Source of the DNA: a virus | Lineage: Duplodnaviria > Caudoviricetes | Virus record (IMG/VR): IMGVR_UViG_3300031994_000065 | Coordinates: 1-64,000 of that record | Strand: one strand, 5' to 3' | DNA length: 64,000 nt | Part shown: piece after piece, positions 1 through 64,000 of the stretch | Layout of the letters: each line of letters opens with the position of its first letter | Numbering within the stretch: position 1 is the first letter of the stretch | The notes under the pieces: generated by a model | The model's input: only the letters and a program-made list of their open reading frames with translations | What the model was told of the DNA's origin: nothing | Databases searched by the model: none | Made by a program: the position numbers and the translations under genes

Positions 1-1150
1 GAAGAAAGCGGAAGAGGTTAAGCCAAAGGAAGAGTTAAAACCAGGAGCAATCGCTGATACTTATGTTAACGGAATTAAGCAAGCCAGTATAACCACTTTC
101 AAAGGTGGAGAATACTACAACGATGTTACCAAGGTTTGCCCAGAAATCAAAGCATATATTACCGGAAAAGGCGATATTGCGTCAGTATTCAAAGCAATCG
201 GATTCGATAAAATTCCGTCTGTTGATACTCCGCTCACCGTTGAGCAACAGCAAAAACTTGGATTCCGTGAATTCAACAGAAATCGTACAGTTCAACATTT
301 CTTGGTCGATGTTGATTTTTGGAGAGATGGCAAAACTCCTGTTGAAGTTTGGTGTGAGACTCAGAAACTTGACAACACGCCTCCTCCTCAGCTTGTTAGC
401 GAGAACGAGAAACCGAAAACTGAAGAAAAACCTGGGGCTCCAGCATCGCAACCGGCGAAGGCAAAGACTCCCAAACCCAAGAAAGGTACTTACGAGTATT
501 ACATGGACAAAGCTTCCAAGGCTCCTGAGAAGGGAGATTTCTTCCATCATAGTAGAGGTTATTGGTTGAAGAAAGCGGAAGAGGTTAAGCCAAAGGAAGA
601 GTTAAAACCAGGAGCAATCGCTGATACTTATGTTAACGGAATTAAGCAAGCCAGTATAACCACTTTCAAAGGTGGAGAATACTACAACGATGTCACCAAG
701 GTTTGCCCAGAAATCAAAGCGTACATCACTGGAAAAGGTGATATTGCGTCAGTATTCAAAGCAATCGGATTCGATAAAATTCCGAGTACAGACACGCTTC
801 TCACCGTTGAGCAACAGCAAAAACTTGGATTCCGTGAATTCAACAGAAATCGTACAGTTCAACATTTCTTGGTCGATGTTGATTTTTGGAGAGATGGCAA
901 AACTCCTGTTGAAGTTTGGTGTGAGACTCAGAAACTTGACAACACGCCTCCTCCTCAGCTTGTTAGCGAGAACGAGAAACCGAAAACTGAAGAAAAACCT
1001 GGGGCTCCAGCATCGAAACCGGAGAAGGCAAAGGTTCCCAAACCCAAGAAAGGTACTTACGAGTATTACATGGATAAAGCTTCCAGGGCTGGCGGACCAG
1101 GTTTGTTCAAACATAGCAAGGATTATTGGTTGAAGAAAGCGGAAGAGGTT
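1..1150 (+). repeat. In-frame tandem repeat, period 567 bp (189 aa)
   Basis: gaagaaagcggaagaggttaagcc starts at 1, 568 and 1132; the first two units are nearly identical at DNA level. Confidence 0.95.
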
Positions 1151-3007
1151 AAGCCGAAGGAACTTAAAGATGAAGAAGCTGGTAAATTAGCATCATCTTC
1201 CGACGCTGCGATTAAAGCTGAAATTCTCAGTCGATATGGAATTGACAAACTTACTGAGAATGCAACCCAAGAAGACATCGATGCTGTAGTCAAGAATCTC
1301 AACATCGAGTTCGATGATAAGCTTAACGTCAAAGGAATCAATATCCCTGATGAATTGAAGATAAATGATTTCAATGACCCCGATAAGTACAAGAAACAAT
1401 TCAAACAACTTCAACTCTATTTTGATCTTGGAGGAAAGAACCCTGACGGTAAAACTCTCGATGAATTGATTAAAGAGGAGAAGGAAAAGAAATCACACGA
1501 AAAACCCGGTCATCCCGCTAAGGTTGAAACTTCTAAATCTCAGGAGAAACCTAAGCCGATTGCCGAACCCAAGAAAGAAGTAAAACCGTCTTATACCAAG
1601 ATTCAAAAACCAAGGACTCAGGATAAACCAGGAACCGTAGTAGAAACACCACAATTCGCCACAAAAGAAGACATTCTTAAACGGTACGGTCTTGACAAGT
1701 TACAAGGCGACACTGCAACCCAAGAAGACATCGATGCTGTAGTCAAGAATCTAAACATCGAGTTCGATGAACTTCAAAACGTCAAAGGAATCAACATTCC
1801 GGATGAACTGAAGATTACCGATTATAACGACCCGAATAAGTACAAGAAACAATATTTGCAAATCCAAAAATATCTTGAATTGGGTGGTAAGACTCCCGAA
1901 GGTAAAACTTTGGAAGAACTTATGAAAGAACCGTTAAAGCAGAGCGAGAAACCTGATAAACCGATTAGTGGCAATACTTCACAGATTGGAGAAAAACCTG
2001 GACAACCCGCTGAAAGTCAAGACGGTAAACCCAAAAAGTTCAAGAAAGGTACTTACGAGTATTACATGGACAAAGCTTCCAAGGCTCCTGAGAAGGGAGA
2101 TTTCTTCCATCATAGTAGAGGTTATTGGTTGAAGAAAGCGGAAGAGGTTAAGCCGAACGATGTTGCTCCTCCTAAGAGAATTGTGGATTTAACTACACCT
2201 ACTGTTGTTAAAGGTGTAACGCAAGCAAATATCTCTACGTTCCAAGGAGGCGAGTATTTCAATGATATTGACAAAGTAACCGATGAAGCTAAAGCTTATG
2301 TCAGAGGTGAAGGTTCTCTTGAAGATGTTGCTAAATCAATCGGTTTCGATAAGATTCCGTCTGATGATACTCCGCTCACCGTTGAGCAACAACAAATGCT
2401 CGGATTCCGTGAATATAACCCAATTAGAACATGGGCGCATTATACGACAGATTCTAGTATTTGGAGTAGCGGAAGTGAACCAATGACTTCAGTAGAAAGA
2501 TGGATGAAATACGAGCATGGACTTGATATTACTAAACTTCAACATCAAGTTCCATTAACTCCAGAAACATCACCTGTTAGTAAATCTACAGACATTAAAC
2601 CTCCGACTATAGAAACGCGTGTTAACGAAGAATCTAAAACTGGTTCCGTTTTGAAAGAGATAAAAGAACTCACGGAAAAGAAGGAAGAGACACAAAGTCA
2701 ACAGATGTGGAATCGTATGGTTGAACTGTTGCAAGCAATCGCTAATAATACCTCTGGAATTGATAAAGGATTTGAATCTCTCAGTCAGGCTGGTAGAGAT
2801 ACAAACGCGGTAATCTTTGAACGAGGTGGTAGCACAAAGAATCCGAATGATTATCCTAGACAACCATATCTTGGTCGTCAAAGATGGGATAATGATAGAC
2901 TTTCCGATGAAACACGTCGTTCTATGACTTCACTCGAAAGTAGTCCTGAACACAAACTCCAAGAAAAGATAGCTGCTGGTGGAGAATTTAGACGACGTGC
3001 AGGTTAA
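2..3007 (+). CDS. Large repetitive virion/tail-associated protein, 5'-truncated by the window edge
   Basis: Frame is open from base 2 (KKAEEVKPKEELKPGA...) to TAA at 3007. Built from three kinds of repeated modules separated by K/P/E-rich linkers; sits in a structural gene block. Confidence 0.6.
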   Translation, partial: KKAEEVKPKEELKPGAIADTYVNGIKQASITTFKGGEYYNDVTKVCPEIKAYITGKGDIASVFKAIGFDKIPSVDTPLTVEQQQKLGFREFNRNRTVQHFLVDVDFWRDGKTPVEVWCETQKLDNTPPPQLVSENEKPKTEEKPGAPASQPAKAKTPKPKKGTYEYYMDKASKAPEKGDFFHHSRGYWLKKAEEVKPKEELKPGAIADTYVNGIKQASITTFKGGEYYNDVTKVCPEIKAYITGKGDIASVFKAIGFDKIPSTDTLLTVEQQQKLGFREFNRNRTVQHFLVDVDFWRDGKTPVEVWCETQKLDNTPPPQLVSENEKPKTEEKPGAPASKPEKAKVPKPKKGTYEYYMDKASRAGGPGLFKHSKDYWLKKAEEVKPKELKDEEAGKLASSSDAAIKAEILSRYGIDKLTENATQEDIDAVVKNLNIEFDDKLNVKGINIPDELKINDFNDPDKYKKQFKQLQLYFDLGGKNPDGKTLDELIKEEKEKKSHEKPGHPAKVETSKSQEKPKPIAEPKKEVKPSYTKIQKPRTQDKPGTVVETPQFATKEDILKRYGLDKLQGDTATQEDIDAVVKNLNIEFDELQNVKGINIPDELKITDYNDPNKYKKQYLQIQKYLELGGKTPEGKTLEELMKEPLKQSEKPDKPISGNTSQIGEKPGQPAESQDGKPKKFKKGTYEYYMDKASKAPEKGDFFHHSRGYWLKKAEEVKPNDVAPPKRIVDLTTPTVVKGVTQANISTFQGGEYFNDIDKVTDEAKAYVRGEGSLEDVAKSIGFDKIPSDDTPLTVEQQQMLGFREYNPIRTWAHYTTDSSIWSSGSEPMTSVERWMKYEHGLDITKLQHQVPLTPETSPVSKSTDIKPPTIETRVNEESKTGSVLKEIKELTEKKEETQSQQMWNRMVELLQAIANNTSGIDKGFESLSQAGRDTNAVIFERGGSTKNPNDYPRQPYLGRQRWDNDRLSDETRRSMTSLESSPEHKLQEKIAAGGEFRRRAG

Positions 3008-3016
3008 CGCGAAACT

Positions 3017-3053
3017 AAAGGTAGTGAGTAATTTTTCTACTCACTACCTTTTT
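3017..3053 (+). terminator. Rho-independent terminator
   Basis: aaaggtagtgagta / tactcactaccttt 14-bp stem followed by a T-run, just after the stop at 3007. Confidence 0.85.
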
Positions 3054-3089
3054 AACCGCGTTAATATCGGTTCGAAAATGACTGCTAAT

Positions 3090-3101
3090 GACACACTTCT
3101 A
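3090..3101 (+). promoter_or_regulatory. Late promoter RACA-N6-TA
   Basis: GACA-cacttc-TA directly before the RBS of the 3117 gene. Confidence 0.7.
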
Positions 3102-3116
3102 AAGGAGGTTTGAAAA

Positions 3117-5033
3117 ATGGAAACCAAATTTAAGATAACTACCAGATCAAAGATTAACGCCAGAAGTGGACCAGGAACTACATTTGATTACGTTGGAACG
3201 TGTAAAGCTTGGGAAACCATTGATGTCATTGGTGTAGAGAAGGACGTTTCTGGAGTCAACTGGTATAAGATAAAAGAGGGATGTTACATTTGCAGCAAAT
3301 TTTGTGATGTTGGTGTGTCACATCCGGACGAAAACTCAAAAAAAAGTGCTGGAAAAAAGACAAATAGAATGCGTATTGTGAGCACACAGGACAACAGTAT
3401 TTCTTCTAATCCGCTTGGAGGAATAATTACAAATGCTGGTGGAGGAATAGGTAATGCTCTAGATAATTTCTTGAACCAATCTTTTGGTGCGAGTGAATCG
3501 ACGGAAATGATTATGAAAAGACGAATTTTTGCCACTCCATATCAGTTTCTCGGAACTACCGATATTAAAGGAGATCCTGAATCTCCTAATACTGGAGTTG
3601 GTAGAATGTATACGTCAAATATCTTGAGAGAGGCTCCTATACTTTCTATAATGCCGTGTAAACCAAATTATCTTCCTGGTCTTAGCACAGATCAACAGAC
3701 TCAAATAACCAAAGCCATTTACGATATGGTATCTGAATCAACAACTGATTTGATGAAAGCTTTGGGACAAGAAGTGATTGATGATGTTGAAACAAAATAC
3801 TTCTCTACTGATGTCGATTATGTGGAATATATCAAATATGTCAACTTATTATGTAGAGGAGCAGCGTTGTTTATGGGAATTGGAGAACAGCTTGTTCCTG
3901 GAACTACTATCCCATATAAGGAGTATAATTGGTCAAATTGGACTCTGCCAGATGGACAAACTAAGCGTACAGAAAATGTATTAGAAGGTACAATGGTTGA
4001 TGGATTACCCGGTAGTGAAACTCTCGGAAAAATTGGTGGAGCTATTAAATCAAAGGTTGATGATATTGGGCGAGAATATGATGAAATGAGCGAAGCATTT
4101 AAGAATGGTGATAAAGGTTCTTGGCTAGAAGACCCTCAATTTATGGAAAAGATCAGCACTGCTCGGTATTATGTCGACTTCTACGTTACTCCTTCCACTT
4201 CTTATTCCGAATCTTTCAGTAACCGCACAGAACAATCTGCATTTGCTAATGCTTTGAATAAAGGTTCCGATATGCTAAAGGAGATAGTTTTTGCAATGGG
4301 AGCTAATGCGTTGGATTCTTCCGTTTTAACTGAATCTATGGCTAATATAGCTGGTTCTGTTAGAAAAGATATGGAACGTTTATCTGGGGGTAAAGATAAT
4401 TTGTTTTCTCGTCTTATAATGGACGCTCAAACAATCTTAAGTGGAGCGAATATTATATTCCCTGAAATTTGGCATAGTTCTGAACGCAATCAAAGTTATC
4501 GAGCTGAGATTAAACTTGTTAGTCCTTATGGAACTACTGAAGCTATCTATTTGAATACATTGGTTCCGATGTTTCACATTCTAGCATTCACTCTTCCAAG
4601 ACAGGCGTCTGTGAATGCATATAGTGCTCCTTTCCTGATAAAGGCTCATATCAATAAATGGTTTTCATGTGAGATGGGAATAATTGATTCTTGTGAAATT
4701 CAGAAAGGCGGATGGAATGTTAACGGGTTTCCTTCAGAGATTACGATAAATCTGAGCTTTAAGGACTTATACTCCGCATTACCAATATCTAAGATTGATA
4801 ATTTCAAGTCTGCTTATAAGTTTGCATTGAATCAATCCCTTATGGAATACATGTCTGTATCATGTGGGTTAAACATGAAGACTTCAGAAATGAGAAAGAA
4901 GTACGATATGCTTACATCATTACTTAAAAACATGCCCACAGATTATATTGATTCAACTTACGAGGGAGCCAGACAGGCTGGTATCAATAAGTTAGCAAGT
5001 ATACTTGGTAATTTTGGTGGTGGAAAAGTTTGA
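3117..5033 (+). CDS. Baseplate/tail-tube initiator (T4 gp48/gp54-like fold) with N-terminal SH3b-like domain
   Basis: N-terminus INARSGPGTTFDYVG...WYKI is SH3b-like. C-terminal IIFPEIW...SYRAEIKLVSPYG...PFLIKA...GIIDS...FPSEITINLSFKDLY resembles tube-fold baseplate proteins. Confidence 0.6.
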   Translation: METKFKITTRSKINARSGPGTTFDYVGTCKAWETIDVIGVEKDVSGVNWYKIKEGCYICSKFCDVGVSHPDENSKKSAGKKTNRMRIVSTQDNSISSNPLGGIITNAGGGIGNALDNFLNQSFGASESTEMIMKRRIFATPYQFLGTTDIKGDPESPNTGVGRMYTSNILREAPILSIMPCKPNYLPGLSTDQQTQITKAIYDMVSESTTDLMKALGQEVIDDVETKYFSTDVDYVEYIKYVNLLCRGAALFMGIGEQLVPGTTIPYKEYNWSNWTLPDGQTKRTENVLEGTMVDGLPGSETLGKIGGAIKSKVDDIGREYDEMSEAFKNGDKGSWLEDPQFMEKISTARYYVDFYVTPSTSYSESFSNRTEQSAFANALNKGSDMLKEIVFAMGANALDSSVLTESMANIAGSVRKDMERLSGGKDNLFSRLIMDAQTILSGANIIFPEIWHSSERNQSYRAEIKLVSPYGTTEAIYLNTLVPMFHILAFTLPRQASVNAYSAPFLIKAHINKWFSCEMGIIDSCEIQKGGWNVNGFPSEITINLSFKDLYSALPISKIDNFKSAYKFALNQSLMEYMSVSCGLNMKTSEMRKKYDMLTSLLKNMPTDYIDSTYEGARQAGINKLASILGNFGGGKV

Positions 5034-5707
5034 AAAAGCAAGAAGAATACAATTCTCGTTTTGGAAATATCCCGTCAGAAGAAGATGAACGTGTGAATTA
5101 TCTTTTGAAGTCACTGAATTTCAAGAGAGACGATTTCAGTTTCATAGATAAAATGTATCGTCTGTTAAAGTCGATCTCTTATAACACTTACAAGTTTACA
5201 CTTTATCTAACTCCGGAAGCGTGTCCGAGACCCAGATATTCTAAGAAGTTTCATTCGTTCTATGTGAAGGGCGCTAAAGAAAATCAGCAACTCTTTCGTG
5301 AGATAGTCGATGCTGTTGGTGGATTGCCAACTATTACAACTGCAACGAAGATAAAGATTGTCAGTTTTCTTCCCACTCCGTCATCAATGAATAGGTTTGA
5401 GAAATACTTTGCTGAGTTAGGTTTAGTTCACGCTCTTTCGATCCCAGATTGGGATAATTTGGCTAAAACATACTGCGATATGATACAGAATAACCTTCTA
5501 ATTAACGATAGTTTAATTTGGAGTGGAAAATCTGTGAAGTGTTACTCCATTAAGCCGAGAATTGAGATGGAAGTTAGTTACGCTGAAGCATACGACTGTA
5601 CTTTCAATAGAAAGAGAATACAATCATCTCGGCAATATAACGAATCGATTCAGAATAGATTTGAAACCGAACTCGACACTGTTCTTGAATTGATTAAAAG
5701 GAGGTGA
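5030..5707 (+). CDS. RusA-like Holliday junction resolvase
   Basis: PEACPRPR and PDWDNLAKTYCDMI...DSLI match the RusA PDxDNxxKxxxD signature; TTG start overlaps the upstream stop. Confidence 0.7.
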   Translation: MKKQEEYNSRFGNIPSEEDERVNYLLKSLNFKRDDFSFIDKMYRLLKSISYNTYKFTLYLTPEACPRPRYSKKFHSFYVKGAKENQQLFREIVDAVGGLPTITTATKIKIVSFLPTPSSMNRFEKYFAELGLVHALSIPDWDNLAKTYCDMIQNNLLINDSLIWSGKSVKCYSIKPRIEMEVSYAEAYDCTFNRKRIQSSRQYNESIQNRFETELDTVLELIKRR

Positions 5708-5964
5708 ATTCTGAATTGTATCTGAATGTTTATAATACCTTCTTCGATAAGATATTTGAGATGTTGGAAGAAGAGGGTTGTGAGCCATCTGCGCAGAAGG
5801 ATGAATGGTATATTACGTTTAAGGTAAGTGGCGATAGTCAGTTTGAAGAAGTTAAGGAACGAATCGATAGAATAAGTTTGCAAACATTCGGAAAGACTGA
5901 TAAGCGACGCAGAGTTAGAATCAGGAGATATAAACAAAAATGCACAGTGAACTTTATTTGTTGA
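5704..5964 (+). CDS. Hypothetical protein
   Basis: 86-aa ORF, GTG start overlapping the upstream stop, ends at a terminator. Confidence 0.55.
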   Translation: MNSELYLNVYNTFFDKIFEMLEEEGCEPSAQKDEWYITFKVSGDSQFEEVKERIDRISLQTFGKTDKRRRVRIRRYKQKCTVNFIC

Positions 5965-5966
5965 AA

Positions 5967-6002
5967 ATAGGGTGTACCTGAAATGAATCAGGTACACCCT
6001 AT
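5967..6002. terminator. Bidirectional terminator
   Basis: atagggtgtacctga / tcaggtacaccctat perfect inverted repeat between convergent genes. Confidence 0.8.
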
Positions 6003-6009
6003 GAACGTC

Positions 6010-7437
6010 TTAATCATTTTTAGAGGCGTTGTACATAATCGCACGTTTAATATCGCTTTCAGTTGGAGTAATCAATTTAATGCTGTAGGCGCATTCGAGT
6101 GCGGTAAACATACCAAGTGCTTCAGCAAATGCTTGTTCGAGAACTTCCTCTGAATCGATGTTTGTAGTCGATGTTGAAGCTATTGCAGGTTTAGCACTGT
6201 TTCTCGCAAAGTCAATGTAACTGAGATCTTCGTTTTCGCCTGTAAGGAAAGAGTCATAGATATTCAGAGCAGCAGACGGAATAATTCTACGTTCCGCATT
6301 AGTTTGGTTACGGATTGCTGCCGCACCTGCAATTGCTCCAGCTCCTTCTTTGACCGCACTTTGGTAACAGCGCATTGTAAGGCTTTTGAGCAAAGAACTT
6401 TGAAGTTCAATTCTTCCATTCATTGCCCATTTCTGCATGACACCGAAACGTTGAGCATTTTCTTTGACCTCTTTATCTTTGTCGTCATCTTTATTATCAG
6501 CAGTATCTGAACTATCTTCTTTGTCAGTTTTATCCGGTTTGGCTTCTCCACCATTGGCTTCATCTTTAGTGGCAGTAGCTCCTGAGTCGGCAGCCGCAGC
6601 ACCGGAATCTGATGTCGATGAAGTATCAGCATCACCATTATTGATAGTCCTGGGAAGTTCTTCTGGAATTTCCTGTTTAGCTTTCGCTGATTTTATTTCT
6701 TCCTTCAATGCAGTTTGGAATGCTTGGTCTTTTTCATGAGAAAGTTCTTCGTCTTTAACAACTTCGAGAACTTTATCCTTTACCAACTCGGAAATATCTT
6801 CGACATTCATAGACGAAATGTTCTTATCAATCATTTCTTCATCTTCTGTGTCAATGGACAAATCGAGTTTGGTTTCTTCTACATTAGCAGGATTGGTTTC
6901 TTTCTCAAGTTTAACTTTCTTTTTGGACGCAACTTTCTTACCAGATTCCATACACATATCGTACAGTTTTTTGAGATATTCGGAACCTGTGGCTTGTGCA
7001 GTTTCTTTGAGATATTGTAAACCTCCGAGAGATTTGATGTAGCTATGGCACATATAACGTATACCATTAGAACATTCTTCGACAAGTTCTTTATCCCAAA
7101 TCCCTTTAGGTTTACCAAATTCGTCAGGTGTAGGTCTGAGAGATTCAGTTACGAGTTTAGTGAAATATTCCCTGAAGATAAGTTCTGGGAATAATGTATA
7201 AGCTTCATTTACCAAATTGCGTACCACAAATGGAACGAGGTTGGCTCTTCGATGGAAATCCTTCCGTTCATTTTCCGCATATGAAGCATCTCTAATATCG
7301 TCGTAAAAATTTTCAAACGCTATCGCTTTTTTGATGCGTTGGTGATCTTTGTTTCTTTTAGATACATCAGCAGCATCAGGTCGTCTAATATTAGAGTTAC
7401 CTGTACGGAAGGGAGTAACGAAATGTTTTAAAGCCAT
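6010..7437 (-). CDS. Putative virion structural protein
   Basis: 475 aa with an acidic low-complexity linker; RBS AAGGAGTG and a late promoter upstream. Confidence 0.6.
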   Translation of the reverse strand: MALKHFVTPFRTGNSNIRRPDAADVSKRNKDHQRIKKAIAFENFYDDIRDASYAENERKDFHRRANLVPFVVRNLVNEAYTLFPELIFREYFTKLVTESLRPTPDEFGKPKGIWDKELVEECSNGIRYMCHSYIKSLGGLQYLKETAQATGSEYLKKLYDMCMESGKKVASKKKVKLEKETNPANVEETKLDLSIDTEDEEMIDKNISSMNVEDISELVKDKVLEVVKDEELSHEKDQAFQTALKEEIKSAKAKQEIPEELPRTINNGDADTSSTSDSGAAAADSGATATKDEANGGEAKPDKTDKEDSSDTADNKDDDKDKEVKENAQRFGVMQKWAMNGRIELQSSLLKSLTMRCYQSAVKEGAGAIAGAAAIRNQTNAERRIIPSAALNIYDSFLTGENEDLSYIDFARNSAKPAIASTSTTNIDSEEVLEQAFAEALGMFTALECAYSIKLITPTESDIKRAIMYNASKND

Positions 7438-7460
7438 CTTATATCACTCCTTCATGTTTT

Positions 7461-7472
7461 TACAGCTTTGTC
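7461..7472 (-). promoter_or_regulatory. Late promoter RACA-N6-TA
   Basis: Minus strand GACA-aagctg-TA. Confidence 0.7.
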
Positions 7473-7473
7473 C

Positions 7474-10359
7474 TCAGAGTACGTCTATCTCTATCATTGG
7501 TTCTGACTTACCTTCAGTTATCTTGTAATAGATATTGATATATTCCGGTACATAATCAAGCATCGTATCGTAGTATTCTTGAATATTCTCGTTATTGACA
7601 ATCGGTTCGAGTTTCTGAATTTCCAAAGGATAATCATTGATTCCTTTGAAGATGATATACTCGATTTTATCACGAAAATCGTTCTCTAAACTCCTCATAA
7701 GATTGGAATTGTAATAACTGTTATTACCGAAGTTATCGAATCCATTTCTGAGATAATTCAAGATGTATTCTTTGATGTCTTTTAAGAGATTTTCGATATC
7801 GGTTGTATAGTATGGTTTGATAGCAAATCTAAGACGAACATTGATATTGTCAAGATACACGCGTTTGTCATCGATTTCTTCGAACTCGAATGTCTTATTT
7901 GGATCGACGAATACTTTACCAACTCCATCTTCATCATCTTCGTTTGGATTGATATATGAAGCATTTCTGAGTTCTAAAGCTCCAAGTTCATTTGCGGAGG
8001 CATCAACAGCGTAATGTCTGGATTTTCCATAAGTATTGTAGAACTTGATGTCTATAGAGAAGTTATTCGTGAGCTTATCTATCTCCGCGTTAAGGTATTC
8101 ATATATCGAAGTGATATTGGAGATGAAAGTTTTGAACGTATCTGGATCTTTAACGTAATTCGCTTTAATCATAGGAACCGAAGATACACGATAATTGTAA
8201 TCGCTTTCATCTTTAAGATTGATGAATTGATTGTATGAGAGATTGGATCGAATCATATTAAGCGGTTTAATCAAATCCATCTTATTGGTGTCGCTTGTGT
8301 ATTTATTGGTTAACGTGTATCTTTTCATGATTCCTCTGGAAGAATATTTGTGGTCTTCGTTTTCTTGTGAGTCATATTGGTAGAATGTATACAGGTTCAC
8401 AGTGAGATTGCTACTCGGAATGTATTTTTCATCCAAGTCTTCATTGGTTACTATGTGTTTGACAGAATTAAGAACTCGCATCTTGTTATTTGAACTAACG
8501 AAATCGTCTGTTTTGATTGAACCTTCGAAGATATAATATTGATTAGTAAATCCTTTCAGTTCAAATTCAATATAGCAGGTTTCAGTTCCTTTGTCAGTGA
8601 ATACCATGATTACTCCGATACGATGATGGTCGATATATTGCTTACCATCCCATTCATTGGTAATAACTCGCATGGAACTAGTGACTCTCGTATCATCTTT
8701 GACTTCAGTAACACATGTTTCAAGATCGGTTGTAGTAGGTAACAAATTTATCGTGAACTTATATTCGTTTTCTCCGAGAATTGCATTGCGGTAAACCGAT
8801 AATCCAGAGACCATAAACTGAACAAATGAGTTTTGGTTTATATTCTCGGTATCCATGTGTACTACTTCATCAACTGAATTCAGATACATTCCGACATTAA
8901 CTGGACGAGATGAGAAAATCATCAAAAATGGATTTGTGTAAATGAAATCATCTTCGTATTCATCGAGATCATTGTGTATACTGAGATTATTATCGATTTC
9001 GAGACTTCCTTTGAATATATCGGAGTACCGGTATATTTTGCCGGCTTTAATTACGCACCGATATGTTTCAGGATAGTATTTATCAATTCCGTCCTCATTA
9101 ATCATCAATTCACATGTGTTGGTGGGTAATACAACGTTATTAGCATCTGTCAATAATGTAAACGCGTTAAATAAACGAATCAATGAGTCGTCTCTTCGTT
9201 TCATAAACATAATTCGAGTATTACCAGCATCTACCATTTTCTTGAAGTATAACGCTAAGTCGTTATCGGTTGTATAAGACAAGACTGTTGATTGAGCTGT
9301 CACAACCATATCGCGGAATTCTTCCATAGTTGGAGAATTTTTTCCTCCGCGGCTATCACCCGCACATTGTCCAAAAAGAATCAATCCGTTATTTTCTGCA
9401 TATTTTTGTGCCGTTGTGATGATATTGATATTATCACCGGTGTATGACCTGAAGTTTCCTTTAGCACCATCAGTAGTATAGATGACTACTCTAATAGTAG
9501 AGTTAAATTCTGGCATGAAGAATCTCTCATCGTTAGAGAAAGATATTCTCAGAGTTCCTTCATCCGGCATTGTGTAAAAACAGAACGGGTCAGATTCTTT
9601 CGGAGTATTCTCCATTTTCTTAATCATTTGAACTTCATTTGCTGTAGCACTCGGAGCTTGATAGAATGCTTCAAATCCTGCGACTAAAACATCTTCTCCA
9701 AGATCAAAGTCGAACGAACAGAAATTGATTTTGTCGTTTGAGGTAATTACCTCTTCGTATTCTCTAGATTCCATTTGACGTAATTCAACTAATAACGCAA
9801 CGAAGTTTTCTCTATTATACATCTGAACTTTCGTTCTAATGTATTGATTCTTGATTGTGGAAAATGACAATTTTTCATCCATCATGTATTGAGCTGTATG
9901 GATATAACCATCTTTCGTGTTCTTTGACGTAATCAAAATATCATATTCCAGACTGAATTTCATATCGTCTATAACGAATTGAGTATTCTTATCGATGTGG
10001 AATGTAATCATTCCATTTACGTAAGTGCCATTTTCAAGAATATCTTCTTCGTTCAGAATCACTATAAATGGCATTGAAGCCGCATTCGCGAAATAACTAT
10101 CGAGTTGATATATAGCTGCCATAAGGTACAGCGATTCAATATTCTCTGCAGCGTTAGCAAAGCACTCTTTGAATACAATAGATGTGCTATTGAGTCCATC
10201 TTCTCCAAGTATACTAAGTGTTTCGGTTATGTAACCAAACAGACCTATTTGAGCTATATTGATTTCATCCGCAGCTAAGTATTTCGGAGCGATTTCTGAA
10301 GTAAGAAATTCTTTGATTCTATACAGACTGGTGTAATTCTTAGTAGCCAATTTATTCAC
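7474..10359 (-). CDS. Baseplate wedge protein (T4 gp6-like)
   Basis: 961 aa. N-terminal GLFGYITETLS...ESLYLMAAIY and C-terminal KDIKEYILNYL...YNSNLMRSLE resemble jumbo-phage wedge subunits; located among baseplate genes. Confidence 0.6.
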   Translation of the reverse strand: MNKLATKNYTSLYRIKEFLTSEIAPKYLAADEINIAQIGLFGYITETLSILGEDGLNSTSIVFKECFANAAENIESLYLMAAIYQLDSYFANAASMPFIVILNEEDILENGTYVNGMITFHIDKNTQFVIDDMKFSLEYDILITSKNTKDGYIHTAQYMMDEKLSFSTIKNQYIRTKVQMYNRENFVALLVELRQMESREYEEVITSNDKINFCSFDFDLGEDVLVAGFEAFYQAPSATANEVQMIKKMENTPKESDPFCFYTMPDEGTLRISFSNDERFFMPEFNSTIRVVIYTTDGAKGNFRSYTGDNINIITTAQKYAENNGLILFGQCAGDSRGGKNSPTMEEFRDMVVTAQSTVLSYTTDNDLALYFKKMVDAGNTRIMFMKRRDDSLIRLFNAFTLLTDANNVVLPTNTCELMINEDGIDKYYPETYRCVIKAGKIYRYSDIFKGSLEIDNNLSIHNDLDEYEDDFIYTNPFLMIFSSRPVNVGMYLNSVDEVVHMDTENINQNSFVQFMVSGLSVYRNAILGENEYKFTINLLPTTTDLETCVTEVKDDTRVTSSMRVITNEWDGKQYIDHHRIGVIMVFTDKGTETCYIEFELKGFTNQYYIFEGSIKTDDFVSSNNKMRVLNSVKHIVTNEDLDEKYIPSSNLTVNLYTFYQYDSQENEDHKYSSRGIMKRYTLTNKYTSDTNKMDLIKPLNMIRSNLSYNQFINLKDESDYNYRVSSVPMIKANYVKDPDTFKTFISNITSIYEYLNAEIDKLTNNFSIDIKFYNTYGKSRHYAVDASANELGALELRNASYINPNEDDEDGVGKVFVDPNKTFEFEEIDDKRVYLDNINVRLRFAIKPYYTTDIENLLKDIKEYILNYLRNGFDNFGNNSYYNSNLMRSLENDFRDKIEYIIFKGINDYPLEIQKLEPIVNNENIQEYYDTMLDYVPEYINIYYKITEGKSEPMIEIDVL

Positions 10360-10365
10360 CTGCCT

Positions 10366-12600
10366 TTATATAAATGATGAAGCTACAGCCAATCCTGTCT
10401 GTAACAAGTTAGTTTTCCCTAATGATGAGAATATACCGCCCATATCATTCTCGGGAGGTTTACGAAATCTAAGCTTATATGTAGCTGCTCCATCTTGTCC
10501 GGTATAATACTCGATAAATGGAGGACCTACCATAGTTCCGTAAGGACCTTCTGCTCCCTTAAGATGAATCGGTATATAAGAGAAATCTCTTCCCGCTTGA
10601 GAGTTTCGATTGAATTCTGCCAATATAAGCGGATCCATATCTCGTTTAAATGAGTAAGCATATTGAATTGAAATATCCGGAGTTTTTACCATATCTGAAT
10701 CTTTGAGACTAAATGAGCTTGAAGGATAATTGGTAGGGAAAACTCCCCAATATTTCGACCAGAAGATTATGTCTTCACCAGTCATATCGGTGAGAATGTA
10801 GTAGCATGAAGCTGCATAATCTAATACTCCGTCTTTGATACATTGATCTACAGGTCCATACTCTCCACGTGACACGCCATTCATGTAGTATAACCAAATC
10901 AAGTGAAGAAAAGAAATTGACAGATGATTGTCATCTACATAACTGATACTGAAATTTCCTGACGTGAGAGATTTGATTGCATCTTTAGCATACATTATCT
11001 TCCACTTTGTAAATGTTTCACCATGTTCCTTCGTGTCAATACTGGTGTCTTGTATATCGATTGACCTAGCCGTATTGTGTATAATCGGAATGAAATCATG
11101 ATTGCCTGATAAAGCTGGAGTGAGAGATTTAGCTATTGTGCTGTGACGCTTAATAGCTTCTGCAAAGAAAGCAGCATCACTACTTGAAGCAATACCTTTA
11201 CTAACTTCACTGGTAGAATTTCCCTCGAACAAGTTTAAAGCAGGTCGTGTCATAAAGACATGACCTTGTGAACCCACGAGATGATAATCCGGATGAGTCT
11301 TTCTATAACGGTTGAAATTGATAAACCAGTCTATTCTCTCAATATTGAGGTCGAGATTCGTTTTGACTTTATTGATAGATTCTTTGAAGTCATCGTAGAT
11401 ATTTTCATACAAATCCGTGTTGAATTTGACCTCTTCCGGAATTTGATGCGAATTCAATACTGGTGTACGATAATCTATGTTTTCTCTTTCTTCGTTGGTT
11501 AATAGCGGAGTGCTGTAATCGAGGTCTTCTCGATTATCATTCTTTAGTAATGGAGTAGAAAAATCGAGATTTTGAGCATCGGTATAGTAATAAGCCCCAG
11601 CTTGCTCTCTGAATGAATCGTATGAAAACGACCGCATTTTGATGGTTCTACCAAATACATCTTTGTCTTCAAACATTGCTCTACCTACAGCGTTGTTTTT
11701 AACAACTTCACCATTAGCACAACCGAGATAGTTGAAATAATTCACTGAAGCGATGTACGAAGATCTGAAACTTCCGGTCCAAAAAAAGCTATTTGAATTA
11801 TTGGTATTCCAGACACTTCCGGTCAAAAAATTGCTATTTGAATTATTGGTATTCCAGGTACTTCCAATCCAAGTCAATGGGTTTACTAATTCACCAAAGA
11901 AAGTACCGGTCCATATTCCAGCCAATCCATATTTTTCAATAGCTGCAAGAACGTCTTCAAATGAACCCATATCCCATGCGCCATAAAGTTGTCCGAGAAG
12001 TGCTTCAATATCAAATCCGACGACGAACTTCAGTCTACTGAAAAATGAACCGAATAACGCATCTATTGCATTATCAAGAAGATTTTCGAGTATAGAACCA
12101 TCAAATAGAGAATCTATTGTGCTATCGTTAAGTGTTTTACCGAGAACTCCACCACCCACATCGATTCCGAAACTGGAAGCAATGCTACCGATTTTAGTTT
12201 CTCCAGTAATACCACCAATACTTCCGAGGCCACCGACTGAACCCGGCTGACCAAAACATCCACCACCGGTTGTTAGCGCGATACCTGCAACTTGACCAAT
12301 ACTCAAACTATTATCGGTTATAGATGTCAATCCTCCAAGACCACCGCTGGCGAATTGTTTCAAATCCAGCAACTTCATTTTCTTAGCTTTTACCAAGAAC
12401 TCTATATCTCGGTCGATTTCAAAATCTCTGGCTTTTAACCAACCGCTTGAACCCACGTAATACCAAGTTCCTTCAGGTCTTCTTTCGACTCCATTAATGC
12501 GGATTTTATCTCCTGCGTGAAGTTTGTCGATTGGTGCACCCAAAGAACTGGGAAGATTTCTTGTAACACAGTCTCGTACGATTGTGCCTTCTATTAACAT
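10366..12600 (-). CDS. Tail-tube initiator/baseplate protein with N-terminal SH3-like domain
   Basis: Likely start MLIEG at 12600 after GGAGGTG. C-terminal HVFMTRPALNL...FSISYVDD...HLIWLYY...LDYAASCYY...GVFPTNYP is tube-fold-like. Confidence 0.6.
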   Translation of the reverse strand: MLIEGTIVRDCVTRNLPSSLGAPIDKLHAGDKIRINGVERRPEGTWYYVGSSGWLKARDFEIDRDIEFLVKAKKMKLLDLKQFASGGLGGLTSITDNSLSIGQVAGIALTTGGGCFGQPGSVGGLGSIGGITGETKIGSIASSFGIDVGGGVLGKTLNDSTIDSLFDGSILENLLDNAIDALFGSFFSRLKFVVGFDIEALLGQLYGAWDMGSFEDVLAAIEKYGLAGIWTGTFFGELVNPLTWIGSTWNTNNSNSNFLTGSVWNTNNSNSFFWTGSFRSSYIASVNYFNYLGCANGEVVKNNAVGRAMFEDKDVFGRTIKMRSFSYDSFREQAGAYYYTDAQNLDFSTPLLKNDNREDLDYSTPLLTNEERENIDYRTPVLNSHQIPEEVKFNTDLYENIYDDFKESINKVKTNLDLNIERIDWFINFNRYRKTHPDYHLVGSQGHVFMTRPALNLFEGNSTSEVSKGIASSSDAAFFAEAIKRHSTIAKSLTPALSGNHDFIPIIHNTARSIDIQDTSIDTKEHGETFTKWKIMYAKDAIKSLTSGNFSISYVDDNHLSISFLHLIWLYYMNGVSRGEYGPVDQCIKDGVLDYAASCYYILTDMTGEDIIFWSKYWGVFPTNYPSSSFSLKDSDMVKTPDISIQYAYSFKRDMDPLILAEFNRNSQAGRDFSYIPIHLKGAEGPYGTMVGPPFIEYYTGQDGAATYKLRFRKPPENDMGGIFSSLGKTNLLQTGLAVASSFI

Positions 12601-12632
12601 TGATTTCACCTCCATTGTTACTGGCGTTTGAT

Positions 12633-12644
12633 TATAGTTTTGTC
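12633..12644 (-). promoter_or_regulatory. Late promoter RACA-N6-TA
   Basis: Minus strand GACA-aaacta-TA. Confidence 0.7.
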
Positions 12645-12673
12645 TTTCGGGCATATCTGTATGGGTTTTTGGA

Positions 12674-12683
12674 TATATATTAT
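12674..12683 (+). promoter_or_regulatory. Early promoter motif TATATATTAT
   Basis: Exact motif upstream of the 12759 gene. Confidence 0.65.
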
Positions 12684-12758
12684 TCACTCGAATCTGAATC
12701 AAGAATATGAGCGATACTCTAACAAAATAGCTTTTATATGATGAGAGGAGTCGTTTAT

Positions 12759-12995
12759 ATGATTGAGAAGGTATTCGATTTAGCGTTACTCATTGGTCAT
12801 TACTATTTGACGAAAGAGGAGCGCGAAGAACGTCGCAAACAGAAGGAGAGAGAAGAGCGTCGCTTGGCAGAGCGCGAATATGAACAATCTCCACAAAAAG
12901 GCAACGAATTCTCTTATTCTGTCAAGATGGAAAACTGTGAAAATTGTAGTATTACGATTAGTAACTCTGTAGAGTATCACTATTATCACGAATAA
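12759..12995 (+). CDS. Small hypothetical early protein
   Basis: RBS gagaggag, ATG at 12759, own early promoter and own terminator. Confidence 0.65.
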   Translation: MIEKVFDLALLIGHYYLTKEEREERRKQKEREERRLAEREYEQSPQKGNEFSYSVKMENCENCSITISNSVEYHYYHE

Positions 12996-13004
12996 ACTAA
13001 ACTG

Positions 13005-13042
13005 AGAAATCGGCTTTCCTGTGCCAGCCGGTTTCTTTTTTG
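13005..13042 (+). terminator. Rho-independent terminator
   Basis: agaaatcggct / agccggtttct stem followed by a T-run. Confidence 0.75.
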
Positions 13043-13058
13043 GCGTTTTATTGCTAAA

Positions 13059-13070
13059 AACAAACAAGTA
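13059..13070 (+). promoter_or_regulatory. Late promoter RACA-N6-TA
   Basis: AACA-aacaag-TA before the RBS of the 13101 gene. Confidence 0.7.
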
Positions 13071-13100
13071 ATACTCTAACGAATAAGGAGGTGTGATGGG

Positions 13101-14702
13101 ATGGGTATTGCACGAGATATTTTCGAAATCTGTGACCAAGGACTTATGGATTTGGAAGACACTTTTCTGAAAAGATTTGATGACGCTGATAAAAATGCGG
13201 GGTCTTTATCTCGTAAAGCAGCAGACGGAACGTTACAGTTTCCTCTCTTGGTTTCTAGAGCAATCAGCTTCGAAACTGCACAGAAGATAGCGAAAGCTAC
13301 CGAAACTAATGCAGCTTCGTTTGCTCAGATAGTTCTTACTATGAATCCAGAAATGGACACTGCTAACGATAAAGGTGCTGCTGAATATATCAGACGTTTT
13401 CACACTAATGCTGATACTAAAGACGATGTGTTTGGTCAAGCAGTTCATTTTGTCAATTCTCGTGACGCAGCTAATGAATCTTGTATACTTACGCAAGTAT
13501 ACGTGACCTCAGATGCCGGGTTACAGATTGTCAAAGAAGAGCTTACTGAATATGGTATAGATTGGCGTTCTGGAAGTTTGAATTCTGTAGTTGCTGCAAA
13601 GTATGTCAAGGACAATCAATTTCATAAGGAATATACACCTTCTGAAATTCATCAGATTGTTCAAGAAAAACTTGACGCGATTACTGAAGCTAAACAAAGA
13701 CGATCAACTAAAACATGGTACGATAGCGCCAGTAAGCAAAAGGTTGAATCCGAATGGGGAAAACGACCAGAAGGTGATAATTGGGCACCTTTTGATAAAG
13801 ATACAGATTTAACTGGGTATACCGACGCTGATGCCAGCAAAATCAAATTTATCAAATATACCAGACCTTCTGATAACTCGAACTCTACTGAACATACTAA
13901 TTCTAAAAAAGGCAAGAAAAAGGAATTTCAGCAAAAATCCCAACACGAATTCAAGAATAATATCGTTGTGACCCAACGTGTAGAACGCGACAAGAATGAG
14001 ATTGCAGCCGGAAGACAGGTTGTCATGAGAGATTTGCTTATGAATAATGAAGTGAAGAAAGCGAACGAGCTTGCTCCGACACTTCTTCACATTCGAGTAA
14101 TTGCTCGTGACAAAAGCAAAAAGTCAGATGGTGGAGCTTATTACGTTGATTTTGTTGTTGGTGTTAAAGCCACGATGCATCCGATAAATTCGGAAGAGAT
14201 GGTGAATGAAGTAACTAATGCCTGTCGTTATCACGATGAACTTTTTAGATTCATCAGATGGACTACTGGCGAAATCAATTTCTTCTCCGATTTTCTTCTG
14301 AATCTTAAGGATAGTAAAGAAGCTGTAAGCCAAGAACAGGGTGGTGGTTCACCTTGGTGGAACCGTCTTCAACGTATGCGCGTTATCGCTAACTTCAAAG
14401 CACGTGTCTTTATGAAAAATCGAATTCTGCCAAATGCTTCTATTGCAATAACGCAACAGGAAGTTGATTATATCAAGAATACCTTTGGGTTCAATCTTAT
14501 GGAACCGAGATTCGCTGAAGACGTTATGAATCGTTACTATTTGCTGTGCTTTATCGTTGTTGATGAATCTACAGAGATAGTGCATTTCAAATATGACGGT
14601 CAGAAATCTTTCGACACTCTTTCGTTCAGTGGATTGCAGAAAGAGAATTCGGATGCCGCAAGGAATTTCCGTGATATTCTCAAAGCAGTTCAGCGTGTCT
14701 AG
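13101..14702 (+). CDS. Putative virion (head) structural protein
   Basis: 533 aa, RBS aaggaggtg, late promoter, first gene of a structural operon. Confidence 0.55.
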   Translation: MGIARDIFEICDQGLMDLEDTFLKRFDDADKNAGSLSRKAADGTLQFPLLVSRAISFETAQKIAKATETNAASFAQIVLTMNPEMDTANDKGAAEYIRRFHTNADTKDDVFGQAVHFVNSRDAANESCILTQVYVTSDAGLQIVKEELTEYGIDWRSGSLNSVVAAKYVKDNQFHKEYTPSEIHQIVQEKLDAITEAKQRRSTKTWYDSASKQKVESEWGKRPEGDNWAPFDKDTDLTGYTDADASKIKFIKYTRPSDNSNSTEHTNSKKGKKKEFQQKSQHEFKNNIVVTQRVERDKNEIAAGRQVVMRDLLMNNEVKKANELAPTLLHIRVIARDKSKKSDGGAYYVDFVVGVKATMHPINSEEMVNEVTNACRYHDELFRFIRWTTGEINFFSDFLLNLKDSKEAVSQEQGGGSPWWNRLQRMRVIANFKARVFMKNRILPNASIAITQQEVDYIKNTFGFNLMEPRFAEDVMNRYYLLCFIVVDESTEIVHFKYDGQKSFDTLSFSGLQKENSDAARNFRDILKAVQRV

Positions 14703-14715
14703 GAGGTGACAAGAG

Positions 14716-15699
14716 ATGTATGACGAACCGTTAGAAGCTGTTAATATTCTTAGAGCGAATACTCCGATAGAGGAGCAATATGACCTTACGATGTTATTGG
14801 AAGCGGCAAAGCCTCAAGTACACAGTTCGTTACTGGGGACTTTGTATAAACAGATTAACGAATTTCGTAAGGTTAACTATGAAATCATTGATGCTTCTCG
14901 TGGAGATTTCAAAAACTTGAGCTTTTATGATGAACTCGAAAAGACTCACACATTTTTGAAGGATGAAATCAAAGTTGGAGAAGAATTGGACATCATTGAC
15001 ACAGCTAAACATAACGTTATCAAAATGAAGAAATCTTTTGAAGAAGGTTACAAGTTGGAGTCGGATGTAGTAATTCTTCTATATGAAACAACTGTACATG
15101 CCATTGTCGATGCGACTTCTGTGCTGATTACTGTAACAGCAACTTCGGTCGTTAGGACTAAGGAGGCATGTTCGAGACATTCGTTGAATATGCTTAAACG
15201 ATTTAACAAAGCGGTTGAAAAGGGAAGTTTGCAAAAAGCTTTACATGCCGCTAATGAACAAGCATTTTTCGACAGTGGAGCGATGACCATTGCTAAAGAA
15301 GAAGTTTTAGCTACGGCATTATCCGCTTTGGTTGGAGCCGGTTTGATTCTGGCTTTTATACCGATTATTAGGGAACTGGTTTTTTACTTCTATTATACAC
15401 GAATGAAGATCTCTGACTACCTCGACCAGCTCTCAATGTATATTAAGATCAACGAGGTAGAAGTTCGGAACAATCCGAAATTTGACGAAGCCAAGAAGAA
15501 AGACATTATCGAGAAGCAAAATAAATGGATTGAGCGTTTGGATTCTCTTTCTGACAAGATTCGGGTAAACCAATCTCGCGGAGAAAAAGAAGCCAAGGAA
15601 CAGATCAAGGAAGAAAATGCGAAGATAACTGTTCGCAAGGTGAAAGATGACGTGGCGTCTACTGAACCCACGCAAGCACCTCAAGGCTTCGATTTCTAA
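14716..15699 (+). CDS. Putative virion structural protein
   Basis: 327 aa, RBS aggaggtg; one hydrophobic segment and a C-terminal coiled coil. Confidence 0.55.
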   Translation: MYDEPLEAVNILRANTPIEEQYDLTMLLEAAKPQVHSSLLGTLYKQINEFRKVNYEIIDASRGDFKNLSFYDELEKTHTFLKDEIKVGEELDIIDTAKHNVIKMKKSFEEGYKLESDVVILLYETTVHAIVDATSVLITVTATSVVRTKEACSRHSLNMLKRFNKAVEKGSLQKALHAANEQAFFDSGAMTIAKEEVLATALSALVGAGLILAFIPIIRELVFYFYYTRMKISDYLDQLSMYIKINEVEVRNNPKFDEAKKKDIIEKQNKWIERLDSLSDKIRVNQSRGEKEAKEQIKEENAKITVRKVKDDVASTEPTQAPQGFDF

Positions 15700-15731
15700 T
15701 TACAACCTCTCAGATAAGGGGGGGTATTCTA

Positions 15732-16172
15732 ATGATGTTTGTAAACGGAAGTTTCAAAAATTTTGAAAATGTTATGGAACGATTTGGTGACTCTTCTAAT
15801 GCAATAACCGATATCGACCAACTGATTAACATCGGTCACGAATTGAAAGCTCATTCTAATAAGAAAGTTTCTAATATCGGGCATTCCATCGTAGATACTT
15901 TCTCTATGGACAGCTCTTCAAAATCTTACGGTGTCGCGTTATTAGACTTGCTCGGAAAGATACTTGGTTTCTTACCGTCAGTAATTGGGGGCGGAATTAT
16001 TGCCGCAGGTGTATCTGTTGGTGTCATAATGATTCTTCTCTCAGTGGCGGCAGGGGTAGTGCTTATTCTTATTGGTGCTGGAATAACTGTTACTATAAGT
16101 CCCACGGAACGAGCTAAGTTTGCCAAGAGTATCAAACGTTCTGTGAACAAACAAAAAAATCTTTCCTCATAG
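15732..16172 (+). CDS. Membrane protein
   Basis: 146 aa with a ~45-residue hydrophobic hairpin (ILGFLPSVIGGGIIAAGVSVGVIMILLSVAAGVVLILIGAGITV) and a basic C-terminus. Confidence 0.55.
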   Translation: MMFVNGSFKNFENVMERFGDSSNAITDIDQLINIGHELKAHSNKKVSNIGHSIVDTFSMDSSSKSYGVALLDLLGKILGFLPSVIGGGIIAAGVSVGVIMILLSVAAGVVLILIGAGITVTISPTERAKFAKSIKRSVNKQKNLSS

Positions 16173-16192
16173 GAATATGGGGGTGGTAAATA

Positions 16193-17545
16193 ATGTTTGG
16201 ATTTATGAGGACATCTCCTACTGGAGATAACATCAACTACAATGACTACACGTTCGAAGGCGATGGTCATCTGTACGCATTCCAAGAAGCATTCCATGAT
16301 TTAATACAAATAGACGGAATGCTTGCTGTTATGAATACTCACGGTGTAAATGTTTTCTCAGAGGCGTATCGTAAGGGTGGAATGGCTGCAACTCAAGAAG
16401 CTATTGAAAACCTTAGAAATTCTGTTGTATTAGAAGGATTTTTCGGTAATATGAAAGCGCGCTTGGTTAGTCTTCTGAAAAAGCTCAAAGAAAAGATCAA
16501 AGCCTTCTTCCATTCCGCGATACAATATTTCGATGCGTTTTTTAAAAGCGACAAAGCATTTGCTGAGAAATACGAAGATGAGCTGAGAAAGAAAGATTCG
16601 GAAGGGAAACTTCAAGGTTTTAAGTACGAAATGTATACTTATAAGAAACTTGATGGTGGAATTTCGAATATTAATGGATTTTGGGAACGTATGAAATCTA
16701 TAGCTATTAAAAAGGCGCGACATGAACATGTCGATCTTGCTATTAAAGAATCTTACGGGATGAATTGTAATGTAAGTTGGATAGACGCACTACTCGTTCT
16801 GACAGAATCATCTAAGAATAAAAAGAAAAATGATGACCAAGATGTAAAAAGTTCTAGCGAGGAAAAACCTGGGGGAAGCCCTGGTGCAAAACGTGATCAA
16901 TACTATAATCCTGATCAATCCCGTGCTGATCAAAGTAATCTTCATTATTATGACGATGATGATGAGAGAACCGCTTATTCTCACAATGATGACGATGATG
17001 ATGACGATGATGATCTTCCTGATGAATACTGGGTGGTTAATAAAGATAAAGAGTCTGATGATAAAGAGTCTGATGATGATTTACCTCCGGAACAATTGGA
17101 GGCTAAGCGAATTACGAAAGCTCAACGTAGGGCAATCAGGCAATTTTGCATATGGGAAATTGGAAGATTTAGCGATACTGGAGAAGGTGCTTTTGATACA
17201 CAAGTCAAGAAATCATTGCGCGATGGGAAGACTTCCCCAAAGGATATTGAGCCTAATATTGGTGACATGATAGATACGCTTAAGAACTCAAACAAACAAC
17301 TTGGTGATATTAAAGACATTATGAACACATTCCAAAACGATTTTGATGAAGAAATCGACATTGTAAATGGAATGGACAAATCAGATAACAATAATGCTAT
17401 TCGTATTCGTAACCACGTTGAAGTATTTACTATCGCAAAAAATGTATTCATGGAATATTTCAATTTAGTAAAGGACGTAATGATCGAGCGAAACAACACA
17501 TATAAACGGTGTTTGAGCGCTGCGCTCCATTATAATGCTAAATGA
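16193..17545 (+). CDS. Internal head protein, paralog family member 1
   Basis: VLEGFFGNMKARLVSLLKKLKEKIKAFF motif is shared with the next three genes; acidic central insert. Confidence 0.6.
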   Translation: MFGFMRTSPTGDNINYNDYTFEGDGHLYAFQEAFHDLIQIDGMLAVMNTHGVNVFSEAYRKGGMAATQEAIENLRNSVVLEGFFGNMKARLVSLLKKLKEKIKAFFHSAIQYFDAFFKSDKAFAEKYEDELRKKDSEGKLQGFKYEMYTYKKLDGGISNINGFWERMKSIAIKKARHEHVDLAIKESYGMNCNVSWIDALLVLTESSKNKKKNDDQDVKSSSEEKPGGSPGAKRDQYYNPDQSRADQSNLHYYDDDDERTAYSHNDDDDDDDDDLPDEYWVVNKDKESDDKESDDDLPPEQLEAKRITKAQRRAIRQFCIWEIGRFSDTGEGAFDTQVKKSLRDGKTSPKDIEPNIGDMIDTLKNSNKQLGDIKDIMNTFQNDFDEEIDIVNGMDKSDNNNAIRIRNHVEVFTIAKNVFMEYFNLVKDVMIERNNTYKRCLSAALHYNAK

Positions 17546-17574
17546 ATTAGTAGAATGCACAATTGAATACTTTC

Positions 17575-17586
17575 AACAACAAGATA
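17575..17586 (+). promoter_or_regulatory. Late promoter RACA-N6-TA
   Basis: AACA-acaaga-TA. Confidence 0.7.
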
Positions 17587-17610
17587 AAATTGATAAGGAG
17601 TTGAAATCCC

Positions 17611-18870
17611 ATGATGATGTGGAACAAAGGGAAACCTGTTGGTCATGGTTATGGTTTTAACCCTTCTGATTATACGGTTGAAAATGATGGGCTCCTTGCA
17701 GCTTTTGAAGAAGCGTATCATGACATTGCCGTTATTGAGGGGATTGAAGCCAGAGCTAATTCAAGACTCGTTAATATGTATTCCAGAGCATATCATGAAA
17801 ACGGCGGACCGGAGATTGCTCAAGAGTCGGTTTCCAAATTCATGAAAACGCCTGTTATGGAAGGTTTTTTGGGAGATATAAAGAAGAAATTGATTAGTCT
17901 TCTGGAAAAGCTCAAAGAAAAGATCAAAGCCTTCTTCCATTCCGCGATGCAATATTTCGATGCGTTTTTTAAAAGCGAAGCGAAATTTGTCGAAAAGTAC
18001 AAGGAGGAGGTTACTGGTAAAACTCTCACAAACTTCAAATACGATCTCTATGACTGGAATATTGATGTCGATTTTGGAAAAACATGGAAAGATATCATGA
18101 ATAAAGCTATAGATTTAGCTGAAAAAGGTGGAGTGGCTATTGCTTACGAAGCGCTCAGATTTTTTAGCAACGATTGGGTTGCGGCGCTAGAAGCAAAAAC
18201 AACCCGACGAAACCGCAACTCTAATCCGACCCCTCCTCCCGACCCTCCTCCTCAAGGCGGTGGTGACAGCGGTGACGGCGGCGGTGGTGACAGCGGTGAC
18301 GGCGGCGGTGGTGACAGCGGTGACGGCGGCGGTGGTGACAGCGGTGACGGCGGCGGTGGTGACAGCGGTGACGGCGGCGGTGGTGACAGCGGCTCTACTA
18401 ATGCACGTCCCAAAGCTGAGAGCATCACGTCTACACAGAAGAAAAATATTATGCTCGAAATTTACGCGTTCCTTGTAGGTAATTCAAACTCGAAAAGCAC
18501 GGAGTCTTTCAGGAAGGCCTTGAGAAAAAAATTACAGGGTAATCGTGAAGAGCCGAAAGAAACCAAGTCCCCTGACATGTCTAAAATAATCAAAGCTCTT
18601 GAAGATTATAAAGAGACGCTTGACAACATTGAAGAAGCCAAAGACACTTTATTGTCTGAATTTGACGATGAAATCGATTTGATCAAGTCTAAAGATATTG
18701 AAGACGAGAATAACAAGACAGGTGCGTCTAATAGAATCAAAGTGTTTACAATCGCTAAAGATGCTTACATGACGTATTTTGACGTATACAAGGATTGTAT
18801 TAAAGCCCGTGCCTCTCAGTATAAATCATGTTTCTCAGCTGCACTGCACTATACTGAACCTGAAGACTAA
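17611..18870 (+). CDS. Internal head protein, paralog family member 2
   Basis: VMEGFLGDIKKKLISLLEKLKEKIKAFF; Pro/GGDSGD insert. Confidence 0.6.
   Translation: MMMWNKGKPVGHGYGFNPSDYTVENDGLLAAFEEAYHDIAVIEGIEARANSRLVNMYSRAYHENGGPEIAQESVSKFMKTPVMEGFLGDIKKKLISLLEKLKEKIKAFFHSAMQYFDAFFKSEAKFVEKYKEEVTGKTLTNFKYDLYDWNIDVDFGKTWKDIMNKAIDLAEKGGVAIAYEALRFFSNDWVAALEAKTTRRNRNSNPTPPPDPPPQGGGDSGDGGGGDSGDGGGGDSGDGGGGDSGDGGGGDSGDGGGGDSGSTNARPKAESITSTQKKNIMLEIYAFLVGNSNSKSTESFRKALRKKLQGNREEPKETKSPDMSKIIKALEDYKETLDNIEEAKDTLLSEFDDEIDLIKSKDIEDENNKTGASNRIKVFTIAKDAYMTYFDVYKDCIKARASQYKSCFSAALHYTEPED
18256..18393 (+). repeat. Coding tandem repeat, 24 bp x ~5.7 (GGGDSGDG)
   Basis: ggcggtggtgacagcggtgacggc repeated in frame with no spacers. 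Confidence 0.95.
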
Positions 18871-18888
18871 ATGAAAGGAGGAATTGTA

Positions 18889-20079
18889 ATGAGATTTTTT
18901 GGAAACGCTAGACCTATTGGTTCTGGTAATACATTTGATGTTCCGCATGACGGTCTCGCTTTCGCAATGCACGAATCTTTCTGTGATCTGGAAATTTATT
19001 TTGGTGATTCCGAAGTTATGATGGCAAATATGTACGAAAACTGGATTATGGACACTAAACACAGTGCAACTCAGAAAGTTGTTATGTACGAAGGCGTCAT
19101 TGCTAGTGCTTGGAAGAAAATCAAAGATTTTTTTATCTCCATCGGAAAAAAGATAAAATCGTGGTTTAATTCCGTTGTCAAGTTTTTCCGTGCTATGTTC
19201 TCTAGCAATGCGAGTTTCATCAAGAAATATAAAGAATACATTAAAGGCAAAGAAGACAAAGATTTTGAGTTTGAAGCTCATGCTTGGAATCTCCACCCTA
19301 TGAAGCAAGTTAGAGACGACAGTAACACTTTTAGTGATTCGATCGATTTCGATAAACTTGTGGAAAAAATTGCTAAAAAGGCAGGTGGAAACGCTGCTAC
19401 AGGTGGAAACGCTGCTACAGGTGGAAACGCTGCTACAGGTGGAAACGCTGCTACACAAGCAGAGGAAAGTTGGCGCATCGTTCGAGAATCTGGAGACAGC
19501 GACGACGCCGCTTGGGGTGGTACCGACGATGAAGTCAAAAAACTGAAAAAATCTATCGACGCACGAATGTTTAAAAGTTTGAAAGGCGAAAGTGCCACTG
19601 GGACAACAACGATCTCTAAATTCAAAACAGCACTTAAGAAAGCTATCACAAATGGTGAAAAGAAATCTTGTAAAGGTTTTGGTTCAAAAAACACTTTTTC
19701 CCGTGATGAAATGATTCGATGGGTTGAAGATGAAAAGACCATTATTAGTGAAATAGAAGAAAATGCGAATGCTATTTCCGAAGACGCAGATTCGTATGCT
19801 GAAAAAGTATCGAACTTGATCGATAACGTTAATAAAGAACAGTATGATGTTGATGCATATAGAAGAGGTGTAAACGGAGCCGCGTCTGTCGCCAAATACG
19901 CTTTGTCATATCAAACGGCGGCTGCCTCAATAACGAAAGAGATGTATCAAGAAATCGTGGATGAATGCCGTAGCATTTTGGGGCAGTTCGTGCGTTATAG
20001 TGTAAAAGAATCTGGAAGCGGTTATCGTCATACCAAAAATAATGTTTCATTGATGGAAACATGGGTCAGAGGATGGTAA
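18889..20079 (+). CDS. Internal head protein, paralog family member 3
   Basis: MYEGVIASAWKKIKDFFISIGKKIKSWF; RBS aaggagga precedes ATG at 18889. Confidence 0.6.
   Translation: MRFFGNARPIGSGNTFDVPHDGLAFAMHESFCDLEIYFGDSEVMMANMYENWIMDTKHSATQKVVMYEGVIASAWKKIKDFFISIGKKIKSWFNSVVKFFRAMFSSNASFIKKYKEYIKGKEDKDFEFEAHAWNLHPMKQVRDDSNTFSDSIDFDKLVEKIAKKAGGNAATGGNAATGGNAATGGNAATQAEESWRIVRESGDSDDAAWGGTDDEVKKLKKSIDARMFKSLKGESATGTTTISKFKTALKKAITNGEKKSCKGFGSKNTFSRDEMIRWVEDEKTIISEIEENANAISEDADSYAEKVSNLIDNVNKEQYDVDAYRRGVNGAASVAKYALSYQTAAASITKEMYQEIVDECRSILGQFVRYSVKESGSGYRHTKNNVSLMETWVRGW
19384..19455 (+). repeat. Coding tandem repeat, 18 bp x 4 (GGNAAT)
   Basis: ggtggaaacgctgctaca repeated four times in frame. 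Confidence 0.95.
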
Positions 20080-20105
20080 ACCACTTAACGACGCAGTGAA
20101 TAAAA

Positions 20106-20137
20106 GGACACACAGATAATGTACTGTGTGTCCTTTG
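20106..20137 (+). terminator. Terminator-like hairpin containing a late promoter (GACA-cacaga-TA, 20107-20118)
   Basis: ggacacacag / ctgtgtgtcc 10-bp stem followed by ttt. Confidence 0.6.
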
Positions 20138-20163
20138 TGACGTTAAAGAAAGGAGGAATAGGA

Positions 20164-22842
20164 ATGTTTAAATTCAAAAACACAGAACCTTCAATTATAA
20201 ACTCATCCGTGTTTAATGTTGCTGAACCTTCTGGTGGTATAGCGACAATCAATTTGTTTATTGATAACACTGAAGATGATTCGTATAGAACAATGGCTGA
20301 ATCAATGAGTGCATTATATCATGCGGTATCATGTAACGATATGGAAATTGCTCTTGAAGGTTTAGGAGATATGTTAAAATCAGCCTGTGAGTTTTTCAAA
20401 ACGATCATTAAGAAAATCGCTGCATTTATCAAGAATACGTTTTACTACCTTATGTCATATGTGACAGATTTCGAGAAATTCATCGATAGATACAAAGAAA
20501 ATATTCAAAACTTCAAGGAGTTTGAGGTTAATGGATATACATATACTATTGACAGTCAACCCATAGACAGTTCGGGAATAACGAATATCATTAATCAATA
20601 TAACAAGAATATCAAAACTATCAACAGCAAGGAGTATAGTGATATTCAAACAATGATTTCCAAAGAAATGGGTAAAGAGTCATTAGGGAAACTTCGTAGC
20701 ACACTATGTGGAAAAACGTCTGGATTTATTAGGCCGGAGAAATTTATTGATGAAATGAATAAACGATTTCGCAATGGAAAAACTTCCACAAGCAACATCA
20801 AAGTCAATTCTGGAACAGTGAATAGTTTTATCGATGAATTTAAAAGATGCAAAGCGATGTTACCGGATGTTAAAGAAGATGGTTATAACGTACAGAGTGT
20901 CTTAGATGACATGGAAAAATTCTTCTATAGTCTACCCAAATATGAATATGTCGATTCTGATGATAAACGCATAAAGCATTATAAGTTATCGACAGATCTC
21001 AAAAAAGGCGATTTTACAGCGGATGAATCGGATGAAGAAGGATATTCCACAGAGTATTACAAAAAACTCACTGCTTATTACAACTTCTGCTATAGGATGT
21101 GTAGAGAGATAGCTGGTATGTATACGAAAGCATATACTACAAAAATCGAAGCCATAAAAGAAGCCATCAGTTTCTATACATCAGTTATTAGAAAAGCGAT
21201 CAGTCCATTTAATGAAAGAGAGACAGATAGTGTTAAATCTTCTAAAGAGTCAGTATCGATAATTCAAGATGGTTATACTGACTGGATGACTGAATATGGT
21301 TTGAACGCATTTAAAGGTGAAGAATTATCGACACATGAGAGAATAAAAGCGTTCAATGAACTCAAGGCTATAGTTAAAACAACGAATACATCTTTTAAGT
21401 CAGAAATACAATATGGTGGCGAAAATTGTGTTGCTATTTTCAAGGCTGCAGGTCGTGGAGATGCAGAGAAAGATGCTAAAAATGCTGTCAGACTTGCCAA
21501 TTCCAAATCAAAAGATTTTGTGTATAGTATACCCAAACCGAGTTTTTTCAATAAAGGGATTCTTGTGAATTACATTTGGGTTTATGCTAAGCATAAAAAG
21601 AAGATGAAACTTCAAGAATCAGTCGGAATTATTCCTGCTATGGAAAATCTTCCTAAAATTCATGTTGGAGATGTCGACGACTATTCGATTCAAGCTATGG
21701 AAGCGATGCATGAGATTGAAGTTGCTAAATGGGATGCTCATTTCCGTGAATATCTCGATGAAATTGATGTTTTGGCCGAAGGTTATCGTCGCGGCTACAT
21801 TCTCATGGAAGATGTAGAAGTGAAGGAGAAATCAGGACAAGATGCAAAAGAATCCACATTCTCCAAGATAATTGAGTTCATCCACACTATCATTGCAAAG
21901 TTTATGGATAAAGCATCTAATCTTTTTAACTCTAATCAAGAATGGTTTGATAAATACTCGGGCAAACTTAATGAAGTTAATGCTGAAGCATATGATAATA
22001 TTAAGATTACGATGCTTGCATATCATAAACAAAATAAGTACGATATACCTAGAACCAGCGTGTCACCAGATGATGCAAGACTTGGCACTGAGAAATTCAA
22101 AACACTTGGAGAAGTTGCCGAATTGATGTACCCCGGAATTTGCAAATTATCTGCCACGAAAGATATTACTGAAGGCACGAAGATATATTTCCGAGGTGGT
22201 TCGAATACAGTTGAAACGTATTCAAATGGTGCAGATGTTAAGAAGCAAGTTACAATGATGGTGGAATGGTGTAAAGAATATACTGATACATGCCATCACA
22301 TAAAAGATCAGATTGATAAAATGACCGAAGAAATGGAAAAGATGGATAAAGCTTACGAAGCATCAAAAGAAGCGTCATATTCTTACGTTCTTTCTGAACA
22401 AGCATTATTGGAAGAAACTGGTCTGGCTTGGTTACCGTTTATTGATTCTAAAGGTAATGCTAAATTCCTTGTGCTCAAAGAAGCAGAAGGTGATGCGAAT
22501 AAAGAAAAGGCTAATAAGGAGAAGAAAGAAGGACAAGACGCTGCTAAAGCTGCTGGTGCAACTGTTGCTAATGATGATAAGAAAGAAACAAAACCTGAGA
22601 CTGAAGAGGAAAGAAAAGCTCGTGAGAAAAAAGAAGCTGATGATAAGAAAGCTAAAGACGATAAAATTTCTAGAGCTCTTGCTGCTAAATACTATTATCA
22701 GGTTAAAGTTAAGGTTGCTACAGCAATGCTCACAATAGCTGAAGAGCGTTTCGTGTCATATATCAAAACATTACGTAATGTAGTTGCTTTGGCTCACATT
22801 GCTGCAGATAAAGCCGAGAAACCCGATAAAGCAAAAAAATGA
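20164..22842 (+). CDS. Internal head protein, paralog family member 4 (two family domains)
   Basis: ALEGLGDMLKSACEFFKTIIKKI and a second KESTFSKIIEFIHTIIAKF module; RBS aaggagga before ATG at 20164. Confidence 0.55.
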   Translation: MFKFKNTEPSIINSSVFNVAEPSGGIATINLFIDNTEDDSYRTMAESMSALYHAVSCNDMEIALEGLGDMLKSACEFFKTIIKKIAAFIKNTFYYLMSYVTDFEKFIDRYKENIQNFKEFEVNGYTYTIDSQPIDSSGITNIINQYNKNIKTINSKEYSDIQTMISKEMGKESLGKLRSTLCGKTSGFIRPEKFIDEMNKRFRNGKTSTSNIKVNSGTVNSFIDEFKRCKAMLPDVKEDGYNVQSVLDDMEKFFYSLPKYEYVDSDDKRIKHYKLSTDLKKGDFTADESDEEGYSTEYYKKLTAYYNFCYRMCREIAGMYTKAYTTKIEAIKEAISFYTSVIRKAISPFNERETDSVKSSKESVSIIQDGYTDWMTEYGLNAFKGEELSTHERIKAFNELKAIVKTTNTSFKSEIQYGGENCVAIFKAAGRGDAEKDAKNAVRLANSKSKDFVYSIPKPSFFNKGILVNYIWVYAKHKKKMKLQESVGIIPAMENLPKIHVGDVDDYSIQAMEAMHEIEVAKWDAHFREYLDEIDVLAEGYRRGYILMEDVEVKEKSGQDAKESTFSKIIEFIHTIIAKFMDKASNLFNSNQEWFDKYSGKLNEVNAEAYDNIKITMLAYHKQNKYDIPRTSVSPDDARLGTEKFKTLGEVAELMYPGICKLSATKDITEGTKIYFRGGSNTVETYSNGADVKKQVTMMVEWCKEYTDTCHHIKDQIDKMTEEMEKMDKAYEASKEASYSYVLSEQALLEETGLAWLPFIDSKGNAKFLVLKEAEGDANKEKANKEKKEGQDAAKAAGATVANDDKKETKPETEEERKAREKKEADDKKAKDDKISRALAAKYYYQVKVKVATAMLTIAEERFVSYIKTLRNVVALAHIAADKAEKPDKAKK

Positions 22843-22847
22843 TGATT

Positions 22848-22882
22848 AAAGAGAAGAATCTAAATCCAAGATTCTTCTCTTT
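22848..22882. terminator. Bidirectional terminator
   Basis: aaagagaagaatct / agattcttctcttt inverted repeat between convergent genes. Confidence 0.8.
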
Positions 22883-22892
22883 GACCCCGTTT

Positions 22893-24329
22893 TTAACCAA
22901 CTCCGGGAAGCCCCTTCCCACCAGTAACTCCACCCGATGTGGATTGAACCAATAACGGTGACGGAACAACTTGAGTTTCAATCGCGCGTTTGATTGCGTC
23001 GTCTATAGGTTCTTTCTTAACCATATAGATATTTGCTGTTAATGTCAACTGCTCGCCGTTGCGATTGAAGATGAAATCCGTTTTTCTTATTCTGTAATAC
23101 CCGCTGTAATTTGGATCGATGTTGGAATCGAGATAATGTAGGATAAATTCCTTATTGGGGGTTAGCGCCCACATATATGGATCAAACACAGTCATCCGGA
23201 CCGTGATGTTTCCTTCTTGTATATCGTTAGCGTATTGAGTCTGCATATAAGGATTCGCGTTAGCGTTGTTATCGACTCGCGTGTTTCCTTTACCACGTTG
23301 CTCTCCAGTCCCTTCAATATGAGTTGGAGCGTTGGTCTTTGCATTTAATGCGGTCAAGTTATTCCCCATTATGTGGTCATTGATTGCCGCAGGATTATGC
23401 ATTGTAACACGATGTGGGTCAGGGAAAATGTAATACTCTTTTCGTTCATCACAGGTTGTAGTACCAGACAGCCAACTTTCTGACAGTTTCGTTTTATTGA
23501 CAGTGAATATAGTAGTCGGGTACTCACCTTCTTCAACACAGTCTGGATGTCCAGTCTTATTCATGATATATACACAGCGGTAATCGAAAAAAGTTAACGT
23601 ACCAGTTTGATGCATTCCGTATATATCAGAAAGATACTGGAATAAATTCAACAGGTTTTGAGGTTGAATAATGCATTGGTCTATCGGATCTTTGTTATCT
23701 GACGGACTCATGAGTATTGCATCGAATCCGTTCTTAGATAACATATCCGCACAGATTGTAGGAATATCTGTATTTGAATAAACTTTGTTAACTACGTTCT
23801 TGCTGTTGACCAAATCTCTCTCGACGTAGAAATAGTAGCTTACACGTTCTCTCACGTCTGCCGGCATATTTTTACCGCCAAGATCATTAACGCTTCCACC
23901 AGCGGCAGCAATATTCTGTAAATCATTCACGGTCATATTGTAAATAGCCGCATCCATAAACGGAACGTTGCTTGCGATTACCGGAATGAAAATCGTGTCG
24001 AATACTGTTTCGCTACTGACGGGTTCAGTACGAGAACCGGAACCTGACACGTCATAACCTTCACATCTGAGAGCGATATGGAATTTGACCTCATTTCGAC
24101 GAACTTCAATGAATTCTTTGACTTTTGGATTGACGACGAAATGGATCATAAGCATCGGGTACAAATTATTGTCGTAATCTTTGCCGATATACATCTCGCT
24201 TATTGAACCTGGGACCATATCAACAGGTCCTTCAAGTTCCGGTGCCAATAACTCAAATTTTGAGATACGGTAACGATAGAGTTTATGAGACATCGCAGCG
24301 ACTTCTTTTTCGTACAGCTCTTTTACCAT
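22893..24329 (-). CDS. Baseplate hub protein (T4 gp27-like)
   Basis: 478 aa; IGKDYDNNLYP...IQPQNLLNLFQYLSDIYG...FFDYRCVYI and a C-terminal beta-barrel pattern (LTPNKEF...SGYYRI...F) fit the hub fold. Confidence 0.5.
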   Translation of the reverse strand: MVKELYEKEVAAMSHKLYRYRISKFELLAPELEGPVDMVPGSISEMYIGKDYDNNLYPMLMIHFVVNPKVKEFIEVRRNEVKFHIALRCEGYDVSGSGSRTEPVSSETVFDTIFIPVIASNVPFMDAAIYNMTVNDLQNIAAAGGSVNDLGGKNMPADVRERVSYYFYVERDLVNSKNVVNKVYSNTDIPTICADMLSKNGFDAILMSPSDNKDPIDQCIIQPQNLLNLFQYLSDIYGMHQTGTLTFFDYRCVYIMNKTGHPDCVEEGEYPTTIFTVNKTKLSESWLSGTTTCDERKEYYIFPDPHRVTMHNPAAINDHIMGNNLTALNAKTNAPTHIEGTGEQRGKGNTRVDNNANANPYMQTQYANDIQEGNITVRMTVFDPYMWALTPNKEFILHYLDSNIDPNYSGYYRIRKTDFIFNRNGEQLTLTANIYMVKKEPIDDAIKRAIETQVVPSPLLVQSTSGGVTGGKGLPGVG

Positions 24330-24372
24330 TCAAATCTCCTCCTTTACAAAAAAGTTAGAGAGCATAAATTTT

Positions 24373-24442
24373 GGGAAAAAGAATCCGCACCGCATTTGTT
24401 GAATGCGGCGTCCGATACCGTAATACGGCGCGGACTCTTTTT
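24373..24442 (-). terminator. Three-way-junction 3' element/terminator (copy A)
   Basis: Outer stem AAGAGUCCGC/GCGGAUUCUU encloses two hairpins, then UUUUU; homologous to 33363-33426. Confidence 0.7.
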
Positions 24443-24446
24443 GGTT

Positions 24447-24875
24447 TTAAGCTTCGACGAGATTGATGTGGATCAATTTTTGCGAATTGTTGAAATCGTC
24501 AATCATTTTTTCAAAGCGGGTTTTAACAACCGGTTTTTCGACGAGTTCGAAATACCAGCGTTCGAAACCGTTGTCGATTGACGGGGTCGCATAAAACGCG
24601 TTGAGTTTCTCGATCGCTGTTTCCAGCGAATCAACGCGCATGTCAACGACCGGTCCCAAAGCCGCTTTGGACAGTGTTACCTGTCCTTTGCTTTTCCAGA
24701 GAGGGTTGACGCTGAAGTAACGCGCTTTTCTCGTGGCGAAGCAGGGGAACCAGTTGCCGTTGTCGTTTTCCGCAATGATTGCAACATCGAGTTGTTTGGC
24801 TTTGTTGTCGTGCAGGTCGACAAAACCATTCAACATTGCGAACGTTGCGATTGCGATTGCCGAAGTCTTTTCCAT
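24447..24875 (-). CDS. Early cassette cargo A, hypothetical protein
   Basis: ATG at 24875 spaced from AAGGAGG; flanked by a conserved leader and 3' element. Confidence 0.7.
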   Translation of the reverse strand: MEKTSAIAIATFAMLNGFVDLHDNKAKQLDVAIIAENDNGNWFPCFATRKARYFSVNPLWKSKGQVTLSKAALGPVVDMRVDSLETAIEKLNAFYATPSIDNGFERWYFELVEKPVVKTRFEKMIDDFNNSQKLIHINLVEA

Positions 24876-24879
24876 GATA

Positions 24880-24993
24880 AACATCCTCCTTAAAGATGTG
24901 GATCGTAGGTTTTCGTCAATTTAGTACAAGAGAACTCCTACTAAACTCTCATACACCACGATAATATATATTCATAGGTGGGGGCGATGTCAG
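24880..24993 (-). promoter_or_regulatory. Early promoter (CTGACA-N17-TATATATTAT) plus structured leader, copy A
   Basis: Near-identical to 33163-33275 and 34004-34117. Confidence 0.85.
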
Positions 24994-25042
24994 ATCGGAA
25001 AATTAGGTATATTGCTATAATACATGAAAAAGATAGATAACA

Positions 25043-25066
25043 AAGGAGGGAACTAAACCCCTCCTT
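25043..25066 (-). terminator. Terminator hairpin
   Basis: aaggaggg / ccctcctt inverted repeat at the end of the nuclease gene. Confidence 0.6.
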
Positions 25067-26195
25067 AAAATAATGATTTTTTCGAACGTGCAGAATATTG
25101 ATTCAGTTCGACGACATTAATTGGACTCATCTCGAAATATTTAGAATTCAGATTTTTCAATGCGTCATTCTCATACTTATCCACAAGCTGTTTCGTTATG
25201 TTGAGTTGTTGCGGTTCTGAGACCATGCCAAGTTGTCTGTCTAAATCGACGCACATGATACTGTTAGCAATTCGCTCTTTGTTATCATCATTAGGACCGT
25301 CTTTGATTGCCATTATAAGGTGTTCTAATCCAATTATTTCAGCTTCACTTATATCCAGCTCTTTGAACAATTTGTGTAATCTCTTGTATATGGTTTTCCA
25401 TCCACAACCTTTGATCTTTCCGATACCGCGACGTTTATCTCCAACTATGGCAAGAATGAAAGTAATCAGGTATGCAGGAAGTTTGTGTGAATTCTTTATA
25501 TCGTGTTTCTCTCTGATGATGGTAAAAAGATTCTCTTTGGTTACTATGTAACTTTCGTCACCTTTTGGATACATAACCAAGAAGTTCTTGTTGACGTATT
25601 GCAAATCGTATTCGTCTCTGGTTATCAAAATATTCAATTGACCATCGAGTGCTTTAGAGTTGCATAACAACAGAGGAACGAGAGAACTTTCGAGTCTATT
25701 TGATGTTACCAAATATACACCTTCCACATAACCCACTATGGTTCTGAGAGCTTTGATGACAGACTCCAGAACCATATTAGTTGCCTCGTAGTTTGGATTG
25801 TCGGTGTAATCGTAAATGAATCTCTCGCGATAGTGTTTAAGAAACATCGTATTATTCAGTGTCGTGTATTTATCGTATTCATTCATGAATAGAACGATAT
25901 TAGTCTTGATTCTGTTTTTGGTAAAGAATCGACGATAATGCCCGGCAAGATTCAGAATGTTACTGATAATGGAAAAATGAAAGTTCTTGGTTTCAGTTTT
26001 ATCCATAGAAAGAATGAATTCTTCTACGGTTTGGTTATGTATGCAATGAATAATTGATTCGAGATTGATGAATATATTTACTCGATCTATTACTTCTCTA
26101 ATACCAACAGAACCAAATAGAAGATTCATTTTTTCGAACTTAATCTTGTGAGCATTGAATATCTTATCAATCGTTTCAGATGAACTTGAAATCAT
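25065..26195 (-). CDS. RNase H / 5'-3' flap exonuclease (T4 RNase H-like)
   Basis: NIFINLESII N-terminal PIN-like motif, ITRDEYDLQY, and helix-3-turn-helix GDKRRGIGKIKGCGWKT. Confidence 0.7.
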   Translation of the reverse strand: MISSSSETIDKIFNAHKIKFEKMNLLFGSVGIREVIDRVNIFINLESIIHCIHNQTVEEFILSMDKTETKNFHFSIISNILNLAGHYRRFFTKNRIKTNIVLFMNEYDKYTTLNNTMFLKHYRERFIYDYTDNPNYEATNMVLESVIKALRTIVGYVEGVYLVTSNRLESSLVPLLLCNSKALDGQLNILITRDEYDLQYVNKNFLVMYPKGDESYIVTKENLFTIIREKHDIKNSHKLPAYLITFILAIVGDKRRGIGKIKGCGWKTIYKRLHKLFKELDISEAEIIGLEHLIMAIKDGPNDDNKERIANSIMCVDLDRQLGMVSEPQQLNITKQLVDKYENDALKNLNSKYFEMSPINVVELNQYSARSKKSLF

Positions 26196-26270
26196 TTCAA
26201 TCCCTTCTTCAGATAAAAAATATTGGGCGGGAAAGGTTCCCGCCCTTAACGTGTGTTTCCTTGTCAGATT

Positions 26271-27158
26271 TTATTTCGTCGTGATGTGTTCGATGATTTC
26301 GCGGATGTCACTGCCGCCATTGCCGAGTTCGCGCAAACGTGCGACTCGGTACATCACATTGCTGCCTTGCTGAGCTGTATCGAGCAGAATGACACGGTAA
26401 GCTCTGTTGTGCAAGAACAGCGCACTCAGAACGGCGTCCGGGTTGAGTTCGATATAGCAAAATGCTCTGCCGTTTTTGTCGCGTTTCTGAGACTCGTTCA
26501 CTACGAGTTTGCTCGTATCGACAAACGGTTTGACAAGCTCTTTCAATTTTGCATCCAAACGAACGTGTGCGCCACGCGCTTTGCCGCCGAGCAATTCGAG
26601 TTCGATGTCGTTAGCCGAGCGACCATTCACGACAAGATGTTCCATCTTCGGAAAGATGAGATACATCTTGGGAATGTCGTTCAGTACTGCAGCGCCATCC
26701 CCGAAATAGATGTAGCGGTAACCGTGATGCTCGAAGTATTTTTCGAAATACGTCGAAATGTCGCGACTCGTGAACGTGAAGATCGACCCACTGGGATCGA
26801 GTCCGAGACGATTGTCGTTCGCGCGGTTCCCAATGACACATCCGCCTTCGTAGTTATACAAACCATTCGGATCGCTCACGTCGGATTGTGGACGAGTGAA
26901 AGGTTTACCACCTCCGTCTTTCGGACGTTGCGGTTGCGGATTCGGCTGACGCTGTTCGCGCTGTTGTTGACGCGGTTGATGTACTTGCTGCTTGGGTTTC
27001 GGAGTAGGTTCAGGTTTAACCACCGGCTCTGCCTCCTCTTCTTTTTCGAATTCGTCGTTGTCTTCAAACGGATCGGGCAATTTGCTCGCTGCCGATTTGA
27101 CCGTGCTTTCTTCGCCGACTGCACGGTACAAGCGAATTTCCTCGCTGCTTACTTCCAT
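26271..27158 (-). CDS. Hypothetical early protein
   Basis: 295 aa, RBS AAGGAGG, early motif at 27203-27212, own terminator at 26226-26246; P/Q-rich linker. Confidence 0.7.
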   Translation of the reverse strand: MEVSSEEIRLYRAVGEESTVKSAASKLPDPFEDNDEFEKEEEAEPVVKPEPTPKPKQQVHQPRQQQREQRQPNPQPQRPKDGGGKPFTRPQSDVSDPNGLYNYEGGCVIGNRANDNRLGLDPSGSIFTFTSRDISTYFEKYFEHHGYRYIYFGDGAAVLNDIPKMYLIFPKMEHLVVNGRSANDIELELLGGKARGAHVRLDAKLKELVKPFVDTSKLVVNESQKRDKNGRAFCYIELNPDAVLSALFLHNRAYRVILLDTAQQGSNVMYRVARLRELGNGGSDIREIIEHITTK

Positions 27159-27202
27159 GAGTAATGCGCCTCCTTCTTTAATTTGTGGTCGTAACCGAGT
27201 TT

Positions 27203-27212
27203 ATAATATATA
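27203..27212 (-). promoter_or_regulatory. Early promoter motif TATATATTAT
   Basis: Exact motif ~45 nt upstream of the start codon. Confidence 0.65.
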
Positions 27213-27287
27213 CTTAGAAATCGCGTTAAAATACAGCCACTCCTATAGTTAGTTGTGACTGCATTTATAATAGATTAGCGATTCCTT

Positions 27288-28334
27288 TTATCTGTTGACT
27301 TTTGCAAAATTTCTTTCCATAAGTGACCTAACTTGCGGAGCCCAGTTATAGTTATCCGGGCAGTAGACGGGGTTGATCGAACTGACCGTATCTAAGCCGC
27401 GTGCAAAATAACACTCATTGATAAGTTGCCCGAATGCATCGATATTTTCTTTTTTCGAGCTGTAACTTAATCCCATCATTCCGAAAAGGTTATTATCATT
27501 CAACGCCATAAATGAAGTCCCATGACCGCTTTCGAGTTGTGCAACAGCCAAAGCAAATACGGCATTGACTCCGTATGTGGATTCCATTTCGTAGAACACA
27601 TGACCTAACCCTTCGAGACCGGTTCCGGCAACAATCGATTCCAGTTCATCCATACTCAATCCACATCGTTCGGTTATTACGTCTGAAAGCGGATAAACCG
27701 GTGGAATAAGGTTGACTCTGTAATGTTCGATTTTGCCACTGCTAAGAAACGGTTTGACGTGTTCATAGTAATACGAACTGGGATAGTAATCGACTTTAAC
27801 GAATCGTTTTTCAATATATGCTGCTTCGCCGATGCAATAGAAGTTGCTGTTGTAGATTAACGGAACAATCTCGTATGTATTGTACTTGTCTAATTGTATC
27901 GGTTTGTCGTCTTCAGCAGGCTGTTTGTAACATATCGCGTCGAGTTCGTTTCGAGTGAATAACACGCCGACGATTTTTTCTGTCGAAGGCTTCTCAAATT
28001 TGTCAAGTTCGCAGTACGCTCTGTATTCGCCAGCTACTCCCCATTGTGGATTAATGGGGCTGACCGAGATAGCAGTACCACTAGGAAGCGTGCCAATGAG
28101 TCGAGCCGAAGAATCGGGTTCGGCATACATCGGAACATCTTGTGTAGAGACGCAAACCAAGTCTGCAAATTTGTCTATTTCTACAAGGGGTTCCGCTTCC
28201 GCAACGTTTGTCTGAACAATCTGTTCATCTGTCGCCGGATTGACTCGAGGATTGAAGAAGTTGTGATTGATTCCGGCTCCAATCAGCATCGCACCAGTTA
28301 CACAGATCGCCGCGATTAGATGTTTAGTATACAT
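27288..28334 (-). CDS. Glucosaminidase-family (GH73) peptidoglycan hydrolase with N-terminal signal/anchor and SH3 domain
   Basis: GLGHVFYEMESTYGVNAVFALAVAQLESGHGTS...NNLFG catalytic motif; VPMYAEPDSSARLIGTLPSG is SH3-like; hydrophobic N-terminus. Confidence 0.85.
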   Translation of the reverse strand: MYTKHLIAAICVTGAMLIGAGINHNFFNPRVNPATDEQIVQTNVAEAEPLVEIDKFADLVCVSTQDVPMYAEPDSSARLIGTLPSGTAISVSPINPQWGVAGEYRAYCELDKFEKPSTEKIVGVLFTRNELDAICYKQPAEDDKPIQLDKYNTYEIVPLIYNSNFYCIGEAAYIEKRFVKVDYYPSSYYYEHVKPFLSSGKIEHYRVNLIPPVYPLSDVITERCGLSMDELESIVAGTGLEGLGHVFYEMESTYGVNAVFALAVAQLESGHGTSFMALNDNNLFGMMGLSYSSKKENIDAFGQLINECYFARGLDTVSSINPVYCPDNYNWAPQVRSLMERNFAKVNR

Positions 28335-28362
28335 TAGTGGATTCCTCCTTTGAGATTGAGTT

Positions 28363-28374
28363 TACCACTATGTC
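28363..28374 (-). promoter_or_regulatory. Late promoter RACA-N6-TA
   Basis: Minus strand GACA-tagtgg-TA. Confidence 0.7.
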
Positions 28375-28537
28375 CGCAGCTTTTAGGAAATAACCGTATC
28401 TTATTTTGCTTAAATCAAGCAATATTTGAGTTACACCAAACCAATTATTAAAATTTCATTAAAAATGTACTGGTCAAGATATATACATCGAATCATTGCG
28501 TGTATTCTGATGTGAATATCGGCTGATTTGGGCTGAA

Positions 28538-28549
28538 GACAAAGCGATA
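28538..28549 (+). promoter_or_regulatory. Late promoter RACA-N6-TA
   Basis: GACA-aagcga-TA. Confidence 0.7.
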
Positions 28550-28577
28550 ATACACTACACAGAAAGAAGGTGAAGAA

Positions 28578-29888
28578 ATGGGTCAATTATTACGAGGACA
28601 GATGTTCGGAACAGGTTTTGAGAAGCAAATTTATCATGATAATCATTCTGAGTTCGAGCAGAAAGTCCATAGCCAGTATGCGAAATATCTCAGTGAACTT
28701 CCAATATTCACTGAATACTTTCACATAGTTAAAGCATTAACTACGGAAGATACCGGTTTGTTAAACATTGATAAATTGACTGGAGACAGCTCACCGTTCA
28801 GATACAATCTCATTAAAGATTTTCCTCTGTTTGGTCTCGAGCAGATTCTTCTCGATATCGAAGATAATGATGATGTTGGTTTACAGACAAACTACGAGGG
28901 TGAGGCAATAATTCTTCCACAAACTATAACTCCGTTACCGGATGATGCATTTATTGCAACAGCTCTTGGAAAGAAATGGTTTTTCCGTGTAATCGAAATT
29001 CATTACGACACAATTCTTGCGAAGAACTATTACAAGATTAATTTTGTGGTAAAAGGTGTCGATAATGGTTATTATTACGAGGATTATCTTAAGAAGGTAA
29101 ACGACACATTCATTTGCGTTTACGACAATTATGGAACACAAGACGCATTTCTCATAAAGGAAGAGAATTATGATATTACTAATAAGCTCCAGAAAATGGC
29201 AGATGAATTATCAAGGAAATATCTCACTTTCTTCTATAATGAGAAATATAATGCGTTGATGGTTAAGAATCCACATGGTTACAATATGCTGTATGATGCT
29301 TATGTGAATTACTTCTGTAATGAGCAATCGATATTTGCTCAGAATCCAAGAAACTTTTGGAATTATAAGTTCTATGTAGAAACCAGACCGGAATTTGAGT
29401 TCTTCTATAACGCAAACTCAATTCAATCGGTTGTCATTAACAAAGATTTGGAATTGATTCAATCACCAAGATTTATGCGGTATTATGATACTATTCCCAC
29501 TTTCACCGATTCAATATTCCAGTTCTATGGAGATTTTGACACTTCCGGAATAACGATAAGTGAACGACATATAAATCCATTTGGTAGACAGATTCATCCG
29601 TTAATACCTCAAGATTTGTTTGAAGCAATCTGCTCTAATGGAAACGTTGATACCACAAATTTGATCTACAATGTCTTGGTGAAATACATCAATAATGATA
29701 TTGAAAGTGTAGGAAAACTTTTAGGTAATTTCAATGACAAAATTCGCGTTAGACCCACATACTTGGATTATGTCTTGATACCTCTATTCCTGTACATTCT
29801 TTATCAATACAAGAAGTCTGTTACCAAGACAAACAATAATTATGTTGAGAATGAACAGCTTCGACAAAAACTTAAAATCTCACACTGA
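28578..29888 (+). CDS. Virion structural protein, probably neck/head-closure
   Basis: SPFRYNLIKDFPLFG...EGEAIILPQTITPLPDDAF...FRVIEI is a beta-rich motif recalled from phiKZ-like virion proteins; late promoter. Confidence 0.5.
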   Translation: MGQLLRGQMFGTGFEKQIYHDNHSEFEQKVHSQYAKYLSELPIFTEYFHIVKALTTEDTGLLNIDKLTGDSSPFRYNLIKDFPLFGLEQILLDIEDNDDVGLQTNYEGEAIILPQTITPLPDDAFIATALGKKWFFRVIEIHYDTILAKNYYKINFVVKGVDNGYYYEDYLKKVNDTFICVYDNYGTQDAFLIKEENYDITNKLQKMADELSRKYLTFFYNEKYNALMVKNPHGYNMLYDAYVNYFCNEQSIFAQNPRNFWNYKFYVETRPEFEFFYNANSIQSVVINKDLELIQSPRFMRYYDTIPTFTDSIFQFYGDFDTSGITISERHINPFGRQIHPLIPQDLFEAICSNGNVDTTNLIYNVLVKYINNDIESVGKLLGNFNDKIRVRPTYLDYVLIPLFLYILYQYKKSVTKTNNNYVENEQLRQKLKISH

Positions 29889-29891
29889 AGA

Positions 29892-30233
29892 ATGGAGGAA
29901 TTTGAGATGCTTAAGACATTACGTTCACAATTGGCAACTAAAAAGGCAGATGCTTCGTTTGAAGGATTTGTCCTTGATGCTATTGAACGCGCACCTCAGA
30001 GAGATATCATGCTCGAAGAATGCGATGCTCCGGAATGTTGGCATGAAGACGACGATTACTGCGATGAAGATATTGGCAAGTTGATCGATGCTCTTCCCGA
30101 ATCCGACATCGATTTGGATAATGAAGCGATTATTCAAGGAATTATTCGTGGTCGCGACGAACAGGGTAACGAGAAAGATATGTCAGTGGAAGAATGTTGC
30201 GAGGCGTATATACCGCCCACTGAAGAAGTTTAA
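29892..30233 (+). CDS. Small acidic protein, probably virion
   Basis: 113 aa, co-transcribed; contains FEG and MLEE motifs like the head proteins. Confidence 0.55.
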   Translation: MEEFEMLKTLRSQLATKKADASFEGFVLDAIERAPQRDIMLEECDAPECWHEDDDYCDEDIGKLIDALPESDIDLDNEAIIQGIIRGRDEQGNEKDMSVEECCEAYIPPTEEV

Positions 30234-30239
30234 GAAAGG

Positions 30240-30758
30240 ATGAAACTAATGGAAACTGATATGACTACATTCGTAGACAAGAAACTTGTAAAAGTTACAG
30301 ATCGTGGTCCGATTATGCCGCTCGGTGGAATCTATGGACCCACTCTTCCTCAGATTATGACCGTTAAAACGATTGCGATTCTCTTGCAAAAGGGTTATCA
30401 CGTTACGGAAATTCTGAATAATAAGTCTGAAGTTAAACTCAGTCTTTCGAACTACAATGTCGACATCAATGGCGATGGTGGTGAAGGTCTTAAAAAGGTT
30501 AAGAAACCTGATGAAGATATTAAGCCTCTGCCGAAGAAAAATGCCAAAGTCGAAACTCCTGCGCCTGAAGCAAAAACTGAAAAACCTGCTGAAAAAGAAT
30601 CGGTTAAAGTTGAGACTGCCGTCGTTGAGAATAAGATTACCGTATCAGCGGCTGGAGGTAAGGCTGAAGCCGATTCTAAAAGGAATGGTAATGACGCTGG
30701 AGGTCTTATGAGTACCAAAAAAAATAAGCCTAAGGCGGACGAACTTACCTCTAAGTAA
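30240..30758 (+). CDS. Hypothetical protein with K/E/P-rich tail
   Basis: 172-aa ORF ending before a terminator. Confidence 0.6.
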   Translation: MKLMETDMTTFVDKKLVKVTDRGPIMPLGGIYGPTLPQIMTVKTIAILLQKGYHVTEILNNKSEVKLSLSNYNVDINGDGGEGLKKVKKPDEDIKPLPKKNAKVETPAPEAKTEKPAEKESVKVETAVVENKITVSAAGGKAEADSKRNGNDAGGLMSTKKNKPKADELTSK

Positions 30759-30777
30759 TTTGGGATTAAAACGAGAA

Positions 30778-30822
30778 AAAAAAACCGGGGAGCAATCTGA
30801 TAGAATTTGCTCCCCGGTTTAA
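30778..30822. terminator. Bidirectional terminator
   Basis: aaaccggggagcaa / ttgctccccggttt stem, with an A-run on the left. Confidence 0.85.
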
Positions 30823-30847
30823 CCGTTTTTTGAACTGCTGCTACTGA

Positions 30848-31027
30848 TTAGCGGCGAGTTCCACAAGTGCTATTGTCACCCATGGTCGTCACCTCCTTTC
30901 AGTAACAGGAGGGTGGTTTTACGTTTCATTTACCTCCCCCCACATTTATTAGATTTAAGTCGCAGCTACTAATTTCACTGCGTCTTATACCTATATAATA
31001 TATATTTTCGATTCTAAGATATGTCTA
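30848..31027 (-). other. Small early transcription unit carrying only two micro-ORFs (30876-30929, 17 aa; 30848-30883, 11 aa)
   Basis: TAGACA-N17-TATATATTAT at 31027-30995; RBS GGGGGAGG and AAAGGAGGTG; terminator at 30778-30822. Confidence 0.5.
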
Positions 31028-32414
31028 AATCGATTTCTCCAGTTCTACTGACAGAAATACCTTCAATTGTCGATTCCAAAACCGTTTTGGTTCTGTAGAA
31101 TGTGATTCTCCGTACAGGCATCTTCGGCAATTTTCTTTCTCTGGAACGTAAGAAAATGTCAGATATATGAATGAAGTAATTCTTGTGAACATCGTTATCA
31201 AACATTTTCACCATAGTTACGATTGACTTTTCTTCGTCTCGATACACATGAACCGGGATATATATCGTATCTTTCATCTTCACTGCTACTTTGAATGCAG
31301 TATCTCGCTCAATATCGTCATTGTCTCCACATATGTAATATCCGTCTATGATGCCTCTGCGGTCCATTTCCAATACATCGTGCGCAACACTGGTTCCCTC
31401 TTTAATTGGTGGGAATCCAAAATTTTCGACCATGTTTAACAGAGCCATATCACATATCTTATTGACGATGCGATAATTGCTTAAGAATTGATGGATTTCT
31501 TCATCGGAGAAATTTCGAAAGTTTGAAGGTCTGGCTAAGAAACCGAAATCATTCATATTACTGAGATTAATTCCATTAGTAGCCCAATCTCTTGGATTTA
31601 GAAGTTCATCTTTCATTCGCCAGTCATATTCGCTAGTGAGTGGCCATTGGTCATCATCCGGTTTACTTTGTCTAATAACAAAGTCAATATCGTCACACAT
31701 CTTAGTGATTATCGGAGCATCAATATGCTTCTTGATTTCACCAAATGCATTTATTAACATATCTTTGTTAGCAACTCGCCGAATCTTTTCTAACATATTG
31801 GCGTCGTACACCGATTTTGTATAGAAAAAATTTCTGGTTATGTCGTAGCAAAGTTTCAGGTCTGTGTCATAGACGTAATCCGAAATTCTTGTGGTGTTAA
31901 ATCGTCCGTTCAGAATATAATCTTTATCGAGATAATTCTGAGCGGATTTCTTAATAGCTTGGTTTATTGCGTCATTTAATCTGTCACTAAACTGACATGA
32001 ATGATGTTGATGCGCTGGATCTACCAGTTGATTCCTGAAGATATTAGACCATTTATCAAATGTGAGCACACCTTCAGCATAATCAGTCGCGTTCATTATG
32101 ACGTGTTTTTCTTCCATTGTGATGGTTGGGGCTTCTAAGTAATCTATAGAAGACGATTCTGCTGCGATAATATCTTTATCTGCGTATGGTTTAAATGCCG
32201 AATATTTCTTCAGTTTGACTTTCATGTTGTATTGTTTGGCGAGTCTGTTTATATTCGCAGCTAATTGCTTACGCTTTTTTGGTGGGCATGTATGGAAGTA
32301 CGCAATCGCACTACGGACGTGATTTTCGTCGGGCATTGGAAAAGCTCTATCTTCCGGAAGACCGAACTGATCTGCGGGGAGTTCTTTTCTTTGAGCACTA
32401 GAAAGTTTAGGCAT
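31014..32414 (-). CDS. DUF6582-like N-terminal domain protein, putative virion protein
   Basis: MPKLSSAQRKELPADQFGLPEDRAFPMPDENHVRSAIAYF is a recognisable small phage domain; late promoter upstream. Confidence 0.6.
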   Translation of the reverse strand: MPKLSSAQRKELPADQFGLPEDRAFPMPDENHVRSAIAYFHTCPPKKRKQLAANINRLAKQYNMKVKLKKYSAFKPYADKDIIAAESSSIDYLEAPTITMEEKHVIMNATDYAEGVLTFDKWSNIFRNQLVDPAHQHHSCQFSDRLNDAINQAIKKSAQNYLDKDYILNGRFNTTRISDYVYDTDLKLCYDITRNFFYTKSVYDANMLEKIRRVANKDMLINAFGEIKKHIDAPIITKMCDDIDFVIRQSKPDDDQWPLTSEYDWRMKDELLNPRDWATNGINLSNMNDFGFLARPSNFRNFSDEEIHQFLSNYRIVNKICDMALLNMVENFGFPPIKEGTSVAHDVLEMDRRGIIDGYYICGDNDDIERDTAFKVAVKMKDTIYIPVHVYRDEEKSIVTMVKMFDNDVHKNYFIHISDIFLRSRERKLPKMPVRRITFYRTKTVLESTIEGISVSRTGEIDLDIS

Positions 32415-32431
32415 CGTTTATCACCTCTTTT

Positions 32432-32443
32432 TAGTGCTTTGTC
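32432..32443 (-). promoter_or_regulatory. Late promoter RACA-N6-TA
   Basis: Minus strand GACA-aagcac-TA. Confidence 0.7.
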
Positions 32444-32510
32444 GCGAGGGGTAAAAATAGGTGAAATTCGGAGAAAAAAAAACCACGCGGTTTTGCGTGG
32501 CTGAATTGTT

Positions 32511-33158
32511 TCAATATGCGAAAGTCATAGGAATACCCATGTCTTTCAACATGTTGAAACAGCTGATGAAACCTTCTCTTGGTTTGAGATACTCAAACCG
32601 AAAGAAGACTTTCCAATTTTCGCCGTAGCGTTTCTTGTAAACTTTTTCCGCTTCTCCGGATTCGAAATTCGTGACGTAGTTTTCGTACGCCTTTTTCGAA
32701 ATCCAGAACCCCACGATTTTTTGCGGAGCGACAAACGCCTCGGTGTAGGCGCTGTATTCGTCGTCGAGTTTTTCATAGTCGTCAACGATGAACTCCTCAC
32801 GAATTGATGGGTAACGCTTCCCATCAATCGTGTAGCTCCCGCAATCAACGGAGGCCATTAACGACGTTTCGCCTTTCACATAAACGCCTATTACGCCGAG
32901 TCCTCCGTTCATGAGCCTAGATTCAGGCCCGGGTTTCGAGCAACTTATCTCGGCTCCGGTGCCAAGAATGGTCAACAGTTTTTCGAGTGCGACCGCAGGC
33001 GACTGCGATCTGTTGACAGCGTTGAGGCCGTGCGCCCAGACCACTCCGTCAGTTCCTCTCGGAACATGACGTGATTTGAGCGCCTTAGCGTTTTCGAACG
33101 CCTTTCTCTCCTCGTCGTTCAAATCATCTGATTTCACACCATTGACGTAAATGCTCAT
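32511..33158 (-). CDS. Early cassette cargo B, hypothetical protein
   Basis: ATG at 33158 spaced from AAGGAGG; terminator at ~32474-32502. Confidence 0.7.
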   Translation of the reverse strand: MSIYVNGVKSDDLNDEERKAFENAKALKSRHVPRGTDGVVWAHGLNAVNRSQSPAVALEKLLTILGTGAEISCSKPGPESRLMNGGLGVIGVYVKGETSLMASVDCGSYTIDGKRYPSIREEFIVDDYEKLDDEYSAYTEAFVAPQKIVGFWISKKAYENYVTNFESGEAEKVYKKRYGENWKVFFRFEYLKPREGFISCFNMLKDMGIPMTFAY

Positions 33159-33162
33159 TTCA

Positions 33163-33275
33163 AACATCCTCCTTAAAGATGTGGATCGTAGGTTTTCGCA
33201 ATTTAGTACAAGAGAACTCCTACTAAACTCCTATACACCACGATAATATATACTTATGGGAGAGGGTAATGTCGG
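33163..33275 (-). promoter_or_regulatory. Early promoter (CCGACA-N17-TATATATTAT) plus structured leader, copy B
   Basis: Leader differs from copies A and C by a few bases. Confidence 0.85.
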
Positions 33276-33292
33276 AACGTAAAAAGGAGAAA

Positions 33293-33330
33293 AAGCCAGA
33301 ACCTATTAAGGTTCTGGCTTTGTCACGCTT
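33293..33330 (-). repeat. Terminator-like hairpin duplicated at 34338-34374
   Basis: aagccagaacc-N6/N5-ggttctggctttgtcacgctt occurs at both sites. Confidence 0.85.
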
Positions 33331-33362
33331 CTTGTTGTGGGAGGTAAAAAATATCTCCTTGA

Positions 33363-33426
33363 GGGAAAAAGAATCTGTGCCGCAAATGTGTGCGGTGTCT
33401 GTGCCGATTTACGACACAGATTCTTT
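33363..33426 (-). terminator. Three-way-junction 3' element/terminator (copy C)
   Basis: Homolog of 24373-24442 with compensatory CGC/GCG to UGU/ACA changes. Confidence 0.7.
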
Positions 33427-33432
33427 CGTGAA

Positions 33433-33999
33433 TCATTTCCAGCCTTTTGCGCAGATAACCTTCGGAATATATTTCCAATACTGCACCGATTGCGCGCAGG
33501 TGTAAAGACGTATTGTCTTGTCAGCCCAACACACAAGCTTTCCATTGTTATATGGAAGTAGTATTGTTTCATATAAACTGATAGTGTTTTTGTCGCGTTT
33601 GAAACTGCGCCCGTTGAAATGGAAGTCTTGATGGCTACCATTACAACAAGAGATGAGTGTGTACTCTCCCTTGTCGAATTTGTTCGCCATCGAGAAATGA
33701 TTTTCTTTCTTGCCTTCGATAATGAATTCTGCGAATCCTCCGTGAACGCAAGCAACCAGCCCCTGATCTGTTACTAACGGGACTGCTTCCATCTGGACGG
33801 CGAACCTTTTCAAGAATGACCATATGGTCAATTTCTTTCCAGTATCCGCGTATCTCACATCGGTGTACAACGACGCAGTTCCGTTTTTGACTTTGAAGTA
33901 CGCGATAACGTACATCGCGCCGAACAGAATTGCCCCTCCTGTGAGACCCCAAATGACGTTAATAACGGAGACGATCGAATTTACCAGAGCGTTTTTCAT
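33433..33999 (-). CDS. Early cassette cargo C, membrane-anchored hypothetical protein
   Basis: N-terminal TM segment (VINVIWGLTGGAILFGAMYVIAYF); ATG at 33999. Confidence 0.7.
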   Translation of the reverse strand: MKNALVNSIVSVINVIWGLTGGAILFGAMYVIAYFKVKNGTASLYTDVRYADTGKKLTIWSFLKRFAVQMEAVPLVTDQGLVACVHGGFAEFIIEGKKENHFSMANKFDKGEYTLISCCNGSHQDFHFNGRSFKRDKNTISLYETILLPYNNGKLVCWADKTIRLYTCAQSVQYWKYIPKVICAKGWK

Positions 34000-34003
34000 T
34001 TCA

Positions 34004-34117
34004 AACATCCTCCTTAAAGATGTGGATCGTAGGTTTTCGTCAATTTAGTACAAGAGAACTCCTACTAAACTCTCATACACCACGATAATATATACTTAGG
34101 AGGGTGGGCGATGTCAG
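34004..34117 (-). promoter_or_regulatory. Early promoter (CTGACA-N17-TATATATTAT) plus structured leader, copy C
   Basis: Leader is identical to copy A. Confidence 0.85.
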
Positions 34118-34138
34118 ATTGAAAAATTATATCGTGTC

Positions 34139-34150
34139 AACATATCATTA
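34139..34150 (+). promoter_or_regulatory. Late promoter with no downstream CDS
   Basis: AACA-tatcat-TA pointing into the structured region. Confidence 0.6.
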
Positions 34151-34328
34151 GATGCATCTATAATACTAATGTGCGGGCAATAGCTCCACTTTAAGGGAAG
34201 ATAGGTTATTGGTGACAAACGCCTAAGTTGTACTCGGCTTATATAGTAGACTTCGGATTAACCCGCCTCGAAGTCGCCGCGTAACAGAATTGGCGGCTAG
34301 GCCTATCTTCCTGGGAGTCGTTTTTTTT
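34150..34328 (+). ncRNA. Candidate ~180-nt multi-branched non-coding RNA, family unknown
   Basis: GGAAGAUAGG (34196-34205) pairs perfectly with CCUAUCUUCC (34302-34311) and closes four hairpins; U8 at 34321-34328; G-U pairs favour the + strand; no ORF. Confidence 0.65.
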
Positions 34329-34385
34329 GCGGACAATAAGCCAGAACCTTGTAGGTTCTGGCTTTGTCACGCTTTTTGTAGTTTG

Positions 34386-36671
34386 TCAGATTGAAATCAT
34401 CGGTACGGTTTTGTGATGCCACGATTCGTGTTCTTTGCGTTTGCAGTGTGGGCATTCGTTTTTTATAATACCGGTATAACCACAGACCGGGTCGCGGTCG
34501 ACAGGGTGGTTCACACTGAAATATCCCATATTTGCATCGTGCATGGCTCGTACAAGTTTTTCAAAAGCTTCTACATTTTGGAGAGGATCCCCATTGTACT
34601 CAATATAGCTTATCGCGCCAGCATCACATTTTTCATGGTATGGTGCTTCGATACGAATTTTATCGATAGCTCGTATCTTATAATACACAGGAACATGGAA
34701 ACTGTTCGTGATGTACAATCTATCGGTGACACCACGTATGATTCCATAATCTTTGCGATTCGCTTTTTGAAATGTATTTGCTGTCCCTTCGGCTGGAGTT
34801 GAAAAGGTTGACCAATTCATTTTTTCTTCAACTTTAAACTTGTCGGTTTTGTCACGAAGATGTTGGACGATTTCCAATCCGAACCGTTGCGAATCCTCAT
34901 TCTCTCCATGATGTTTTCCTGTTAATGCTATTAAAGTTTCTGCAAGACCACAGAATCCAATAGAAAGGGTAGCATTTTTCAAAACTTTTCGTATAGTATC
35001 ATTTGGCGATAATTCATCGCTTCCCATCCAAACGCCTTGACCCATCAAAAACGGAAAATTGAAAACGTGTTTATCTGCAATAATTTGAAAACGGTAAAGA
35101 AGATAATCGTGACTAAGTTGAATATAGTGATCGTATATCTCGTAGAAACGTTTTATGATCTCTTCTTGTGGTGCGTTGTTTCCAAGTTGACGTTTTGCTT
35201 CGAGTGCAAATTTTGGAAGATTAAGAGTCACAAAACTAAAATTTCCTCTTCCACCAGTTTCTTCAGGTCCATTCACATTTCCGATAACACGGGTACGGCA
35301 TCCCATCGTTGCAGCGTATGTATTATAATTTCCTGGTTTATAATACTTCAAGTTAAAAGTGGCATCACACGATACAAAGTTCGGGTACAACCTCTTAGCA
35401 CTCACTTCACATGCACGCTTAAATAAGTCGTAATTTGGATCGCCTGGGTTGAAATTGATTCCTGATTTAATCTGAAAAATCGAAATTGGAAATAGTGGAG
35501 ATTCTCCCTTTCCCATTCCAGCATCAATAGCGTTGAGAGTTTCTCTTATTGCCAATCGTCCCTCTGGAGAAGTATCCATACCAAAGTTGATAGAACTGAA
35601 CGGAACTTGCCCGCCTGACCTAGCGTGTAAGCTATTAAAATTATACACCATTGCTTCCATAGCTTGACGTGTCTCTTCTTCAGTGGCATCTTTTGCTATT
35701 TCATAAATTGAATGAAGACCATCCCATTCGTTTCGCTCGACTTCCATGAAAACTTTACAGAAAACTCTCCATATTTCTTCTATGGTTTCCCAATAATCAC
35801 TAGAATTCTTAATGTCTTTATCTTCGACGTAATGTATCTTTGTTCTATCGAATTCTTCTTTGACTTCTTTACTAACCGTGTGCTTGTCGTACATGTTCGA
35901 TGTCACAAATTGTCCAAATTCAACCGTTTTAGATATAATTTCTTTCACGAATGTTTTTCTGATCCCTTCAGCCATCGCATAATCTTCTGCATTTAGTGAC
36001 TGGCCTCCGAAACAGTCGTTCTGGTCTGATTGAATTGCCACACATGCTAAAGCTGCATATGATCGAATAGAGCCTGGTTCTCTTATATGACCATGACCTG
36101 TTGAAAACCCACCGTGAAACAGTTTCAGTAGATCAATTTGACAACAATTCAACGTTATCATTGAGAAATCGTTATCGTGTTCATGAATGAAATGTTGACG
36201 ATGTGCTTCAGCAAATTCTTTTGGTTGGGTATTAAGCGCGAATTCTTTTGCTCCATCTGATCCAAGTTTAAGCATTATGCCCATTGGACCATCAGTGTTA
36301 ATATTTGCATTTTCCCTCTTATCGTCCATCGCTGAGGCATCAGTAAACAAAATGTCTTTATAAGTTTGCATGAGATTCTTCTTCGATTCCCGACGAAGCA
36401 TATGTTTATATCTGTAACAAATATACTTCTTGGCTATCTCGAAAAATCCGTGTTGCATAAGACGACGTTCCACGACATCTTGAATATCTTCGACTGATAT
36501 TTCAGTACGATCACCAATATCGGACTCTATCTGTTCAATGATATTCTCAAGATCGCGTTCGGTCATTTGTTCGACGGAAGCGTTGTTAGCTCCAACAATC
36601 GCTTTGTAAATTTTCGATCGGTCGTATGAAACCAACGAACCGTCGCGTTTGATAACGCGTTCAAGATTCAT
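34386..36671 (-). CDS. nrdD: Anaerobic (class III) ribonucleoside-triphosphate reductase with ATP cone, lacking the C-terminal glycyl-radical segment
   Basis: VIKRDG ATP cone, TLNCCQID, ARSGGQVPFSSINFG, MGCRTR, GNFSFVTLNL, STPAEG, C-terminal CxxC pair; no RITGY-type motif. Confidence 0.93.
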   Translation of the reverse strand: MNLERVIKRDGSLVSYDRSKIYKAIVGANNASVEQMTERDLENIIEQIESDIGDRTEISVEDIQDVVERRLMQHGFFEIAKKYICYRYKHMLRRESKKNLMQTYKDILFTDASAMDDKRENANINTDGPMGIMLKLGSDGAKEFALNTQPKEFAEAHRQHFIHEHDNDFSMITLNCCQIDLLKLFHGGFSTGHGHIREPGSIRSYAALACVAIQSDQNDCFGGQSLNAEDYAMAEGIRKTFVKEIISKTVEFGQFVTSNMYDKHTVSKEVKEEFDRTKIHYVEDKDIKNSSDYWETIEEIWRVFCKVFMEVERNEWDGLHSIYEIAKDATEEETRQAMEAMVYNFNSLHARSGGQVPFSSINFGMDTSPEGRLAIRETLNAIDAGMGKGESPLFPISIFQIKSGINFNPGDPNYDLFKRACEVSAKRLYPNFVSCDATFNLKYYKPGNYNTYAATMGCRTRVIGNVNGPEETGGRGNFSFVTLNLPKFALEAKRQLGNNAPQEEIIKRFYEIYDHYIQLSHDYLLYRFQIIADKHVFNFPFLMGQGVWMGSDELSPNDTIRKVLKNATLSIGFCGLAETLIALTGKHHGENEDSQRFGLEIVQHLRDKTDKFKVEEKMNWSTFSTPAEGTANTFQKANRKDYGIIRGVTDRLYITNSFHVPVYYKIRAIDKIRIEAPYHEKCDAGAISYIEYNGDPLQNVEAFEKLVRAMHDANMGYFSVNHPVDRDPVCGYTGIIKNECPHCKRKEHESWHHKTVPMISI

Positions 36672-36743
36672 AAGCGTTACCTCCTTTGAATTAGTTTAAG
36701 GGTAAGTTGAGGAAGAGATTCGAATCTCTTCCTCATTTTGAGT

Positions 36744-37346
36744 TTATTTGTAATTCTTTCTGAATTCTGGGAGATACCAAAGAGCTTTTCCTCTGAGAAC
36801 GTCTCCACCGCGAGAACCGTCTATTGCATGAGGATTAAACTTTGGGGATTCTGAAGTTTCAAGATATTCCAAATCCCAGCGTTCACAAGTTGATTTCGGT
36901 CCATATTGTTCATGACACCACAAACCATCTTCATTATCTGCAGCTTCTCCATGTGTCATTACATGACCTGGATTGATTGTGAGCCATAATCCTTCAGCTA
37001 CTGCACAAACAGCCAAAGCCATACTTTCAATCTGTGCAGCGGTTGGAGGATTCGGACCTAAGTCTTTGGTATCCGCATATACCGCACAACATATTGTGAT
37101 GTTGATAGCTCCACTGTTACGTTTGTATGTTCCGGCGATAACATCAGCAAAATTATCTGTACTGGCATAATATTTGCCATTCTTATCGATATTGATATGG
37201 TAGTCGTCAGACTTATTATCGTACCAACCAGCAGTCCAGTGGAGATAAATCTTTGGTTCTCTACCAAGTGCTTTTGCTTTATCCCAAACTTCTTCTCGGG
37301 CAGCAGAAGCGAGTTGATAGATTTCTTTAAGTGTAACTTCACGCAT
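36744..37346 (-). CDS. N-acetylmuramoyl-L-alanine amidase (Amidase_2 type), candidate endolysin
   Basis: IYLHWTAG...DYHINID...VMTHGEAA Zn-binding motifs; late promoter at 37364-37375. Confidence 0.85.
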   Translation of the reverse strand: MREVTLKEIYQLASAAREEVWDKAKALGREPKIYLHWTAGWYDNKSDDYHINIDKNGKYYASTDNFADVIAGTYKRNSGAINITICCAVYADTKDLGPNPPTAAQIESMALAVCAVAEGLWLTINPGHVMTHGEAADNEDGLWCHEQYGPKSTCERWDLEYLETSESPKFNPHAIDGSRGGDVLRGKALWYLPEFRKNYK

Positions 37347-37363
37347 TTTCGTTCACCTACCTT

Positions 37364-37375
37364 TATGAGATTGTC
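37364..37375 (-). promoter_or_regulatory. Late promoter RACA-N6-TA
   Basis: Minus strand GACA-atctca-TA. Confidence 0.7.
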
Positions 37376-37441
37376 TTGAATATTAAGAGGTTAGAAATGA
37401 AAAAAAAATCTCGCCCATATGAGCGAGACCGCAGCGGAGCG

Positions 37442-37930
37442 TTATTGCTCCAAGAGTTCATTGAGATAAACGACATCTTCAAACGAAAGATTGTTTTCCT
37501 TGATTATGGCGCGAGCCCAGTTGATGTAGCCGCCGAAGCAATACTGATCGTCAAAATAGTAGCGAATACCGTTGATGTCGACATACTCGCATTCTATTTC
37601 ATCATCGAGCGTTTTGAACCATTGGCTTCCGACACTGATGCGGTTGGCGCGTTCGATCCGGGTAGGATTCGTTGCTCCATTGCAAATTATTTCGGCCGCC
37701 TGTTTCGGTGTTACGATGTCAACATCAAAGATGCCAACCTCGTGCCAATCATCGCTCACAACAGCATACTTTTTGTAATATGCCGTGCTGATGTAGTAAT
37801 GCGGATGACTATGGCACTCATGGAAGTTCGGGCACCGGGATCCGATGCACTCACCATCGAAATCCTCTGGTTCAGTGCATTGAAAGTTGAGTATTTGACC
37901 CAGCTCGTATCCGAAATCGTCTGTGGTCAT
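37442..37930 (-). CDS. Early cassette cargo D, acidic Cys/His-rich hypothetical protein
   Basis: RBS AAGGAGGG; terminator at 37399-37428; N-terminal Cys/His cluster. Confidence 0.7.
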   Translation of the reverse strand: MTTDDFGYELGQILNFQCTEPEDFDGECIGSRCPNFHECHSHPHYYISTAYYKKYAVVSDDWHEVGIFDVDIVTPKQAAEIICNGATNPTRIERANRISVGSQWFKTLDDEIECEYVDINGIRYYFDDQYCFGGYINWARAIIKENNLSFEDVVYLNELLEQ

Positions 37931-37932
37931 TC

Positions 37933-38039
37933 CAAATCCCTCCTTAAGGGATCGTAGGTTTTTTCATCTTAGTAGTGAGCTGCCTACTTAACTCTTCTAC
38001 GCGTATATAATATATAAATGTGGGTGGGGGTGATGTCGG
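37933..38039 (-). promoter_or_regulatory. Early promoter (CCGACA-N17-TATATATTAT) plus type-2 structured leader, copy D
   Basis: Identical to copy E from ggatcgtagg to the promoter. Confidence 0.85.
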
Positions 38040-38040
38040 A

Positions 38041-38245
38041 TTGAAATTAAACCCTTCTTAAAAAAGGTAATTCGATTCCGATGATGAATCATATAAGGAG
38101 GCAAACATCATGAAATTTGGTGGTATTACACTTGGTGGTCGGAACATTATCGTACCAACCAGCAGTCCAGTGGAGATAAATCTTTGGTTCTCTACTAAAT
38201 GCTTTTGCTTTACCCCATACTTCTTCTCGGGTATTGCGAGGTTGG
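38041..38245 (+). pseudogene. Chimeric duplication relic: 5' end of the 38978 gene fused to an amidase-gene fragment
   Basis: 38041-38151 matches 38906-39031 and 38146-38231 matches 37215-37300; joined at ATTATC microhomology. Confidence 0.85.
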
Positions 38246-38304
38246 AAAACAAAAAAAAATCACGCCCGTATAATGAGCGTGACCGGTGAGCGTGACGTGA
38301 CCAG

Positions 38305-38790
38305 TTAGAAGAACCATCCCATTTTGCGGGCGGTTTCGCGGAAACGTTCCCAATTTTCGTCGCGGATCGTTGATACCGCTTTGTCTTTGACGCTTTCTAC
38401 AATCGCATCGTAGACATCGCAGTCCCACTTATCGGGCAACTTGATCTCATCGTCCCAATCCCAGTTCTCAATAAATGTGATCTGGTTGCGGCGGATGATG
38501 TCATCATGGCCTGATTCCGGCGGAAAGATCTCGTAGTACTCATCGTACATTTCGTCGAGCTTCGACGAGCTGTAATAGTCGAGATGATACGTCGAAACGA
38601 ACGCCTTCACGTCCATCTCATCTGAGATGAGCGCTTGGAAATCATCGAGATAATCCGAATGGACCGTCTCGAAAAACTCCCAGTTTTTCGCATAACGTTG
38701 ATCGTATGGGAGCACTTTCTTGACCATCTTGTCCTTGAGAGAGTCAAGAAGCGCCCTTTCTCTCACGTCGAGGTCGCTGTACTTAATCAC
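38305..38790 (-). CDS. Early cassette cargo E, acidic hypothetical protein
   Basis: GTG start after TAAGGAG; D/E/W/Y-rich 161 aa; terminator at 38251-38283. Confidence 0.7.
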   Translation of the reverse strand: MIKYSDLDVRERALLDSLKDKMVKKVLPYDQRYAKNWEFFETVHSDYLDDFQALISDEMDVKAFVSTYHLDYYSSSKLDEMYDEYYEIFPPESGHDDIIRRNQITFIENWDWDDEIKLPDKWDCDVYDAIVESVKDKAVSTIRDENWERFRETARKMGWFF

Positions 38791-38794
38791 TCTA

Positions 38795-38904
38795 CCATCT
38801 CCTTACGAGGCGAGGATCGTAGGTTTTTTCATCTTAGTAGTGAGCTGCCTACTTAACTCTTCTACGCGTATATAATATATAAATGTGGGTGGGGGTGATG
38901 TCGG
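38795..38904 (-). promoter_or_regulatory. Early promoter plus type-2 structured leader, copy E
   Basis: Identical core to copy D. Confidence 0.85.
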
Positions 38905-38924
38905 ATTGAAATTAAACCTCTCTT

Positions 38925-38936
38925 AACAAGAAGGTA
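38925..38936 (+). promoter_or_regulatory. Late promoter RACA-N6-TA
   Basis: AACA-agaagg-TA; degraded in the duplicated copy near 38059. Confidence 0.7.
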
Positions 38937-38977
38937 ATCCGATTCTAATGATGAATCATATAAGGAGGCAAAACATC

Positions 38978-39541
38978 ATGAAATTTGGTGGTATCACCCT
39001 TGGTGGGAAACTTGGTGGTTGGAACATTATCAACCAACCTGCAACTTCACTTCCTCAGGCTCTCGCCTCGGCAAAGCCCATTTTGTTTGGGTCGACATTT
39101 ACCCCGATTTGGCTCGTTGCGGATCAGATTGTGAATGGTACTAACTATTTGCTGGTCGCAGAGGCAGTTAGTACTACCTTGAAGACAATCAAAAGAATCG
39201 TCGGTATTATCGTTAACATTCCGGCTGGTTCGTTTGATGGTGAAGGCGCGAAAGTCGTCGAGGTTATCGAAGATGACGAGCTTGTCGAAGGAACCGATCC
39301 CGAAGATAAAGTCAAGGAATACTTCGACTCGATTATCGAACCTGCAGGCGAAAAACTCACTGGCGTCGGTATTACACCCGTTCTTTACATGGGCAAGAAA
39401 GTTACCAAAGGCGTCAATCACGTTGTCGTTGCTCAACGCCGCATGATTTCTTCAGACGCGGATCCGGAAGCTCTCATCATTGAGTTCAATGTCTTCAATG
39501 GAAAAGCAACTCTCTACTCAATGGAAAAAATTGGTGTGTGA
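38978..39541 (+). CDS. Hypothetical protein with two internal repeats (Firmicutes-type GGW family)
   Basis: FGSTFTPIWLVADQIVNGTNYLLV and TGVGITPVLYMGKKVTKGVNHVVV; RBS taaggagg. Confidence 0.65.
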   Translation: MKFGGITLGGKLGGWNIINQPATSLPQALASAKPILFGSTFTPIWLVADQIVNGTNYLLVAEAVSTTLKTIKRIVGIIVNIPAGSFDGEGAKVVEVIEDDELVEGTDPEDKVKEYFDSIIEPAGEKLTGVGITPVLYMGKKVTKGVNHVVVAQRRMISSDADPEALIIEFNVFNGKATLYSMEKIGV

Positions 39542-39612
39542 CTAAAATAGTTCTAACGAACGAAAACGAACAAATAACCCCGAGATGGATTCAATTCCAT
39601 TCTCGGGGTTCG

Positions 39613-40401
39613 TCACGCTTTTTGTTCCGGTGTAATTTTGATTTTCTCTCGTTGTTCTTTTTCGGTCAAATCATCATTCGCAAGTCTTTCAATTAGTTCA
39701 AAGAACGCACCATAATCTTTGTTCTCAATCTTGATATAGTGAAAGTCACGTTGTTTCATCAATGCTTCATCTTTGAGTTTTTCTTTGACTTTATCAACGT
39801 CTTGAATTTTGTGGTGCATGTTCGGATTATCTCCACCATCCTTAATCTCAACTTCGAGCATTAACGATGGAATGAATACATCCGGAAAGTAAAAATGTTT
39901 CTTACCTTCATACTCGTATTCATAAACGTGAGGAGATGGCATAATAATATCAGTAGACGGAAATTGCAGAAACGTATCCATCATTTTGCAGAAGTCTTCC
40001 TCAAAGGTTCCTGTATAAGTCAACACTCCACCATCTGAATGCATGTATCGTCCACTAATAGATCGATTCGCCAACATCTTCTTCTGTACATCGGGATTGT
40101 CAAGAATACATTCTTTACCATAAACTTTCTTCATTCGAGCCTTAGCAATTTTAACATACTCTTGTTTGCAAGCATCACTACAGAACGCATTGTATTTATT
40201 GGTTCTGACATTCCACTCTGTTGGCTTCTTACATATCATACATTTACGAGGTTCACCATTGTGTTCTCTTAAATAAATGAATTCTCCCGGATTCTGGTTT
40301 TCTGGTATAAGATCATCATGCTCTTTCTCTACGTGAATTATCATGTTTTCCTTAGAGCCCACAATCTTTTCTTTACATACAGGGCATTTCTTGTAATCCA
40401 T
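39613..40401 (-). CDS. Zn-finger plus PD-(D/E)xK (TnsA-like) nuclease, possibly T4 gp4-like head completion nuclease
   Basis: CPVC...HVEKEH C2H2 finger; YFPDVFIPSLMLEVEIKDGG nuclease motif; late promoter. Confidence 0.6.
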   Translation of the reverse strand: MDYKKCPVCKEKIVGSKENMIIHVEKEHDDLIPENQNPGEFIYLREHNGEPRKCMICKKPTEWNVRTNKYNAFCSDACKQEYVKIAKARMKKVYGKECILDNPDVQKKMLANRSISGRYMHSDGGVLTYTGTFEEDFCKMMDTFLQFPSTDIIMPSPHVYEYEYEGKKHFYFPDVFIPSLMLEVEIKDGGDNPNMHHKIQDVDKVKEKLKDEALMKQRDFHYIKIENKDYGAFFELIERLANDDLTEKEQREKIKITPEQKA

Positions 40402-40426
40402 ATGAATTCACCTCCAATGTTTGTTT

Positions 40427-40438
40427 TAGCATTCTGTC
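40427..40438 (-). promoter_or_regulatory. Late promoter RACA-N6-TA
   Basis: Minus strand GACA-gaatgc-TA. Confidence 0.7.
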
Positions 40439-40510
40439 GCTTTGATAAATAACTGACGCTACTAAAAACTAAATTCTTCACCAGTATTTAAAAGAAAGTA
40501 GAGGTGATGA

Positions 40511-40924
40511 ATGATGCCTTCGTTTTACAAAGATAACAAAGAGCTTGATTTTGACCTTGACGGATTTGGTAGACAGAAAGTTTTGACAGAAGCGGAATCA
40601 GCATACAGACAAATTCTCTTATTACTGTTTTTACGTCCGGGAGATTATCCCTCGTTACCTGAAATGGGAATCAATATCTCGAGAGAGATTCGTTATAAGA
40701 ATATGGATTACGTTTTAGGTACAACCCTCAAAGAGAAGATTGTCGATCAAATACGCAAATATGCTCCACAGGTAGACATGGTGGACATGAATATCTGGAA
40801 TTCTCGTTATAAAGGTGAGTATTACGTTATTCTCGACTTCGAATTGCAAGCCGAAAGAACCATCAGTATAGCGATGACTAGAAAGTCAACTTCTCTACTC
40901 GATATAAAGGTCGAATTCAATTAA
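40511..40924 (+). CDS. Baseplate wedge gp25-like (sheath initiator)
   Basis: QILLLLFLRPGDYPSLPEMGINI matches the GPW/gp25 motif; 137 aa. Confidence 0.7.
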   Translation: MMPSFYKDNKELDFDLDGFGRQKVLTEAESAYRQILLLLFLRPGDYPSLPEMGINISREIRYKNMDYVLGTTLKEKIVDQIRKYAPQVDMVDMNIWNSRYKGEYYVILDFELQAERTISIAMTRKSTSLLDIKVEFN

Positions 40925-40937
40925 GGAGGAAGAGTAA

Positions 40938-42569
40938 ATGGCAGAGAAAAAAGGAGCTCTTGATGGTATGGACATCAGTAAGCTCAGAAAACAAGCCGCT
41001 GGAAGTTTCGAATCTGATAAGTCTGGTGATAAAGATAAAATCAGAACTAACCCGGCGACTACAGAAAACTCAGAAATTTTCCAGTGGGATGACGAGCAAG
41101 GTAAAATGGAAAAGGCTGAAACTTCAAGTATCCCCAACATCGGAGAACTTCGTGAACACAAAGCTGACGAATCTACTAAACCGGCTGAAATTGCTAATAT
41201 CGAAGATCCGATGGCGAAAGCTCGCGCTAACGAAAAGGCTATCACTAAAGAAGAACTTGGTGGCGGTATCATCATTGAAGAAAAACCCAAAGAACCGGAA
41301 GGGTTGACAGTCGGTCCTATGGCAGAAGGCTCAGACATCCAGCAACATGTCAAAGAAGCTGAGAAAATGCTTGACGACATGGGTGAAGTTGCAAAGAAAC
41401 GTATGGCTATTGAAGGCAAAGGTCGTAAAGCAGTCAATACAGTTGTCGAAATCCTTATGGATAAAACCGGTATGCGTAGCGTCGAATTCACTAATGAAGA
41501 ACGTGAAAAGCTTCGTGTATCTAAGAAGATTAAAGTTGTGCAAGTTGATGAGCATAAACTCAAATCCGTTAAGATGACTAAGCCGAAAGCTATTCGCCAG
41601 AAGACTTTGATTGAAAAAGCTTTCAGTAGACAATTCGCTCCGTTCGTTGCGGCGGCGTCTGGTTATGTTGGTAAAATGCGCAATCTTTCCAGTATCGAAA
41701 TTATTAACTTGATTACCATAGATGAACGCGAAAATATGAATTCTGCTGAAAAACTCAGTCAGAAAGCAAGTCTTGTTTGGTCGAAACTCGTCGAATGTAG
41801 CACTGGCGAATTTAAGAGCTTTGATGATTTTGCTAAGAATACCGCGGAAATCGATCTTCCGGTCTTTATCTATGCTCTTACACGCGCTACTTATCCCGAC
41901 AAAGAAACACTTCTTATGAATTGCGGAAATCCTGAATGTACGAGAAAAGTCCGTGATGAAAACGGCAGAATCGTTACACGTCCGAATCAATTCAACCACG
42001 AATATTCTAATACGGAAATTCTCTTAGTCGATCGCATTTCAGACAAACTCAAAGATGAAGCCGAGCGTATTTATCAGGCGTCATTTACTATCGAAGACGC
42101 ACTTAAGGCTCGCGAAGAAGCTGTCATCAACAAATCTTTCAGATTTGCACTTGGCGAAGACGAAGATATCATTATCGATGTTTATTGCCCGAGTATTTAC
42201 GACGTTATCGAAAACTTTGAACGTAAGATTGAAAGTTCACAGTATGTCGAAGACGAAGTTTATGAAGGTTTGATTACGACAGCCAGATATATTCGTAGCA
42301 TTGCTCTTAAGAATGACGAAACTGGTGATTATGACATGTTTGATGATGCGGTTACGATTATTGATATTCTCGCCCGCATGAATCAAGAAATTCTCGAAGT
42401 CGTTCAGCAATGCATCACGGATAACATCTTCGAATACATGTATCGTTATGGCTTCAAAGCTTCGTCTGTGGTTTGCCCGATTTGCGGACACGCATTCACA
42501 GAAGACGTTGTTATCAGTATCGAGAGGCTCCTTTTTCTGGAGGCTCAACGCCATATGATAAACGAATAA
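40938..42569 (+). CDS. Baseplate hub/tail assembly chaperone (T4 gp26-like)
   Basis: C-terminal CGNPEC and CPICGH pairs and an acidic N-terminal extension; follows the gp25-like gene. Confidence 0.5.
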   Translation: MAEKKGALDGMDISKLRKQAAGSFESDKSGDKDKIRTNPATTENSEIFQWDDEQGKMEKAETSSIPNIGELREHKADESTKPAEIANIEDPMAKARANEKAITKEELGGGIIIEEKPKEPEGLTVGPMAEGSDIQQHVKEAEKMLDDMGEVAKKRMAIEGKGRKAVNTVVEILMDKTGMRSVEFTNEEREKLRVSKKIKVVQVDEHKLKSVKMTKPKAIRQKTLIEKAFSRQFAPFVAAASGYVGKMRNLSSIEIINLITIDERENMNSAEKLSQKASLVWSKLVECSTGEFKSFDDFAKNTAEIDLPVFIYALTRATYPDKETLLMNCGNPECTRKVRDENGRIVTRPNQFNHEYSNTEILLVDRISDKLKDEAERIYQASFTIEDALKAREEAVINKSFRFALGEDEDIIIDVYCPSIYDVIENFERKIESSQYVEDEVYEGLITTARYIRSIALKNDETGDYDMFDDAVTIIDILARMNQEILEVVQQCITDNIFEYMYRYGFKASSVVCPICGHAFTEDVVISIERLLFLEAQRHMINE

Positions 42570-42585
42570 AGGATTATGTTCGTTA

Positions 42586-42778
42586 CTTGGAGGAAACTTT
42601 AGAATTATTCAAGTCTGATATTGGTTCCGTTCCTAATCTTATGGAATTGCCGTTTAGGGTTATCACAATATTGCGTGAAGCTAGAATCGAAAGATATAAG
42701 GCTGAAGCTAAGCGACAAGAAGAAATTCGCAAGAAACAAGAACGAGAGCAAATACGTAATCAGATATTGAAGAAATGA
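42586..42778 (+). CDS. Small tail-assembly-chaperone-like ORF (gp51/gpT-like); start uncertain
   Basis: VPNLMELPFRVITILREARIERYKAE; lies in the -1 frame of the upstream gene, open from 42473. Confidence 0.45.
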
Positions 42779-43149
42779 TAAAGTTTCCTCCCTTGTCACG
42801 TGGAGGGTTGAGCGAAATGGATAGATGTGAGCTTTTCGCCCAATTAACGAAATCTAATGATGAAAGTTGTACTTTATTCGAAGAGATACTCGATGAATTC
42901 TTTGATGAATACAGTTTTTTGTATGGAGCTATAAAGCACAATGGATTCATTGATAACGTTAATATGCGGTGTCTCGATAATCAAAAATCAAAACTAGAAA
43001 TTGAAGTAATACTAACTAAAGACATAGTGTCCGATTTCTTCATTGATAAAGTCGGAAGTTTCTTAAATGAAAAATTTGCTGGCGATTGTAGCTTGAATGT
43101 ATCTGCGGTCTGTACTGACACGGTGTTAATCATATTCAAGAAGAGGTGA
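42775..43149 (+). CDS. Hypothetical protein
   Basis: 124-aa ORF overlapping both neighbours (translational coupling). Confidence 0.55.
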   Translation: MIKFPPLSRGGLSEMDRCELFAQLTKSNDESCTLFEEILDEFFDEYSFLYGAIKHNGFIDNVNMRCLDNQKSKLEIEVILTKDIVSDFFIDKVGSFLNEKFAGDCSLNVSAVCTDTVLIIFKKR

Positions 43150-43154
43150 ACACT

Positions 43155-44732
43155 ATGCAACTGAATCTGATGGACGTTGAAAAATTCGTAAAAATTAATC
43201 CGACCATGATTAAGGAAGTCACTAATCCGATATTCTTGGATAGAAACAAGACTCCCACATATGACGGATTGCTTTCGACAGAAATATTTGGAAACACGAC
43301 CAAAGAACGATCCAGAAAATTTGGATTTATCTCATTAGGTGGATATTATTTCCAACCTATAATCTATAAGAATATCCGAAGACTTGACCGACGGATTGAT
43401 GGAATTTGTTCCGGGAGAATTAATGTAGTAATACAGAAAGACGGAACTATGGTTGAAGATCCCGAGAAAGGTCAAACAGGAATGGATTTTCTCTATAAGA
43501 ACTGGGAGAAAATCCATTACAAGAAGAATGAATCTGCAGAACACAACGATCGTGTCGATGTGTTGGAGAATCATAAGAAAAACGAGGTATTCACCAATAT
43601 GTGGTTAGTATGTCCTGCGATGTACCGAGACATCAATATGCAAGACATAGATACCAGAAAGATTGGAGCGGATACAGTTAACGGAATATATTCTAAATTG
43701 ATTCGATTGACTGCAATGCTAAAACAAGATGCTTCGTTTACTCCGGTAATGCATAACACACGCTATATGATTCAAATGACTCTAATCGAAATATACGACT
43801 ATTTCAAGAACTTGATTGAGAAGAAGAATGGAATGGTTCGAAAATCTTTGCTTGGAAAAAATGTTGATTATGGTGCAAGATTGGTTATTACATCTCCTAA
43901 CTACAATTCCAATTCTTATAAAGATACCGAAGTTGACTTTTTCCACGCAGGAGTTCCGTTGGCTAACTGCTGTTCGTTATTTACACCATTTATCCTCGGA
44001 TGGGTTCGAAATTTTCTCCAAAGAGAACTTGAGTTTATCGGAACGAAATATCCTATTGAGAATAAGGGCAAACTCGCTTTTGAACCACTTAAAGACCCAA
44101 TGTCGTATTACAACGATGAAATGATTCGTAAGATGATGGAAACGTTCATTTATTCTTTCAGCGGAAGATTTCAAACTATCGAAATCCCGCACACTAACAT
44201 GGATAAAGTTCATTACGATTTGAAGTTTATGGGTCAAAAATATGAGCAAACAGGAGAACCCAGTCCAATATTCAATCGTCCGTTTACATTGACCGATTTA
44301 TTCTTCTTAGCTGCGGTAAATGTGTGTGAAGATAAACATGTGTATATCACGCGTTATCCAATGACTGATACGATGGGAACGTTTCCGACAGGAATAAATG
44401 TTCTCAGCACACTCAGAACGATACCGATTGAACTTGATGGGAAGTTGTATAAGAAATATCCGGTAATAGATTTGAGTCTAAGTCCGGATGAAATAGCTTC
44501 CCAATTCGTTGATACTCTTAGATTCCAAAATGTGTTTTTGAAAGCGATGAATGGTGACTATGACGGTGATACTGTCTCAATTAAGGGTGTTTTTAGCCAG
44601 TCAGCAAATCAAGAAGCAGAACGTATAATGCATTCGAAAATTTATGTTCTGAATATGGCTGGTCAAAGCGTGAGAACAACTACAAATGAAACGATTCAAA
44701 CGCTGTACTCAATGACGAAATTCAAAGAATGA
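43155..44732 (+). CDS. Phage multisubunit RNA polymerase beta'-like subunit (N-terminal part with catalytic motif)
   Basis: DGLLSTEIFG (cf. GLFCERIFG), LLGKNVDYGARLVI (cf. LLGKRVDYSGRSVI), MNGDYDGD (cf. NADFDGD). Confidence 0.92.
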   Translation: MQLNLMDVEKFVKINPTMIKEVTNPIFLDRNKTPTYDGLLSTEIFGNTTKERSRKFGFISLGGYYFQPIIYKNIRRLDRRIDGICSGRINVVIQKDGTMVEDPEKGQTGMDFLYKNWEKIHYKKNESAEHNDRVDVLENHKKNEVFTNMWLVCPAMYRDINMQDIDTRKIGADTVNGIYSKLIRLTAMLKQDASFTPVMHNTRYMIQMTLIEIYDYFKNLIEKKNGMVRKSLLGKNVDYGARLVITSPNYNSNSYKDTEVDFFHAGVPLANCCSLFTPFILGWVRNFLQRELEFIGTKYPIENKGKLAFEPLKDPMSYYNDEMIRKMMETFIYSFSGRFQTIEIPHTNMDKVHYDLKFMGQKYEQTGEPSPIFNRPFTLTDLFFLAAVNVCEDKHVYITRYPMTDTMGTFPTGINVLSTLRTIPIELDGKLYKKYPVIDLSLSPDEIASQFVDTLRFQNVFLKAMNGDYDGDTVSIKGVFSQSANQEAERIMHSKIYVLNMAGQSVRTTTNETIQTLYSMTKFKE

Positions 44733-44835
44733 CCCTTACTTATTTACCGCGTGCAGTAAAATATATAAGGGCTGGCGTATCTAAGGCAGAGATTCTAGTC
44801 TCTGCCTAAATAGCCGCTTAAAGGGAGGTGATGAT

Positions 44836-45102
44836 ATGAGAGTAAGACCTGTCGTTGGTGAAGTCTACAAACATTTCAAAGGTAAGGACTATAAAGTCAT
44901 TGCCGTTAATGTGCGTAACTCCAACGAAAACGACACAAAGACTTATGTTATTTACGAAGCTTTGTACGAAAATCATCCGGTGTTCTTTAGAACGACAGAT
45001 GAATTCGTGTCTCCAGTGGACAAGGAAAAATATCCGGATGCCACACAAGAATTCCGTTTTGAGAAAGTTAACCGTGTAGAGGATGAAATCGTATGGGATT
45101 GA
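44836..45102 (+). CDS. DUF1653 family protein
   Basis: GEVYKHFKGKDYKV...YVIYEALY...RTTDEFVSPVDKEKYPDATQEFRFEKV. Confidence 0.85.
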   Translation: MRVRPVVGEVYKHFKGKDYKVIAVNVRNSNENDTKTYVIYEALYENHPVFFRTTDEFVSPVDKEKYPDATQEFRFEKVNRVEDEIVWD

Positions 45103-45359
45103 TTGTCTGCAAACAAGATTTTCAAACTAAGCGAATCCGCCCTTATGGAATTGAATCAACTACATACTCAGAACTTCGTAAAGGTGATTTGTTTATGGTT
45201 AAAAGCTCAGGAACTAATTGTGTTTGTAAGGCCGAAGAAGATGCAACTAAATATCCTGATGGTTCGATAAGCGTCAAACACGGTTTCGTAGTTCTTTCAA
45301 TTATTGGCAAAGATTCTATTAAGGAGGTTACAACCTATGGCGAAAGAGATAGAGCGTAA
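45093..45359 (+). CDS. Hypothetical protein
   Basis: 88-aa ORF overlapping both neighbours; RBS gaggatg. Confidence 0.55.
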   Translation: MGLIVCKQDFQTKRIRPYGIESTTYSELRKGDLFMVKSSGTNCVCKAEEDATKYPDGSISVKHGFVVLSIIGKDSIKEVTTYGERDRA

Positions 45360-45993
45360 ATACCTCGTCGACAAAGAAAAATTTGATGCATCGTTGCGTA
45401 CTGGAATTTGGACTCATTATCCATCAAAACAAGGATACATCAAAATCGACACTGCTTCTGAACCTAATATTTCTCAGGTGAGAGTTTCTATTACGGGTCA
45501 TGAAGAATATGAAACACTCAAGAAATTCGATCCCGAAGGGAAAGTTTACCGAGCTCCGAGAGCATATCTCAACATAAAAGGACCAGTGTTCGATAGTTGT
45601 GTTCGTGATGAATTTGAGTACGAAATTCCTGTTGAAGAAGCGTTTGAGATTTTCAGTCGTTGTGCACACAAGATTTTCAAGGAACGTTATAAAGCGACGA
45701 TAGATGGAATCGAGTGGGCGGTTGATGTATTCAAGCTCGATAATGATGGTTTGATAATCGCAGAGACGGAAATTGAGTCACCAAAAGTTGTGATAAAGAA
45801 ACCTGAATGGATTGGAAAAGAAGTCACATATCTCCCACAATATTACAACGTCTCGCTTTCACAGTATCCTTATAACTGTTATGATTTCGAGAAATTGTCG
45901 AAAATAGAGAACAAAAAAATTGCGAAGGTTAAATGTAGTTCTTGCCCTCGCTATCGGAAATGTGGAAGTTCTAATTACGACGAGCCGCGCTAA
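45337..45993 (+). CDS. CYTH-domain (triphosphate tunnel metalloenzyme) protein
   Basis: MAKEIERKYLV ExExK motif, QGYI, RDEFEYEIP, KERY, WAVDVF...AETE, PEWIGKEVT. Confidence 0.88.
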   Translation: MAKEIERKYLVDKEKFDASLRTGIWTHYPSKQGYIKIDTASEPNISQVRVSITGHEEYETLKKFDPEGKVYRAPRAYLNIKGPVFDSCVRDEFEYEIPVEEAFEIFSRCAHKIFKERYKATIDGIEWAVDVFKLDNDGLIIAETEIESPKVVIKKPEWIGKEVTYLPQYYNVSLSQYPYNCYDFEKLSKIENKKIAKVKCSSCPRYRKCGSSNYDEPR

Positions 45994-46005
45994 ATCAGAA
46001 ATTTT

Positions 46006-46040
46006 AGAGGTACCGAGATTTGAATCTCTCGGTACCTCTT
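46006..46040. terminator. Bidirectional terminator
   Basis: agaggtaccgaga / tctcggtacctct inverted repeat between convergent genes. Confidence 0.75.
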
Positions 46041-47079
46041 ATAACACGAGTTTTGCTTGACGAATATCGATATGGTCTCTTGTGGTTCCCAAATCTTTTT
46101 CTCCCGGATATTGGTTGTAGAACAGATTGATTGACTTGCAGTATTCTCTCACCGGTTTGATCGATTTGAAAAACTCGATGGGTTTATCGGTATCTGCGTA
46201 TATATTCAAATTGAGATTATCGATAAATCCAATATGAAGTATTCGTTTGATTACGCCGAGAAATCCAGCTCCATTAACCGCCGAGTATAATTTGTTTGTT
46301 TTATCCGCATTATTGAGATGATAATAACACCCAAGAATGTCGAATATTCCCTCCGTGATATTGCAATCAATGTCATTTGCCATCAAGTCATACATTCCAG
46401 GAATTATGTAGAGTTTAGAACCCCAGTTACCACTATTCTTAAATACGGGGTAATTGATGTATCTATGCTCGTTTTTCTTAGTATCCCGGAATATGATGTA
46501 AGAACTGTCAGCGGATAAAAATCCGACATAGTCATCTTCGAGTTTTTGAGCTACACGTATCGGCAGGTTAACTCCGAAACCATTGATGTCAAGAAAGTCT
46601 TTGAGTGAAAGTATAATCTTCAGATTGACACAATCTTGATATGTCAATTCAATACCGAGACGATTTTCGATGTATTTAAGTTTGTCAATGTGTCTACAAG
46701 TTTTGTAGAATGGAACGATACTCTTTTTGGAACCATGAATTATATAATGAGATTCAGTTCGAGCTTTCGAATCCATAAATCTCTTATTATGATTCCAAAC
46801 CGCACTTAACAAACTCAAATCTGTTACCCCAGCGGCACGTAAGAAATCCGAATTCACCCAGTGACCTTCGCTACAGCTCGAAAAACAGTAGTAAGATACT
46901 GGTTTGTTTCCTTCGATATTAACGTAACAATGCACACTGTCTTGATGTTTGAGGCTGTCGCCACATATTGGGCAACGGATTATCACGTGAGTATGAGCAC
47001 TGTTTTCTTTGGCAAACGGAGTCTTCAGAAGAACTTGTTTAAGTTTCGCAAGAGCATTAATCTCGTTTATATCAATCAT
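46039..47079 (-). CDS. DNA primase (Zn finger plus TOPRIM)
   Basis: RCPICGDS...HCY...YCF Zn finger; ITEGIFDIL and YADTD TOPRIM motifs; KDLG. Confidence 0.85.
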   Translation of the reverse strand: MIDINEINALAKLKQVLLKTPFAKENSAHTHVIIRCPICGDSLKHQDSVHCYVNIEGNKPVSYYCFSSCSEGHWVNSDFLRAAGVTDLSLLSAVWNHNKRFMDSKARTESHYIIHGSKKSIVPFYKTCRHIDKLKYIENRLGIELTYQDCVNLKIILSLKDFLDINGFGVNLPIRVAQKLEDDYVGFLSADSSYIIFRDTKKNEHRYINYPVFKNSGNWGSKLYIIPGMYDLMANDIDCNITEGIFDILGCYYHLNNADKTNKLYSAVNGAGFLGVIKRILHIGFIDNLNLNIYADTDKPIEFFKSIKPVREYCKSINLFYNQYPGEKDLGTTRDHIDIRQAKLVL

Positions 47080-47156
47080 AATAATACCTCCTTTAGAAAA
47101 ACGTGTAAAAACGGGTAAAAAGGAACAGCAAACGTAGTTCACTGCTCCCCTAACGC

Positions 47157-48734
47157 CTAAATGTTGTTGACGAATTTGAGATATTCTGCCGCGAGTATTT
47201 CGTTCTCGATCTCGATTGGTTCATCGAGCATGTCTTGCATGTCATAATCGACATAAGTCCAATTCGTATTGATTATCTTGCTGAGAAGTGTAATCACCGG
47301 ACTCCCGTTCTTTTCATCGAGTAATGAGGGATATTTCTTTTCCATGAGTTCCTGATATACCGATGACGAGGTTACCTTCTCAAGAAATTTTGAATTACGA
47401 ATGACTCTAGCCGACGATTTTCCATGAGCATTCGCGGTTATCAACTGGTCCATGTATATATTGCCGTTCGCTTCCAGCATTTTCTTCATGATGACCATGA
47501 GCTGAATGTACTGCTCCCTTTTGACGAAGTTCAAATCACGAAACCCACCGAACCATTTCGCGAAGAAGTAAAAGACCAATTCTTTGGAAAGATTGTTGAA
47601 ATCGTGATGCTCTTTGTAGAATTCGAGTTCCTTATCTGTGATCTTTATCTTCATTTTCGCCTTGATGCGTTCGAGTGTGTCGGCGATATTGACTTGAGAG
47701 AACAGAATCATGAAAGTATCAATTTTCGTCGTGTACATTTCCATCTTATCAAGTCCGGACAATCCTTCGGGTTCTTTTTCCGTAGATACCGCAAGGAAAT
47801 CCATTTTCAAGTCTTCTTTAGAATGGAATGCAAGTTGATACTTCAAAACTACCGAATTGTAGCTGATGATGTTCCCGTTGAACCGGTAGCTGAACACGGT
47901 GTCGGTTATAAGATTCTTGTGGAACAAATCTTCGATGAATGTTTCCACTGAAGAACCTAACGCCTCATGCTTTCCGTACATCGCACGATCCGGTTTTGAA
48001 TAGCTATTGACGCGAGACGCAATTGTGTGATGAAGTTTGCCGAGTATATTGACATCCTCTATGAGAATTGGATTTACAAACAGCGGCTCGAAATATTTGT
48101 ACAGATTCAATTTCGCTTCATCTTTGTTATAGAACGTCTTTATGTAATGCATGATAACGGGAATCGCAAATTTGATTGCCACCGAAATTCTCATCAATAT
48201 CTCCGCGTGATGTTCATTGAATTGCATTACCGGAGCATAAGATTTGTTTGATGTCTTTTTCGTTTTGACATCGGTGGTTAAATCGACCCGATAATTATCC
48301 ATGCTCATTCTCTTAATCTTTTCGCACATAGAATCAGAGAACAAGATTTTTTGGATTGCTTTTATCATCGATTCGCGTTTCAATTCGGTGATGTGTTTGG
48401 CGTCAATCATATATTTCAGCTTCATGTACGCCATTATGAGCTCTTTATCTTCGTCGTAGAACTTCAGAAAATAGTTGATATACAACGAAATCACATCGAG
48501 CTGTTTGTAGTACGCTTCCTTCAGACTTATGTCAAAGAAATTGTACTCGTGAATTATGTCGCGTCCGAATATCTTATCAAACGCGATGAAAAGAACCTTG
48601 CCTTGATGTCCCGCGTAGATATCTTGGTCTTCAGGTTTCCACAAGTCTACCGGGATGACACCTTCTGGAACCGGCATAAGTATTGCTTCACCGATTACAT
48701 TGTTTTTGCGCTCAGCACGCTTAATTAACTTCAT
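47157..48734 (-). CDS. Sigma-like promoter-specificity subunit of non-virion RNAP (AR9 gp226-like)
   Basis: IAFDKIFGRDII matches IAFDKLFGRDDI, and ASRV...D, IISY..VV.K and EGLSGLDKME match AR9 gp226 as I recall it; two genes from the chaperonin, as in AR9 (gp226/gp228). Confidence 0.75.
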   Translation of the reverse strand: MKLIKRAERKNNVIGEAILMPVPEGVIPVDLWKPEDQDIYAGHQGKVLFIAFDKIFGRDIIHEYNFFDISLKEAYYKQLDVISLYINYFLKFYDEDKELIMAYMKLKYMIDAKHITELKRESMIKAIQKILFSDSMCEKIKRMSMDNYRVDLTTDVKTKKTSNKSYAPVMQFNEHHAEILMRISVAIKFAIPVIMHYIKTFYNKDEAKLNLYKYFEPLFVNPILIEDVNILGKLHHTIASRVNSYSKPDRAMYGKHEALGSSVETFIEDLFHKNLITDTVFSYRFNGNIISYNSVVLKYQLAFHSKEDLKMDFLAVSTEKEPEGLSGLDKMEMYTTKIDTFMILFSQVNIADTLERIKAKMKIKITDKELEFYKEHHDFNNLSKELVFYFFAKWFGGFRDLNFVKREQYIQLMVIMKKMLEANGNIYMDQLITANAHGKSSARVIRNSKFLEKVTSSSVYQELMEKKYPSLLDEKNGSPVITLLSKIINTNWTYVDYDMQDMLDEPIEIENEILAAEYLKFVNNI

Positions 48735-48769
48735 GCTCTCACTTCCCCTTCTTTAATAGATTCGGATGG

Positions 48770-48779
48770 ATAATATATA
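48770..48779 (-). promoter_or_regulatory. Early promoter motif TATATATTAT
   Basis: Exact motif upstream of the sigma-like gene. Confidence 0.65.
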
Positions 48780-48786
48780 CCCGAAT

Positions 48787-49602
48787 TTATTTTCGACGAG
48801 AACTTCCTCCGATTTTAGGTTTTCCAGTGATTTTCCCGCGGGAATTTCGATGTTCATTAGAGCCAGAAGTGTGAGTAAGTCCTTTAATGGTTCTGACCGC
48901 AGAGCTGATTTTCTTTTTGACCGCTTTCTTGGTTCTAGAATAATCCGTCTCCCTCACTTTTCGTGTAAGTGAAGTCGCGTCCATTTTCTTACCACGTTCA
49001 CCAGACAATTCGGACATTATCGAATCGAATGTTCTAATGGTTGCTGCAAAATTCTCTTGATTAAATTCACGAGAATTTCGTTTGACAAAGTACCGCTGGG
49101 AGAATTGCGTCTGCGTCATTATATGATGAATCGCGTAGAATATGCTTTTATCCCACAATAACAACAAATTTGGATTCTTTTCGTTGGGTTTATTTCCAAG
49201 AACTTCATTTCCAAGTTTATCGCTTAACCAACTGATCAACAAATTGTTTTTATTGTACGCGTAAGCATATGTGAAAACGAAACTGGGACAGTTTGAGAAG
49301 AATTCAACTTGCCAATCCTTCAAAGACATGTGAGTTTTCTCGGGGTCTTCCACAGTTTCAAAAAAGTGAATAACTACGTCGTAATCCATACTTCTGGTGT
49401 CTGACGGCACAAGAAGATGATAGTAAAACGACGTATCACTTTCCCGGAATATAGTAACTGGTATTTTCTTTTTAAGCTTCTTTGTAACCCCTTCGTAACG
49501 TCTTTCGAATCCATAACGTACTGCTCCGAGAGCTAAAGCTGAAGAACTTCCGCCGCTGGGATTCTTGTAGAAGTTGCGAAGGGTTATTGGTCCCTTTTCC
49601 AC
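48787..49602 (-). CDS. Hypothetical protein
   Basis: 271 aa, GTG start after AAGGAG; NCPSFVFTYAY core and a basic C-terminus. Confidence 0.65.
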   Translation of the reverse strand: MEKGPITLRNFYKNPSGGSSSALALGAVRYGFERRYEGVTKKLKKKIPVTIFRESDTSFYYHLLVPSDTRSMDYDVVIHFFETVEDPEKTHMSLKDWQVEFFSNCPSFVFTYAYAYNKNNLLISWLSDKLGNEVLGNKPNEKNPNLLLLWDKSIFYAIHHIMTQTQFSQRYFVKRNSREFNQENFAATIRTFDSIMSELSGERGKKMDATSLTRKVRETDYSRTKKAVKKKISSAVRTIKGLTHTSGSNEHRNSRGKITGKPKIGGSSRRK

Positions 49603-49705
49603 ATTGCGTCTCTCCTTTCAGAAAAAAGCGCGAGAAGAACCTAATGCAGGATCCCTCTCCAATACATTAGGTTCATGTAATTGATGTGATTATTCAGTAT
49701 CGCAG

Positions 49706-51475
49706 TTATTTGCTGTCTGTGTGTTCAACCGTTGGAATCTGAGAAATGTATTGATTTGCCGTCATAAGAGTCAGACAAATGTTAATTGCGCCTTTAAGAA
49801 TTTCGATGTCAGTTTGTGCTGAATTGATTATATTTTCGGAAAATTCTCCGGTTATCAAATCATAACATTTATCATCTCCGGCAATACATATCATTCCAAT
49901 CTCTTTCAATTTTTCTTTCAGGTTGTCATCAAGCACGTCGTAACCGTCTGAATCATATTTATTCGCAAATACTTCCATGAGAGTATCAAAGAATGCATTA
50001 GCGATTGCTTTATAAGCAGATTCGAGTTTGTCGTCGAGATTATTAGTTCGTGCCATGAGACAATTGGCCGCATAACAAATGATGACATTGCCACCGATAT
50101 TATATCCGTGAGTTGCAACTGATTCACAAGCTCTTGTAGCATCTTCTGCCGCATCAAACTTGAGAGTCATTTCAATTTCGTTTTCTGCTCCTACGGTAAC
50201 TTCGGTGATTCTACGTCTGAGACGTTGTATTCTGTTTCGCAATGCAACTAATGAAGCTGATTGGATTCTGCGGTTGAGATTTTCTCCGACTTCACGTTCA
50301 TATTCGGCAGAAAGATTATAGAACACCAATGACATCCGTTCTTTATCCATTCTCGGATAACCATCGATAATGGTATATTCGTTACGGTATGTCTCGATAG
50401 AATCAACTTTGCCTATTGCACGTTTAAGAATTTCATCGTCGAAGTGTTCTTCAGATGTAACTACGTCAACCATTTTATTGAAATCGGACGCAGTTATCGG
50501 ATTCGAACCACAGAGCAATGCGAAGTCCATATACTCATTACGTTGAAATGCGTTTACATTCAAGCATCTCATGTAGCGAATGGACAAATGTTTTTTCTGT
50601 TTTGCTCGCATAAGTTGCAAATCCATATCGACATCTCGTTTTACCATATCCAAGAAGTTCTGACTATAACTCGGAGCTACAATTATAACTTCTTTTGGGT
50701 TATGGATATCTTCATCTTGTTGATGCGCCAGCTGTTCGAGACGATGAATCATATTGTAGTGGTACGGTTCTATTGCCATATCAAAACAGATGATGTAGAC
50801 ATCTCTTCCAACAAAACCAGATGGTTGATTGTGGAAGATATTGTCGATCATATAGTAATGATTTGCCTTATAACCGTTGATATGTTTAACGGTTGTTTCA
50901 GTAGACCAGATCGGGGAACGTCTTACATTAAACGCGCTGTTCGGTTCTTTCTTGTAAGCCTCTTTAATCATTTCGGCAAACTTAGTATCGCCGTTAGTGG
51001 AGATGTAAGCAGTTTTATACATCACATCAGGAAGCTCTTTTTCCGATGGATGTTTTGCGTGTTCTTGAATGAATTCGACGATATTGTTTATCGCAGTTTT
51101 GTAAGTTTCGTTTAGTTCTCTTGGTCTTATGAACTTTCCATTGTTTGTTTTGGTAAGCCATTTAGCGAATTTCCATGCCGCTACGACCGCTGATGATGAA
51201 CCGTCACCAACAGTTGCAACCATTCTATGGCTGATAGTTTGAATGACATTCATCACATTATTTGCGAAAATGTCCTCGGGTGCAAAGCGAATACGTTGCA
51301 GTGTATGGAATCCGTCCTTAGACGCCACTAACGGACCCATCTCTTCGATAATCGAAGTGTTCGCACAAGGTCCAAGAGTTTTACTTACCGTTTTGCCGGC
51401 AAACTCAAGAACCTCGAGAACCATATTCTTATAATCGGTTGCACTGATGACATTACTTTTGGTAATGGCCTTCAT
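49706..51475 (-). CDS. GroEL-like phage chaperonin
   Basis: KTLGP, SKDGFHT, VGDGSSSA nucleotide-binding motif, DAAEDATRA, GGNV, INSAQTDIEIL. Confidence 0.9.
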   Translation of the reverse strand: MKAITKSNVISATDYKNMVLEVLEFAGKTVSKTLGPCANTSIIEEMGPLVASKDGFHTLQRIRFAPEDIFANNVMNVIQTISHRMVATVGDGSSSAVVAAWKFAKWLTKTNNGKFIRPRELNETYKTAINNIVEFIQEHAKHPSEKELPDVMYKTAYISTNGDTKFAEMIKEAYKKEPNSAFNVRRSPIWSTETTVKHINGYKANHYYMIDNIFHNQPSGFVGRDVYIICFDMAIEPYHYNMIHRLEQLAHQQDEDIHNPKEVIIVAPSYSQNFLDMVKRDVDMDLQLMRAKQKKHLSIRYMRCLNVNAFQRNEYMDFALLCGSNPITASDFNKMVDVVTSEEHFDDEILKRAIGKVDSIETYRNEYTIIDGYPRMDKERMSLVFYNLSAEYEREVGENLNRRIQSASLVALRNRIQRLRRRITEVTVGAENEIEMTLKFDAAEDATRACESVATHGYNIGGNVIICYAANCLMARTNNLDDKLESAYKAIANAFFDTLMEVFANKYDSDGYDVLDDNLKEKLKEIGMICIAGDDKCYDLITGEFSENIINSAQTDIEILKGAINICLTLMTANQYISQIPTVEHTDSK

Positions 51476-51889
51476 TTAGTTATTACCTCCTTTAATGAGT
51501 TTATCATCGGGAAGATTATTGACTAATACATCGTAAATCTCACGATAAGTCAAATCTCCCCAGAACTTTTCGGAAGCTACCATTATTGACGGTGCCGATT
51601 TAGGGTTATCGCGCATAATCTTGAACTGATCATTCAATATGGCAACGATGAATTTTTCAGGGCTTTCATAAGTCCAATCTATCGCTGTCGAATCTTCAGT
51701 CCGTGCGACCCATTCTTCGAGAGTTTCAATAGTTTCATTTTCGTTTTCTTCAGTAATTTTGACGAAAACGATAGAACCATCGAAGCGTTTAACCATTTTG
51801 AGATAATTTCTCGCAGGCCAAATCGTACGACGAACAGGCTGACCCTTCAAAAGACACTCAACAGCTCTTCCGTAACCAAAAGTGTTCAT
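51476..51889 (-). CDS. DUF2829/Tad2-like protein with C-terminal extension
   Basis: FGYGRAVECLLKGQPVRRTIW...WVARTEDSTAIDW matches the FxxAlxxLkxGxxVxRxxW...WxxsqxDxlAxDW pattern; ATG at 51889 after AGGAGG. Confidence 0.65.
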   Translation of the reverse strand: MNTFGYGRAVECLLKGQPVRRTIWPARNYLKMVKRFDGSIVFVKITEENENETIETLEEWVARTEDSTAIDWTYESPEKFIVAILNDQFKIMRDNPKSAPSIMVASEKFWGDLTYREIYDVLVNNLPDDKLIKGGNN

Positions 51890-52129
51890 TTTTGATTCCT
51901 CCTTTATAATCTGTGCGAAAGACGTTTCATTTATATATTCTCTCCTGAAAAAGACGCGCACAAGGCAGACATTATCATGCGGAGCTTCCGAAATCCCATG
52001 TTGTCTGCCTATGTGGTGGTCACTAAGACCGTCCCCTTTAAAGATCGATAAACCACAATGATTACCCAGCAAGAATCAGGATCATTGCTCCTGATTCTTT
52101 TTACATATTTTGTATACTCGATGTTCTTT

Positions 52130-52849
52130 TTAACCATTTACGGTGTGTTCATATTTCAGTTTGAATGGTATAAACTCCACAAGATTTATCTTCTTCCGTA
52201 TGGCATGACTCACAATTCGACCTTTAAGCTGTGGAGTTGTTTCGCCGGCAGGAAGTTCGTAGTTGTATCCATATTGAGCAATCATAAATGCACTTCCATA
52301 ATATTCCGGCATATACATGACTGCACTCAATCTGTCAATATCATTATCGATGAACAAATCAATTTCTCCGATTGCACTAATGACATCGAGATATGGTCCG
52401 GTCACATATTGAATCTTTTCGTTTTTGTTAAAAGTACGAGATAAATCATACATGGTTCGAATATCTCTTTTTTCTCCATATATGATAACTCGTTTAACGA
52501 AATCTTCTCGAACCATACTAGTCAAAGCAACGTACATATCCAGAGGTGGAGATTCTTCGAACATCTGTGGAAATTTTTCATACAGTTTCCTGTAGTTCTT
52601 TTCATAATCGAACTTCTTAATCGCCAACCATTCAAGTATGTTTTTCTTCGTTCGATTCATTATGAGAACTCTGATTCGCATATCTGTCTGACATTCAAAT
52701 CTTTCGAACGATATATATGGTTCAAACTGTTTCCGAAGATTTGGAGTGTCCATTATTAAATGAAGCAAAAAAGTATTGTGATCACGAAGAATTTCGTTAT
52801 ACGGTACGAACACCGTAATTGGATTTTCGAATAACCTAGGATCTATCAT
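52130..52849 (-). CDS. Hypothetical protein, possibly degenerate HAD-like nucleotidase
   Basis: IDLFIDNDID and QYGYN resemble HAD C-terminal motifs; no clear DxD motif I. Confidence 0.4.
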   Translation of the reverse strand: MIDPRLFENPITVFVPYNEILRDHNTFLLHLIMDTPNLRKQFEPYISFERFECQTDMRIRVLIMNRTKKNILEWLAIKKFDYEKNYRKLYEKFPQMFEESPPLDMYVALTSMVREDFVKRVIIYGEKRDIRTMYDLSRTFNKNEKIQYVTGPYLDVISAIGEIDLFIDNDIDRLSAVMYMPEYYGSAFMIAQYGYNYELPAGETTPQLKGRIVSHAIRKKINLVEFIPFKLKYEHTVNG

Positions 52850-52920
52850 ATTTTCACCTTCTTTTTTGGTAAAAAAGAGCTTGGAGATGAATGAATATCT
52901 CCAAGCTCAAGTACTCGTTT

Positions 52921-53730
52921 TTAGAACGGTGAAGTTTCTTCGTTCAAGTCGGGAAGTTTGTTACTCACCGCTTTTTCAGCTTCACGCATTACCGATTCCA
53001 TGTTTTCCGTGTCGGTCTGGTTATTACCAAACAATCGTGTCGAACCTACACCGTATTTAGTAACGGGGTCGAACTTTGCATTTGTTGCTTTGCCGATTGC
53101 ATCGAGCTTACTTTCGAGTCTCGTCAAAACCATGTCAAACGCCACGCGAACGCTATGTGCTGTTGCCTTGTTAACCGCTCTAACTTGTTCTTCGAGACAC
53201 TTCACGAAGAGATGGAACTCCCCGCTATCGATTCCGTTCATGCCGTGTTTGCCGGTCTTCGGATCATAGTCTTCGATGCGGTAAGACTTCGGGAATTCAA
53301 AGTACGCGCTAACCTCGGGAATTTTATTTTCATCAAGATTGCGATGTATTGCGAAGTAATAAATTTGTTTCCCGTTGTGTTTCATGGTACCAAATCCGAC
53401 AAGGTTGTTGCCGGCTACATCGACATACGCATTTGCGTCTTTACCTTCTTCGAACGCTTTTACGATTCTCGGAACTGCGTCCAAAAGTTCGCTGACTTTA
53501 TTAGTCGGAATTGCCGATGAGACCTGACGCTCGTAATCGTATTTCTCTTTGTCGGTCTGCTCATGTTTCGGGCGAGCCGGATGAATGCGAACTGAGATGA
53601 AAATGTCGTTCCACAAATCGACTTTCAATGTGCTGTTACCGAGTCCTTCGAGATTGTAGAACTGGTAACCTTTGGTGTTAATAGAACGTTTCCCATCAAT
53701 TCCATTGGGCTGCTGATTAAATAACGCCAT
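52921..53730 (-). CDS. Putative single-stranded DNA-binding protein
   Basis: Beta-rich N-terminal domain and an acidic tail ending DLNEETSPF; strong RBS. Confidence 0.4.
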   Translation of the reverse strand: MALFNQQPNGIDGKRSINTKGYQFYNLEGLGNSTLKVDLWNDIFISVRIHPARPKHEQTDKEKYDYERQVSSAIPTNKVSELLDAVPRIVKAFEEGKDANAYVDVAGNNLVGFGTMKHNGKQIYYFAIHRNLDENKIPEVSAYFEFPKSYRIEDYDPKTGKHGMNGIDSGEFHLFVKCLEEQVRAVNKATAHSVRVAFDMVLTRLESKLDAIGKATNAKFDPVTKYGVGSTRLFGNNQTDTENMESVMREAEKAVSNKLPDLNEETSPF

Positions 53731-53920
53731 TATAGTTTCCTCCTTTATTCAGATTAAATGCTTGTGAGCTTCCAAGTAAATCGGTACTGCTAAGAAAAGT
53801 GGCGACTGGGAACGAGCTCGGCGTCTACTCGTTCCCAATCAATTACAGCTTTTCAAAAATTTTTAAAGGAGGCAAGATAACAGAAGTAAATACCAAAACT
53901 ATTACCTTACCTTCTTGTTT

Positions 53921-54544
53921 TTAGTCGATACTGATACCAATTTCTTTTTTCAAAGTGTGTTTTGCTCGAGAAGAGCGACTGCGTACGGTGATGTCGCAAT
54001 GAAGGTCAAGCACTTCACACCACCGCAGAAAATACTTCATCGATAACGGATTTGGTTTGGTAAGAGAACCTTTGAGATTAGACATGTCGTAGTCTTTATC
54101 AAACTTGCCGTAATATTCACGCATGTCGATCTGAAGTTCTTGAAGTGCCATTTTCACAATCTTCTTCAGCGGATCGTCTTCTTCCTTTATAGGTGGCGCG
54201 AACACTTTCGGGTCTGTCAAATCGATGTCTTCCGTCTGGTCTTTGAAGTTAGCACGGTCAACCATCTCCCGTTTAATCATCGTCACGTTTTTGATGTTGT
54301 TAACGGAACTCATCTCTGGGTCGTTCGCCGGTACAAATACCAGTTTACCAGAATTCTTGTAGAAATAGCCGTGCTTGATTTTTTCCTTGAGTTTACCACC
54401 ATAGATATAGCACTGACCTTCGTGTACATAGGCGTAGTCTTTCTCAAGGGTATCGTCTTCGAAATGTTTCTGAGCATCGCCTCCAACGGCGACGAATATA
54501 CCATCGATGACGATAAAATAGCTGTCTCCGCTGTTCAAGTCCAT
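53921..54544 (-). CDS. Hypothetical protein
   Basis: 207 aa, RBS AAGGAGG. Confidence 0.65.
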   Translation of the reverse strand: MDLNSGDSYFIVIDGIFVAVGGDAQKHFEDDTLEKDYAYVHEGQCYIYGGKLKEKIKHGYFYKNSGKLVFVPANDPEMSSVNNIKNVTMIKREMVDRANFKDQTEDIDLTDPKVFAPPIKEEDDPLKKIVKMALQELQIDMREYYGKFDKDYDMSNLKGSLTKPNPLSMKYFLRWCEVLDLHCDITVRSRSSRAKHTLKKEIGISID

Positions 54545-54556
54545 TAAATTACCTCC

Positions 54557-55339
54557 TTATATTATTTCACCTTCGAGACCCATGAACACATCGGTTTTCA
54601 TTCCGACGCTGGTCATACGTTCTTCTCCATTATTAGACTCTTCTAAATCCTGTATGCTAAATAACTTCTTTTTTGTTGTACGAGTCTCTTGGTTTTTGAC
54701 CACGACATGCTCGGATTCTACCTTCTTTTTGTACAGGTAGTAGAAGTTCAGCAAACTCTGAGAATATAGAAACAGATCAATTTTAGAGAGAATGTCTCTG
54801 ATAGCCTCCAGTTCATCCAAAACTAATCCACCAGTATTTGTAGATGTATTGATGCTTAACGCAGCACCTTCATATTCCACATTGTCTTTATCGGTAATAA
54901 CTGCCGGTCTCAATTCGAAGACATTATCGTCACCGACACTATCGACAAATACAATTTGGGTTTCTTCCGGAGTATAAGTTTTGAGATGTCCATGCTCTTG
55001 GTAAAATGGGTCATTGGTTTCATCATAAAGAATTTTCAACATATCGTCGAACGCTTTGACGAATATATGTTGAGTTCTCGATGTAACGTAGAGCGAACGT
55101 TTACGCCAATCAATATCCTTATCGGAATTTTTCGAGGTATTCTTTATTACCAGGAACGTAGAACCATCGATGTAGTAATTGTGTTCAGTCCATAATGAAT
55201 TTACTTCACGTTCCCAATCAATCACACCAGGTTTACCGTCCGGCTGTGTTAACAAGACGTGTAATTCCAATTTAAACGAGGAAAAATTGGCTATGGTTCT
55301 GACAATTCGCTTATCAATGTGCTTCATTTCATCGCTCAT
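54557..55339 (-). CDS. Hypothetical early protein
   Basis: 260 aa, RBS GGAGGTG, early motif at 55390-55399. Confidence 0.65.
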   Translation of the reverse strand: MSDEMKHIDKRIVRTIANFSSFKLELHVLLTQPDGKPGVIDWEREVNSLWTEHNYYIDGSTFLVIKNTSKNSDKDIDWRKRSLYVTSRTQHIFVKAFDDMLKILYDETNDPFYQEHGHLKTYTPEETQIVFVDSVGDDNVFELRPAVITDKDNVEYEGAALSINTSTNTGGLVLDELEAIRDILSKIDLFLYSQSLLNFYYLYKKKVESEHVVVKNQETRTTKKKLFSIQDLEESNNGEERMTSVGMKTDVFMGLEGEII

Positions 55340-55389
55340 ATGTCACCTCCATCTTTGATATTAACCGAGATATCCTTATTTACTAGGTG

Positions 55390-55399
55390 ATAATATATA
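55390..55399 (-). promoter_or_regulatory. Early promoter motif TATATATTAT
   Basis: Exact motif ~50 nt upstream of the start codon. Confidence 0.65.
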
Positions 55400-55474
55400 T
55401 TCGAAATAAAAGCGCAAATACAAGCCCTGGCTGCGATAGCCAAGGCTTATACTTGTCTTTTTTCGGAGGTGTAT

Positions 55475-55948
55475 TTAATGAGTTTTAAGCTGCGCTTTAG
55501 CTTTACTGATTGCATTTTTAACAGCTGCAGAATTCTTACCATGATTGCTGACGCTAGGAAGTGAACTCGTGGGTTTAGCACTCAGAGATTTTTTCGCCTT
55601 CAGTAACGCTTCATTATGGTATTTCTTATACAACTCTTTTTCAAGTTGAGATTCCATACGCCACAACGTCAAAAGCTTTTTAAACTTAGGATCTTTACGT
55701 TGACGTGCGATGGTATAAACTGCGGTGCGAGTAGCACCTTTAAGTTTCGCCTTTTTATCCAATTTGATGATAGTCTTTTCCGTCACGATGTCAGCACGAA
55801 TCAGTTCATCGGTAAAACGAGAATCTTCACAAATGGATGCAGCTTCTTCCGAACTCAATCCTTCAAGAAGAACTGCTTCAGTTATAAGAGTGGAGTCCGA
55901 TTTAGAGATAATAGGTTCTCCACCACCAAATCCTTTGAAGAATTCCAT
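55475..55948 (-). CDS. Putative virion structural protein
   Basis: ITEAVLLEG motif; late promoter GACA-tgacac-TA at 55972-55983. Confidence 0.6.
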   Translation of the reverse strand: MEFFKGFGGGEPIISKSDSTLITEAVLLEGLSSEEAASICEDSRFTDELIRADIVTEKTIIKLDKKAKLKGATRTAVYTIARQRKDPKFKKLLTLWRMESQLEKELYKKYHNEALLKAKKSLSAKPTSSLPSVSNHGKNSAAVKNAISKAKAQLKTH

Positions 55949-55971
55949 GGTTATTTCCTCCTTTTGTTTTT

Positions 55972-55983
55972 TAGTGTCATGTC
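55972..55983 (-). promoter_or_regulatory. Late promoter RACA-N6-TA
   Basis: Minus strand GACA-tgacac-TA. Confidence 0.7.
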
Positions 55984-55997
55984 AATTGCGCTCATTT

Positions 55998-56750
55998 CTA
56001 TATCCAGAATATGTTTGGTTGGTCGAGATGATAAAGGTCTTCCCATTCCTTAATCATATCATTAAGTTCATCTTCAGCACCAGACCAGTCATCGATTTTC
56101 AAATCAACTTCACCATATGCAGTTCTGAATCCGGAATAATGAATCATGTTATTATACATAAATGATTTCGCAAATAACAGAGCGAGTTTATAGAATGAAC
56201 CTCTCTGGCTCATTGGAATAGTGTGCAATTCGGGATGATGTTCGTATTTGACTTCTACTTCTATCTTGGAAGTATAAGTGTGATTGTTGTATAAACGAAC
56301 TTTATCCGGTTTGATATATTGAAAAGTCATTGGTGGGATCAATATAGAAGCCAAATCAGCAAGACTTTGTGCTTGAGCTAAATCTTGATATGATTCAACA
56401 GCTTCGAACGAACTACTCATCGATAGATTACTGAGACGATTATGAGGTCTGACAGAAGCCACACCTAATATTCTCTGAGCTTTAACCGGTGGAATTCTCA
56501 ACAGCGTGTTTATTGTCACACTGTCACCATCTATGTTAACCGGGTCTTCTCTATCTGCTACTGCGTCCGTATAAATGTCCATAATGATCTTTTCAATATA
56601 AGGCATTAACGCGGAAAATTCTGGTAGAGCTCTATCAAGTATAATGTGTTGATAAAACTCTTCATCATCGAATGGAAGTGGACGCGACGCAATTCCTAAA
56701 TCTCCTTTGAGTAATCTCAACAGATGGTTTTTATCTCGCCATGTTGCCAT
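55998..56750 (-). CDS. Neck / head-tail adaptor protein (T4 gp13-like)
   Basis: 250 aa; LKGDLG...ALPEFS...FYKLALL...K pattern; co-transcribed with the protease. Confidence 0.5.
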   Translation of the reverse strand: MATWRDKNHLLRLLKGDLGIASRPLPFDDEEFYQHIILDRALPEFSALMPYIEKIIMDIYTDAVADREDPVNIDGDSVTINTLLRIPPVKAQRILGVASVRPHNRLSNLSMSSSFEAVESYQDLAQAQSLADLASILIPPMTFQYIKPDKVRLYNNHTYTSKIEVEVKYEHHPELHTIPMSQRGSFYKLALLFAKSFMYNNMIHYSGFRTAYGEVDLKIDDWSGAEDELNDMIKEWEDLYHLDQPNIFWI

Positions 56751-56753
56751 GAT

Positions 56754-57638
56754 TTACCACCTCTTTCTTGGTTTAGAAAGATTAGAGAAGAAATCAGAAA
56801 CTTGGTTATACACGTAATCTTCCATCAGTATATTGAATCGGTCACCGGTTTCGGTGTCTTTAATCATTACCGAGCGACCATCTGGTGCAACGTTTATAGT
56901 CTCATAGCATACGTCAAATATATTCACGATGTCCTTAAATCTTTTGGATTCTTCACCCATGAACTTTCCGGCGGATTCCATTACCAAATTTTGCGCTTCT
57001 TTTTCTGAAAGCTTGTAAGTCCAATCTTCTTGAACTACATTGATTGGAGATGGTTGCTTAAGTTTGATAGGTGCAGTCGAATCTTGGTAAGCTTCAGGAT
57101 GGCTAGGTAAACATACTCTATCGTAACACACAATATGAGGTTGAGTTTTTACAATCCCTCTTCCTCCATCAACTCTGGTAATAGAAGCTAATGCTCTGAG
57201 AGAGAATGAAACTTCCATGCCTTGAAGAATATGACCTGTCATCTGTTGACCCCATTGTTTGTCGTTTAATGTAGTTACCTGACCATACAACGTGTTCCCT
57301 TTGATATTGTAAGAGTCAACCTTATGGCAAACTTTTGTCAAATCAATATTGAGAACTTTCATAGGGTCATTAGTTTGGGGGTGACCATTTTCACCAACCC
57401 AAGCTTTTTTTGCTCTAAGTTCGACAAGATGAGGAGCTTCCAACGCGGGTATCATCGCTTCACGAAGATATTGTCTTTTGTTACGATTCCAAGTATTGAA
57501 AGTTTGCAATACTGTATCTATCGTAACATAGAACATATTCGCTCTGTCGACTACCTGCTTTATATTCGGTTTTGTCCAAGGACCTTCAGATTCCATGATC
57601 ACATACGCTTCAACAGGATTCAATTTACCTGAAATCAT
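56754..57638 (-). CDS. Prohead core protease (T4 gp21-like)
   Basis: NRNKRQY, GENGHP, VCHKV, VSFSLRALAS (catalytic Ser region), YDRVCLPSHPEAY. Confidence 0.9.
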   Translation of the reverse strand: MISGKLNPVEAYVIMESEGPWTKPNIKQVVDRANMFYVTIDTVLQTFNTWNRNKRQYLREAMIPALEAPHLVELRAKKAWVGENGHPQTNDPMKVLNIDLTKVCHKVDSYNIKGNTLYGQVTTLNDKQWGQQMTGHILQGMEVSFSLRALASITRVDGGRGIVKTQPHIVCYDRVCLPSHPEAYQDSTAPIKLKQPSPINVVQEDWTYKLSEKEAQNLVMESAGKFMGEESKRFKDIVNIFDVCYETINVAPDGRSVMIKDTETGDRFNILMEDYVYNQVSDFFSNLSKPRKRW

Positions 57639-57670
57639 TGTTATCCACGTCCTTTCCTGACTGGTTATCT

Positions 57671-57718
57671 TATTCCTTTGTTTGAAAGGGCGAAAATCAC
57701 CGAAAAAACAAGGCTATA
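57671..57718. promoter_or_regulatory. Divergent pair of late promoters
   Basis: Minus AACA-aaggaa-TA (57671-57682) and plus AACA-aggcta-TA (57707-57718). Confidence 0.7.
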
Positions 57719-57759
57719 AATAAACCAAGATTTTACCATAGAAAGCGAGGTTCTCTGTT

Positions 57760-59361
57760 ATGACAGAAAAAGAGTTCAGAGCTCTGAAGGAAGACCTCAA
57801 AGGTAGCGTCGGTAAGGTCAAACATCACGTCAAACGAGTAACGGATTCTATAAGTCAAAAGCTGAAAGATGGACGAGCTAAAATTAATGCCAAATATGAA
57901 AAGGGCGTTGTGTCCACTCAGAAGAATCCGATTGTTGATAAAATGGCAGACCTTACTGCTGGATTAACCGAAAAAGATGAAGAAGAGCTCTTGAAAAACG
58001 AGGACGATACATTCAGGAAAATCCGTAAGGTAATCGTGAATGGTTCCGTTATATTAACTCCGTTTATCATCGGCATTCCCATTAAGATGATTGATACTGC
58101 GGTTCAAAACAATGTCGATATGAAGAATGCTGAAAAGTATGATAAAATCTATGAGAGAGAAATTCTTTGGACTGAAGACGAGATCAAGAAACGTAAGAAG
58201 GAAGGTAAAGATACCGAAGACTTACAGAAATATCTTGCCAATTTGAAAAAGTCCAGAGCTAAAACTCAAGCTCATATTCAGAAACTCAAAGAATCTGAGG
58301 CGGAGACTTCCAAGAAGGATAAAGCTGCTAAAGAATCTATGCGATTTATCACTGAGGGAAATAATCTTAATCCATTCGTAAGATTTACCCTCATGCAAAG
58401 AGAAGATTTCCGTTCCGATGACGATTTCGATAACGCACTGATCAGCACATTTGAACAACTTCTTTACGGAGCTACTCAAAGTGTTGATTATTACGAGAAA
58501 TTTGGATTTGATAAAGAAACTCCAGTCACAGAATCGTCAGATACCGAACCTGTAGTTGATACAGGTAAACGTAAGTCCGCTTATATCATCACTAACGGTA
58601 TCATGATGGAATCACTTTCTAAAGACAAAGAACTGATGAAAGCTTTCGAAGACCATTCTGGTTATGGTTATCAGATTAGTTTCAATAACGGTTCTTCGGA
58701 CAAATACCAATTATACGGGTTTGATTATGAGAAACTCAATTCGTCTAATACTTCAGGAATCGATTCCAAAGTGAAATCTCTTGTTGAATATATTAATGGG
58801 AAAATTGCTTATACCGATTGCAAACTGGTCATCGGCGGAAAAGATTCTTATCCTGTAATAACACTCGAGGGAATAACTCAAACCGCACAAGATGTGGTTC
58901 GAAAAGCTGTTCATACAGCTCGTAATGTTCTTCCTGAAGAAAGCCCGGTTAAAAATGCTGAACGCGCATCTGAACCTCTTGATGATGCTGTAAATAAGAT
59001 CATCAACGGCGCAAGAGATGCTCTCAGTCATGATAAGCGTGAAGAAATCATCCAAGGCAAGTACAGATTTAAACTTGTTCGTATTATTGCGAAATGTATT
59101 GCGTATGGTGGATTGGCTGTATTAATTCACCCTGCAGCTGCAGCTATCGCGTTCTTAGGAAAAATGGCGTACGATAGACACATCGACCGTAATGAACGTA
59201 GTGCAATAGTACACGATTTGGAATCTGAACTCGAAATTTGTAAAGAGAAAATCAAAGATGCTGAAGCTAAAGGTGATAACGAAAACAAATATAAACTCAT
59301 GCGTATTCGTAAATCTCTTGAGACTGAGGTCGGAAGAATCAAACTTCACCTTGATAAGTAG
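57760..59361 (+). CDS. Putative head/prohead protein
   Basis: 533 aa with KES, TEG, TES, MES and LEG motifs; late promoter; upstream of the capsid gene. Confidence 0.55.
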   Translation: MTEKEFRALKEDLKGSVGKVKHHVKRVTDSISQKLKDGRAKINAKYEKGVVSTQKNPIVDKMADLTAGLTEKDEEELLKNEDDTFRKIRKVIVNGSVILTPFIIGIPIKMIDTAVQNNVDMKNAEKYDKIYEREILWTEDEIKKRKKEGKDTEDLQKYLANLKKSRAKTQAHIQKLKESEAETSKKDKAAKESMRFITEGNNLNPFVRFTLMQREDFRSDDDFDNALISTFEQLLYGATQSVDYYEKFGFDKETPVTESSDTEPVVDTGKRKSAYIITNGIMMESLSKDKELMKAFEDHSGYGYQISFNNGSSDKYQLYGFDYEKLNSSNTSGIDSKVKSLVEYINGKIAYTDCKLVIGGKDSYPVITLEGITQTAQDVVRKAVHTARNVLPEESPVKNAERASEPLDDAVNKIINGARDALSHDKREEIIQGKYRFKLVRIIAKCIAYGGLAVLIHPAAAAIAFLGKMAYDRHIDRNERSAIVHDLESELEICKEKIKDAEAKGDNENKYKLMRIRKSLETEVGRIKLHLDK

Positions 59362-59372
59362 AGGTGACAGAT

Positions 59373-60374
59373 ATGAGTTTTAGAGCATTTTTCAACAGTA
59401 TTCTTATGGAAGCTAAGGATGATAAACCCACTGACTATTCCAAAGAAGAACCCAAAGATGATGACAAAGAAGAAGACAAGGATACTGATAAAGACGACGA
59501 TAAAAAGCCTGACGCTGGAGCGGATACAAAAACTAATGATAACAAAGATGATGATTCCACAGATTATACTGTGGAAGACGAGACGATCGGTGATGATAAT
59601 GAGGAAACCACAGATTACACCGCCGATGTTCCAGATGATGAAGATACTGGCGAAGACAAACCTGATGCCGGAACGGATACTGGTGGTACAGATGATAAAC
59701 CTACAGATTATTCTGATAATGGCGATGACGACCCGACTAATGATACTGCTGACGCTGGCGATGAAGACTCTGGAGAAAATGCTGATGACTCTGGTGGTGG
59801 AAATGAAGAAACCACAGATTATTCGGCTGGCACAGATGACGCAATGGGTGATGATGCCGATAGTGAAGGTGAAGACTCAGGAGACGATGATAAAGAAGGC
59901 AGTGATTCTGAAGAAGGAAGCTCTGATGATTCATCTAAAGAAGACAAACTTCGTAAATTCTATCTTCTAAAAGATTTCCGTGAGTTACAAGCGTTCATCA
60001 AAGATGCAGCGGATAAGATCACCGAGAAGAAACGTAATTCTTTTGAAGAAAAACAAATCGATATGCAAGTGGTCAATAACTTTAGCAAACTCGAAGATGT
60101 CGTTGGTGATTATATGGTTTTCAAGTTTGATGAAGATGATTACACCACTGCTCTATATAACTACAGAAGATTTGTCATCGCAATTGATATAAATCTGGAA
60201 TTACTTCAGAAGGTCAATGAAATCAATCAAAGGAATCGTGACAGTAAATCTTCTAATACCACAAATGAAAACAATACTGATTCCACGAAGAAACAATCTA
60301 AGCCTTCTAAATCTAAGGCTAAAACGAAGAAAACTTCAGAGAAAGACTCTGACGACGGTGAAGAACCGTCATAA
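59373..60374 (+). CDS. Very acidic scaffold/prohead-core-like protein with five TDY[ST] repeats
   Basis: KPTDYS, DSTDYT, ETTDYT, KPTDYS, ETTDYS in a D/E-rich region; immediately upstream of the MCP. Confidence 0.55.
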   Translation: MSFRAFFNSILMEAKDDKPTDYSKEEPKDDDKEEDKDTDKDDDKKPDAGADTKTNDNKDDDSTDYTVEDETIGDDNEETTDYTADVPDDEDTGEDKPDAGTDTGGTDDKPTDYSDNGDDDPTNDTADAGDEDSGENADDSGGGNEETTDYSAGTDDAMGDDADSEGEDSGDDDKEGSDSEEGSSDDSSKEDKLRKFYLLKDFRELQAFIKDAADKITEKKRNSFEEKQIDMQVVNNFSKLEDVVGDYMVFKFDEDDYTTALYNYRRFVIAIDINLELLQKVNEINQRNRDSKSSNTTNENNTDSTKKQSKPSKSKAKTKKTSEKDSDDGEEPS

Positions 60375-60376
60375 GC

Positions 60377-60388
60377 AACAAGTAGTTA
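60377..60388 (+). promoter_or_regulatory. Late promoter RACA-N6-TA
   Basis: AACA-agtagt-TA upstream of the MCP. Confidence 0.72.
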
Positions 60389-60416
60389 AAATTCACAGAG
60401 AAAGGATGTGCTTATA

Positions 60417-62261
60417 ATGTTCGAACAAAACGACATTATAGCGAGACAGGGTGCTGTAGGTCTGTTTCAACCTAATGTGGATACATCGTTCACTGATGGT
60501 TTAAAAGCGGCTATGGAAGCTGCTAGGGACACCACTCATTATAGCCCGATTCAGGATTTTAAGAACATTCTTCAGGACGATCAAGCTTTTGAAAGTTATC
60601 GTGATATTATGTTTAGCGATGTGCTTGGAGATCAGCCGATGGCAGAATCTTCCACGTATTCCTACCTTTCTGCTAATACGGAGAATAATCTTGATTTGGG
60701 ATATATGGCTCTTCACAACGAGAAGTTGGATCAGCTCATTGAAAATACCAGACAAGCGCTTTACGAAGCAAGTACTGTCGGTCAGTTGGAACCTATCGTT
60801 GCTCTCACTCTTCCGCTTATGAAAAAGGCGTACATTAAGAGTGCGTACAAAGATGCTATTCCTACATTGACTGCGGATAAGATGCTTATCAATATCGGTT
60901 ATGAAAGAGACTTCTTGAAAGACCGTGAAGGTAAGAAATATTATCTGCCTGATATTTTCTATCCTGAGAATGAAGATACATATAAAGAGGTTCTGAAAGG
61001 AACTGTCGGTAAGCCTATTTCAGATAAATTCTATCCTGAAGCTGACGGCGCCGCGTTGCCTTTTGCTGAACTGAATCTTCTTACAGAATCTGGTGGTAGT
61101 CTTGCAACTCGTGACGTTCTTGGTTACGATCTTATGATTGACCAAGTTGTCATGACCGTTCCTGTCGCCAAAACTGCAGACGACGCTATCGACGGCAAAA
61201 CTTTTGATGTGTCTGGATTCAAAGATCTGACCATTAAAGGTTTGAAGATTAAACCGCATTATCAAACTGCAACATTTACTGGCGAAGTTCGTCAGAATTC
61301 TTTGATTAAAAAGAACGACACTGCAACCGTTGATACTATTACCGGAACGATTGAGTTCTATTCTGGTAAAGTTTCGATTGCATGTACTGCCGGCTTGATA
61401 AAGAAAGTTCATTTCACCGGTCATTTGTCAAGTGCTAACAACGATGTCGGAACTGAGCTTGACCGCGAACGTAGAAATGAGCAGATTCCGATTCCTGAAC
61501 AGGAAAGATTGAATACTGGTCTCACTGTCGAAAAGATTCGCGACGAAAAGATGCTCAGTAATATCGACGTTACGGTTGAAACTGTCAGCAAACTGTCCGA
61601 CACCTGCTATCAATTCAAAGATACTAATACGAAGCTGTTCCTCGAAGATAGCTTCCAGACTGCCGTTGAAGACGTTAACGGCAGCCGCAATCCCATGGGT
61701 TACACGATTCAGTTGGCGGATTCTATTAAGTTTGAACTCCAAAAACCTGACCGTTACCTCTTGCCGCAATCCGAATGGCGTACGACTCAGCTTCGTTACT
61801 ACCTCGAGAAATATATTATCCAATTCGTGCAGAAACTTAAGAATAGTAATATCATGGTTGTTATGGTTGCAAACCCGACAATGATTAGCTATCTGCAGGA
61901 TATTCAATGGGTAGTCGATGAACGTACGAAAGTCGGTGGCGTCAAACTCGATTATAAATTTGGTGTTACGACAATCGCGGGCACTCGCGTTCATGTCATC
62001 GCCACGATGAAAGAAACCTTTGCGAAAGGATTCCGTCTGATTGGTTATCCGCTCACTCAGGAATTCATCACGTATCGTAAATACGATTACAGTTTCTTCA
62101 TCGAAAACAACTATCGCAATATGAACACTCCTCTCATTCCGAACGTCATGGTTGCTCAGCGTTATCTCAACTATGAGTATTTGCCGTTGCAATCTGAAAT
62201 GTACTTCGACGAAGTTCGTAATGACGCTCAAATTCGTATGCAAGGTTATGCTATATGCTGA
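60417..62261 (+). CDS. Major capsid protein precursor (phiKZ/AR9-type)
   Basis: ~614 aa; N-terminal propeptide ending near LYEA followed by GQLEPIVALTLPLMKK; EQERLNTGLTVEKIRD; next to protease and scaffold; own late promoter. Confidence 0.72.
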   Translation: MFEQNDIIARQGAVGLFQPNVDTSFTDGLKAAMEAARDTTHYSPIQDFKNILQDDQAFESYRDIMFSDVLGDQPMAESSTYSYLSANTENNLDLGYMALHNEKLDQLIENTRQALYEASTVGQLEPIVALTLPLMKKAYIKSAYKDAIPTLTADKMLINIGYERDFLKDREGKKYYLPDIFYPENEDTYKEVLKGTVGKPISDKFYPEADGAALPFAELNLLTESGGSLATRDVLGYDLMIDQVVMTVPVAKTADDAIDGKTFDVSGFKDLTIKGLKIKPHYQTATFTGEVRQNSLIKKNDTATVDTITGTIEFYSGKVSIACTAGLIKKVHFTGHLSSANNDVGTELDRERRNEQIPIPEQERLNTGLTVEKIRDEKMLSNIDVTVETVSKLSDTCYQFKDTNTKLFLEDSFQTAVEDVNGSRNPMGYTIQLADSIKFELQKPDRYLLPQSEWRTTQLRYYLEKYIIQFVQKLKNSNIMVVMVANPTMISYLQDIQWVVDERTKVGGVKLDYKFGVTTIAGTRVHVIATMKETFAKGFRLIGYPLTQEFITYRKYDYSFFIENNYRNMNTPLIPNVMVAQRYLNYEYLPLQSEMYFDEVRNDAQIRMQGYAIC

Positions 62262-62311
62262 TATTAGTGCCTTAATCTCTACGGGGACAGGTGCGTGAAA
62301 AAGAGCTCTAC

Positions 62312-62343
62312 GGGACAAAGGGTTAAAATAAACCCTTTGTCCC
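62312..62343 (+). promoter_or_regulatory. 13-bp hairpin containing a late promoter (GACA-aagggt-TA, 62314-62325)
   Basis: gggacaaagggtt / aaccctttgtccc. Confidence 0.6.
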
Positions 62344-62385
62344 TAATAGCGTCTTTATTTGGGTAAAGAGAAAGGAATGATAAAA

Positions 62386-63834
62386 ATGAACGATAGATCG
62401 ACGTTACTCCAAGGCTCTTGTCTTTATAACTTAGACACGAATGCCTATCCTATAATCATCGACCATCCTGATTATCGTTATCTGTGCAGGTTGATTCAAG
62501 ACATCCAACTTAATGTCGGTTCTGATTCTGCAGACCAGAAACCTAAACCGATGTATTATATTGGACAACTTACCGAAGATCTGAACAGTATGCGAACTGT
62601 GCTTCGACGGATGTTCGGAGTAAGCTTTGACATCACCATTGTGGATAATTGTGGCTCAAGTGAATTTTTCGGATGCAATGTTTATCCGAGCGAAAGAAGT
62701 TGCAATATCATCGCTGATAGAATACTTGAAAAAGAAGTTGCTACCACTAAGATTCTTAAAGAGGTTTGGCTTAATACCACAGAATGGCAACTTGACTTAG
62801 ACAGCAGAATCTTCTACGACAATCATATTGGATTCAACGCTGCGGAGATAACCACTTTGATTTTTTTCAATATCGAGAATGTCGTCTTTAATCTTCGTAT
62901 AGCTGAAAGAACCAACTATATCCTCAGCTCATTGCTTGATACTAAATCTCTGCTGGCTACGAAATTGGTTAGAGCTTCTATATGCAAGAAAGTTTTCATT
63001 ATTCCGTTAATCATAGCATGTAGATTCAAGAGTTATCCGTACCACAATCGCAATTTCTTAGAAGGTTCTTGTCTCACTAGAAATACCAGTGGACATCTTA
63101 TGACGATTTATAATAACATGGTTCGGAAGATGATAGTTGCTGTTGGTAATAGCCAAGTCGATGTTCCGATTAAACGGATGGATGAGGATATTACTCAGGC
63201 GGTAAATTGGTTCTTTGCATGTGTGGAAGAAATGAAATTTTCTACAAGAATGCTTAGTGAAGCAATGGACAAACTTTTGCGAATTGAAATCAGTCCGTAT
63301 GTCAAAAATATCATTTCCGGTATTATGATGAATATTGGAGACTATAATCGCAAACAAATCATTACGAAAGAAAGTGCGGTTCCACATGTTCAGGAGATGT
63401 TTGCGAAGAATAACAAAGCAATCGAATTTCGAATGAAGCAATATAAGGCTGCCGCTAATAAGAAAATTACTGCACAAGTCGACCAAGCTATCAAAGAAGG
63501 TTTATTTGATTTAATTGATAACATTGGAAATATGAAACGAATCAGTCAGAGGGAGATTGATATGATTCGTGTGCAGGGTCAAAAGGTTCAGAACGCGGAT
63601 GACAAAATGTTTGTACTTGATAATCTTCACTCTAAACTCGAAGTTGTTGATGCTTCTCTCTCCATATTGGAAAGTGGCGATAAAGAGAAGATGAAAAAGG
63701 TCAAAATGAGCAAAGCACAGTTACTTGACCAAAAGAAACAACTTGATGCAATACGTGAAGAAATCATCAAACGCCAAGTAGACGACTCGAAAGTTTCATT
63801 AATTATTGGTTATCCAAAAGGATACGAAGGTTAA
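62386..63834 (+). CDS. Putative virion structural protein
   Basis: ~482 aa, RBS aaagga, late promoter; C-terminal coiled coil. Confidence 0.55.
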   Translation: MNDRSTLLQGSCLYNLDTNAYPIIIDHPDYRYLCRLIQDIQLNVGSDSADQKPKPMYYIGQLTEDLNSMRTVLRRMFGVSFDITIVDNCGSSEFFGCNVYPSERSCNIIADRILEKEVATTKILKEVWLNTTEWQLDLDSRIFYDNHIGFNAAEITTLIFFNIENVVFNLRIAERTNYILSSLLDTKSLLATKLVRASICKKVFIIPLIIACRFKSYPYHNRNFLEGSCLTRNTSGHLMTIYNNMVRKMIVAVGNSQVDVPIKRMDEDITQAVNWFFACVEEMKFSTRMLSEAMDKLLRIEISPYVKNIISGIMMNIGDYNRKQIITKESAVPHVQEMFAKNNKAIEFRMKQYKAAANKKITAQVDQAIKEGLFDLIDNIGNMKRISQREIDMIRVQGQKVQNADDKMFVLDNLHSKLEVVDASLSILESGDKEKMKKVKMSKAQLLDQKKQLDAIREEIIKRQVDDSKVSLIIGYPKGYEG

Positions 63835-64000
63835 TGAATACTGAAGAACATGGGCGAAAATTTTACACTAACATTCTCACTAATGGGGATGTGTATAGAG
63901 GGATTGTAACGGTCAATTGTCATAAGTATAAACAGTACGTAGAGAAATCGACACGTATGTTGTATATTATAGACTCATTCACCGACAATCTCTCGTTTCT

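Follow-up and report, generated by a model that had tools for sequence, protein, structure and literature searches.

Early gene units of an AR9-related rumen jumbo phage that share a promoter-leader element and were probably shuffled by ordinary recombination

The window analysed (64,000 nt, positions 1 to 64,000 of the IMG/VR record IMGVR_UViG_3300031994_000065) harbours five minus-strand units, all located where the original prediction placed them (Table 1), that have in common a promoter-leader element of ~120 nt. They are probably monocistronic early units of a jumbo phage from the rumen, with a distant relationship to Bacillus phage AR9, shuffled by ordinary recombination in the manner of the promoter-early stem-loop (PeSL) cassettes of T4-type phages (Arbiol et al. 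2010, PMC2839356; Comeau et al. 2014, PMC4122927). The slots of related phages were tabulated, a test set beforehand, and different, unrelated ORFs were found in corresponding slots, as had been predicted. The number of five copies holds for the window, and the phage carries at least nine, four more being placed in the sister contigs G001 and G002.

Table 1. Features of the five units and of the neighbouring region.
Feature	Coordinates	Strand	Details
Unit A promoter-leader	24876..24995	-	C-rich box, TATATATTAT (24961-24970), 5'UTR to SD; predicted start G 24954
Cargo A	24447..24875	-	142 aa, orphan
Unit A terminator	24373..24440	-	Branched, intrinsic, family T1
Unit B promoter-leader	33159..33277	-	TATATATTAT 33243-33252; predicted start G 33236
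Cargo B	32511..33158	-	215 aa, orphan
Unit B terminator	32474..32500	-	
Unit C promoter-leader	34000..34119	-	TATATATTAT 34085-34094; predicted start G 34078
Cargo C	33433..33999	-	188 aa, hydrophobic N-terminus, orphan
Unit C terminator	33363..33427	-	Branched, family T1
Unit C second terminator	about 33290-33322		Hairpin, downstream
Unit D promoter-leader	37931..38041	-	Type 2; TATATATTAT 38007-38016; predicted start G 38000
Cargo D	37442..37930	-	162 aa, Cys/His-rich
Unit D terminator	37400..37428	-	Family T3
Unit E promoter-leader	38791..38906	-	Type 2; TATATATTAT 38872-38881; predicted start G 38865
Cargo E	38305..38790	-	161 aa, GTG start
Unit E terminator	38251..38281	-	Family T3
Dead copy, 5' part of amidase gene	38146..38231	-	Behind unit E
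Dead copy, 5'UTR and first codons of gene 38948-39541 (+)	38061..38151	+	
Amidase-NrdD block	34386..37346	-	Amidase 36744-37346, NrdD 34386-36671

The source is a sheep-rumen jumbo phage distantly related to AR9, with a gp226-like subunit, conserved synteny and split RNA polymerase (RNAP) genes. The gp226 homolog matched AR9-group phages only, the homologs of RNAP beta and beta' are split (Pfam matches in G1, G2 and G0), and the order GroEL, hypothetical gene, promoter, gp226 and primase is syntenic with AR9 g228-g225, the place of the promoter being conserved too. The contigs of this phage covered were that of the window (G0) and the sisters G001 and G002 (G1 and G2), ~187 kb; CheckV completeness was 22-32% per contig, which leaves between about a quarter and a third of the genome uncovered. 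All relatives (R1-R5 and others) were metagenome contigs. Megablast with positions 33000-39100 gave no match among isolate phages, IMG/VR searched with back-translated amidase patterns gave no locus, and the leader pattern retrieved only the two sister contigs from IMG/VR and JGI metagenomes. Some 80 further loci with the leader pattern in these datasets were discarded as chance matches, the promoter being absent, and the amidase homologs P0006 and P0008 (about 70%) were rejected as relatives, since they are located in unrelated temperate phages. In the metatranscriptome contigs X3 and X4, late genes (the amidase among them) are covered and the five cassettes are not, and in X5, a diverged DNA relative, cover is better for the flanks than for the cargos. 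As absence cannot be read from contig cover, neither observation was counted as evidence.

All five units carry an exact TATATATTAT-N6-G motif. Nine sites were detected in this contig and 27, non-redundantly, in G0, G1 and G2, against none with the reversed-pattern control in both searches, and each of the 27 promoters lies 30-110 nt upstream of a Shine-Dalgarno (SD) sequence and start codon. The early-promoter consensus of AR9 is AAATATATATTAT-N6-G+1 (Lavysh et al. 2017, PMC5312081). By homology to AR9, the promoter of the units would thus belong to the virion-RNAP early class, early timing being predicted on the same basis; one promoter is in the orthologous place to an annotated AR9 early promoter, before the gp226 homolog. 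The 5' AAA of the AR9 consensus is not kept and is replaced here by GAA, AAG or TTT. A sigma-A reading of TGACA-N17-TATATA was rejected: this sequence would make a poor promoter for sigma-A, and the consensus matched is that of the AR9 virion RNAP, not a sigma-70 -35/-10 pair. The YGACA-N17 motif of the original prediction is not needed as a -35 element and is part of a C-rich box of the leader-bearing promoters only. Leader and shared C-rich upstream box accompany only 9 of the ~27 early promoters of this phage; the GACAT box is missing from the other 18, and the invariant box AAAACCTACGATCC occurs five times against 0.62 expected, even allowing two mismatches.

The 5'UTR leader (~75 nt), conserved and structured in nine copies, comprises a stem from +1, a loop GUAGG pairing with a downstream CCUAC (pseudoknot) and a small hairpin around the SD. 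In a set of 16 leaders from five phages, the +1 stem and the pseudoknot were paired in 89% of cells, and in five pairs both partners had changed; covariation scored 0.238 versus 0.151 for shuffles (0 of 500 reached 0.238), and slid controls gave at most 0.139. Both helices covary across relatives, which supports the leader being a structured RNA. No independent covariation support was found for the hairpin UUUAGUA/UACUAAA preferred by minimum free energy in type 1, possibly an alternative conformer only, and no meaningful Rfam match was obtained for positions 22000-41000 or for the relatives. Among the type-1 elements (A, B, C and two sister-contig copies), identity was 100% in the promoter and N6, 95% in the leader, 72% in the C-rich box at -30 to -1 and 48%, equal to background, in the coding region; it was highest in the transcribed part. 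The leaders of A and C were correctly described as identical, C matching A at every base between the -10 element and a point 5 nt upstream of the ATG, and those of D and E (type 2), also called identical, are 97% identical over 116 nt. Overall, promoter-leader copies share 86-100% identity, most of them in direct orientation. For A, B and C the second ATG is the true start codon (SD AAGGAGG, 9 nt, ATG), the first falling within the leader. The role of the leader in this promoter subclass is most likely mRNA stabilisation and/or translation control, and its conservation could be wholly regulatory, with recombination as a by-product.

At the 3' end of every unit a GC hairpin is followed by a T-run, and these ends appear, from their sequence, to be ordinary intrinsic terminators rather than attC-like sites. 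They fall into at least three shared families. The predicted relationship between the 3' structures of A and C is borne out, both being branched terminators of family T1, which is also found after X2 in R1 and R2; likewise, the terminators of D and E are related (both T3). The B-type terminator also follows the B-like gene of R5, with compensatory changes, and travels with cargo B. The terminator of the preceding unit lies 25-60 nt upstream of the promoter, outside the conserved repeat.

All nine leader copies precede orphan ORFs (79-215 aa). Pfam and PHROG gave no family for the cargo proteins, and the cargo ORFs, predicted to be unrelated, show no pairwise similarity, with Smith-Waterman z ≤ 3.4 in all pairs except cargo F and c83 of R1. 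The latter two are homologous (E 1e-20) and differ in their downstream neighbour. Other contigs of rumen phages carry homologs of cargo B (71-38%), placed in the slot that precedes the 466-aa gene, and in R3 a homolog of cargo E (56%) lies immediately before the amidase. The sole homolog of cargo D among 1.8 billion representatives, P0131 (43%), is located behind a leader of the same family in a different phage and in an unrelated context. In the ESM Atlas, cargo B gave a confident model with no family, and cargo A only weak SMC/MukB-like leads, below trust level.

Five phages each have a different, unrelated gene in the slot that precedes the amidase: D, E or E-like, c83, c61 and c144. Between R1 and R5, whose flanks are 91-92% identical, the insert is X1 and X2 in the former and B-like in the latter; homology stops at the SD and returns at the terminator T-run. 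The divergence of G0 and G1 begins exactly at the T-run of the terminator of F. Homology had been predicted to stop near the start and stop codons, and the breakpoints could be placed more precisely, at the leader end and the terminator T-run. In R1 and R2 the amidase-NrdD block lies between other leader copies, transposed with breakpoints in the leaders. Slot A contains the same gene in all relatives seen (three phages in all; 79% in R1, 64% in R2), so not every unit turns over. The alternative outcome named in the original prediction, the same gene always in orthologous slots, is what was found for slot A and not for the slot before the amidase.

Units D and E are two slot alleles in tandem fusion. 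The amidase remnant behind E has 95% identity with the real gene and 94% with the amidase of R3, and it meets the second remnant, from the 5'UTR and first codons of the gene at 38948-39541, at a microhomology (ATTATC) where 15 of 19 bases agree. This junction is located in flanking genes and not in the leader, and leader-leader exchange is consequently not the sole route.

In the mechanism proposed, the injected virion RNA polymerase would read, by homology, the TATATATTAT-N6-G(+1) promoter of each unit, which is followed by the structured leader of this subclass, a small orphan gene of fast turnover and its own intrinsic terminator. The promoter-leader copies and shared terminator families would act as portable homology, and general recombination between copies would swap, add or move the module formed by SD hairpin, ORF and terminator. 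Larger leader-bounded blocks may be moved likewise, microhomology joins would contribute now and then, and a dedicated recombinase would be unnecessary.

Among the other explanations, a plain regulon, in which promoter and leader only mark a co-regulated early subclass and relatives differ through fast divergence and generic indels, with no involvement of the repeats, was considered unlikely. It would account for the covariation, which shows that selection acts on the leader as RNA, for the conserved slot A and for the D/E junction outside the leader; nevertheless, breakpoints fall repeatedly at the leader end and the terminator T-run in independent comparisons, a leader-bounded block is transposed, and divergence in place cannot give the drop from flanks 91-97% identical to no identity in the ORF. 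Chimeric contigs joined at the repeated leader would also produce differing orders and contents. The k=31 Logan contigs of the source run do break at every leader copy, and L134 and L136 differ upstream of the leader and have 99.9% identity downstream of it, a contrast that could be an assembly join at the repeat. Such an artefact is, however, very improbable as a general explanation: the longest exact shared stretch (~93 nt) is below the k of 127-141 with which the long contigs were assembled, the arrangement of R1 was found again in several assemblies from different samples, a second contig of 81,960 nt encodes the same D and B proteins, unique sequence flanks the cargo replacements on both sides, and unique remnants are present at the D/E junction.

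The original prediction compared the outcome to an integron. Very little credence is given to a dedicated capture system, either integron-like and site-specific or RNA-mediated, with the leader or 3' structure as recognition site, even though the module borders are very sharp, an invariant box of 10-14 nt marks the 5' border and part of the genome is unseen. As had been stated for the integrase, no match to tyrosine recombinase/integrase (PF00589) was obtained in G0, G1 and G2 (~187 kb of an incomplete genome), nor to serine recombinase/resolvase (PF00239) or reverse transcriptase (PF00078); at least three unrelated terminator families form the 3' ends, each cassette brings a promoter of its own, and one of the junctions is no more than a microhomology join. 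On these grounds the integron-like description is not supported. Comparison of the contigs, and of these only, revealed no mini-circle joint between leader copies. It is also quite improbable, if slightly less so, that the promoter-leader is an active gene-capture site, served by an unseen phage enzyme at the invariant CCTACGATCC border or by template switching of the virion polymerase; if true, jumbo phages of this group would possess a dedicated means of placing new early genes in expression slots that already exist.

Shuffling of the early units by ordinary recombination would extend promoter/terminator-mediated modular exchange, known in T4-type phages, to jumbo phages of the AR9 kind that use polymerases of their own for transcription; most of the portable homology would in this case be structured leader RNA. 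The leader, supported by covariation and without an Rfam family, may represent a new RNA motif acting in cis, and the rapidly exchanged early orphan genes are candidates for host takeover or anti-defence functions. Promoter, leader and terminator would also make a compact portable expression module for a little-studied group of rumen phages.

With respect to known systems, integrons share with these units the standard slots with unrelated small genes that differ among relatives. They differ in having an IntI-type integrase, for which no PF00589 match was obtained here in G0, G1 and G2, and promoterless cassettes with attC and one common Pc, whereas the units described here have their own promoter and terminator and no attC. 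AR9 early promoters have the same decamer, 6-nt spacing and starting G, and 26 perfect ones occur per genome against ~27 here, but the early promoter regions of AR9 are alike only to a few bases past the start site, and their comparison revealed neither a C-rich box nor long leaders in common; a motif in AR9 early 5'UTRs is mentioned, with function unknown in that paper (PMC5312081). The claim of an undescribed system was not upheld, since the promoter is of AR9 type and the outcome matches the PeSL shuffling of T4-type phages. Both PeSL and the present units have repeated intergenic early-promoter motifs, mostly before orphan genes, with adjoining terminators; insertions, deletions and replacements among close relatives break at the motifs, and nrdD is among the flanked genes. 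However, the PeSL promoter is sigma-70-like, read by the host RNAP, and contains the stem-loop, while here an AR9-type virion-RNAP decamer is accompanied mainly by a structured, covarying 5'UTR of 75 nt, in an AR9-like jumbo phage of the sheep gut.

All five minus-strand units (A-E) named in the original prediction, each with a promoter-leader, a small orphan ORF (the cargo) and a terminator, were recovered. A repeat search yielded a promoter-leader family of two types, type 1 in A, B and C and type 2 in D and E, and TATATATTAT and the box AAAACCTACGATCC were matched exactly in 5/5 copies (for the box, 0.62 chance matches are expected even with two mismatches tolerated). The cargo ORFs were unrelated, as had been claimed: they matched no Pfam or PHROG family, and comparison with one another detected no similarity. 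The ATG chosen by the ORF finder for A, B and C falls within the leader, and the true start is likely the second ATG, 9 nt past AAGGAGG. The 3' end of every unit is formed by a GC hairpin with a T-run behind it.

Coordinates of promoters, repeats, terminators and remnants in the window, and of features on contigs of related phages (L numbers)
Feature	Position	Strand	Remarks
TATATATTAT, unit A	24961-24970	minus	regex + alignment
TATATATTAT, unit B	33243-33252	minus	regex + alignment
TATATATTAT, unit C	34085-34094	minus	regex + alignment
TATATATTAT, unit D	38007-38016	minus	regex + alignment
TATATATTAT, unit E	38872-38881	minus	regex + alignment
Type 1 repeat	24848-25005, 33130-33287, 33972-34129		repeat search
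Type 2 repeat	37949-38064, 38814-38929		repeat search; 97% identical
TATATATTAT with N6-A	30994-31003	minus	directly past 466-aa gene, antisense into plus-strand genes
TATATAATAT-N6-G	38004-38020, 38869-38885	plus	one mismatch to early consensus
AR9-type late promoter GACA-N6-TA	37364-37375	minus	between D terminator and amidase start; also in R3, R4
Hairpin terminator AAAGCCAGAACC..GGTTCTGGCTTT, preceded by AAGCGTGACA	33309-33338, 34353-34382, 39599-39628		after unit C, after nrdD; weaker form near 39600
Non-coding structured stretch	34139-34328		ORF-free
Dead copy, amidase 5' part	38146-38231		behind unit E
Dead copy, w38948 start	38061-38151		
Split nrdD, L134	10690-13253		
Split nrdD, L138	10690-13254		
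Split nrdD, L139	1355-5775		
Split nrdD, L144	1980-4675		
C-rich box + TATATATTAT, L152	2190-2258		

The window derives from an 81-kb IMG/VR contig (G0) from sheep gut samples, whose 32% completeness (CheckV estimate) implies a phage genome of about 250 kb. The sister contigs G001 and G002 (G1 and G2) are further parts of the same or a near-identical phage, and split RNAP beta and beta' homologs were found in the window contig and sister contigs. The 525-aa protein at 47157-48734 matched only AR9-group Bacillus jumbo phages, its AR9 counterpart being g226, a subunit of the non-virion RNAP (nvRNAP). The gene order GroEL-like, hypothetical, early promoter, gp226-like nvRNAP subunit and DNA primase is common to 47157-51475 and AR9 g228-g225 (KU878088.1 193034-197275; L107), with a protein identity of only ~23%. 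The 3' end of G0 (G000:C1 81121-81294) overlaps G1 27408-27581, and G2 begins at G1 27455. The end of G0 and the start of G2 (G002 1-127) overlap by exactly 127 nt with 100% identity, and the two contigs probably adjoin in one genome, of which they make up about 160 kb. An overlap of this kind is what an assembly break at k=127 typically leaves; G1 connects the junction point to another 27-kb arm.

The AR9 early promoter, used by the injected virion RNAP, is AAATATATATTAT-N6-G(+1) (PMC5312081). Sites of the form TATATATTAT-N6-G numbered 9 in G0, 10 in G1 and 13 in G2, with none in the reversed control; removal of the G1/G2 overlap left 27, and AR9 has 26. Each lies 30-110 nt upstream of an SD and start codon, and one is directly upstream of the gp226 homolog, the position of an annotated AR9 early promoter. 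At the sequence level the unit promoters match the AR9 early consensus, and the units would be expressed early by the virion RNAP. The YGACA originally read as a '-35' is not needed, because the promoter is of AR9 type; it belongs to a GACAT-plus-C-rich box restricted to leader-bearing promoters in this phage and its relatives. The TATATAATAT-N6-G sites overlap promoters D and E on the opposite strand, are aimed at the plus-strand gene w38948 (38948-39541) and its dead copy, and may form divergent early promoter pairs with them. With a polymerase of AR9-like strictness, the TATATATTAT decamer with N6-A in place of N6-G would probably be inactive. Metatranscriptome contigs covering the amidase end at 37352/37353, with adapter attached to one.

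The box and a ~75-nt leader were present at 9/27 early promoters, A-E in the window contig and F, G, H and I in G2; the AR9 early promoter regions, when compared, had nothing in common beyond the promoter itself. Identity among type 1 copies (A-C and two on a sister contig) was 100% in promoter and N6, 95% in the leader, 72% in the upstream box and at background in the ORF, a profile indicative of selection on the transcribed region. In an alignment of 16 leaders from this phage and three related phages (R1-R3), RNAalifold picked GUAGG:CCUAC, paired in 16/16, with two pairs changed on both sides. GUAGG lies within the loop of the +1 stem (GUAUGAGAG with CUCUUGUAC in type 1, GUAG..GAG with CUC.CUAC in type 2), and the pairing would therefore form a pseudoknot. 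The predicted leader has covariation support: both helices together had 89% of cells paired and five pairs changed on both sides, with a score of 0.238 versus 0.151 for shuffles (0/500 reached 0.238) and <=0.139 for slid partners. A short SD hairpin of varying sequence (ACAUC/GAUGU, CCGU/ACGG, CCCU/AGGG or UCCU/AGGA) is present in every leader copy. The Rfam search of the leader matched no family. The leader may serve to stabilise the transcript, to control translation or both; a stem at the extreme 5' end is a known stabiliser type in Bacillus.

Contigs of related phages were reached via amidase homologs of 79-91% identity (R1, L134-L137; R2, L138; R3, L139-L143; R4, L144) or via B homologs (R5, L147/L148; and L149). 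In transcription direction, the order in R1 and R2 is w38948 (divergent), leader, X1, X2, 466-aa gene ... 380-aa gene, leader, c83 (c61 in R2), amidase, NrdD, non-coding stretch, leader, A-like gene, 478-aa gene. That of the window is w38948 (divergent), leader E, leader D, amidase, NrdD, non-coding stretch, leader C, leader B, 466-aa gene ... 376-aa gene, leader A, 478-aa gene. All neighbour changes fall within leaders, and the amidase-NrdD block of the window is flanked by other leader copies than that of R1 and R2. Five unrelated families occupy the slot upstream of the amidase among five phages: D and E here, an E homolog (56%) in R3, c83 in R1, c61 in R2 and c144 in R4. Before the 466-aa gene, the slot content is X1+X2 in R1 and R2 versus B, with the same terminator type, in R5 and this phage. 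R1 and R5 share 91-92% nucleotide identity as far as the start codon, have no likeness beyond it and return to that identity 34-40 nt past the stop; in the alignment, homology is lost directly after CCTATGTTCC and regained at the terminator T-run, so that the exchanged module comprises SD hairpin, ORF(s) and terminator hairpin. Slot A is the exception, with the same gene kept (R1 79%, R2 64%). As judged from these alignments, slots turn over with breakpoints at the leader and terminator borders.

The non-coding structured stretch is kept after nrdD in R1, R2 and R3 and travels with the amidase-nrdD block, always running up to a leader-type promoter. The nrdD gene is intact in the window (761 aa) and broken into 2-3 ORFs in 4/4 relatives; the gaps in R3, which hold two HNH endonuclease ORFs, resemble introns or inteins. 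In the split nrdD of the relatives, no Rfam intron family was above threshold.

The amidase remnant behind unit E is fused to the w38948 remnant at ATTATC, in a patch with 15/19 bases alike, and is followed past the latter by the D promoter-leader, D, the D terminator and the real amidase. It is 94% identical to the amidase of R3, where an E homolog stands immediately before that gene. In the simplest history, the D/E tandem would stem from unequal, microhomology-mediated exchange of two co-circulating phages, both with the order w38948, slot, amidase, the slot being E in one and D in the other.

Cargo F (79 aa, G0/G2 junction) is homologous to c83 of R1 (37% identity, E 1e-20), and both have related two-hairpin terminators; the next gene is an 873-aa gene here and the amidase in R1. 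The G0/G1 divergence point is exactly the T-run of the F terminator. Among 1.8 billion representatives, the only D homolog was P0131 (43%), in otherwise unrelated surroundings; it lies behind a same-family leader whose SD hairpin is the same, and a terminator and a further leader-type promoter come after it. On L152, the distant phage with a D homolog, a second C-rich box and TATATATTAT lie within ~40 nt past the cassette terminator, and tandem cassette arrays thus exist beyond this lineage.

The unit 3' ends fall into at least three terminator families, each common to unrelated cargos (T1 after A, C, R1-A and X2; T2 after F and c83; T3 after D, E and R3-E). They are terminators and not attC-like sites, and the integron-like reading is not supported. 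The observation that no integrase was in view held: in G0, G1 and G2, neither a tyrosine integrase nor a serine recombinase or reverse transcriptase was found. A dedicated capture system is very improbable. Homologous recombination would be the route of exchange. Set beside the turnover of slots, a plain regulon appears unlikely. Identity between L134 and L136 is 99.9% from a point 50 nt before the c83 promoter onward; the upstream gene is the 380-aa gene in L134 and, in L136, a 93% homolog of the 391-aa gene found before F in this phage. This contrast may be real or may be an assembly join; as a general explanation, an assembly artefact is very improbable. Slot turnover by homologous recombination is the preferred reading.

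In T4-type phages, repeated early promoters and terminators, mostly before orphan genes, act as points of exchange, nrdD being one of the genes they flank (PMC2839356; PMC4122927). The literature searches yielded no report of such modular shuffling for jumbo phages. The pattern of the cassettes described here matches this shuffling of promoter-early stem-loop (PeSL) cassettes, from which they differ in promoter class, in the large structured leader and in phage group.

Follow-up and report, generated by a model that had tools for sequence, protein, structure and literature searches.

A probable intrinsic terminator with partly duplicated arms at the ends of early-gene cassettes in an AR9/PBS1-like giant phage

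Is the short RNA element that follows two early genes of a giant phage a regulated switch, or a terminator of unusual construction? The window, a stretch of 64,000 nucleotides, comes from a metagenomic AR9/PBS1-like giant phage and contains two copies (A and C) of this ~65-nt element, each of which closes an early-gene cassette. The original prediction described the element as a covarying, possibly bistable three-way junction, in which a linker can replace the 3' strand as partner of the 5' strand, and suggested a selected switch rather than a plain terminator. The sequence quoted for copy A was found exactly at 24417-24439 on the minus strand, continuing to 24376, and the sequence quoted for copy C exactly at 33403-33425 on the minus strand, continuing to 33366, with 0 matches expected by chance for either. 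Copy A spans 24376..24442 from A-tract to U-tract, and copy C spans 33366..33427 (both minus strand). In copy A, the 5' arm (S1, 24437-24422) is followed by an internal repeat of the 3' arm that contains the linker (S2, 24421-24410), a repeat of the inner 5' arm (S3, 24409-24402), the 3' arm (S4, 24396-24381) and U5 (24380-24376); the corresponding segments of copy C are S1 at 33423-33407, S2 at 33406-33397, S3 at 33396-33391, S4 at 33387-33371 and U5 at 33370-33366, all on the minus strand. Both copies have a G+C-rich stem with U5 immediately after it, and start on the coding strand 5-13 nt past the stop codon, a distance that reaches about 25 nt in relatives.

Two covariance models, with scores of 84-104 bits for copy A, returned A and C only in the 81-kb record and ~106 kb of adjoining contigs (~187 kb), and no third copy 'B'. 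The other GATTCTTTTT sites at 9373, 30592 and 52093 were rejected as further copies, as they have no such structure and 30592 lies inside an ORF. With two copies in ~187 kb of phage, one per relative locus (a count that covers the retrieved flanks of Logan/ENA contigs) and no target duplications around the element, a REP/MITE-like dispersed repeat was also rejected. Two contigs that abut the window's record (G001 and G002) have the promoter-leader in common with the window; no element copy and no homologue of the local proteins was found in them.

The two cassettes have the same layout of an AR9-type early promoter, a conserved leader, a cargo ORF and the element, with unrelated cargos in A and C. 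In cassette A, a motif search and the sequence placed the promoter (TATATATTAT-N6-G) at 24954..24970 (minus strand), with the conserved 70-nt leader downstream of it; the 145-aa cargo gene from the ORF list (24447..24884, minus strand) has its stop codon 8 nt ahead of the A-tract, and family scans of it found no Pfam or PHROG family. In cassette C, the motif search placed the promoter at 34078..34094 (minus strand), and the 191-aa cargo gene (33433..34008, minus strand) encodes a protein with a single distant homologue in a collection of 5.8 billion proteins, on a 585-nt contig without flank. Both promoters fit the AR9 early consensus, AAATATATATTAT-(6N)-G (PMC5312081).

Directly downstream of element A is a conserved 478-aa gene (22893..24329, minus strand), the product of which shares 25% identity with a hypothetical protein of AR9/PBS1; its only relatives in isolates, again at about 25% identity, are those of AR9, PBS1 and three further Bacillus jumbo phages. 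An AACT-N6-TA motif between the element and this gene (24345..24356, minus strand) is a candidate late promoter, judged from its conservation in relatives only: the orthologues in L068, L074 and L095 are preceded by it too, while L070 keeps the AACT and not the TA. The AR9 late promoter consensus is AACA-(6N)-TA/G (PMC5312081). Downstream of copy C, a terminator scan found a second, simple hairpin terminator 45 nt away (33292..33321, minus strand), which belongs to repeat family D15 with three copies in the window and is followed by a fresh promoter and the next cassette. Relatives that lack a cassette have the two conserved flanking genes side by side on a single strand. L068/L081 do not share the gene order of the window, and the elements sit at cassette boundaries that are rearrangement breakpoints between relatives.

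The 478-aa gene's orthologues in Logan/ENA contigs led to homologues of the element, always located just upstream of the orthologue. This yielded nine further distinct variants, plus a tenth that differs by one uncompensated S1 base, and brought the set to 11 distinct variants from five lineages with A and C included. Ten of the 11 have U5 to U7 directly after the stem, the exception being L090, in which the U-rich run lies within an extended stem. The linker is absent in L086, hairpin 2 carries a mismatch in L085 and L087, and in the distant relative L094 a plain hairpin terminator occupies the same slot. The AR9 genome had no match to the element model, and the region had no megablast match in sequenced phages. 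Exact-pattern scans of IMG/VR with the 3' end, the closing stem and the interior gave 19, 23 and 3 matches, respectively, all by chance and with unrelated interiors, and a JGI metagenome scan with the conserved 3' flank gave two, both by chance; searches of IMG/VR with the 478-aa and 191-aa proteins found no related loci.

The minimum-energy fold of copy A is a 21-bp hairpin (-33.1 kcal/mol, z -5.7 vs shuffles), and that of copy C a 21-22 bp hairpin (-30.2 kcal/mol, z -7.5 vs shuffles) over which the three-way junction is worse by 7 kcal/mol. Fold energies across the 11 variants range from -26.6 to -45.2 kcal/mol, and a single 16-24 bp hairpin followed by the U-tract is the lowest-energy fold in all variants except one. 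The three-way junction is therefore not the favoured fold that had been proposed: it is the optimum in one variant only and is 1-9 kcal/mol less stable than the long hairpin, where nearest-neighbour energies treat multiloops crudely and the gaps of 1-3 kcal/mol in several variants are within model error. What had been missed is an equally good pairing between the 5' half of hairpin 1 and the 3' half of hairpin 2, from which the continuous 21-22 bp hairpin results.

The reported covariation is real, and the stem is kept by compensatory change across the variants. Column-wise pairing was 93.3% in the long hairpin, 72.7% in hairpin 1 of the junction and 56.8% in its hairpin 2, the interior alignment being weak. 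Double changes were found at 10 of the 21 pairs of the long hairpin, also in the inner half of the helix (pairs 20-61, 21-60, 23-58 and 26-55); none of 500 shuffles was as good, and slid controls were 42-56% paired. Two of the A/C differences in AUU vs AAA, which had been placed in a loop, are double compensatory changes in the long helix. The closing stem had been credited with a three-pair compensatory change; two are double changes (C-G to U-A) and no pair is broken, although the count is slightly generous because the third is G.U to A-U. The sense strand folds better than the antisense strand in 10 of the 11 variants (L074: -29.5 vs -10.9 kcal/mol) and contains many G.U pairs, which indicates selection on the RNA in the orientation in which it is transcribed.

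As the original prediction held, the linker changes in step with the stem: CGGAC in A and ACAGA in C both complement the 5' strand of their own copy. In all 11 variants the internal segment is a partial repeat of the 3' arm and pairs with 7-10 nt of S1. Loss of this complementarity in further homologues had been named beforehand as a refuting observation; it is kept throughout the five lineages. In every variant S1 has two mutually exclusive partners, S2 over 7-10 bp and S4 over 13-17 bp. When own and swapped interiors were compared, the match of S2 to the stem of its own lineage ranked 1 of 120 permutations (2 of 120 by duplex energy alone). The S1:S2 pairing includes G.U pairs, and L090 keeps it via a register shift. 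Folds of the transcript prefix give S1:S2 plus S3:S4 and are better than those of interior shuffles in every variant (p 0.01-0.26; Fisher combination for five lineage representatives, about 0.01). An S1-pairable internal segment kept in every relative found is real and unusual, and it is possible that the element is more than a plain terminator.

The term 'bistable' fits the energies poorly. By model estimates, the state in which S1 is sequestered lies 4.8-18.4 kcal/mol above the optimum, and Findpath barriers from the S1:S2 plus S3:S4 state to a terminator fold are only 4.1-6.5 kcal/mol. A search for a sensor found no Rfam match at gathering score or significance, no loop or junction sequence conserved across lineages and no leader peptide, though a binding site for a protein may exist; in the whole window nothing reached an Rfam gathering score, and around copy A there was only noise, e.g. 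Thr_leader with E 1.8.

It appears probable that the element is an intrinsic terminator, as predicted from its stem and U-tract, which closes small early cassettes, and that its internal repeats are a folding placeholder and not a regulated switch. Such a terminator would insulate what lies downstream, namely the conserved gene with its candidate late promoter (A) or the next cassette (C). Its arms are partly duplicated within the loop, in the order S1, S2 (roughly a copy of the 3' arm), S3 (roughly a copy of the inner 5' arm), S4 and U-tract, so that three nested or alternative folds are possible. Judging from the prefix folds, the S1:S2 hairpin and the hairpin of S3 with the inner part of S4 would form first during synthesis. 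The outer part of S4, as it emerges, would then displace S2 from S1 by a short branch migration, for which the low computed barriers speak, and the product would be an 8-13 bp stem closed against the U-tract; this is the three-way junction of the original prediction, and it may be the form that triggers release. At equilibrium the RNA relaxes to the single 16-24 bp hairpin, as both the minimum-energy folds and the covariation show. The element probably folds by strand displacement. Across lineages its internal repeats stay in register with the arm sequences, on the RNA and in the sense orientation, and we infer that they act as a 'placeholder' for the 5' arm. A plain terminator needs neither S2 nor S3, and since a plain hairpin fills this slot in L094, the terminator reading leaves the retention of S2 in 11 of 11 variants unexplained. 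AR9 operons end at predicted hairpin terminators (PMC5312081), and phiKZ-like phages are known to carry repeated terminator motifs (PMC11512511).

The lineage-specific S1:S2 complementarity and the prefix folds could also be read as a conditional terminator, in which S1:S2 is an anti-terminator inside the terminator loop and the capture of S1 by S4 sets read-through into the downstream gene, as decided by a phage factor, by the identity or speed of the polymerase (virion vs non-virion RNAP) or by a ribosome at the nearby stop codon. The G.U pairs of S1:S2 and the register shift in L090 fit RNA-level selection better than DNA copying, and because the flanking conserved genes are contiguous on one strand in cassette-less relatives, late transcripts may have to cross the element. 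However, with the sequestered state so far above the optimum and barriers this low, S4 should win quickly without a stabilising factor, and the element has neither a conserved core of aptamer type nor a leader peptide or an Rfam match. The 478-aa gene retains its own conserved promoter-like motif, and after copy C the second terminator and new promoter leave no obvious read-through target. The concerted change in three strands on which the switch was founded does hold, and extends to 11 variants; the selected switch itself sits badly with the weak competitor, the low barriers, the missing linker in L086 and the hairpin 2 mismatch in L085 and L087, and we consider it unlikely, though worth keeping in view. 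AR9-like phages have two non-canonical multisubunit RNA polymerases, and the decoy pairing could make the element a polymerase- or stage-specific terminator that stops early transcripts of the virion RNAP and is read through into the 478-aa gene by a late factor, which would stabilise S1:S2, or by the non-virion polymerase, which would outrun strand exchange. If true, this would be an anti-terminator inside a terminator loop that acts by co-transcriptional strand displacement, but we regard it as doubtful.

A tandem duplication within a terminator hairpin would yield exactly the order S1-S2-S3-S4, and S2 and S3 could then be a non-adaptive relic, kept matching by template switching in quasi-palindromes or by recombination between co-infecting variants and not by selection. 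Between A and both L086 and C there are parallel C-to-U changes at the equivalent position of S2 and S4 with S1 unchanged, which resembles copying and not compensation, and the cassettes and their flanks are clearly shuffled, as the gene order of the window and L068/L081 shows. We find such a relic improbable, however, because template switching from S1 predicts perfect Watson-Crick complements whereas S1:S2 has G.U pairs, because stability is markedly higher for the sense than for the antisense strand, because repeats of only 4-10 nt are short for gene conversion, and because the architecture is kept in five lineages with differing arm sequences. The coincidence of the elements with cassette boundaries and rearrangement breakpoints would also suit a recombination site or mobile-element end. 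A self-cleaving or RNase-processed three-way-junction RNA is a further option, as the 21-bp helix might serve as an RNase III substrate. Against a DNA-level element are its one or two copies per genome, the absence of target-site duplications and a strand asymmetry that favours RNA; a DNA cruciform or mobile element was excluded on this asymmetry and the copy number. Against processing, no ribozyme or other Rfam family matched even at E up to 10, and the junction nucleotides are not conserved between lineages; a hammerhead-like self-cleaving ribozyme was rejected, as there is no conserved core and junction and linker sequences differ between lineages. Either form of this explanation is highly implausible.

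The intrinsic terminators of giant phages (the repeated motifs of phiKZ and 201phi2-1 and the operon ends of AR9) have in common with the element a G+C-rich stem with a U-tract and often an upstream A-tract, a position just past the stop codon, and repetition with sequence conservation in the genome, where they separate transcription units. Unlike them, the element carries in its loop partial copies of both arms, of which the internal copy tracks the arm sequence across lineages. These copies allow its RNA to fold as one long hairpin, as a three-way junction or as two hairpins in tandem. Riboswitch and attenuator expression platforms such as the pbuE and yxjA purine riboswitches likewise have one strand with two mutually exclusive partners. 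The competitor is the earlier of the two to be transcribed, and branch migration would produce the terminator. In contrast to these, no aptamer or other sensor was found in the element, which is placed at a gene's 3' end rather than in a 5' leader, and its competitor is inside the terminator loop instead of upstream and is much weaker than the terminator. Tandem or compound terminators also place two adjacent hairpins before a U-tract, an architecture consistent with duplication of a single hairpin, but the first hairpin of the element has no U-tract of its own and the 8 nt between the second hairpin and the U-tract pair back to the 5' strand of the first; the two hairpins are therefore not independent terminators.

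To our knowledge, almost nothing is known about termination by the two multisubunit RNA polymerases of AR9-like giant phages. On present evidence the element is best seen as an ordinary terminator of variant structure. With its conserved and co-evolving internal competitor, the family offers a compact natural system in which to study strand displacement during transcription. Should the competitor tune read-through, the layout would be new for an anti-terminator; otherwise, the element is still a terminator module that is independent of context and moves with exchangeable early-gene cassettes, of some use in phage annotation and synthetic biology.

The minus strand of the window contains both RNA elements of the original prediction as exact matches: copy A spans 24376-24442, and copy C spans 33366-33427. 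The two copies are about 75% identical and have the 3' flank UUUUUCCC in common. Two covariance models, one made from copies A and C (R1) and the other from 11 variants (R2), were searched against about 187 kb, namely the 81-kb viral record holding the window and two contigs that abut or overlap it. Neither model returned any further copy in the 187 kb; a third copy (copy B) was thus not found, and a reading of the element as a dispersed repeat was rejected.

The viral record is a giant-phage fragment, about 32% complete, from samples that appear to be animal-associated metagenomes, and most of the local proteins have no Pfam family. Among isolates, the conserved 478-aa protein encoded beside copy A has relatives in the Bacillus phages AR9, PBS1, Goe21 and Internexus alone, and these are about 25% identical to it. 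A block of about 120 nt, nearly identical each time, lies ahead of each of five small minus-strand genes and carries TATATATTAT-N6-G, matching the AR9 early promoter, which was experimentally defined as AAATATATATTAT-(6N)-G (PMC5312081). The five copies of this early promoter with its leader of about 70 nt (24885-25005, 33168-33287, 34009-34129, 37946-38046 and 38799-38911, all on the minus strand) are 74-97% identical, while the five small genes behind them are mutually unrelated. The block also occurs in G001 and G002, two IMG/VR contigs adjoining the record. Copies A and C begin 5-13 nt past the stop codons of a 145-aa early gene (24447-24884, minus strand) and a 191-aa early gene (33433-34008, minus strand), respectively, and the two encoded proteins have no relation to each other.

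On the 3' side of copy A lies the 478-aa gene, with a conserved AACT-N6-TA motif (24345-24356, minus strand) just before its Shine-Dalgarno sequence. Among contigs with orthologues of this gene, the motif is kept whole in L068, L074 and L095, and L070 retains AACT without TA. The AR9 late promoter consensus is of the AACA-N6-TA type (PMC5312081), and the motif may be a variant of it. In contig L077 the same letters form the tail of a terminator instead. Copy C is followed by a second, simple terminator and then by the next early promoter. A family of simple hairpin terminators with a conserved 5' flank has three minus-strand copies (33292-33338, 34340-34382 and 39599-39628), two of which bracket the cassette (early promoter, leader and small cargo gene) carrying copy C. 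It looks as if this cassette was inserted by recombination at, or by duplicating, the simple terminator.

NrdD (anaerobic ribonucleotide reductase) is encoded by one 761-aa ORF at 34386-36671. Two close relatives instead encode it in separate 349- and 409-aa ORFs (L068:6422-8986 and L081:6554-9117), with an interval of about 285 nt between them that may represent an intron or a mobile insertion. These relatives have the NrdD block immediately upstream of their 144/145-aa cassette and 478-aa gene, and the window has it beside copy C, 10 kb from the 145-aa cassette and the 478-aa gene; therefore, the two element copies mark a rearrangement boundary. The end of the full viral record (G000:81121-81294) is 100% identical to the start of one adjoining contig (G002:1-127) and to an internal stretch of the other (G001:27408-27581), with the break adjoining a promoter-leader repeat. 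All three contigs come from a single phage or from phages that are nearly identical. Upstream of the overlap G001 is completely different, which indicates a mosaic or a chimera. Elsewhere in the window, two in-frame tandem repeats on the plus strand (18232-18416 and 19382-19471, with periods of 24 nt and 18 nt) lie upstream of a 907-aa ORF at 20119-22842.

Pattern scans of the IMG/VR and JGI metagenomes gave only chance matches to the element. The 478-aa protein has 25 homologues in a large protein collection, and on the fetched contigs, whose flanks were the scope of the ENA/Logan search, orthologous elements were found directly upstream of the 478-aa gene orthologues (L068/L069, L070/L071, L074/L076, L075, L081-L084, L085/L088, L086, L087/L089, L090/L091 and L095). 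Including copies A and C, the set comprises 11 distinct sequences in five lineages that share ancestry, with L095 as an extra variant beyond the 11. L095:881-962 is an L068-type element in which a single G-to-A change in the 5' arm (S1) creates an A-C mismatch with both the 3' arm (S4) and S2, an internal copy of part of the 3' arm that includes the linker; it is the only uncompensated stem change seen. The distant relatives L072 and L077-L079 have neither cassette nor element, and their 478-aa gene directly follows a 378-aa gene. The cassette of L094 (55% protein identity) ends in a simple hairpin of 13 bp whose outer stem is similar. AR9 has no match to the element.

All folding energies are nearest-neighbour estimates. 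Copy A (-33.1 kcal/mol, z -5.7) and copy C (-30.2 kcal/mol, z -7.5) fold far below their dinucleotide shuffles. For neither copy did RNAfold return the three-way junction of the original prediction; the 3' half of hairpin 2 is an equally good partner for the 5' half of hairpin 1, so that the closing stem is lengthened to one helix of 21-22 bp. In copy A this long hairpin is at -33.1 kcal/mol, the junction at -31.9 kcal/mol, and two tandem hairpins with S1 sequestered at -23.7 to -25.7 kcal/mol; the corresponding values for copy C are -30.2 to -30.9, -23.1 to -23.8 and -20.4 to -21.1 kcal/mol. Ten of the 11 variants have the long hairpin as their minimum-energy fold, and one (L086) has the junction. 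In per-sequence constrained folds, a junction-type structure lies 1.2-9.3 kcal/mol above the long hairpin in these ten variants. Findpath put the passage from junction to long hairpin at 5-13 kcal/mol in 9 of the 10 variants computed, and at nothing in L074.

Sequence comparison also favours the long helix. In it, copies A and C differ by four compensatory double changes and three single, wobble-mediated ones, no pair being broken, and two of the four double changes fall in what had been described as the loop of hairpin 1. When copy C is placed in the junction model, hairpin 1 loses its top pair and hairpin 2 loses two to three pairs. In a MAFFT alignment of the 11 variants, 93.3% of the long helix is paired and 10 of its 21 pairs show double changes, a combination reached by 0 of 500 shuffles, and slid controls are 42-56% paired. 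The closing stem of the junction, which is common to the long helix, is 96.5% paired; hairpins 1 and 2 are 72.7% and 56.8% paired, both underestimates because the interior aligns poorly across lineages. The sense strand is predicted to be more stable than the antisense strand in 10 of 11 variants (most extremely in L074, -29.5 versus -10.9 kcal/mol) because of many G.U pairs, and this strand asymmetry points to selection at the RNA level, in the orientation in which the flanking genes run.

In every variant, S2 duplicates a part of S4 and is able to pair with 7-10 nt of S1, and S3, a repeat of inner S1, pairs with inner S4. Each lineage has its own S2/S4 repeated core: the A group has CGGA, copy C an exact repeat of 9 nt, L070 GCGGAUU, L074 GAUUCGGG and L090 GGCG(C)GGUUUC; in L090 the S2 pairing is preserved via a one-base register shift. 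S1 with the interior folds better than interior shuffles in all 11 variants, modestly in each (p 0.01-0.26), and Fisher combination over five lineage representatives gave about 0.01. A stronger test was to exchange interiors between lineages: pairing each interior with its own S1 gave the best total of 120 permutations, as did pairing it with its own S4, and by duplex energy alone the ranks were 2/120 (S1) and 1/120 (S4). Since S1:S2 pairing is kept in all 11 variants and is lineage-matched, the linker complementarity of the original prediction persists in further homologues.

The complementarity had been taken as a sign of a selected switch, which we did not adopt. The full-length S1-sequestered state is 4.8-18.4 kcal/mol above the optimum, and no sensor is visible, with no Rfam family match and no loop or junction sequence conserved across lineages; a ribozyme reading was rejected on the same observations. 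As the Findpath barriers from the S1-sequestered state to the terminator fold are only 4.1-6.5 kcal/mol, S4 would be expected to capture S1 rapidly through branch migration as soon as it is made. The geometry is favourable, since outer S4 emerges 5' to 3' and so in the right order for zipping along S1 outwards from the junction. Natural variants relax parts of the switch scheme: L086 has lost the linker, leaving an extended hairpin 1 that overlaps the closing stem by 2-3 nt, and L085 and L087 have an A-C mismatch in hairpin 2 and an improved long helix. Copy C is backed by another terminator and a new promoter, so that read-through there would have no evident purpose. Like the expression platforms of riboswitches and attenuators, the element has mutually exclusive pairings that would be settled by co-transcriptional strand exchange; unlike them, it has no sensor, lies at the 3' end and carries the competitor inside the terminator loop.

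On the best reading, the element is a predicted intrinsic terminator, a module of early-gene cassettes with internal duplicates of its arms, and its sequence has the features expected of such a terminator. Folding probably proceeds via the S1:S2 and S3:S4 hairpins, after which strand displacement would probably close the three-way junction against the U-tract. Relaxation to the long hairpin could follow, and this last fold is backed by both energy and covariation. The match of S2 to S1 in such a terminator module may have arisen by concerted mutation of a duplicated hairpin, and copying is hinted at by C-to-U changes that copy A carries in parallel in S2 and S4, with S1 unchanged. The G.U pairs in S1:S2, together with the strand asymmetry, hint at selection at the RNA level. 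Such selection may have favoured tunable or conditional termination, or possibly a folding intermediate in which S1 is held until S4 has been made, a useful trait for a module that follows cargo genes unrelated to one another.

Follow-up and report, generated by a model that had tools for sequence, protein, structure and literature searches.

The window, the whole 64,000-nt stretch of DNA analysed here, is part of an AR9-like jumbo phage whose host probably belongs to the family Selenomonadaceae. The phage is of rumen origin and has a large genome. Five minus-strand units, cassettes E to A, are interspersed with core genes, and each consists of a promoter, a leader, an ORF (the cargo) and a terminator. 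Cassette E opens with a promoter composed of a GACA box, a C-rich spacer and an AR9-type early motif (38872..38903, +1 at 38865), followed by a leader with a pseudoknot core and SD region (38791..38865), a 161-aa unannotated cargo (38305..38790) and a terminator (38248..38284). A duplication scar without assigned strand (38041..38231) separates it from cassette D, which comprises promoter (38007..38038, +1 at 38000), leader (37931..38000), a 162-aa cargo (37442..37930) and terminator (37397..37430). Core block X follows on the same strand (34331..37400), with an amidase gene (36744-37346) and nrdD (34386-36671). Next comes cassette C, with promoter (34085..34116, +1 at 34078), leader (34000..34078), a 188-aa cargo with a hydrophobic N-terminus (33433..33999) and terminator (33362..33425); cargos C and D are both singletons at 90% identity and have no family. 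A minus-strand scar, an 87% copy of the nrdD end and terminator (33286..33338), precedes the promoter of cassette B (33243..33274, +1 at 33236), after which lie its leader (33159..33236), a 215-aa cargo (32511..33158) and its terminator (32470..32502). Beyond core block Y, which extends from a 466-aa gene to a 376-aa gene (25060..32480, no strand assigned), cassette A completes the series with promoter (24961..24992, +1 at 24954), leader (24876..24954), a 142-aa cargo (24447..24875) and terminator (24372..24440).

Genome searches spanned ~187 kb, with about a quarter of the phage genome outside that span. Records G000 and G002 were joined via a 127-nt overlap that lies within cassette F only, and G001 continues differently; the joined coordinates are thus not those of a finished genome. 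A search for related loci with three window proteins gave no matches.

Promoters and cargo genes

The sequence-only reading had claimed a common promoter pattern for the five units, and it recurs with 0 mismatches in 5/5 of them; at <=2 mismatches, there are 6 matches against 0.49 expected. The early promoters of AR9 and PBS1, which are served by the virion RNA polymerase, consist of an AT-rich motif, then six nucleotides, then G+1 (PMC5312081). The AT-rich box of the cassettes matches the AR9 early consensus with N6-G+1. Because this box is an AR9-type promoter with G+1 six nucleotides downstream, the leader begins exactly at +1. The cassettes therefore have the AT-rich motif, six-nucleotide spacing and G+1 in common with AR9 and PBS1, whereas this subset has in addition an upstream GACA box with a C-rich spacer and, downstream, the leader. 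A sigma70 scan lists none of the five cassette promoters, and the GACA box is merely -35-like. Within the ~187 kb, the leader is present at 9/33 early promoters of AR9 type, the other 24 being leaderless. The nine promoter-leader copies are 70-100% identical, and all stand ahead of small unannotated ORFs. Homology sets in ~50 nt before +1 and is highest as far as the end of the pseudoknot. Of its proposed limits near the start and stop codons, the first often does not hold, the homology giving out short of the SD and not reaching the start codon. For A, B and C, the true starts lie 9 nt downstream of the longest-ORF start.

The cargo ORFs had been described as unrelated, and indeed none of the five has significant pairwise BLASTP similarity to another (best E 0.02). 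For A and B, a profile comparison gave 0.5% probability, and their structure models differ in fold. Pfam and PHROG scans of the cargo were empty except for weak matches to families of unknown function (cargo G and a 61-aa gene). The model of cargo B best matches CteC (Z 7.0, rmsd 3.6, 136 residues aligned), followed by DarT (Z ~4); H43 and E140 are invariant, and the S-x-S motif is kept only in part. Cargo B is thus predicted to adopt an ADP-ribosyltransferase-like fold. Cargo A has no clear structural match, none exceeding Z 4, which is insufficient to call its fold new. An SMC/MukB-like identity for cargo A, hinted at by an Atlas search, proved to be at chance level. High GC3 of the cargo was also considered as a sign of foreign origin and set aside (other early genes average 0.52 vs 0.59).

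Leader RNA and terminators

The leader core, ~55 nt in length, folds as an H-type pseudoknot with compensatory changes. In the alignment, 89.8% of cells are paired under this model and five pairs show two-sided changes, as against 31-62% pairing in slid controls. Stem 2 (S2) has 5 bp (7 in two variants), the first loop (L1) 3-6 nt and the inter-stem loop 2-7 nt. The leaders of A and C are identical, as first noted, through the SD hairpin; the identity reported for D and E holds over the ~55-nt core, but the two diverge beyond it. A separation into "type-1" and "type-2" leaders had to be given up, both belonging to one family. Across unrelated cargo within a genome, leader identity reaches 100% for A and C, 98% for B and G, and 100% for H and I (rows r3_E and r4_B, which were out of register, were left out of the identity matrix).

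No Rfam family scores with the leader, and targeted searches for the fluoride riboswitch (RF01734) and the pistol ribozyme (RF02679) gave no match. Leader patterns returned only this phage's own records from IMG/VR and JGI metagenomes, other matches being chance on inspection, and had no match in annotated phages. In 151 genomes of the likely host family, the leader model R1 gave one 36-bit match. As this sole match is without stem 2, a host origin of the leader was not found in the genomes searched. An H-type pseudoknot within an mRNA leader, close to the ribosome site, is also the arrangement in RF01734, RF02679 and CPK-1, the operator pseudoknot of T2 gene 32. CPK-1 has an S2 of 6-7 bp, an L1 of 1-2 nt and no inter-stem loop (PMC3835772), whereas the leader described here has a 5-bp stem 2, a longer first loop of 3-6 nt and an inter-stem loop.

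At the other end of the unit, the terminators of A and C belong to one family. The proposed homology of these 3' elements holds, including a covarying outer stem, but their reading as three-way junctions does not: the RNAalifold consensus shows one long stem, inside which lies a weak hairpin. Each unit has its own predicted promoter and terminator flanking the ORF, as judged from sequence signals only, and the terminator, usually together with the promoter from about -50, stays with the cargo. Since terminators move with the cargo, the unit is the whole promoter-to-terminator moron, rather than an ORF dropped into a fixed frame. Cassette F joins four different downstream genes, always at its terminator U-tract. 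The 3' joins show only ~6-14 nt of homology, which is too short for RecA-type recombination; a second mechanism is therefore needed, and this counts against the explanation favored below.

Turnover and rearrangement in related phages

Shuffling is seen in four related phages. In five phages, the slot before the amidase gene holds cargo D, a homolog of E (57% identical, standing alone in L062), a homolog of F, a 61-aa gene or a 144-aa gene; ahead of the 466-aa gene, the slot is occupied by B, F or a pair of 146 and 107 aa. Cassettes relocate between slots. A 71% homolog of cargo B occupies slot 1 of L089 and L088, and slot 3 is empty in the distant relatives L085 and L086. The swapping of genes in standard slots had been proposed, and cargo is indeed swapped in orthologous slots of relatives, although not as an ORF alone in a fixed frame. 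Two findings could have spoken against exchange: remote homology among the cargo ORFs, or the same gene in every orthologous slot. Neither holds overall, given the swaps at orthologous slots and the lack of paralogy among the ORFs. The exception is slot A, whose gene family never changes within the clade, which counts against the favored explanation. The A family is present there in five relatives (41-79% identity) and absent in L085 and L086; its tree disagrees with that of the core genes (AU p=0.008), in favor of exchange. At the same boundaries, distant relatives that lack the leader likewise have small genes that vary; slot turnover can thus proceed without it, which counts against the favored explanation.

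Core genes have moved as well. The block order is U-X-Y-Z in the window, in R3 and in the outgroup L085 (there from nrdD on), and U-Y-X-Z in L057 and L061, where X (amidase-nrdD) lies between Y and Z. These contigs are metagenome assemblies, in which repeats can give misjoins; the block order agrees between two independent assemblies, each from a different phage. Each of the three breakpoints of the X-block move falls at a leader repeat, which supports the suggestion of recombination between flanks. In L057, a single ~130-nt leader region resembles the window's C side upstream and its A side downstream, and the X-to-A junction maps inside the repeat. Cargo B stays with block Y in L088 and L089, as circle excision predicts. 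The move happened once, in an ancestor shared by three relatives, which counts against the favored explanation. Regarding the leaders, L057 and L089 have a common slot-1 leader with unrelated cargo, and the orthologous B in L089 has a leader of a different type. The E-D and C-B tandems both carry duplicated flank scars; in the E/D scar, an 86-nt copy of the amidase 5' part (95%) adjoins a second duplicated stretch, from the 5' end of upstream gene 38948 (89%), and the two meet at a microhomology of 13/15 nt.

Known cassettes and the route of exchange

An undescribed system had been proposed for this locus, but its logic matches PeSL cassettes of T4-like phages and morons. In T4-type phages, promoter-early stem-loop (PeSL) cassettes are ~100-bp repeated early-promoter modules that extend up to the SD and precede ORFans (Arbiol, 2010, PMC2839356; Comeau, 2014, PMC4122927). 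Recombination between copies accounts for indels and gene swaps, and circles have been shown; the promoters are of host sigma70 type, the stem-loop is a terminator overlapping the promoter, and ~50 copies lie mainly in hyperplastic regions (PMC2839356; PMC4122927). The present cassettes share with PeSLs a repeated ~100-bp early-promoter module upstream of ORFans, genes that differ between relatives with breakpoints in the repeat, and nrdD as a neighbour. Unlike PeSLs, they have a promoter of phage vRNAP type, a conserved structure that is a transcribed 5' pseudoknot downstream of +1 instead of a terminator stem-loop at the promoter, and a terminator that is a separate, cargo-linked 3' part. 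Their nine copies in ~187 kb are dispersed at core operon boundaries, and a core-gene block has moved; circles, in this case, we infer.

Morons of lambdoid phages are stand-alone ORFs with their own promoter and terminator, located between conserved genes and absent in relatives; they are not known to have a single common promoter-leader and are mostly expressed from prophages. The cassettes likewise have their own promoter and terminator, and in relatives the same neighbours enclose either no cassette or a different one; unlike morons, they share a standard promoter-leader and are lytic early units. Integron cassettes are mostly promoterless, are read from one Pc and depend on IntI, attI and attC. 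The outcome is similar, in that unrelated ORFs are exchanged at standard positions, sometimes in tandem; however, no IntI, attI or attC was found in ~187 kb, each unit has its own promoter, and the copies are dispersed. Relative to PeSLs and morons, novelty lies in the group of phages, the type of promoter, the leader with its pseudoknot and the fact that core genes have moved. PeSL-type shuffling would extend from T4-like to two-polymerase jumbo phages, with a breakpoint-level case of regulatory repeats reordering core genes that helps explain why these phages have so little synteny. The early genes found in the slots turn over fast and form a pool, one member of which has a predicted ADP-ribosyltransferase-like fold; they are good candidates for functions in anti-defence or host takeover.

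These are probably PeSL/moron-like early units exchanged by general recombination between promoter-leader repeats. Each moron would begin at a T-tract near -50, continue with an early promoter for the virion RNAP, the +1 pseudoknot leader, an SD hairpin and the ORF, and end in an intrinsic terminator; copying of one promoter-leader module would have placed ~100-130-bp direct repeats at operon boundaries. Recombination between these repeats, by a phage UvsX-like protein or host RecA and within one genome or between co-infecting relatives, would delete, insert or relocate cargo along with whatever core genes two repeats enclose, probably through circles, as in PeSLs. A UvsX-like recombinase gene is found in the adjoining record (phrog_97, E 4e-39). 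At the 3' end, joining may rely on short stretches of homology in the terminator arm and U-tract. Where flanking genes cross over at microhomologies, the cassettes of two phages would come to lie in tandem (E-D, C-B), and leader-by-leader recombination could then collapse a tandem pair to either cassette.

That the leader is a regulatory module only, with cargo turnover left to ordinary recombination in flanking core genes and to rare, selection-filtered illegitimate events while the repeats are little active, seems unlikely. Both window tandems arose at flanking-sequence junctions and not in leaders, leaderless distant relatives vary at the same slots, slot A is stable, and the leader structure is selected in its own right, all of which suit this reading. 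It sits poorly with an X-block move whose breakpoints fall 3/3 at leader-bearing slots, with the X-to-A junction inside the repeat, and with leaders homogenised across unrelated cargo in a genome when B in L089 has another leader type. A bolder and likewise unlikely proposal is that AR9-like jumbo phages practise modular early-gene exchange in which the pseudoknot leader is both a recombination handle and a functional RNA, either a switch responding to a ligand or protein or a shield against nucleases, which would control effectors of host takeover (e.g., an ADP-ribosyltransferase), and in which some dedicated process makes the joins exactly at the U-tracts of terminators.

An integron-like route, here an unseen site-specific recombinase acting on the leader core and terminator end, is very improbable. 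Several cargo switches immediately past the pseudoknot core's conserved end (D/E, B/G, L057/L089), the recurrence of F 3' joins at the same U-tract and the quarter of the genome outside the searches are compatible with it. No tyrosine or serine recombinase, IntI included, was found in ~187 kb of the incomplete genome, consistent with the earlier remark that no integrase was in view, and the attC motif (RYYYAAC...GTTRRRY) has no match after the ORFs. Moreover, the cassettes bring promoters with them, crossovers fall at varying positions (ahead of the GACA box, inside the leader or beyond it), and the sequence conservation is in keeping with RNA pairing. The RNA-mediated route, in which an early transcript from +1 to the U-tract is copied to DNA and recombined in via the leader, fits a 3' boundary at the transcript end and a leader that begins at +1, but we give it hardly any credence because the repeat includes untranscribed promoter DNA to about -50 that follows the cargo for F and B, the scars contain opposite-strand gene fragments, and no reverse transcriptase was found in ~187 kb of the incomplete genome.

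For the leader itself, the most likely job is to protect the 5' end and to offer every cargo the same standard translation start. Compact and not yet catalogued, the 55-nt pseudoknot RNA at +1 may serve as a portable stabilising leader in Negativicutes.

Cargo exchange at orthologous slots

The sequence-only reading had described five minus-strand cassettes (A-E) as slots in which the ORF is swapped, and tabulation of cargo per locus bears out the exchange: the gene orders of related phages show that orthologous slots hold different genes. With U as the upstream gene, X the amidase-nrdD block, Y the 466-to-376-aa block, Z the 478-aa gene and cassettes in parentheses, the order in the window phage (W) is U-(E,D)-X-(C,B)-Y-(A)-Z. 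Among its relatives, R3 (87% nt; L062, L067, L068) has (E-like)-X-(F-like)-Y-(A-like)-Z, R1 (L057) has U-(146+107 aa)-Y-(F-like)-X-(A-like)-Z, R2 (L061) has U-(153+107)-Y-(61 aa)-X-(A-like+45)-Z and R4 (L089, L088) has U-(B-like)-Y. Locus L079 carries yet another gene ahead of the amidase; in a distant relative, the order is nrdD-Y-Z, with slot 3 empty.

The cargo ORFs proved unrelated, as had been claimed, by BLASTP, profile comparison (A against B) and predicted fold. In exact look-ups they are singletons, whereas neighbouring genes have relatives. The predicted fold of cargo B is best matched by ADP-ribosyltransferases, with CteC on top (Z 7.0) and DarT in the next rows, well below; a His and a Glu are invariant. 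Structure comparison of the predicted model of cargo A gave no clear fold match. In some relatives, a 45-49-aa gene follows cargo A (L061:14018-14155; L084:499-648); at L082:19-462, it is fused to the C-terminus of cargo A.

The unit that moves is the whole moron. Terminators go with the cargo; cassettes B and F (the latter one of four further cassettes, F-I, in record G002) also carry along their promoter, starting at a T-tract near -50. Cassette F and its characteristic terminator stand ahead of four different genes, with the U-tract as the join every time; its two contexts in W's own records may reflect two copies or two arrangements. The movement of whole morons speaks against bare ORFs being swapped into a fixed frame, and likewise against an RNA-mediated route. 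At L059:3120-3340, the amidase and F-like cassette of L057 recur with another gene (388 aa) upstream, the switch lying at the promoter; this is either a second arrangement in very closely related phages or an artefact of assembly. Slot 3 of R3 also contains, ahead of the A-like cassette, a ~400-nt unit that lacks ORFs and has an early promoter and a terminator of its own (L067:7850-8200, L068:10150-10520); it has no Rfam match (L067 scanned) and is a candidate non-coding RNA cargo.

Proposed recombination between leaders and relation to known systems

Block X moved once, since R1, R2 and R4 form one clade. We propose that the leaders of slots 1 and 2 recombined to release X as a circle, which was then reinserted at the slot-3 leader; this would leave B with Y beside U, join the nrdD end to A and place all junctions inside the repeat. 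All three predictions were observed, and with every junction in the leader repeat, the move supports the earlier suggestion of recombination between the flanks. In L057, the window's C side is matched by positions 13419-13587 and its A side by those from 13454 onward. Within a genome, leaders are homogenised across unrelated cargo, and leaders are also exchanged under orthologous cargo; W groups with R1 by cargo A alleles and with R3 by core genes (AU p=0.008).

In the E-D spacer, part of the amidase that lies downstream is joined, at a 13/15-nt microhomology, to part of the upstream gene; the C-B spacer contains a second nrdD terminator. Unequal crossover involving slot plus flanks, rather than site insertion, therefore gave rise to both tandems. 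The 3' joins depend on short stretches of homology and would need a microhomology route. Between the nrdD terminator and the C promoter, an ORF-free structured stretch (34139-34335) with a 10-bp closing stem moves along with block X. It is near-identical in L068, has another stem in L057 and L061, lacks an Rfam match and gives an MFE z of only -1.3 on the minus strand; a late-promoter motif on the plus strand points into it.

The outcome had been likened to an integron, which the system does not appear to be: no attC motif and no tyrosine or serine recombinase were detected, nor was an RT, in the ~187 kb of this incomplete genome, i.e., the contig plus records G001 and G002, which share a stretch identical to the contig end and carry non-overlapping genes. 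A UvsX-like recombinase is encoded. In the promoter-early stem-loop (PeSL) cassettes of T4-type phages, recombination between repeated early-promoter modules generates mini-circles and swapped ORFans (PMC2839356; PMC4122927). The window cassettes work in a similar way but differ in promoter type and in the location and nature of the structure, which rules out PeSL by definition. The cassette system is real and active-looking, and is best classed as PeSL/moron shuffling in a new form, with circles as proposed intermediates. The claim of an undescribed system is accordingly narrowed: the shuffling works like PeSL, while the uncatalogued pseudoknot leader and the documented core-block transposition are new here.

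Early promoters and the pseudoknot leader

The viral contig spans 81 kb, and its initial 64 kb make up the window. The phage is an AR9/PBS1-like two-polymerase jumbo phage, since its RNA polymerase subunit is nearest to those of Bacillus phages BpSp and Goe21 and Listeria phage LPJP1 (35-37%). Its host probably lies on the Selenomonadaceae side, because NrdD is nearest to that family (about 60%, among the bacterial genomes scanned) and the amidase has a named relative in Pectinatus.

The promoter pattern first noticed at the five units is present in 5/5, far above chance. The experimentally mapped AR9 early promoter comprises an AT-rich part, then six nucleotides and G+1 (PMC5312081); the AT-rich part of the cassette promoters corresponds to it, and the spacing to G+1 fits in all five. 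Of the 33 AR9-type early motifs in the 187 kb, nine have the leader: A-E in the window plus F-I in G002. These nine account for nearly all occurrences of a GACA box and C-rich spacer.

On alignment, 19 leader copies from four phages form one family. Stem 1 starts with the first transcribed base and has either 9 bp or 4+3 bp around a bulge. Five of its loop bases are paired to a CCUAC further downstream to give a putative H-type pseudoknot, followed by a variable hairpin covering the SD. On an unfitted MAFFT alignment, 89.8% of cells are paired, against 31-62% in slid controls, and five pairs have both sides changed; in the hand register, every pair of stem 2 and outer stem 1 are kept in 15/15 distinct leaders. 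As the sequences compared are kin, this supports rather than proves the fold. The leader was seen only in phages ~78% or more identical to W; searches of Rfam, of annotated phages and of 151 genomes from the probable host family gave no match. Given that the knot starts at +1 ahead of unrelated genes, its role would most simply be 5'-end protection and standardised translation; it may also be a switch.

Several further features were observed. At 30770-31026 (minus strand), an early promoter drives a short unit of tiny ORFs plus a terminator; the unit lacks the pseudoknot leader, and its position is conserved in relatives. Directly after cassette I, G002 contains a long ORF-poor stretch (~58500-59560, minus strand), possibly a large non-coding RNA. 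The G002 record holds three group I introns, and nrdD, intact in the window, is interrupted in several relatives, with HNH genes in R3 (L041:2001-4043; L062). Repeats at 1-2450, 18232-18416 and 19375-19471 comprise large internal ones in a virion-type gene and short tandem ones within coding sequence.

What the first reader, a model, noticed from the sequence alone, without database searches (positions are those of the whole stretch)
24880..38870. Leader RNA with pseudoknot potential and a hairpin-occluded Shine-Dalgarno
Type 1 (A/B/C): GAGUU-UAGUAGG-AGUUC...UACUAA...AAAACCUACGAUCC. Type 2 (D/E): GAGUU-AAGUAGGC-AGCUC...UACUAA...AAAAAACCUACGAUCC. A 5-bp stem is kept (G-U versus G-C). Its loop AGUAGG can pair with UACU or with CCUAC after an A-tract, as in H-type pseudoknots. 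The SD is then paired with UAAGG looped out, using different sequences: ACAUCUU/AGGAUGU, AUCCCU/AGGGAU and a weaker CUC/GAG. I do not recognise a known riboswitch. Options are a ligand or protein switch, or a roadblock against the Firmicute 5'-3' exonuclease RNase J.
Basis: partly seen in the sequence, partly recalled or inferred. Interest (0 to 1): 0.8.

Follow-up and report, generated by a model that had tools for sequence, protein, structure and literature searches.

The report
Jumbo-phage early promoter-leader cassette
An uncultured AR9-like giant phage starts at least nine unrelated small genes with the same unit: its own early promoter fused to a folded RNA leader of about 75 bases. The leader is real and matches no Rfam family, but it looks like a message-protecting, translation-tuning module, not a riboswitch.

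Summary
All five copies exist as described, on the minus strand, each ending at a start codon. The leader is only part of a larger unit. Each copy has a C-rich upstream box, then TATATATTAT-N6-G, which matches the published virion-RNA-polymerase early promoter of phage AR9, then the leader.

That promoter puts the predicted +1 on the first base of a longer 5'-terminal hairpin (GUA..GAG / CUC..UAC).

- **SD hairpin:** well supported. It occurs in four different sequence versions, and 5 of 8 pairs change on both sides.
- **5' hairpin and GUAGG:CCUAC pseudoknot:** both fit every copy, but their bases barely vary, so they are not proven.
- **Chance:** the loop-to-tail match alone is not beyond chance.
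- **Rfam:** no match.

Four more copies lie in a contig that probably belongs to the same phage. None were found elsewhere in IMG/VR or the JGI metagenomes. The nine downstream proteins are unrelated orphans, and the five in the window each have their own terminator.

Best reading: a shuffled early-gene expression cassette (PeSL-like) whose leader shields the 5' end and tunes ribosome access. A riboswitch is very unlikely. This scan has noted similar cassettes in other jumbo phages.

The parts
24971..25001 (-). Copy A: C-rich upstream box (..TCYGACATCRCCCCCACC..)
   Evidence: Alignment of the five copies; sequence
24961..24970 (-). Copy A: TATATATTAT early-promoter motif; N6 at 24955-24960; predicted +1 G at 24954
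   Evidence: AR9 consensus AAATATATATTAT-(6N)-G+1 in PMC5312081
24900..24954 (-). Copy A: 55-nt conserved leader core. P1 hairpin 24924-24954; loop GUAGG 24937-24941; tail CCUAC 24905-24909; invariant AAACCUACGAUCC 24900-24912
24881..24899 (-). Copy A: SD hairpin ACAUCUUU-AAG-GAGGAUGU (8 bp)
24447..24875 (-). Copy A cargo ORF (142 aa, orphan). The true start is the second ATG, 9 nt after the SD
33253..33283 (-). Copy B: upstream box
33243..33252 (-). Copy B: TATATATTAT; predicted +1 at 33236
33183..33236 (-). Copy B: leader core (54 nt). P1 5' arm reads GUAUAGGAG instead of GUAUGAGAG; both pair with CUCUUGUAC
33164..33182 (-). Copy B: SD hairpin (same sequence as A)
32511..33158 (-). Copy B cargo ORF (215 aa, orphan)
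34095..34125 (-). Copy C: upstream box
34085..34094 (-). Copy C: TATATATTAT; predicted +1 at 34078
34024..34078 (-). Copy C: leader core (identical to A)
34005..34023 (-). Copy C: SD hairpin (same sequence as A)
33433..33999 (-). Copy C cargo ORF (188 aa, hydrophobic N-terminal stretch, orphan)
38017..38047 (-). Copy D: upstream box
38007..38016 (-). Copy D: TATATATTAT; predicted +1 at 38000
37949..38000 (-). Copy D: type 2 leader core (52 nt). P1 = GUAG/CUAC plus GAGUU/AGCUC with an AA/A internal loop
37935..37953 (-). Copy D: SD hairpin GAUCCCUU-AAG-GAGGGAUU. Its 5' arm is the invariant GAUCC itself
37442..37930 (-). Copy D cargo ORF (162 aa, Cys/His-rich, orphan)
38882..38912 (-). Copy E: upstream box
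38872..38881 (-). Copy E: TATATATTAT; predicted +1 at 38865
38814..38865 (-). Copy E: type 2 leader core (identical to D)
38791..38813 (-). Copy E: SD region with no compact hairpin. In the MFE fold, CUAC and AUC..UC of the conserved tail pair across the SD with GAGAU and GUAG just before the GUG start
38305..38790 (-). Copy E cargo ORF (161 aa, GTG start, orphan)

Best explanation
The five elements are copies of a self-contained early-gene expression cassette of an AR9/PBS1-like jumbo phage. The window copies run: upstream box, virion-RNA-polymerase early promoter (TATATATTAT-N6-G+1), 5' UTR of about 65-80 nt, orphan ORF, own terminator.

The UTR acts after transcription.
- Its first 29-31 nt fold into a hairpin that starts at +1. 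The hairpin loop GUAGG may additionally pair with the invariant CCUAC behind an A-rich linker, giving an H-type pseudoknot. This buries the 5' end from 5'-end-dependent decay, which in Firmicutes means RppH, RNase J1 and RNase Y.
- A short hairpin (-5 to -8 kcal/mol) holds the SD. It is weaker than SD:anti-SD pairing, so it tunes ribosome loading instead of blocking it.

The shared unit puts a set of orphan early genes under one expression regime. It also serves as a homology patch for shuffling them.

Shown: the repeats, the promoter motif and its genome-wide use, unrelated cargo, terminators after the five window genes, SD-hairpin covariation.
Inferred: the transcription start, the 5' hairpin and pseudoknot, the stabilising role, and the host type.
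For: Phage type:
- Structural and RNAP beta' proteins hit AR9, PBS1, BpSp, LPJP1 and S6 at 26-37% identity.

Promoter:
- The AR9 early consensus AAATATATATTAT-(6N)-G+1 was mapped by dRNA-seq and primer extension (PMC5312081).
- Here there are 30 TATATATTAT motifs in the three contig pieces, 27 followed by N6-G. The reversed-pattern control gives 0.
- Every motif inspected except one lies upstream of an SD and a start codon.

Leader:
- The predicted +1 is the first base of P1 in all copies.
- P1 plus PK pairs 94% of cells, against 28-56% in slid controls.
- GA/AG swaps in the P1 5' arm both pair with UU.
- On my own realignment, pair 4 changes from U-G (type 1) to G-C (types 2 and 3).
- All indels fall in loops.
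- GUAGG:CCUAC is the only helix RNAalifold keeps for all copies.
- A rough pseudoknot energy of -8.4 to -11.5 kcal/mol beats the nested MFE in 3 of 5 variants.

SD hairpin:
- Four sequence versions; 5 of 8 pairs change on both sides; score 0.833 against 0.457, reached by 1 of 500 shuffles.
- Background is 2 of 59 genes with 7 bp or more.

Same architecture with unrelated sequence:
- 5 of 21 other early leaders have a strong hairpin at +1.
- Two of those also have an SD hairpin.

Cargo and cassette behaviour:
- The window cargo proteins are unrelated to each other, and none of the nine has a Pfam family.
- Each window gene has its own terminator.
- Duplication scars lie between D and E.
- A contig breakpoint lies 63 nt after a cassette gene.

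Known biology:
Against: - No transcription start has been mapped for this phage.
- Only 5 distinct core sequences exist, probably all in one genome. P1 and PK bases are almost invariant, and the tool alignment shows 0 double-sided changes.
- The loop-tail match is not beyond chance (P 0.03-0.33).
- Whole-leader folding z-scores are modest, -0.7 to -2.1.
- In type 1 the nested MFE is a different helix (AGUUUAGUA/UACUAAAUU, -11.7 to -13.6 kcal/mol). It leaves the first 7 nt single-stranded.
- A purely structural roadblock does not explain why the 13-nt AAACCUACGAUCC and AGUAGG are invariant while the stems drift.
- AR9 itself has short, unstructured early leaders, so the feature is not required by this promoter type.
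- The host is unknown.
Confidence: 0.5

Rival explanations
1. The leader is an operator for a trans-acting phage or host factor. Candidates are a translational repressor (RegA or gp32 style) or an endoribonuclease that targets early messages (RegB style). The factor would read the invariant AGUAGG loop and the AAACCUACGAUCC tail, or the knot they form, to switch off or time a regulon of orphan early genes.
For: - Strict sequence invariance of AGUAGG and the 13-nt tail across three leader types whose stems and linkers differ. This is more than a roadblock needs.
- One leader sits in front of nine unrelated genes, which is regulon logic.
- The SD is presented in a small hairpin next to the invariant tail.
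- T4 precedents for all three mechanisms (PMC3014915).
Against: - No candidate binding protein was identified.
- With two deep lineages, a 13-nt invariant run is only marginally unexpected (my estimate, about 0.07-0.5).
- Invariance can come from recent copying.
- There is no comparative data from other phages.
Confidence: 0.2
2. There is no RNA-level function beyond a promoter and an SD. The leader is conserved only because the cassette was copied recently and is homogenised by gene conversion. Its biological role is at the DNA level, as a homology patch for modular shuffling (PeSL-like).
For: - Neighbouring copies are identical (D = E, and the two type 3 copies) or nearly identical (B and C); all copies are probably in one genome.
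- Sharp similarity borders at about -50 and at the start codon.
- Duplication scars and a breakpoint at unit edges.
- No double-sided covariation in P1 or PK.
Against: - The SD hairpin is rebuilt from four different sequences, which copying cannot explain.
- Indels and substitutions between types avoid the paired segments.
- Unrelated early leaders of the same phage show the same two-hairpin layout.
Confidence: 0.2
3. The leader is a small-molecule riboswitch of the H-type pseudoknot kind (preQ1-I or SAM-II style). It would open or close the SD hairpin in response to a ligand.
For: - The architecture resembles small pseudoknot riboswitches: a hairpin, an A-rich tail, then a tail segment complementary to the loop, directly followed by an SD element.
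- Alternative pairings exist.
Against: - No Rfam match, even at E up to 10.
- It controls nine unrelated orphan proteins with no metabolic theme.
- It was found in no other genome.
- The SD hairpin does not compete with the pseudoknot strands in 8 of 9 copies.
Confidence: 0.03
4. The conserved bases downstream of the promoter are a DNA operator for a transcription regulator, or a polymerase pause or clearance signal. They would not be an RNA element.
For: - The segment lies at +1 to +55, where repressors of early promoters could bind.
- It contains inverted repeats (AGTA/TACT and GTAGG/CCTAC).
Against: - The spacing between half-sites varies between copies: 14-16 bp for AGTA/TACT and 29-32 bp for GTAGG/CCTAC (read). 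This is unlike a dimer operator and is typical of RNA loops.
- 21 other early promoters of the same phage lack it.
Confidence: 0.05

Closest known systems
AR9/PBS1 virion-RNAP early promoters (Lavysh et al. 2017, PMC5312081)
   Same: - The same core motif, TATATATTAT-(6N)-G, upstream of early genes.
- The phage encodes AR9-clade split multisubunit RNAP.
- The motif is used about 30 times.
   Different: - AR9 early leaders are 20-60 nt, AT-rich and unstructured, with no shared element.
- Here 9 of about 30 promoters carry an extra upstream C-rich box and a conserved structured leader.
- The start site here is inferred, not mapped.
PeSL (promoter-early stem-loop) cassettes of T4-type phages (PMC2839356, PMC4122927)
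   Same: - Short repeated regulatory cassettes containing an early promoter.
- They frame small orphan genes.
- They mark the edges of duplications and replacements.
   Different: - PeSLs are a host sigma70-type promoter plus a terminator stem-loop.
- Here the promoter is for a phage virion RNAP.
- The conserved part is mostly a transcribed 5' UTR with an SD hairpin.
- Exchange between related phages could not be shown, because no relatives were found.
Firmicute 5' mRNA stabilisers (aprE, ermC and cryIIIA leaders; reviewed in PMC3997798)
   Same: A 5'-proximal stem-loop plus a strong SD near the 5' end. These are the two determinants known to block RNase J1 and other 5'-end-dependent decay.
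   Different: - Those are single host genes with tested half-lives.
- Here the unit is phage-borne and repeated, has invariant non-stem sequence, and is untested.
T4 post-transcriptional operators: gene 32 leader pseudoknot, RegA operators, RegB GGAG sites (PMC3014915)
   Same: - Phage early or middle mRNAs are controlled through RNA elements at or just upstream of the SD.
- The gene 32 operator begins with a 5' pseudoknot.
   Different: - Gene 32 is a single autoregulated gene.
- RegA and RegB sites are short and unstructured.
- No homologous protein or sequence was found here.
Small H-type pseudoknot riboswitches (preQ1-I, SAM-II, guanidine-III classes)
   Same: A hairpin, an A-rich linker and a loop-complementary tail next to an SD.
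   Different: - No covariance-model match.
- No shared gene function.
- No phylogenetic spread.

Membership tests
AR9-type virion-RNAP early promoter | Extended AT-rich motif (AAA)TATATATTAT | tested here: met
   10 exact copies in the 81-kb record and 30 in the three contig pieces, against 0 for the reversed pattern. The AAA prefix is only partly kept.
AR9-type virion-RNAP early promoter | G (transcription start) exactly 6 nt after the motif | tested here: met
   27 of 30 motifs have G at that position and the other 3 have A.
AR9-type virion-RNAP early promoter | The phage encodes AR9-clade multisubunit RNA polymerases | tested here: met
   ORF 43146-44732 matches phrog_2986 (E 5e-96) and the beta' fragments of BpSp, LPJP1, Goe21 and S6 at 35-37% identity. 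Only one subunit was checked.
AR9-type virion-RNAP early promoter | Early, protein-synthesis-independent transcription starting at that G | not testable with these tools
PeSL-type shuffling cassette | Repeated early promoter motif in front of small orphan genes | tested here: met
   Nine copies before nine proteins without Pfam families; the five window proteins are unrelated to each other.
PeSL-type shuffling cassette | Promoter of host sigma70 type coupled to a terminator stem-loop within the repeat | tested here: not met
   The promoter is the phage virion-RNAP type. Terminators exist after each window gene but differ between units and lie outside the repeat.
PeSL-type shuffling cassette | Indels or replacements between related phages bounded by the repeats | tested here: inconclusive
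   Duplication scars lie between D and E. G000 and G001 diverge 63 nt after a cassette gene. No independent relative was available.
Firmicute 5' stabiliser leader | Stem-loop within a few nt of the 5' end | tested here: inconclusive
   P1 starts at the predicted +1 in all copies and is the MFE in types 2 and R2. In type 1 a competing helix is more stable. The start site is not mapped.
Firmicute 5' stabiliser leader | Strong SD or ribosome binding close to the protecting element | tested here: met
   AAGGAGG-type SDs; predicted SD:anti-SD duplex of -11 to -14 kcal/mol (the anti-SD sequence was taken from memory).
Firmicute 5' stabiliser leader | Increases mRNA half-life in an RNase J1-dependent way | not testable with these tools
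   Needs experiments.
Known riboswitch or cis-regulatory RNA family (Rfam 15) | Covariance-model match at or near the gathering score | tested here: not met
   0 hits at gathering in 64 kb. Only noise (E 2.6-9.9, bits far below cut-offs) on copies C and D.
Known riboswitch or cis-regulatory RNA family (Rfam 15) | Association with genes of one pathway | tested here: not met
   Nine orphan proteins with no shared family.
H-type RNA pseudoknot | Two helices with crossing strands and sterically possible loops | tested here: met
   L1 2-4 nt, L2 1-4 nt, L3 13-14 nt (A-rich), for S1 of 8-9 bp and S2 of 5 bp.
H-type RNA pseudoknot | Covariation or probing support for the second helix | tested here: inconclusive
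   All 5 pairs are invariant in all copies. Chance complementarity is P 0.03-0.33.

The most novel reading that the evidence does not exclude
The leader is a bistable RNA operator. The fold would alternate between a 5' hairpin plus GUAGG:CCUAC knot and the competing AGUAG:CUACU helix. A phage-encoded factor, or the infection state, would read it to time the translation or decay of a dedicated set of orphan early genes. Those genes could be the phage's host-takeover or counter-defence arsenal. This would be a virion-polymerase-linked post-transcriptional regulon with no described counterpart in AR9-like phages.
Probability: 0.15. Interest if true: 0.7.

Novelty: new variant of a known kind. Interest (0 to 1): 0.45.

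Why it matters
Jumbo phages with their own virion RNA polymerase are thought to need only a short AT-rich promoter for early genes. Here a third of those promoters carry an added, structured leader in front of orphan genes. This points to a second, post-transcriptional layer of control over the earliest and least understood phage genes.

If the 5' hairpin or knot does stabilise messages, or a factor reads the invariant bases, the cassette would be useful in two ways:
- as a handle for finding the phage's takeover or anti-defence genes;
- as a compact expression or stability module for Firmicutes.

The SD hairpin, rebuilt four times from different sequences, is a clean small example of selection on RNA structure within one genome.

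Tried and rejected
**Rfam.** Nothing at gathering for the window, and nothing at E up to 10 on copies C and D.

**Search for relatives.**
- Four IMG/VR pattern scans and one JGI metagenome scan returned only two contigs, IMGVR_UViG_3300028805_000152 and 3300031994_000067, which are also Ga0247608_10000645 and Ga0310691_10000440.
- A promoter-plus-P1 pattern gave 49 other loci, none matching the model.
- The phage-database blastn with copy A gave no match.
- A protein-based search for related phages in IMG/VR found none.
- The two contigs are not independent. One overlaps the end of the window's record at 100%. The other is 100% identical to it over 26.8 kb.

**uORF reading.** UUG or AUG at core position 36-38 opens a short frame through AAACCUACGAUCC. 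However, a 1-nt indel shifts the frame in A, C and R2 while the bases stay the same, and there is no SD. Rejected.

**AR9-type late promoter.** An AACA-N6-TA motif inside the box or leader is absent (read).

**16S complementarity.** Only GAUCC pairs with the 16S 3' end, and it lies on the wrong side of the SD. Rejected.

**DNA operator.** Half-site spacing varies. Rejected.

**AR9 leaders as homologues.** They are unstructured and unrelated.

**Cargo function.** Nothing from Pfam, PHROGs or the ESM Atlas.

**Alternative helix in type 1.** AGUUUAGUA/UACUAAAUU is strong in type 1, but the type 2 and 3 changes at positions 12, 35 and 36 break it without compensation. It is unlikely to be the conserved fold.

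Full report
**Observation**

The 12-mer GAGTTNAGTAGG occurs five times in the window, all on the minus strand, against 0.63 expected.
- type 1 in copies A (start codon at 24875), B (33158) and C (33999);
- type 2 in D (37930) and E (38790);
- the SD hairpins ACAUCUU/AGGAUGU, AUCCCU/AGGGAU and the weak CUC/GAG.

It begins about 50 nt further upstream with a C-rich box (..TCYGACATCRCCCCCACC..). It then runs through an invariant TATATATTAT and stops sharply at the start codon. The five downstream proteins share no similarity. They have no Pfam or PHROG family. Each is followed by its own terminator.

**What the phage is, and where the RNA starts**

The window is the first 64 kb of an 81-kb IMG/VR record that CheckV rates 32% complete.
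- Its virion proteins, a GroEL-like gene and an RNAP beta' fragment find their best relatives, at 26-37% identity, in the AR9/PBS1 group of Firmicute jumbo phages: AR9, PBS1, BpSp, Listeria LPJP1 and Staphylococcus S6.
- For AR9, dRNA-seq and primer extension defined the virion-RNAP early promoter as AAATATATATTAT-(6N)-G+1 (PMC5312081).
- The present phage uses the same motif. There are 10 exact TATATATTAT in the 81-kb record and 30 in the three non-overlapping contig pieces. Of these, 27 are followed by N6-G, and the reversed pattern occurs 0 times.
- Every motif inspected except one lies upstream of an SD and a start codon, and those with an assignable start have leaders of 15-127 nt.

By this rule the cassette transcripts start at the G of GUAUGAGAG (type 1) or GUAGAAGAG (type 2). 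This start is inferred by homology, not mapped.

**How many copies, and where else**

A covariance model of the 55-nt core finds the five window copies and four more in IMGVR_UViG_3300031994_000067. Two of those four also occur in 3300028805_000152. Nothing else scores below E 0.3.

These contigs are not independent relatives.
- The first 127 nt of the 79-kb contig are identical to the last 127 nt of the window's record.
- The 54-kb contig is 100% identical to the 79-kb contig over 26.8 kb.
- So the nine copies probably sit in one phage genome, or in near-identical strains.

IMG/VR and JGI-metagenome pattern scans, a promoter-plus-stem scan followed by the model, and a protein-based search for related phages gave no further carrier. 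The four extra cargo proteins (79-112 aa) are also without Pfam families.

There are five distinct core sequences in three types:
- type 1: A/C, B/R1, and R2, which has a 2-nt loop deletion;
- type 2: D/E;
- type 3: two adjacent copies.

**Structure of the core**

With +1 fixed, the first 29-31 nt can form a hairpin that begins at the first base.
- In type 1 it is GUAUGAGAG/CUCUUGUAC (9 bp).
- In types 2 and 3 it is GUAG/CUAC plus GAGUU/AGCUC (type 2) or GAGU/ACUC (type 3), with an AA/A internal loop.
The R2 deletion breaks that register but not the long hairpin.

Points in favour of the hairpin:
- The GA-to-AG swap in B/R1 pairs with the same UU.
- Pair 4 is U-G in type 1 and G-C in types 2 and 3. 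I see this only on my own realignment; the tool alignment puts a gap there.
- All indels fall in loops.

The loop always contains GUAGG, and an invariant CCUAC follows an A-rich 13-14-nt linker.
- The loop lengths (L1 2-4, L2 1-4, L3 13-14 nt) allow an H-type pseudoknot.
- RNAalifold keeps only this helix as common to all copies.
- The formal count for hairpin plus knot is 94% of cells paired, against 28-56% in slid controls, but with no double-sided change. The structure was derived from these same sequences.
- A 5-bp loop-tail match arises in 3-33% of shuffles.
- With a Dirks-Pierce-type penalty (taken from memory), the knot comes out at -8.4 to -11.5 kcal/mol. That is better than the nested MFE in R2, D/E and type 3, and 1-2 kcal/mol worse in the other type 1 copies.

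In type 1 a competing helix, AGUUUAGUA/UACUAAAUU, is the MFE. The type 2 and 3 substitutions break it without compensation. I therefore take it as a type 1 peculiarity or a possible alternative state.

Whole-leader z-scores are modest, -0.7 to -2.1. The 5' hairpin and the knot are consistent with the data but unproven.

**SD hairpin**

This is the best-supported part.
- Eight of nine copies place the SD in the 3' arm of a 7-8-bp hairpin with a 3-4-nt loop.
- The hairpin is built from four different sequences:
  - ACAUCUUU/GAGGAUGU
  - GAUCCCUU/GAGGGAUU
  - UACCUUU/GGAGGUA
  - UCCGUUUU/AGGACGGA
- Five of its eight pairs change on both sides. The covariation score is 0.833, against 0.457 in shuffles (reached by 1 of 500) and 0.23-0.40 in slid controls.
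- Only 2 of 59 other SD-bearing genes in the record have such a hairpin of 7 bp or more.
- The hairpins are weak, -5.1 to -8.4 kcal/mol, compared with about -11 to -14 for SD:anti-SD pairing. They should tune ribosome access, not block it.
- In copy E the compact hairpin is missing. Instead the conserved tail itself (CUAC and AUC..UC) pairs across the SD.

**Architecture recurs without sequence similarity**

Among 21 other early leaders of the same phage, five have a strong hairpin at +1 or +2 (8-11 bp, z of -2.6 or lower). Two of these long leaders also have an SD hairpin of 8-10 bp. AR9's own early leaders are short and unstructured. So a hairpin at the very start of the message, combined with an SD hairpin, is a repeated solution in this phage.

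What that mechanism does not explain is the strict invariance of AGUAGG and AAACCUACGAUCC. I keep a trans-acting factor reading these bases as the main rival. T4 RegA, RegB and gp32 are the precedents (PMC3014915).

**Rejected readings**

- **Riboswitch:** no Rfam match, nine unrelated orphan cargos, and no spread beyond one phage.
- **uORF:** a 1-nt indel changes the frame while the bases stay the same.
- **DNA operator:** half-site spacings vary by 2-3 bp between copies.
- **Late promoter:** no AACA-N6-TA in the unit.

**Cassette behaviour**

- Neighbouring copies are identical or nearly so: D = E, the two type 3 copies are identical, and B and C are close.
- The interval between D and E holds a copy of E's upstream flank (38061-38138 matches 38928-39006). 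It also holds a fragment of the 5' end of the amidase gene (38146-38231 matches 37215-37300).
- The window's record and the 54-kb contig share 174 nt that end 63 nt after the stop of a 79-aa cassette gene, and then diverge.

This resembles the PeSL cassettes of T4-type phages (PMC2839356, PMC4122927). The differences are a phage-polymerase promoter and a transcribed leader in place of a sigma70 promoter plus terminator. Exchange between related phages could not be tested.

**Earlier notes of this scan**

Other first readers flagged the same stretch as a cassette system (e1-5847901, e1-5847913). Follow-up agents described comparable early promoter-leader cassettes, some with pseudoknot leaders, in other jumbo phages, including AR9-like ones (e1-5658273, e1-5650982, e1-5691009). 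I did not see their sequences. My pattern and model searches found no carrier of this particular leader elsewhere.

**Verdict**

The element is a real, repeated early-gene promoter-leader cassette, with a well-supported SD hairpin and a plausible but unproven 5' hairpin and pseudoknot. It is uncatalogued but confined to one phage lineage. It is a new variant of known kinds (phage regulatory cassettes and 5' stabiliser leaders), not a riboswitch.

Noticed in passing
window 34139-34328: An ORF-free stretch of about 190 nt with many hairpins lies between nrdD and cassette C. It includes a 10-bp stem GGAAGAUAGG/CCUAUCUUCC and has no Rfam hit.
   Followed up: no
window 24373-24446 and 33306-33432: The 3' ends of cassette genes A and C share a branched, terminator-like element. 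D and E share a different hairpin followed by U9. Each cassette gene is a monocistronic unit.
   Followed up: partly
window 38061-38231 (compare 38928-39006 and 37215-37300): The spacer between cassette D and gene E is a patchwork. It holds a copy of E's upstream flank with the start of the plus-strand gene, and an 86-nt fragment of the 5' end of the amidase gene 36744-37346. These are scars of a duplication or insertion at cassette edges.
   Followed up: partly
G000 81121-81294 = L397 (G001) 7408-7581 = L399 (G002) 1-127: The window's record ends inside a cassette unit. Its last 127 nt equal the start of the 79-kb contig. The 54-kb contig shares 174 nt and then diverges 63 nt after the stop of the 79-aa cassette gene. 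This is either an assembly break at a repeat or a strain rearrangement at a unit border.
   Followed up: partly
G001 promoters at 14910, 25431 and 26851 (minus strand; loci L368, L372): Three early leaders of unrelated sequence start with a strong hairpin at the predicted +1: a 10-bp stem with a GAAA loop (14910) and two hairpins in locus L372 (25431 and 26851). The 14910 leader and one of the two L372 leaders also hold the SD in an 8-10-bp hairpin. This is the same layout as the cassette leader.
   Followed up: partly
window 30900-31004 (minus strand): The early promoter at 30995 has A instead of G at +7. Its leader has a CGCAG/CUGCG hairpin whose loop contains AUUAGUAG, and a downstream CUAAU is complementary to the loop. 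This is the same loop-to-tail idea in another sequence.
   Followed up: no
window 39613-40401: A homing-endonuclease-like gene (phrog_15137, E 7e-51) lies next to the D/E cassette cluster.
   Followed up: no
window 18232-18416 and 19382-19471: There are in-frame tandem repeats (24-nt and 18-nt units, Gly/Asp-rich) inside two large plus-strand ORFs near the virion protein genes.
   Followed up: no
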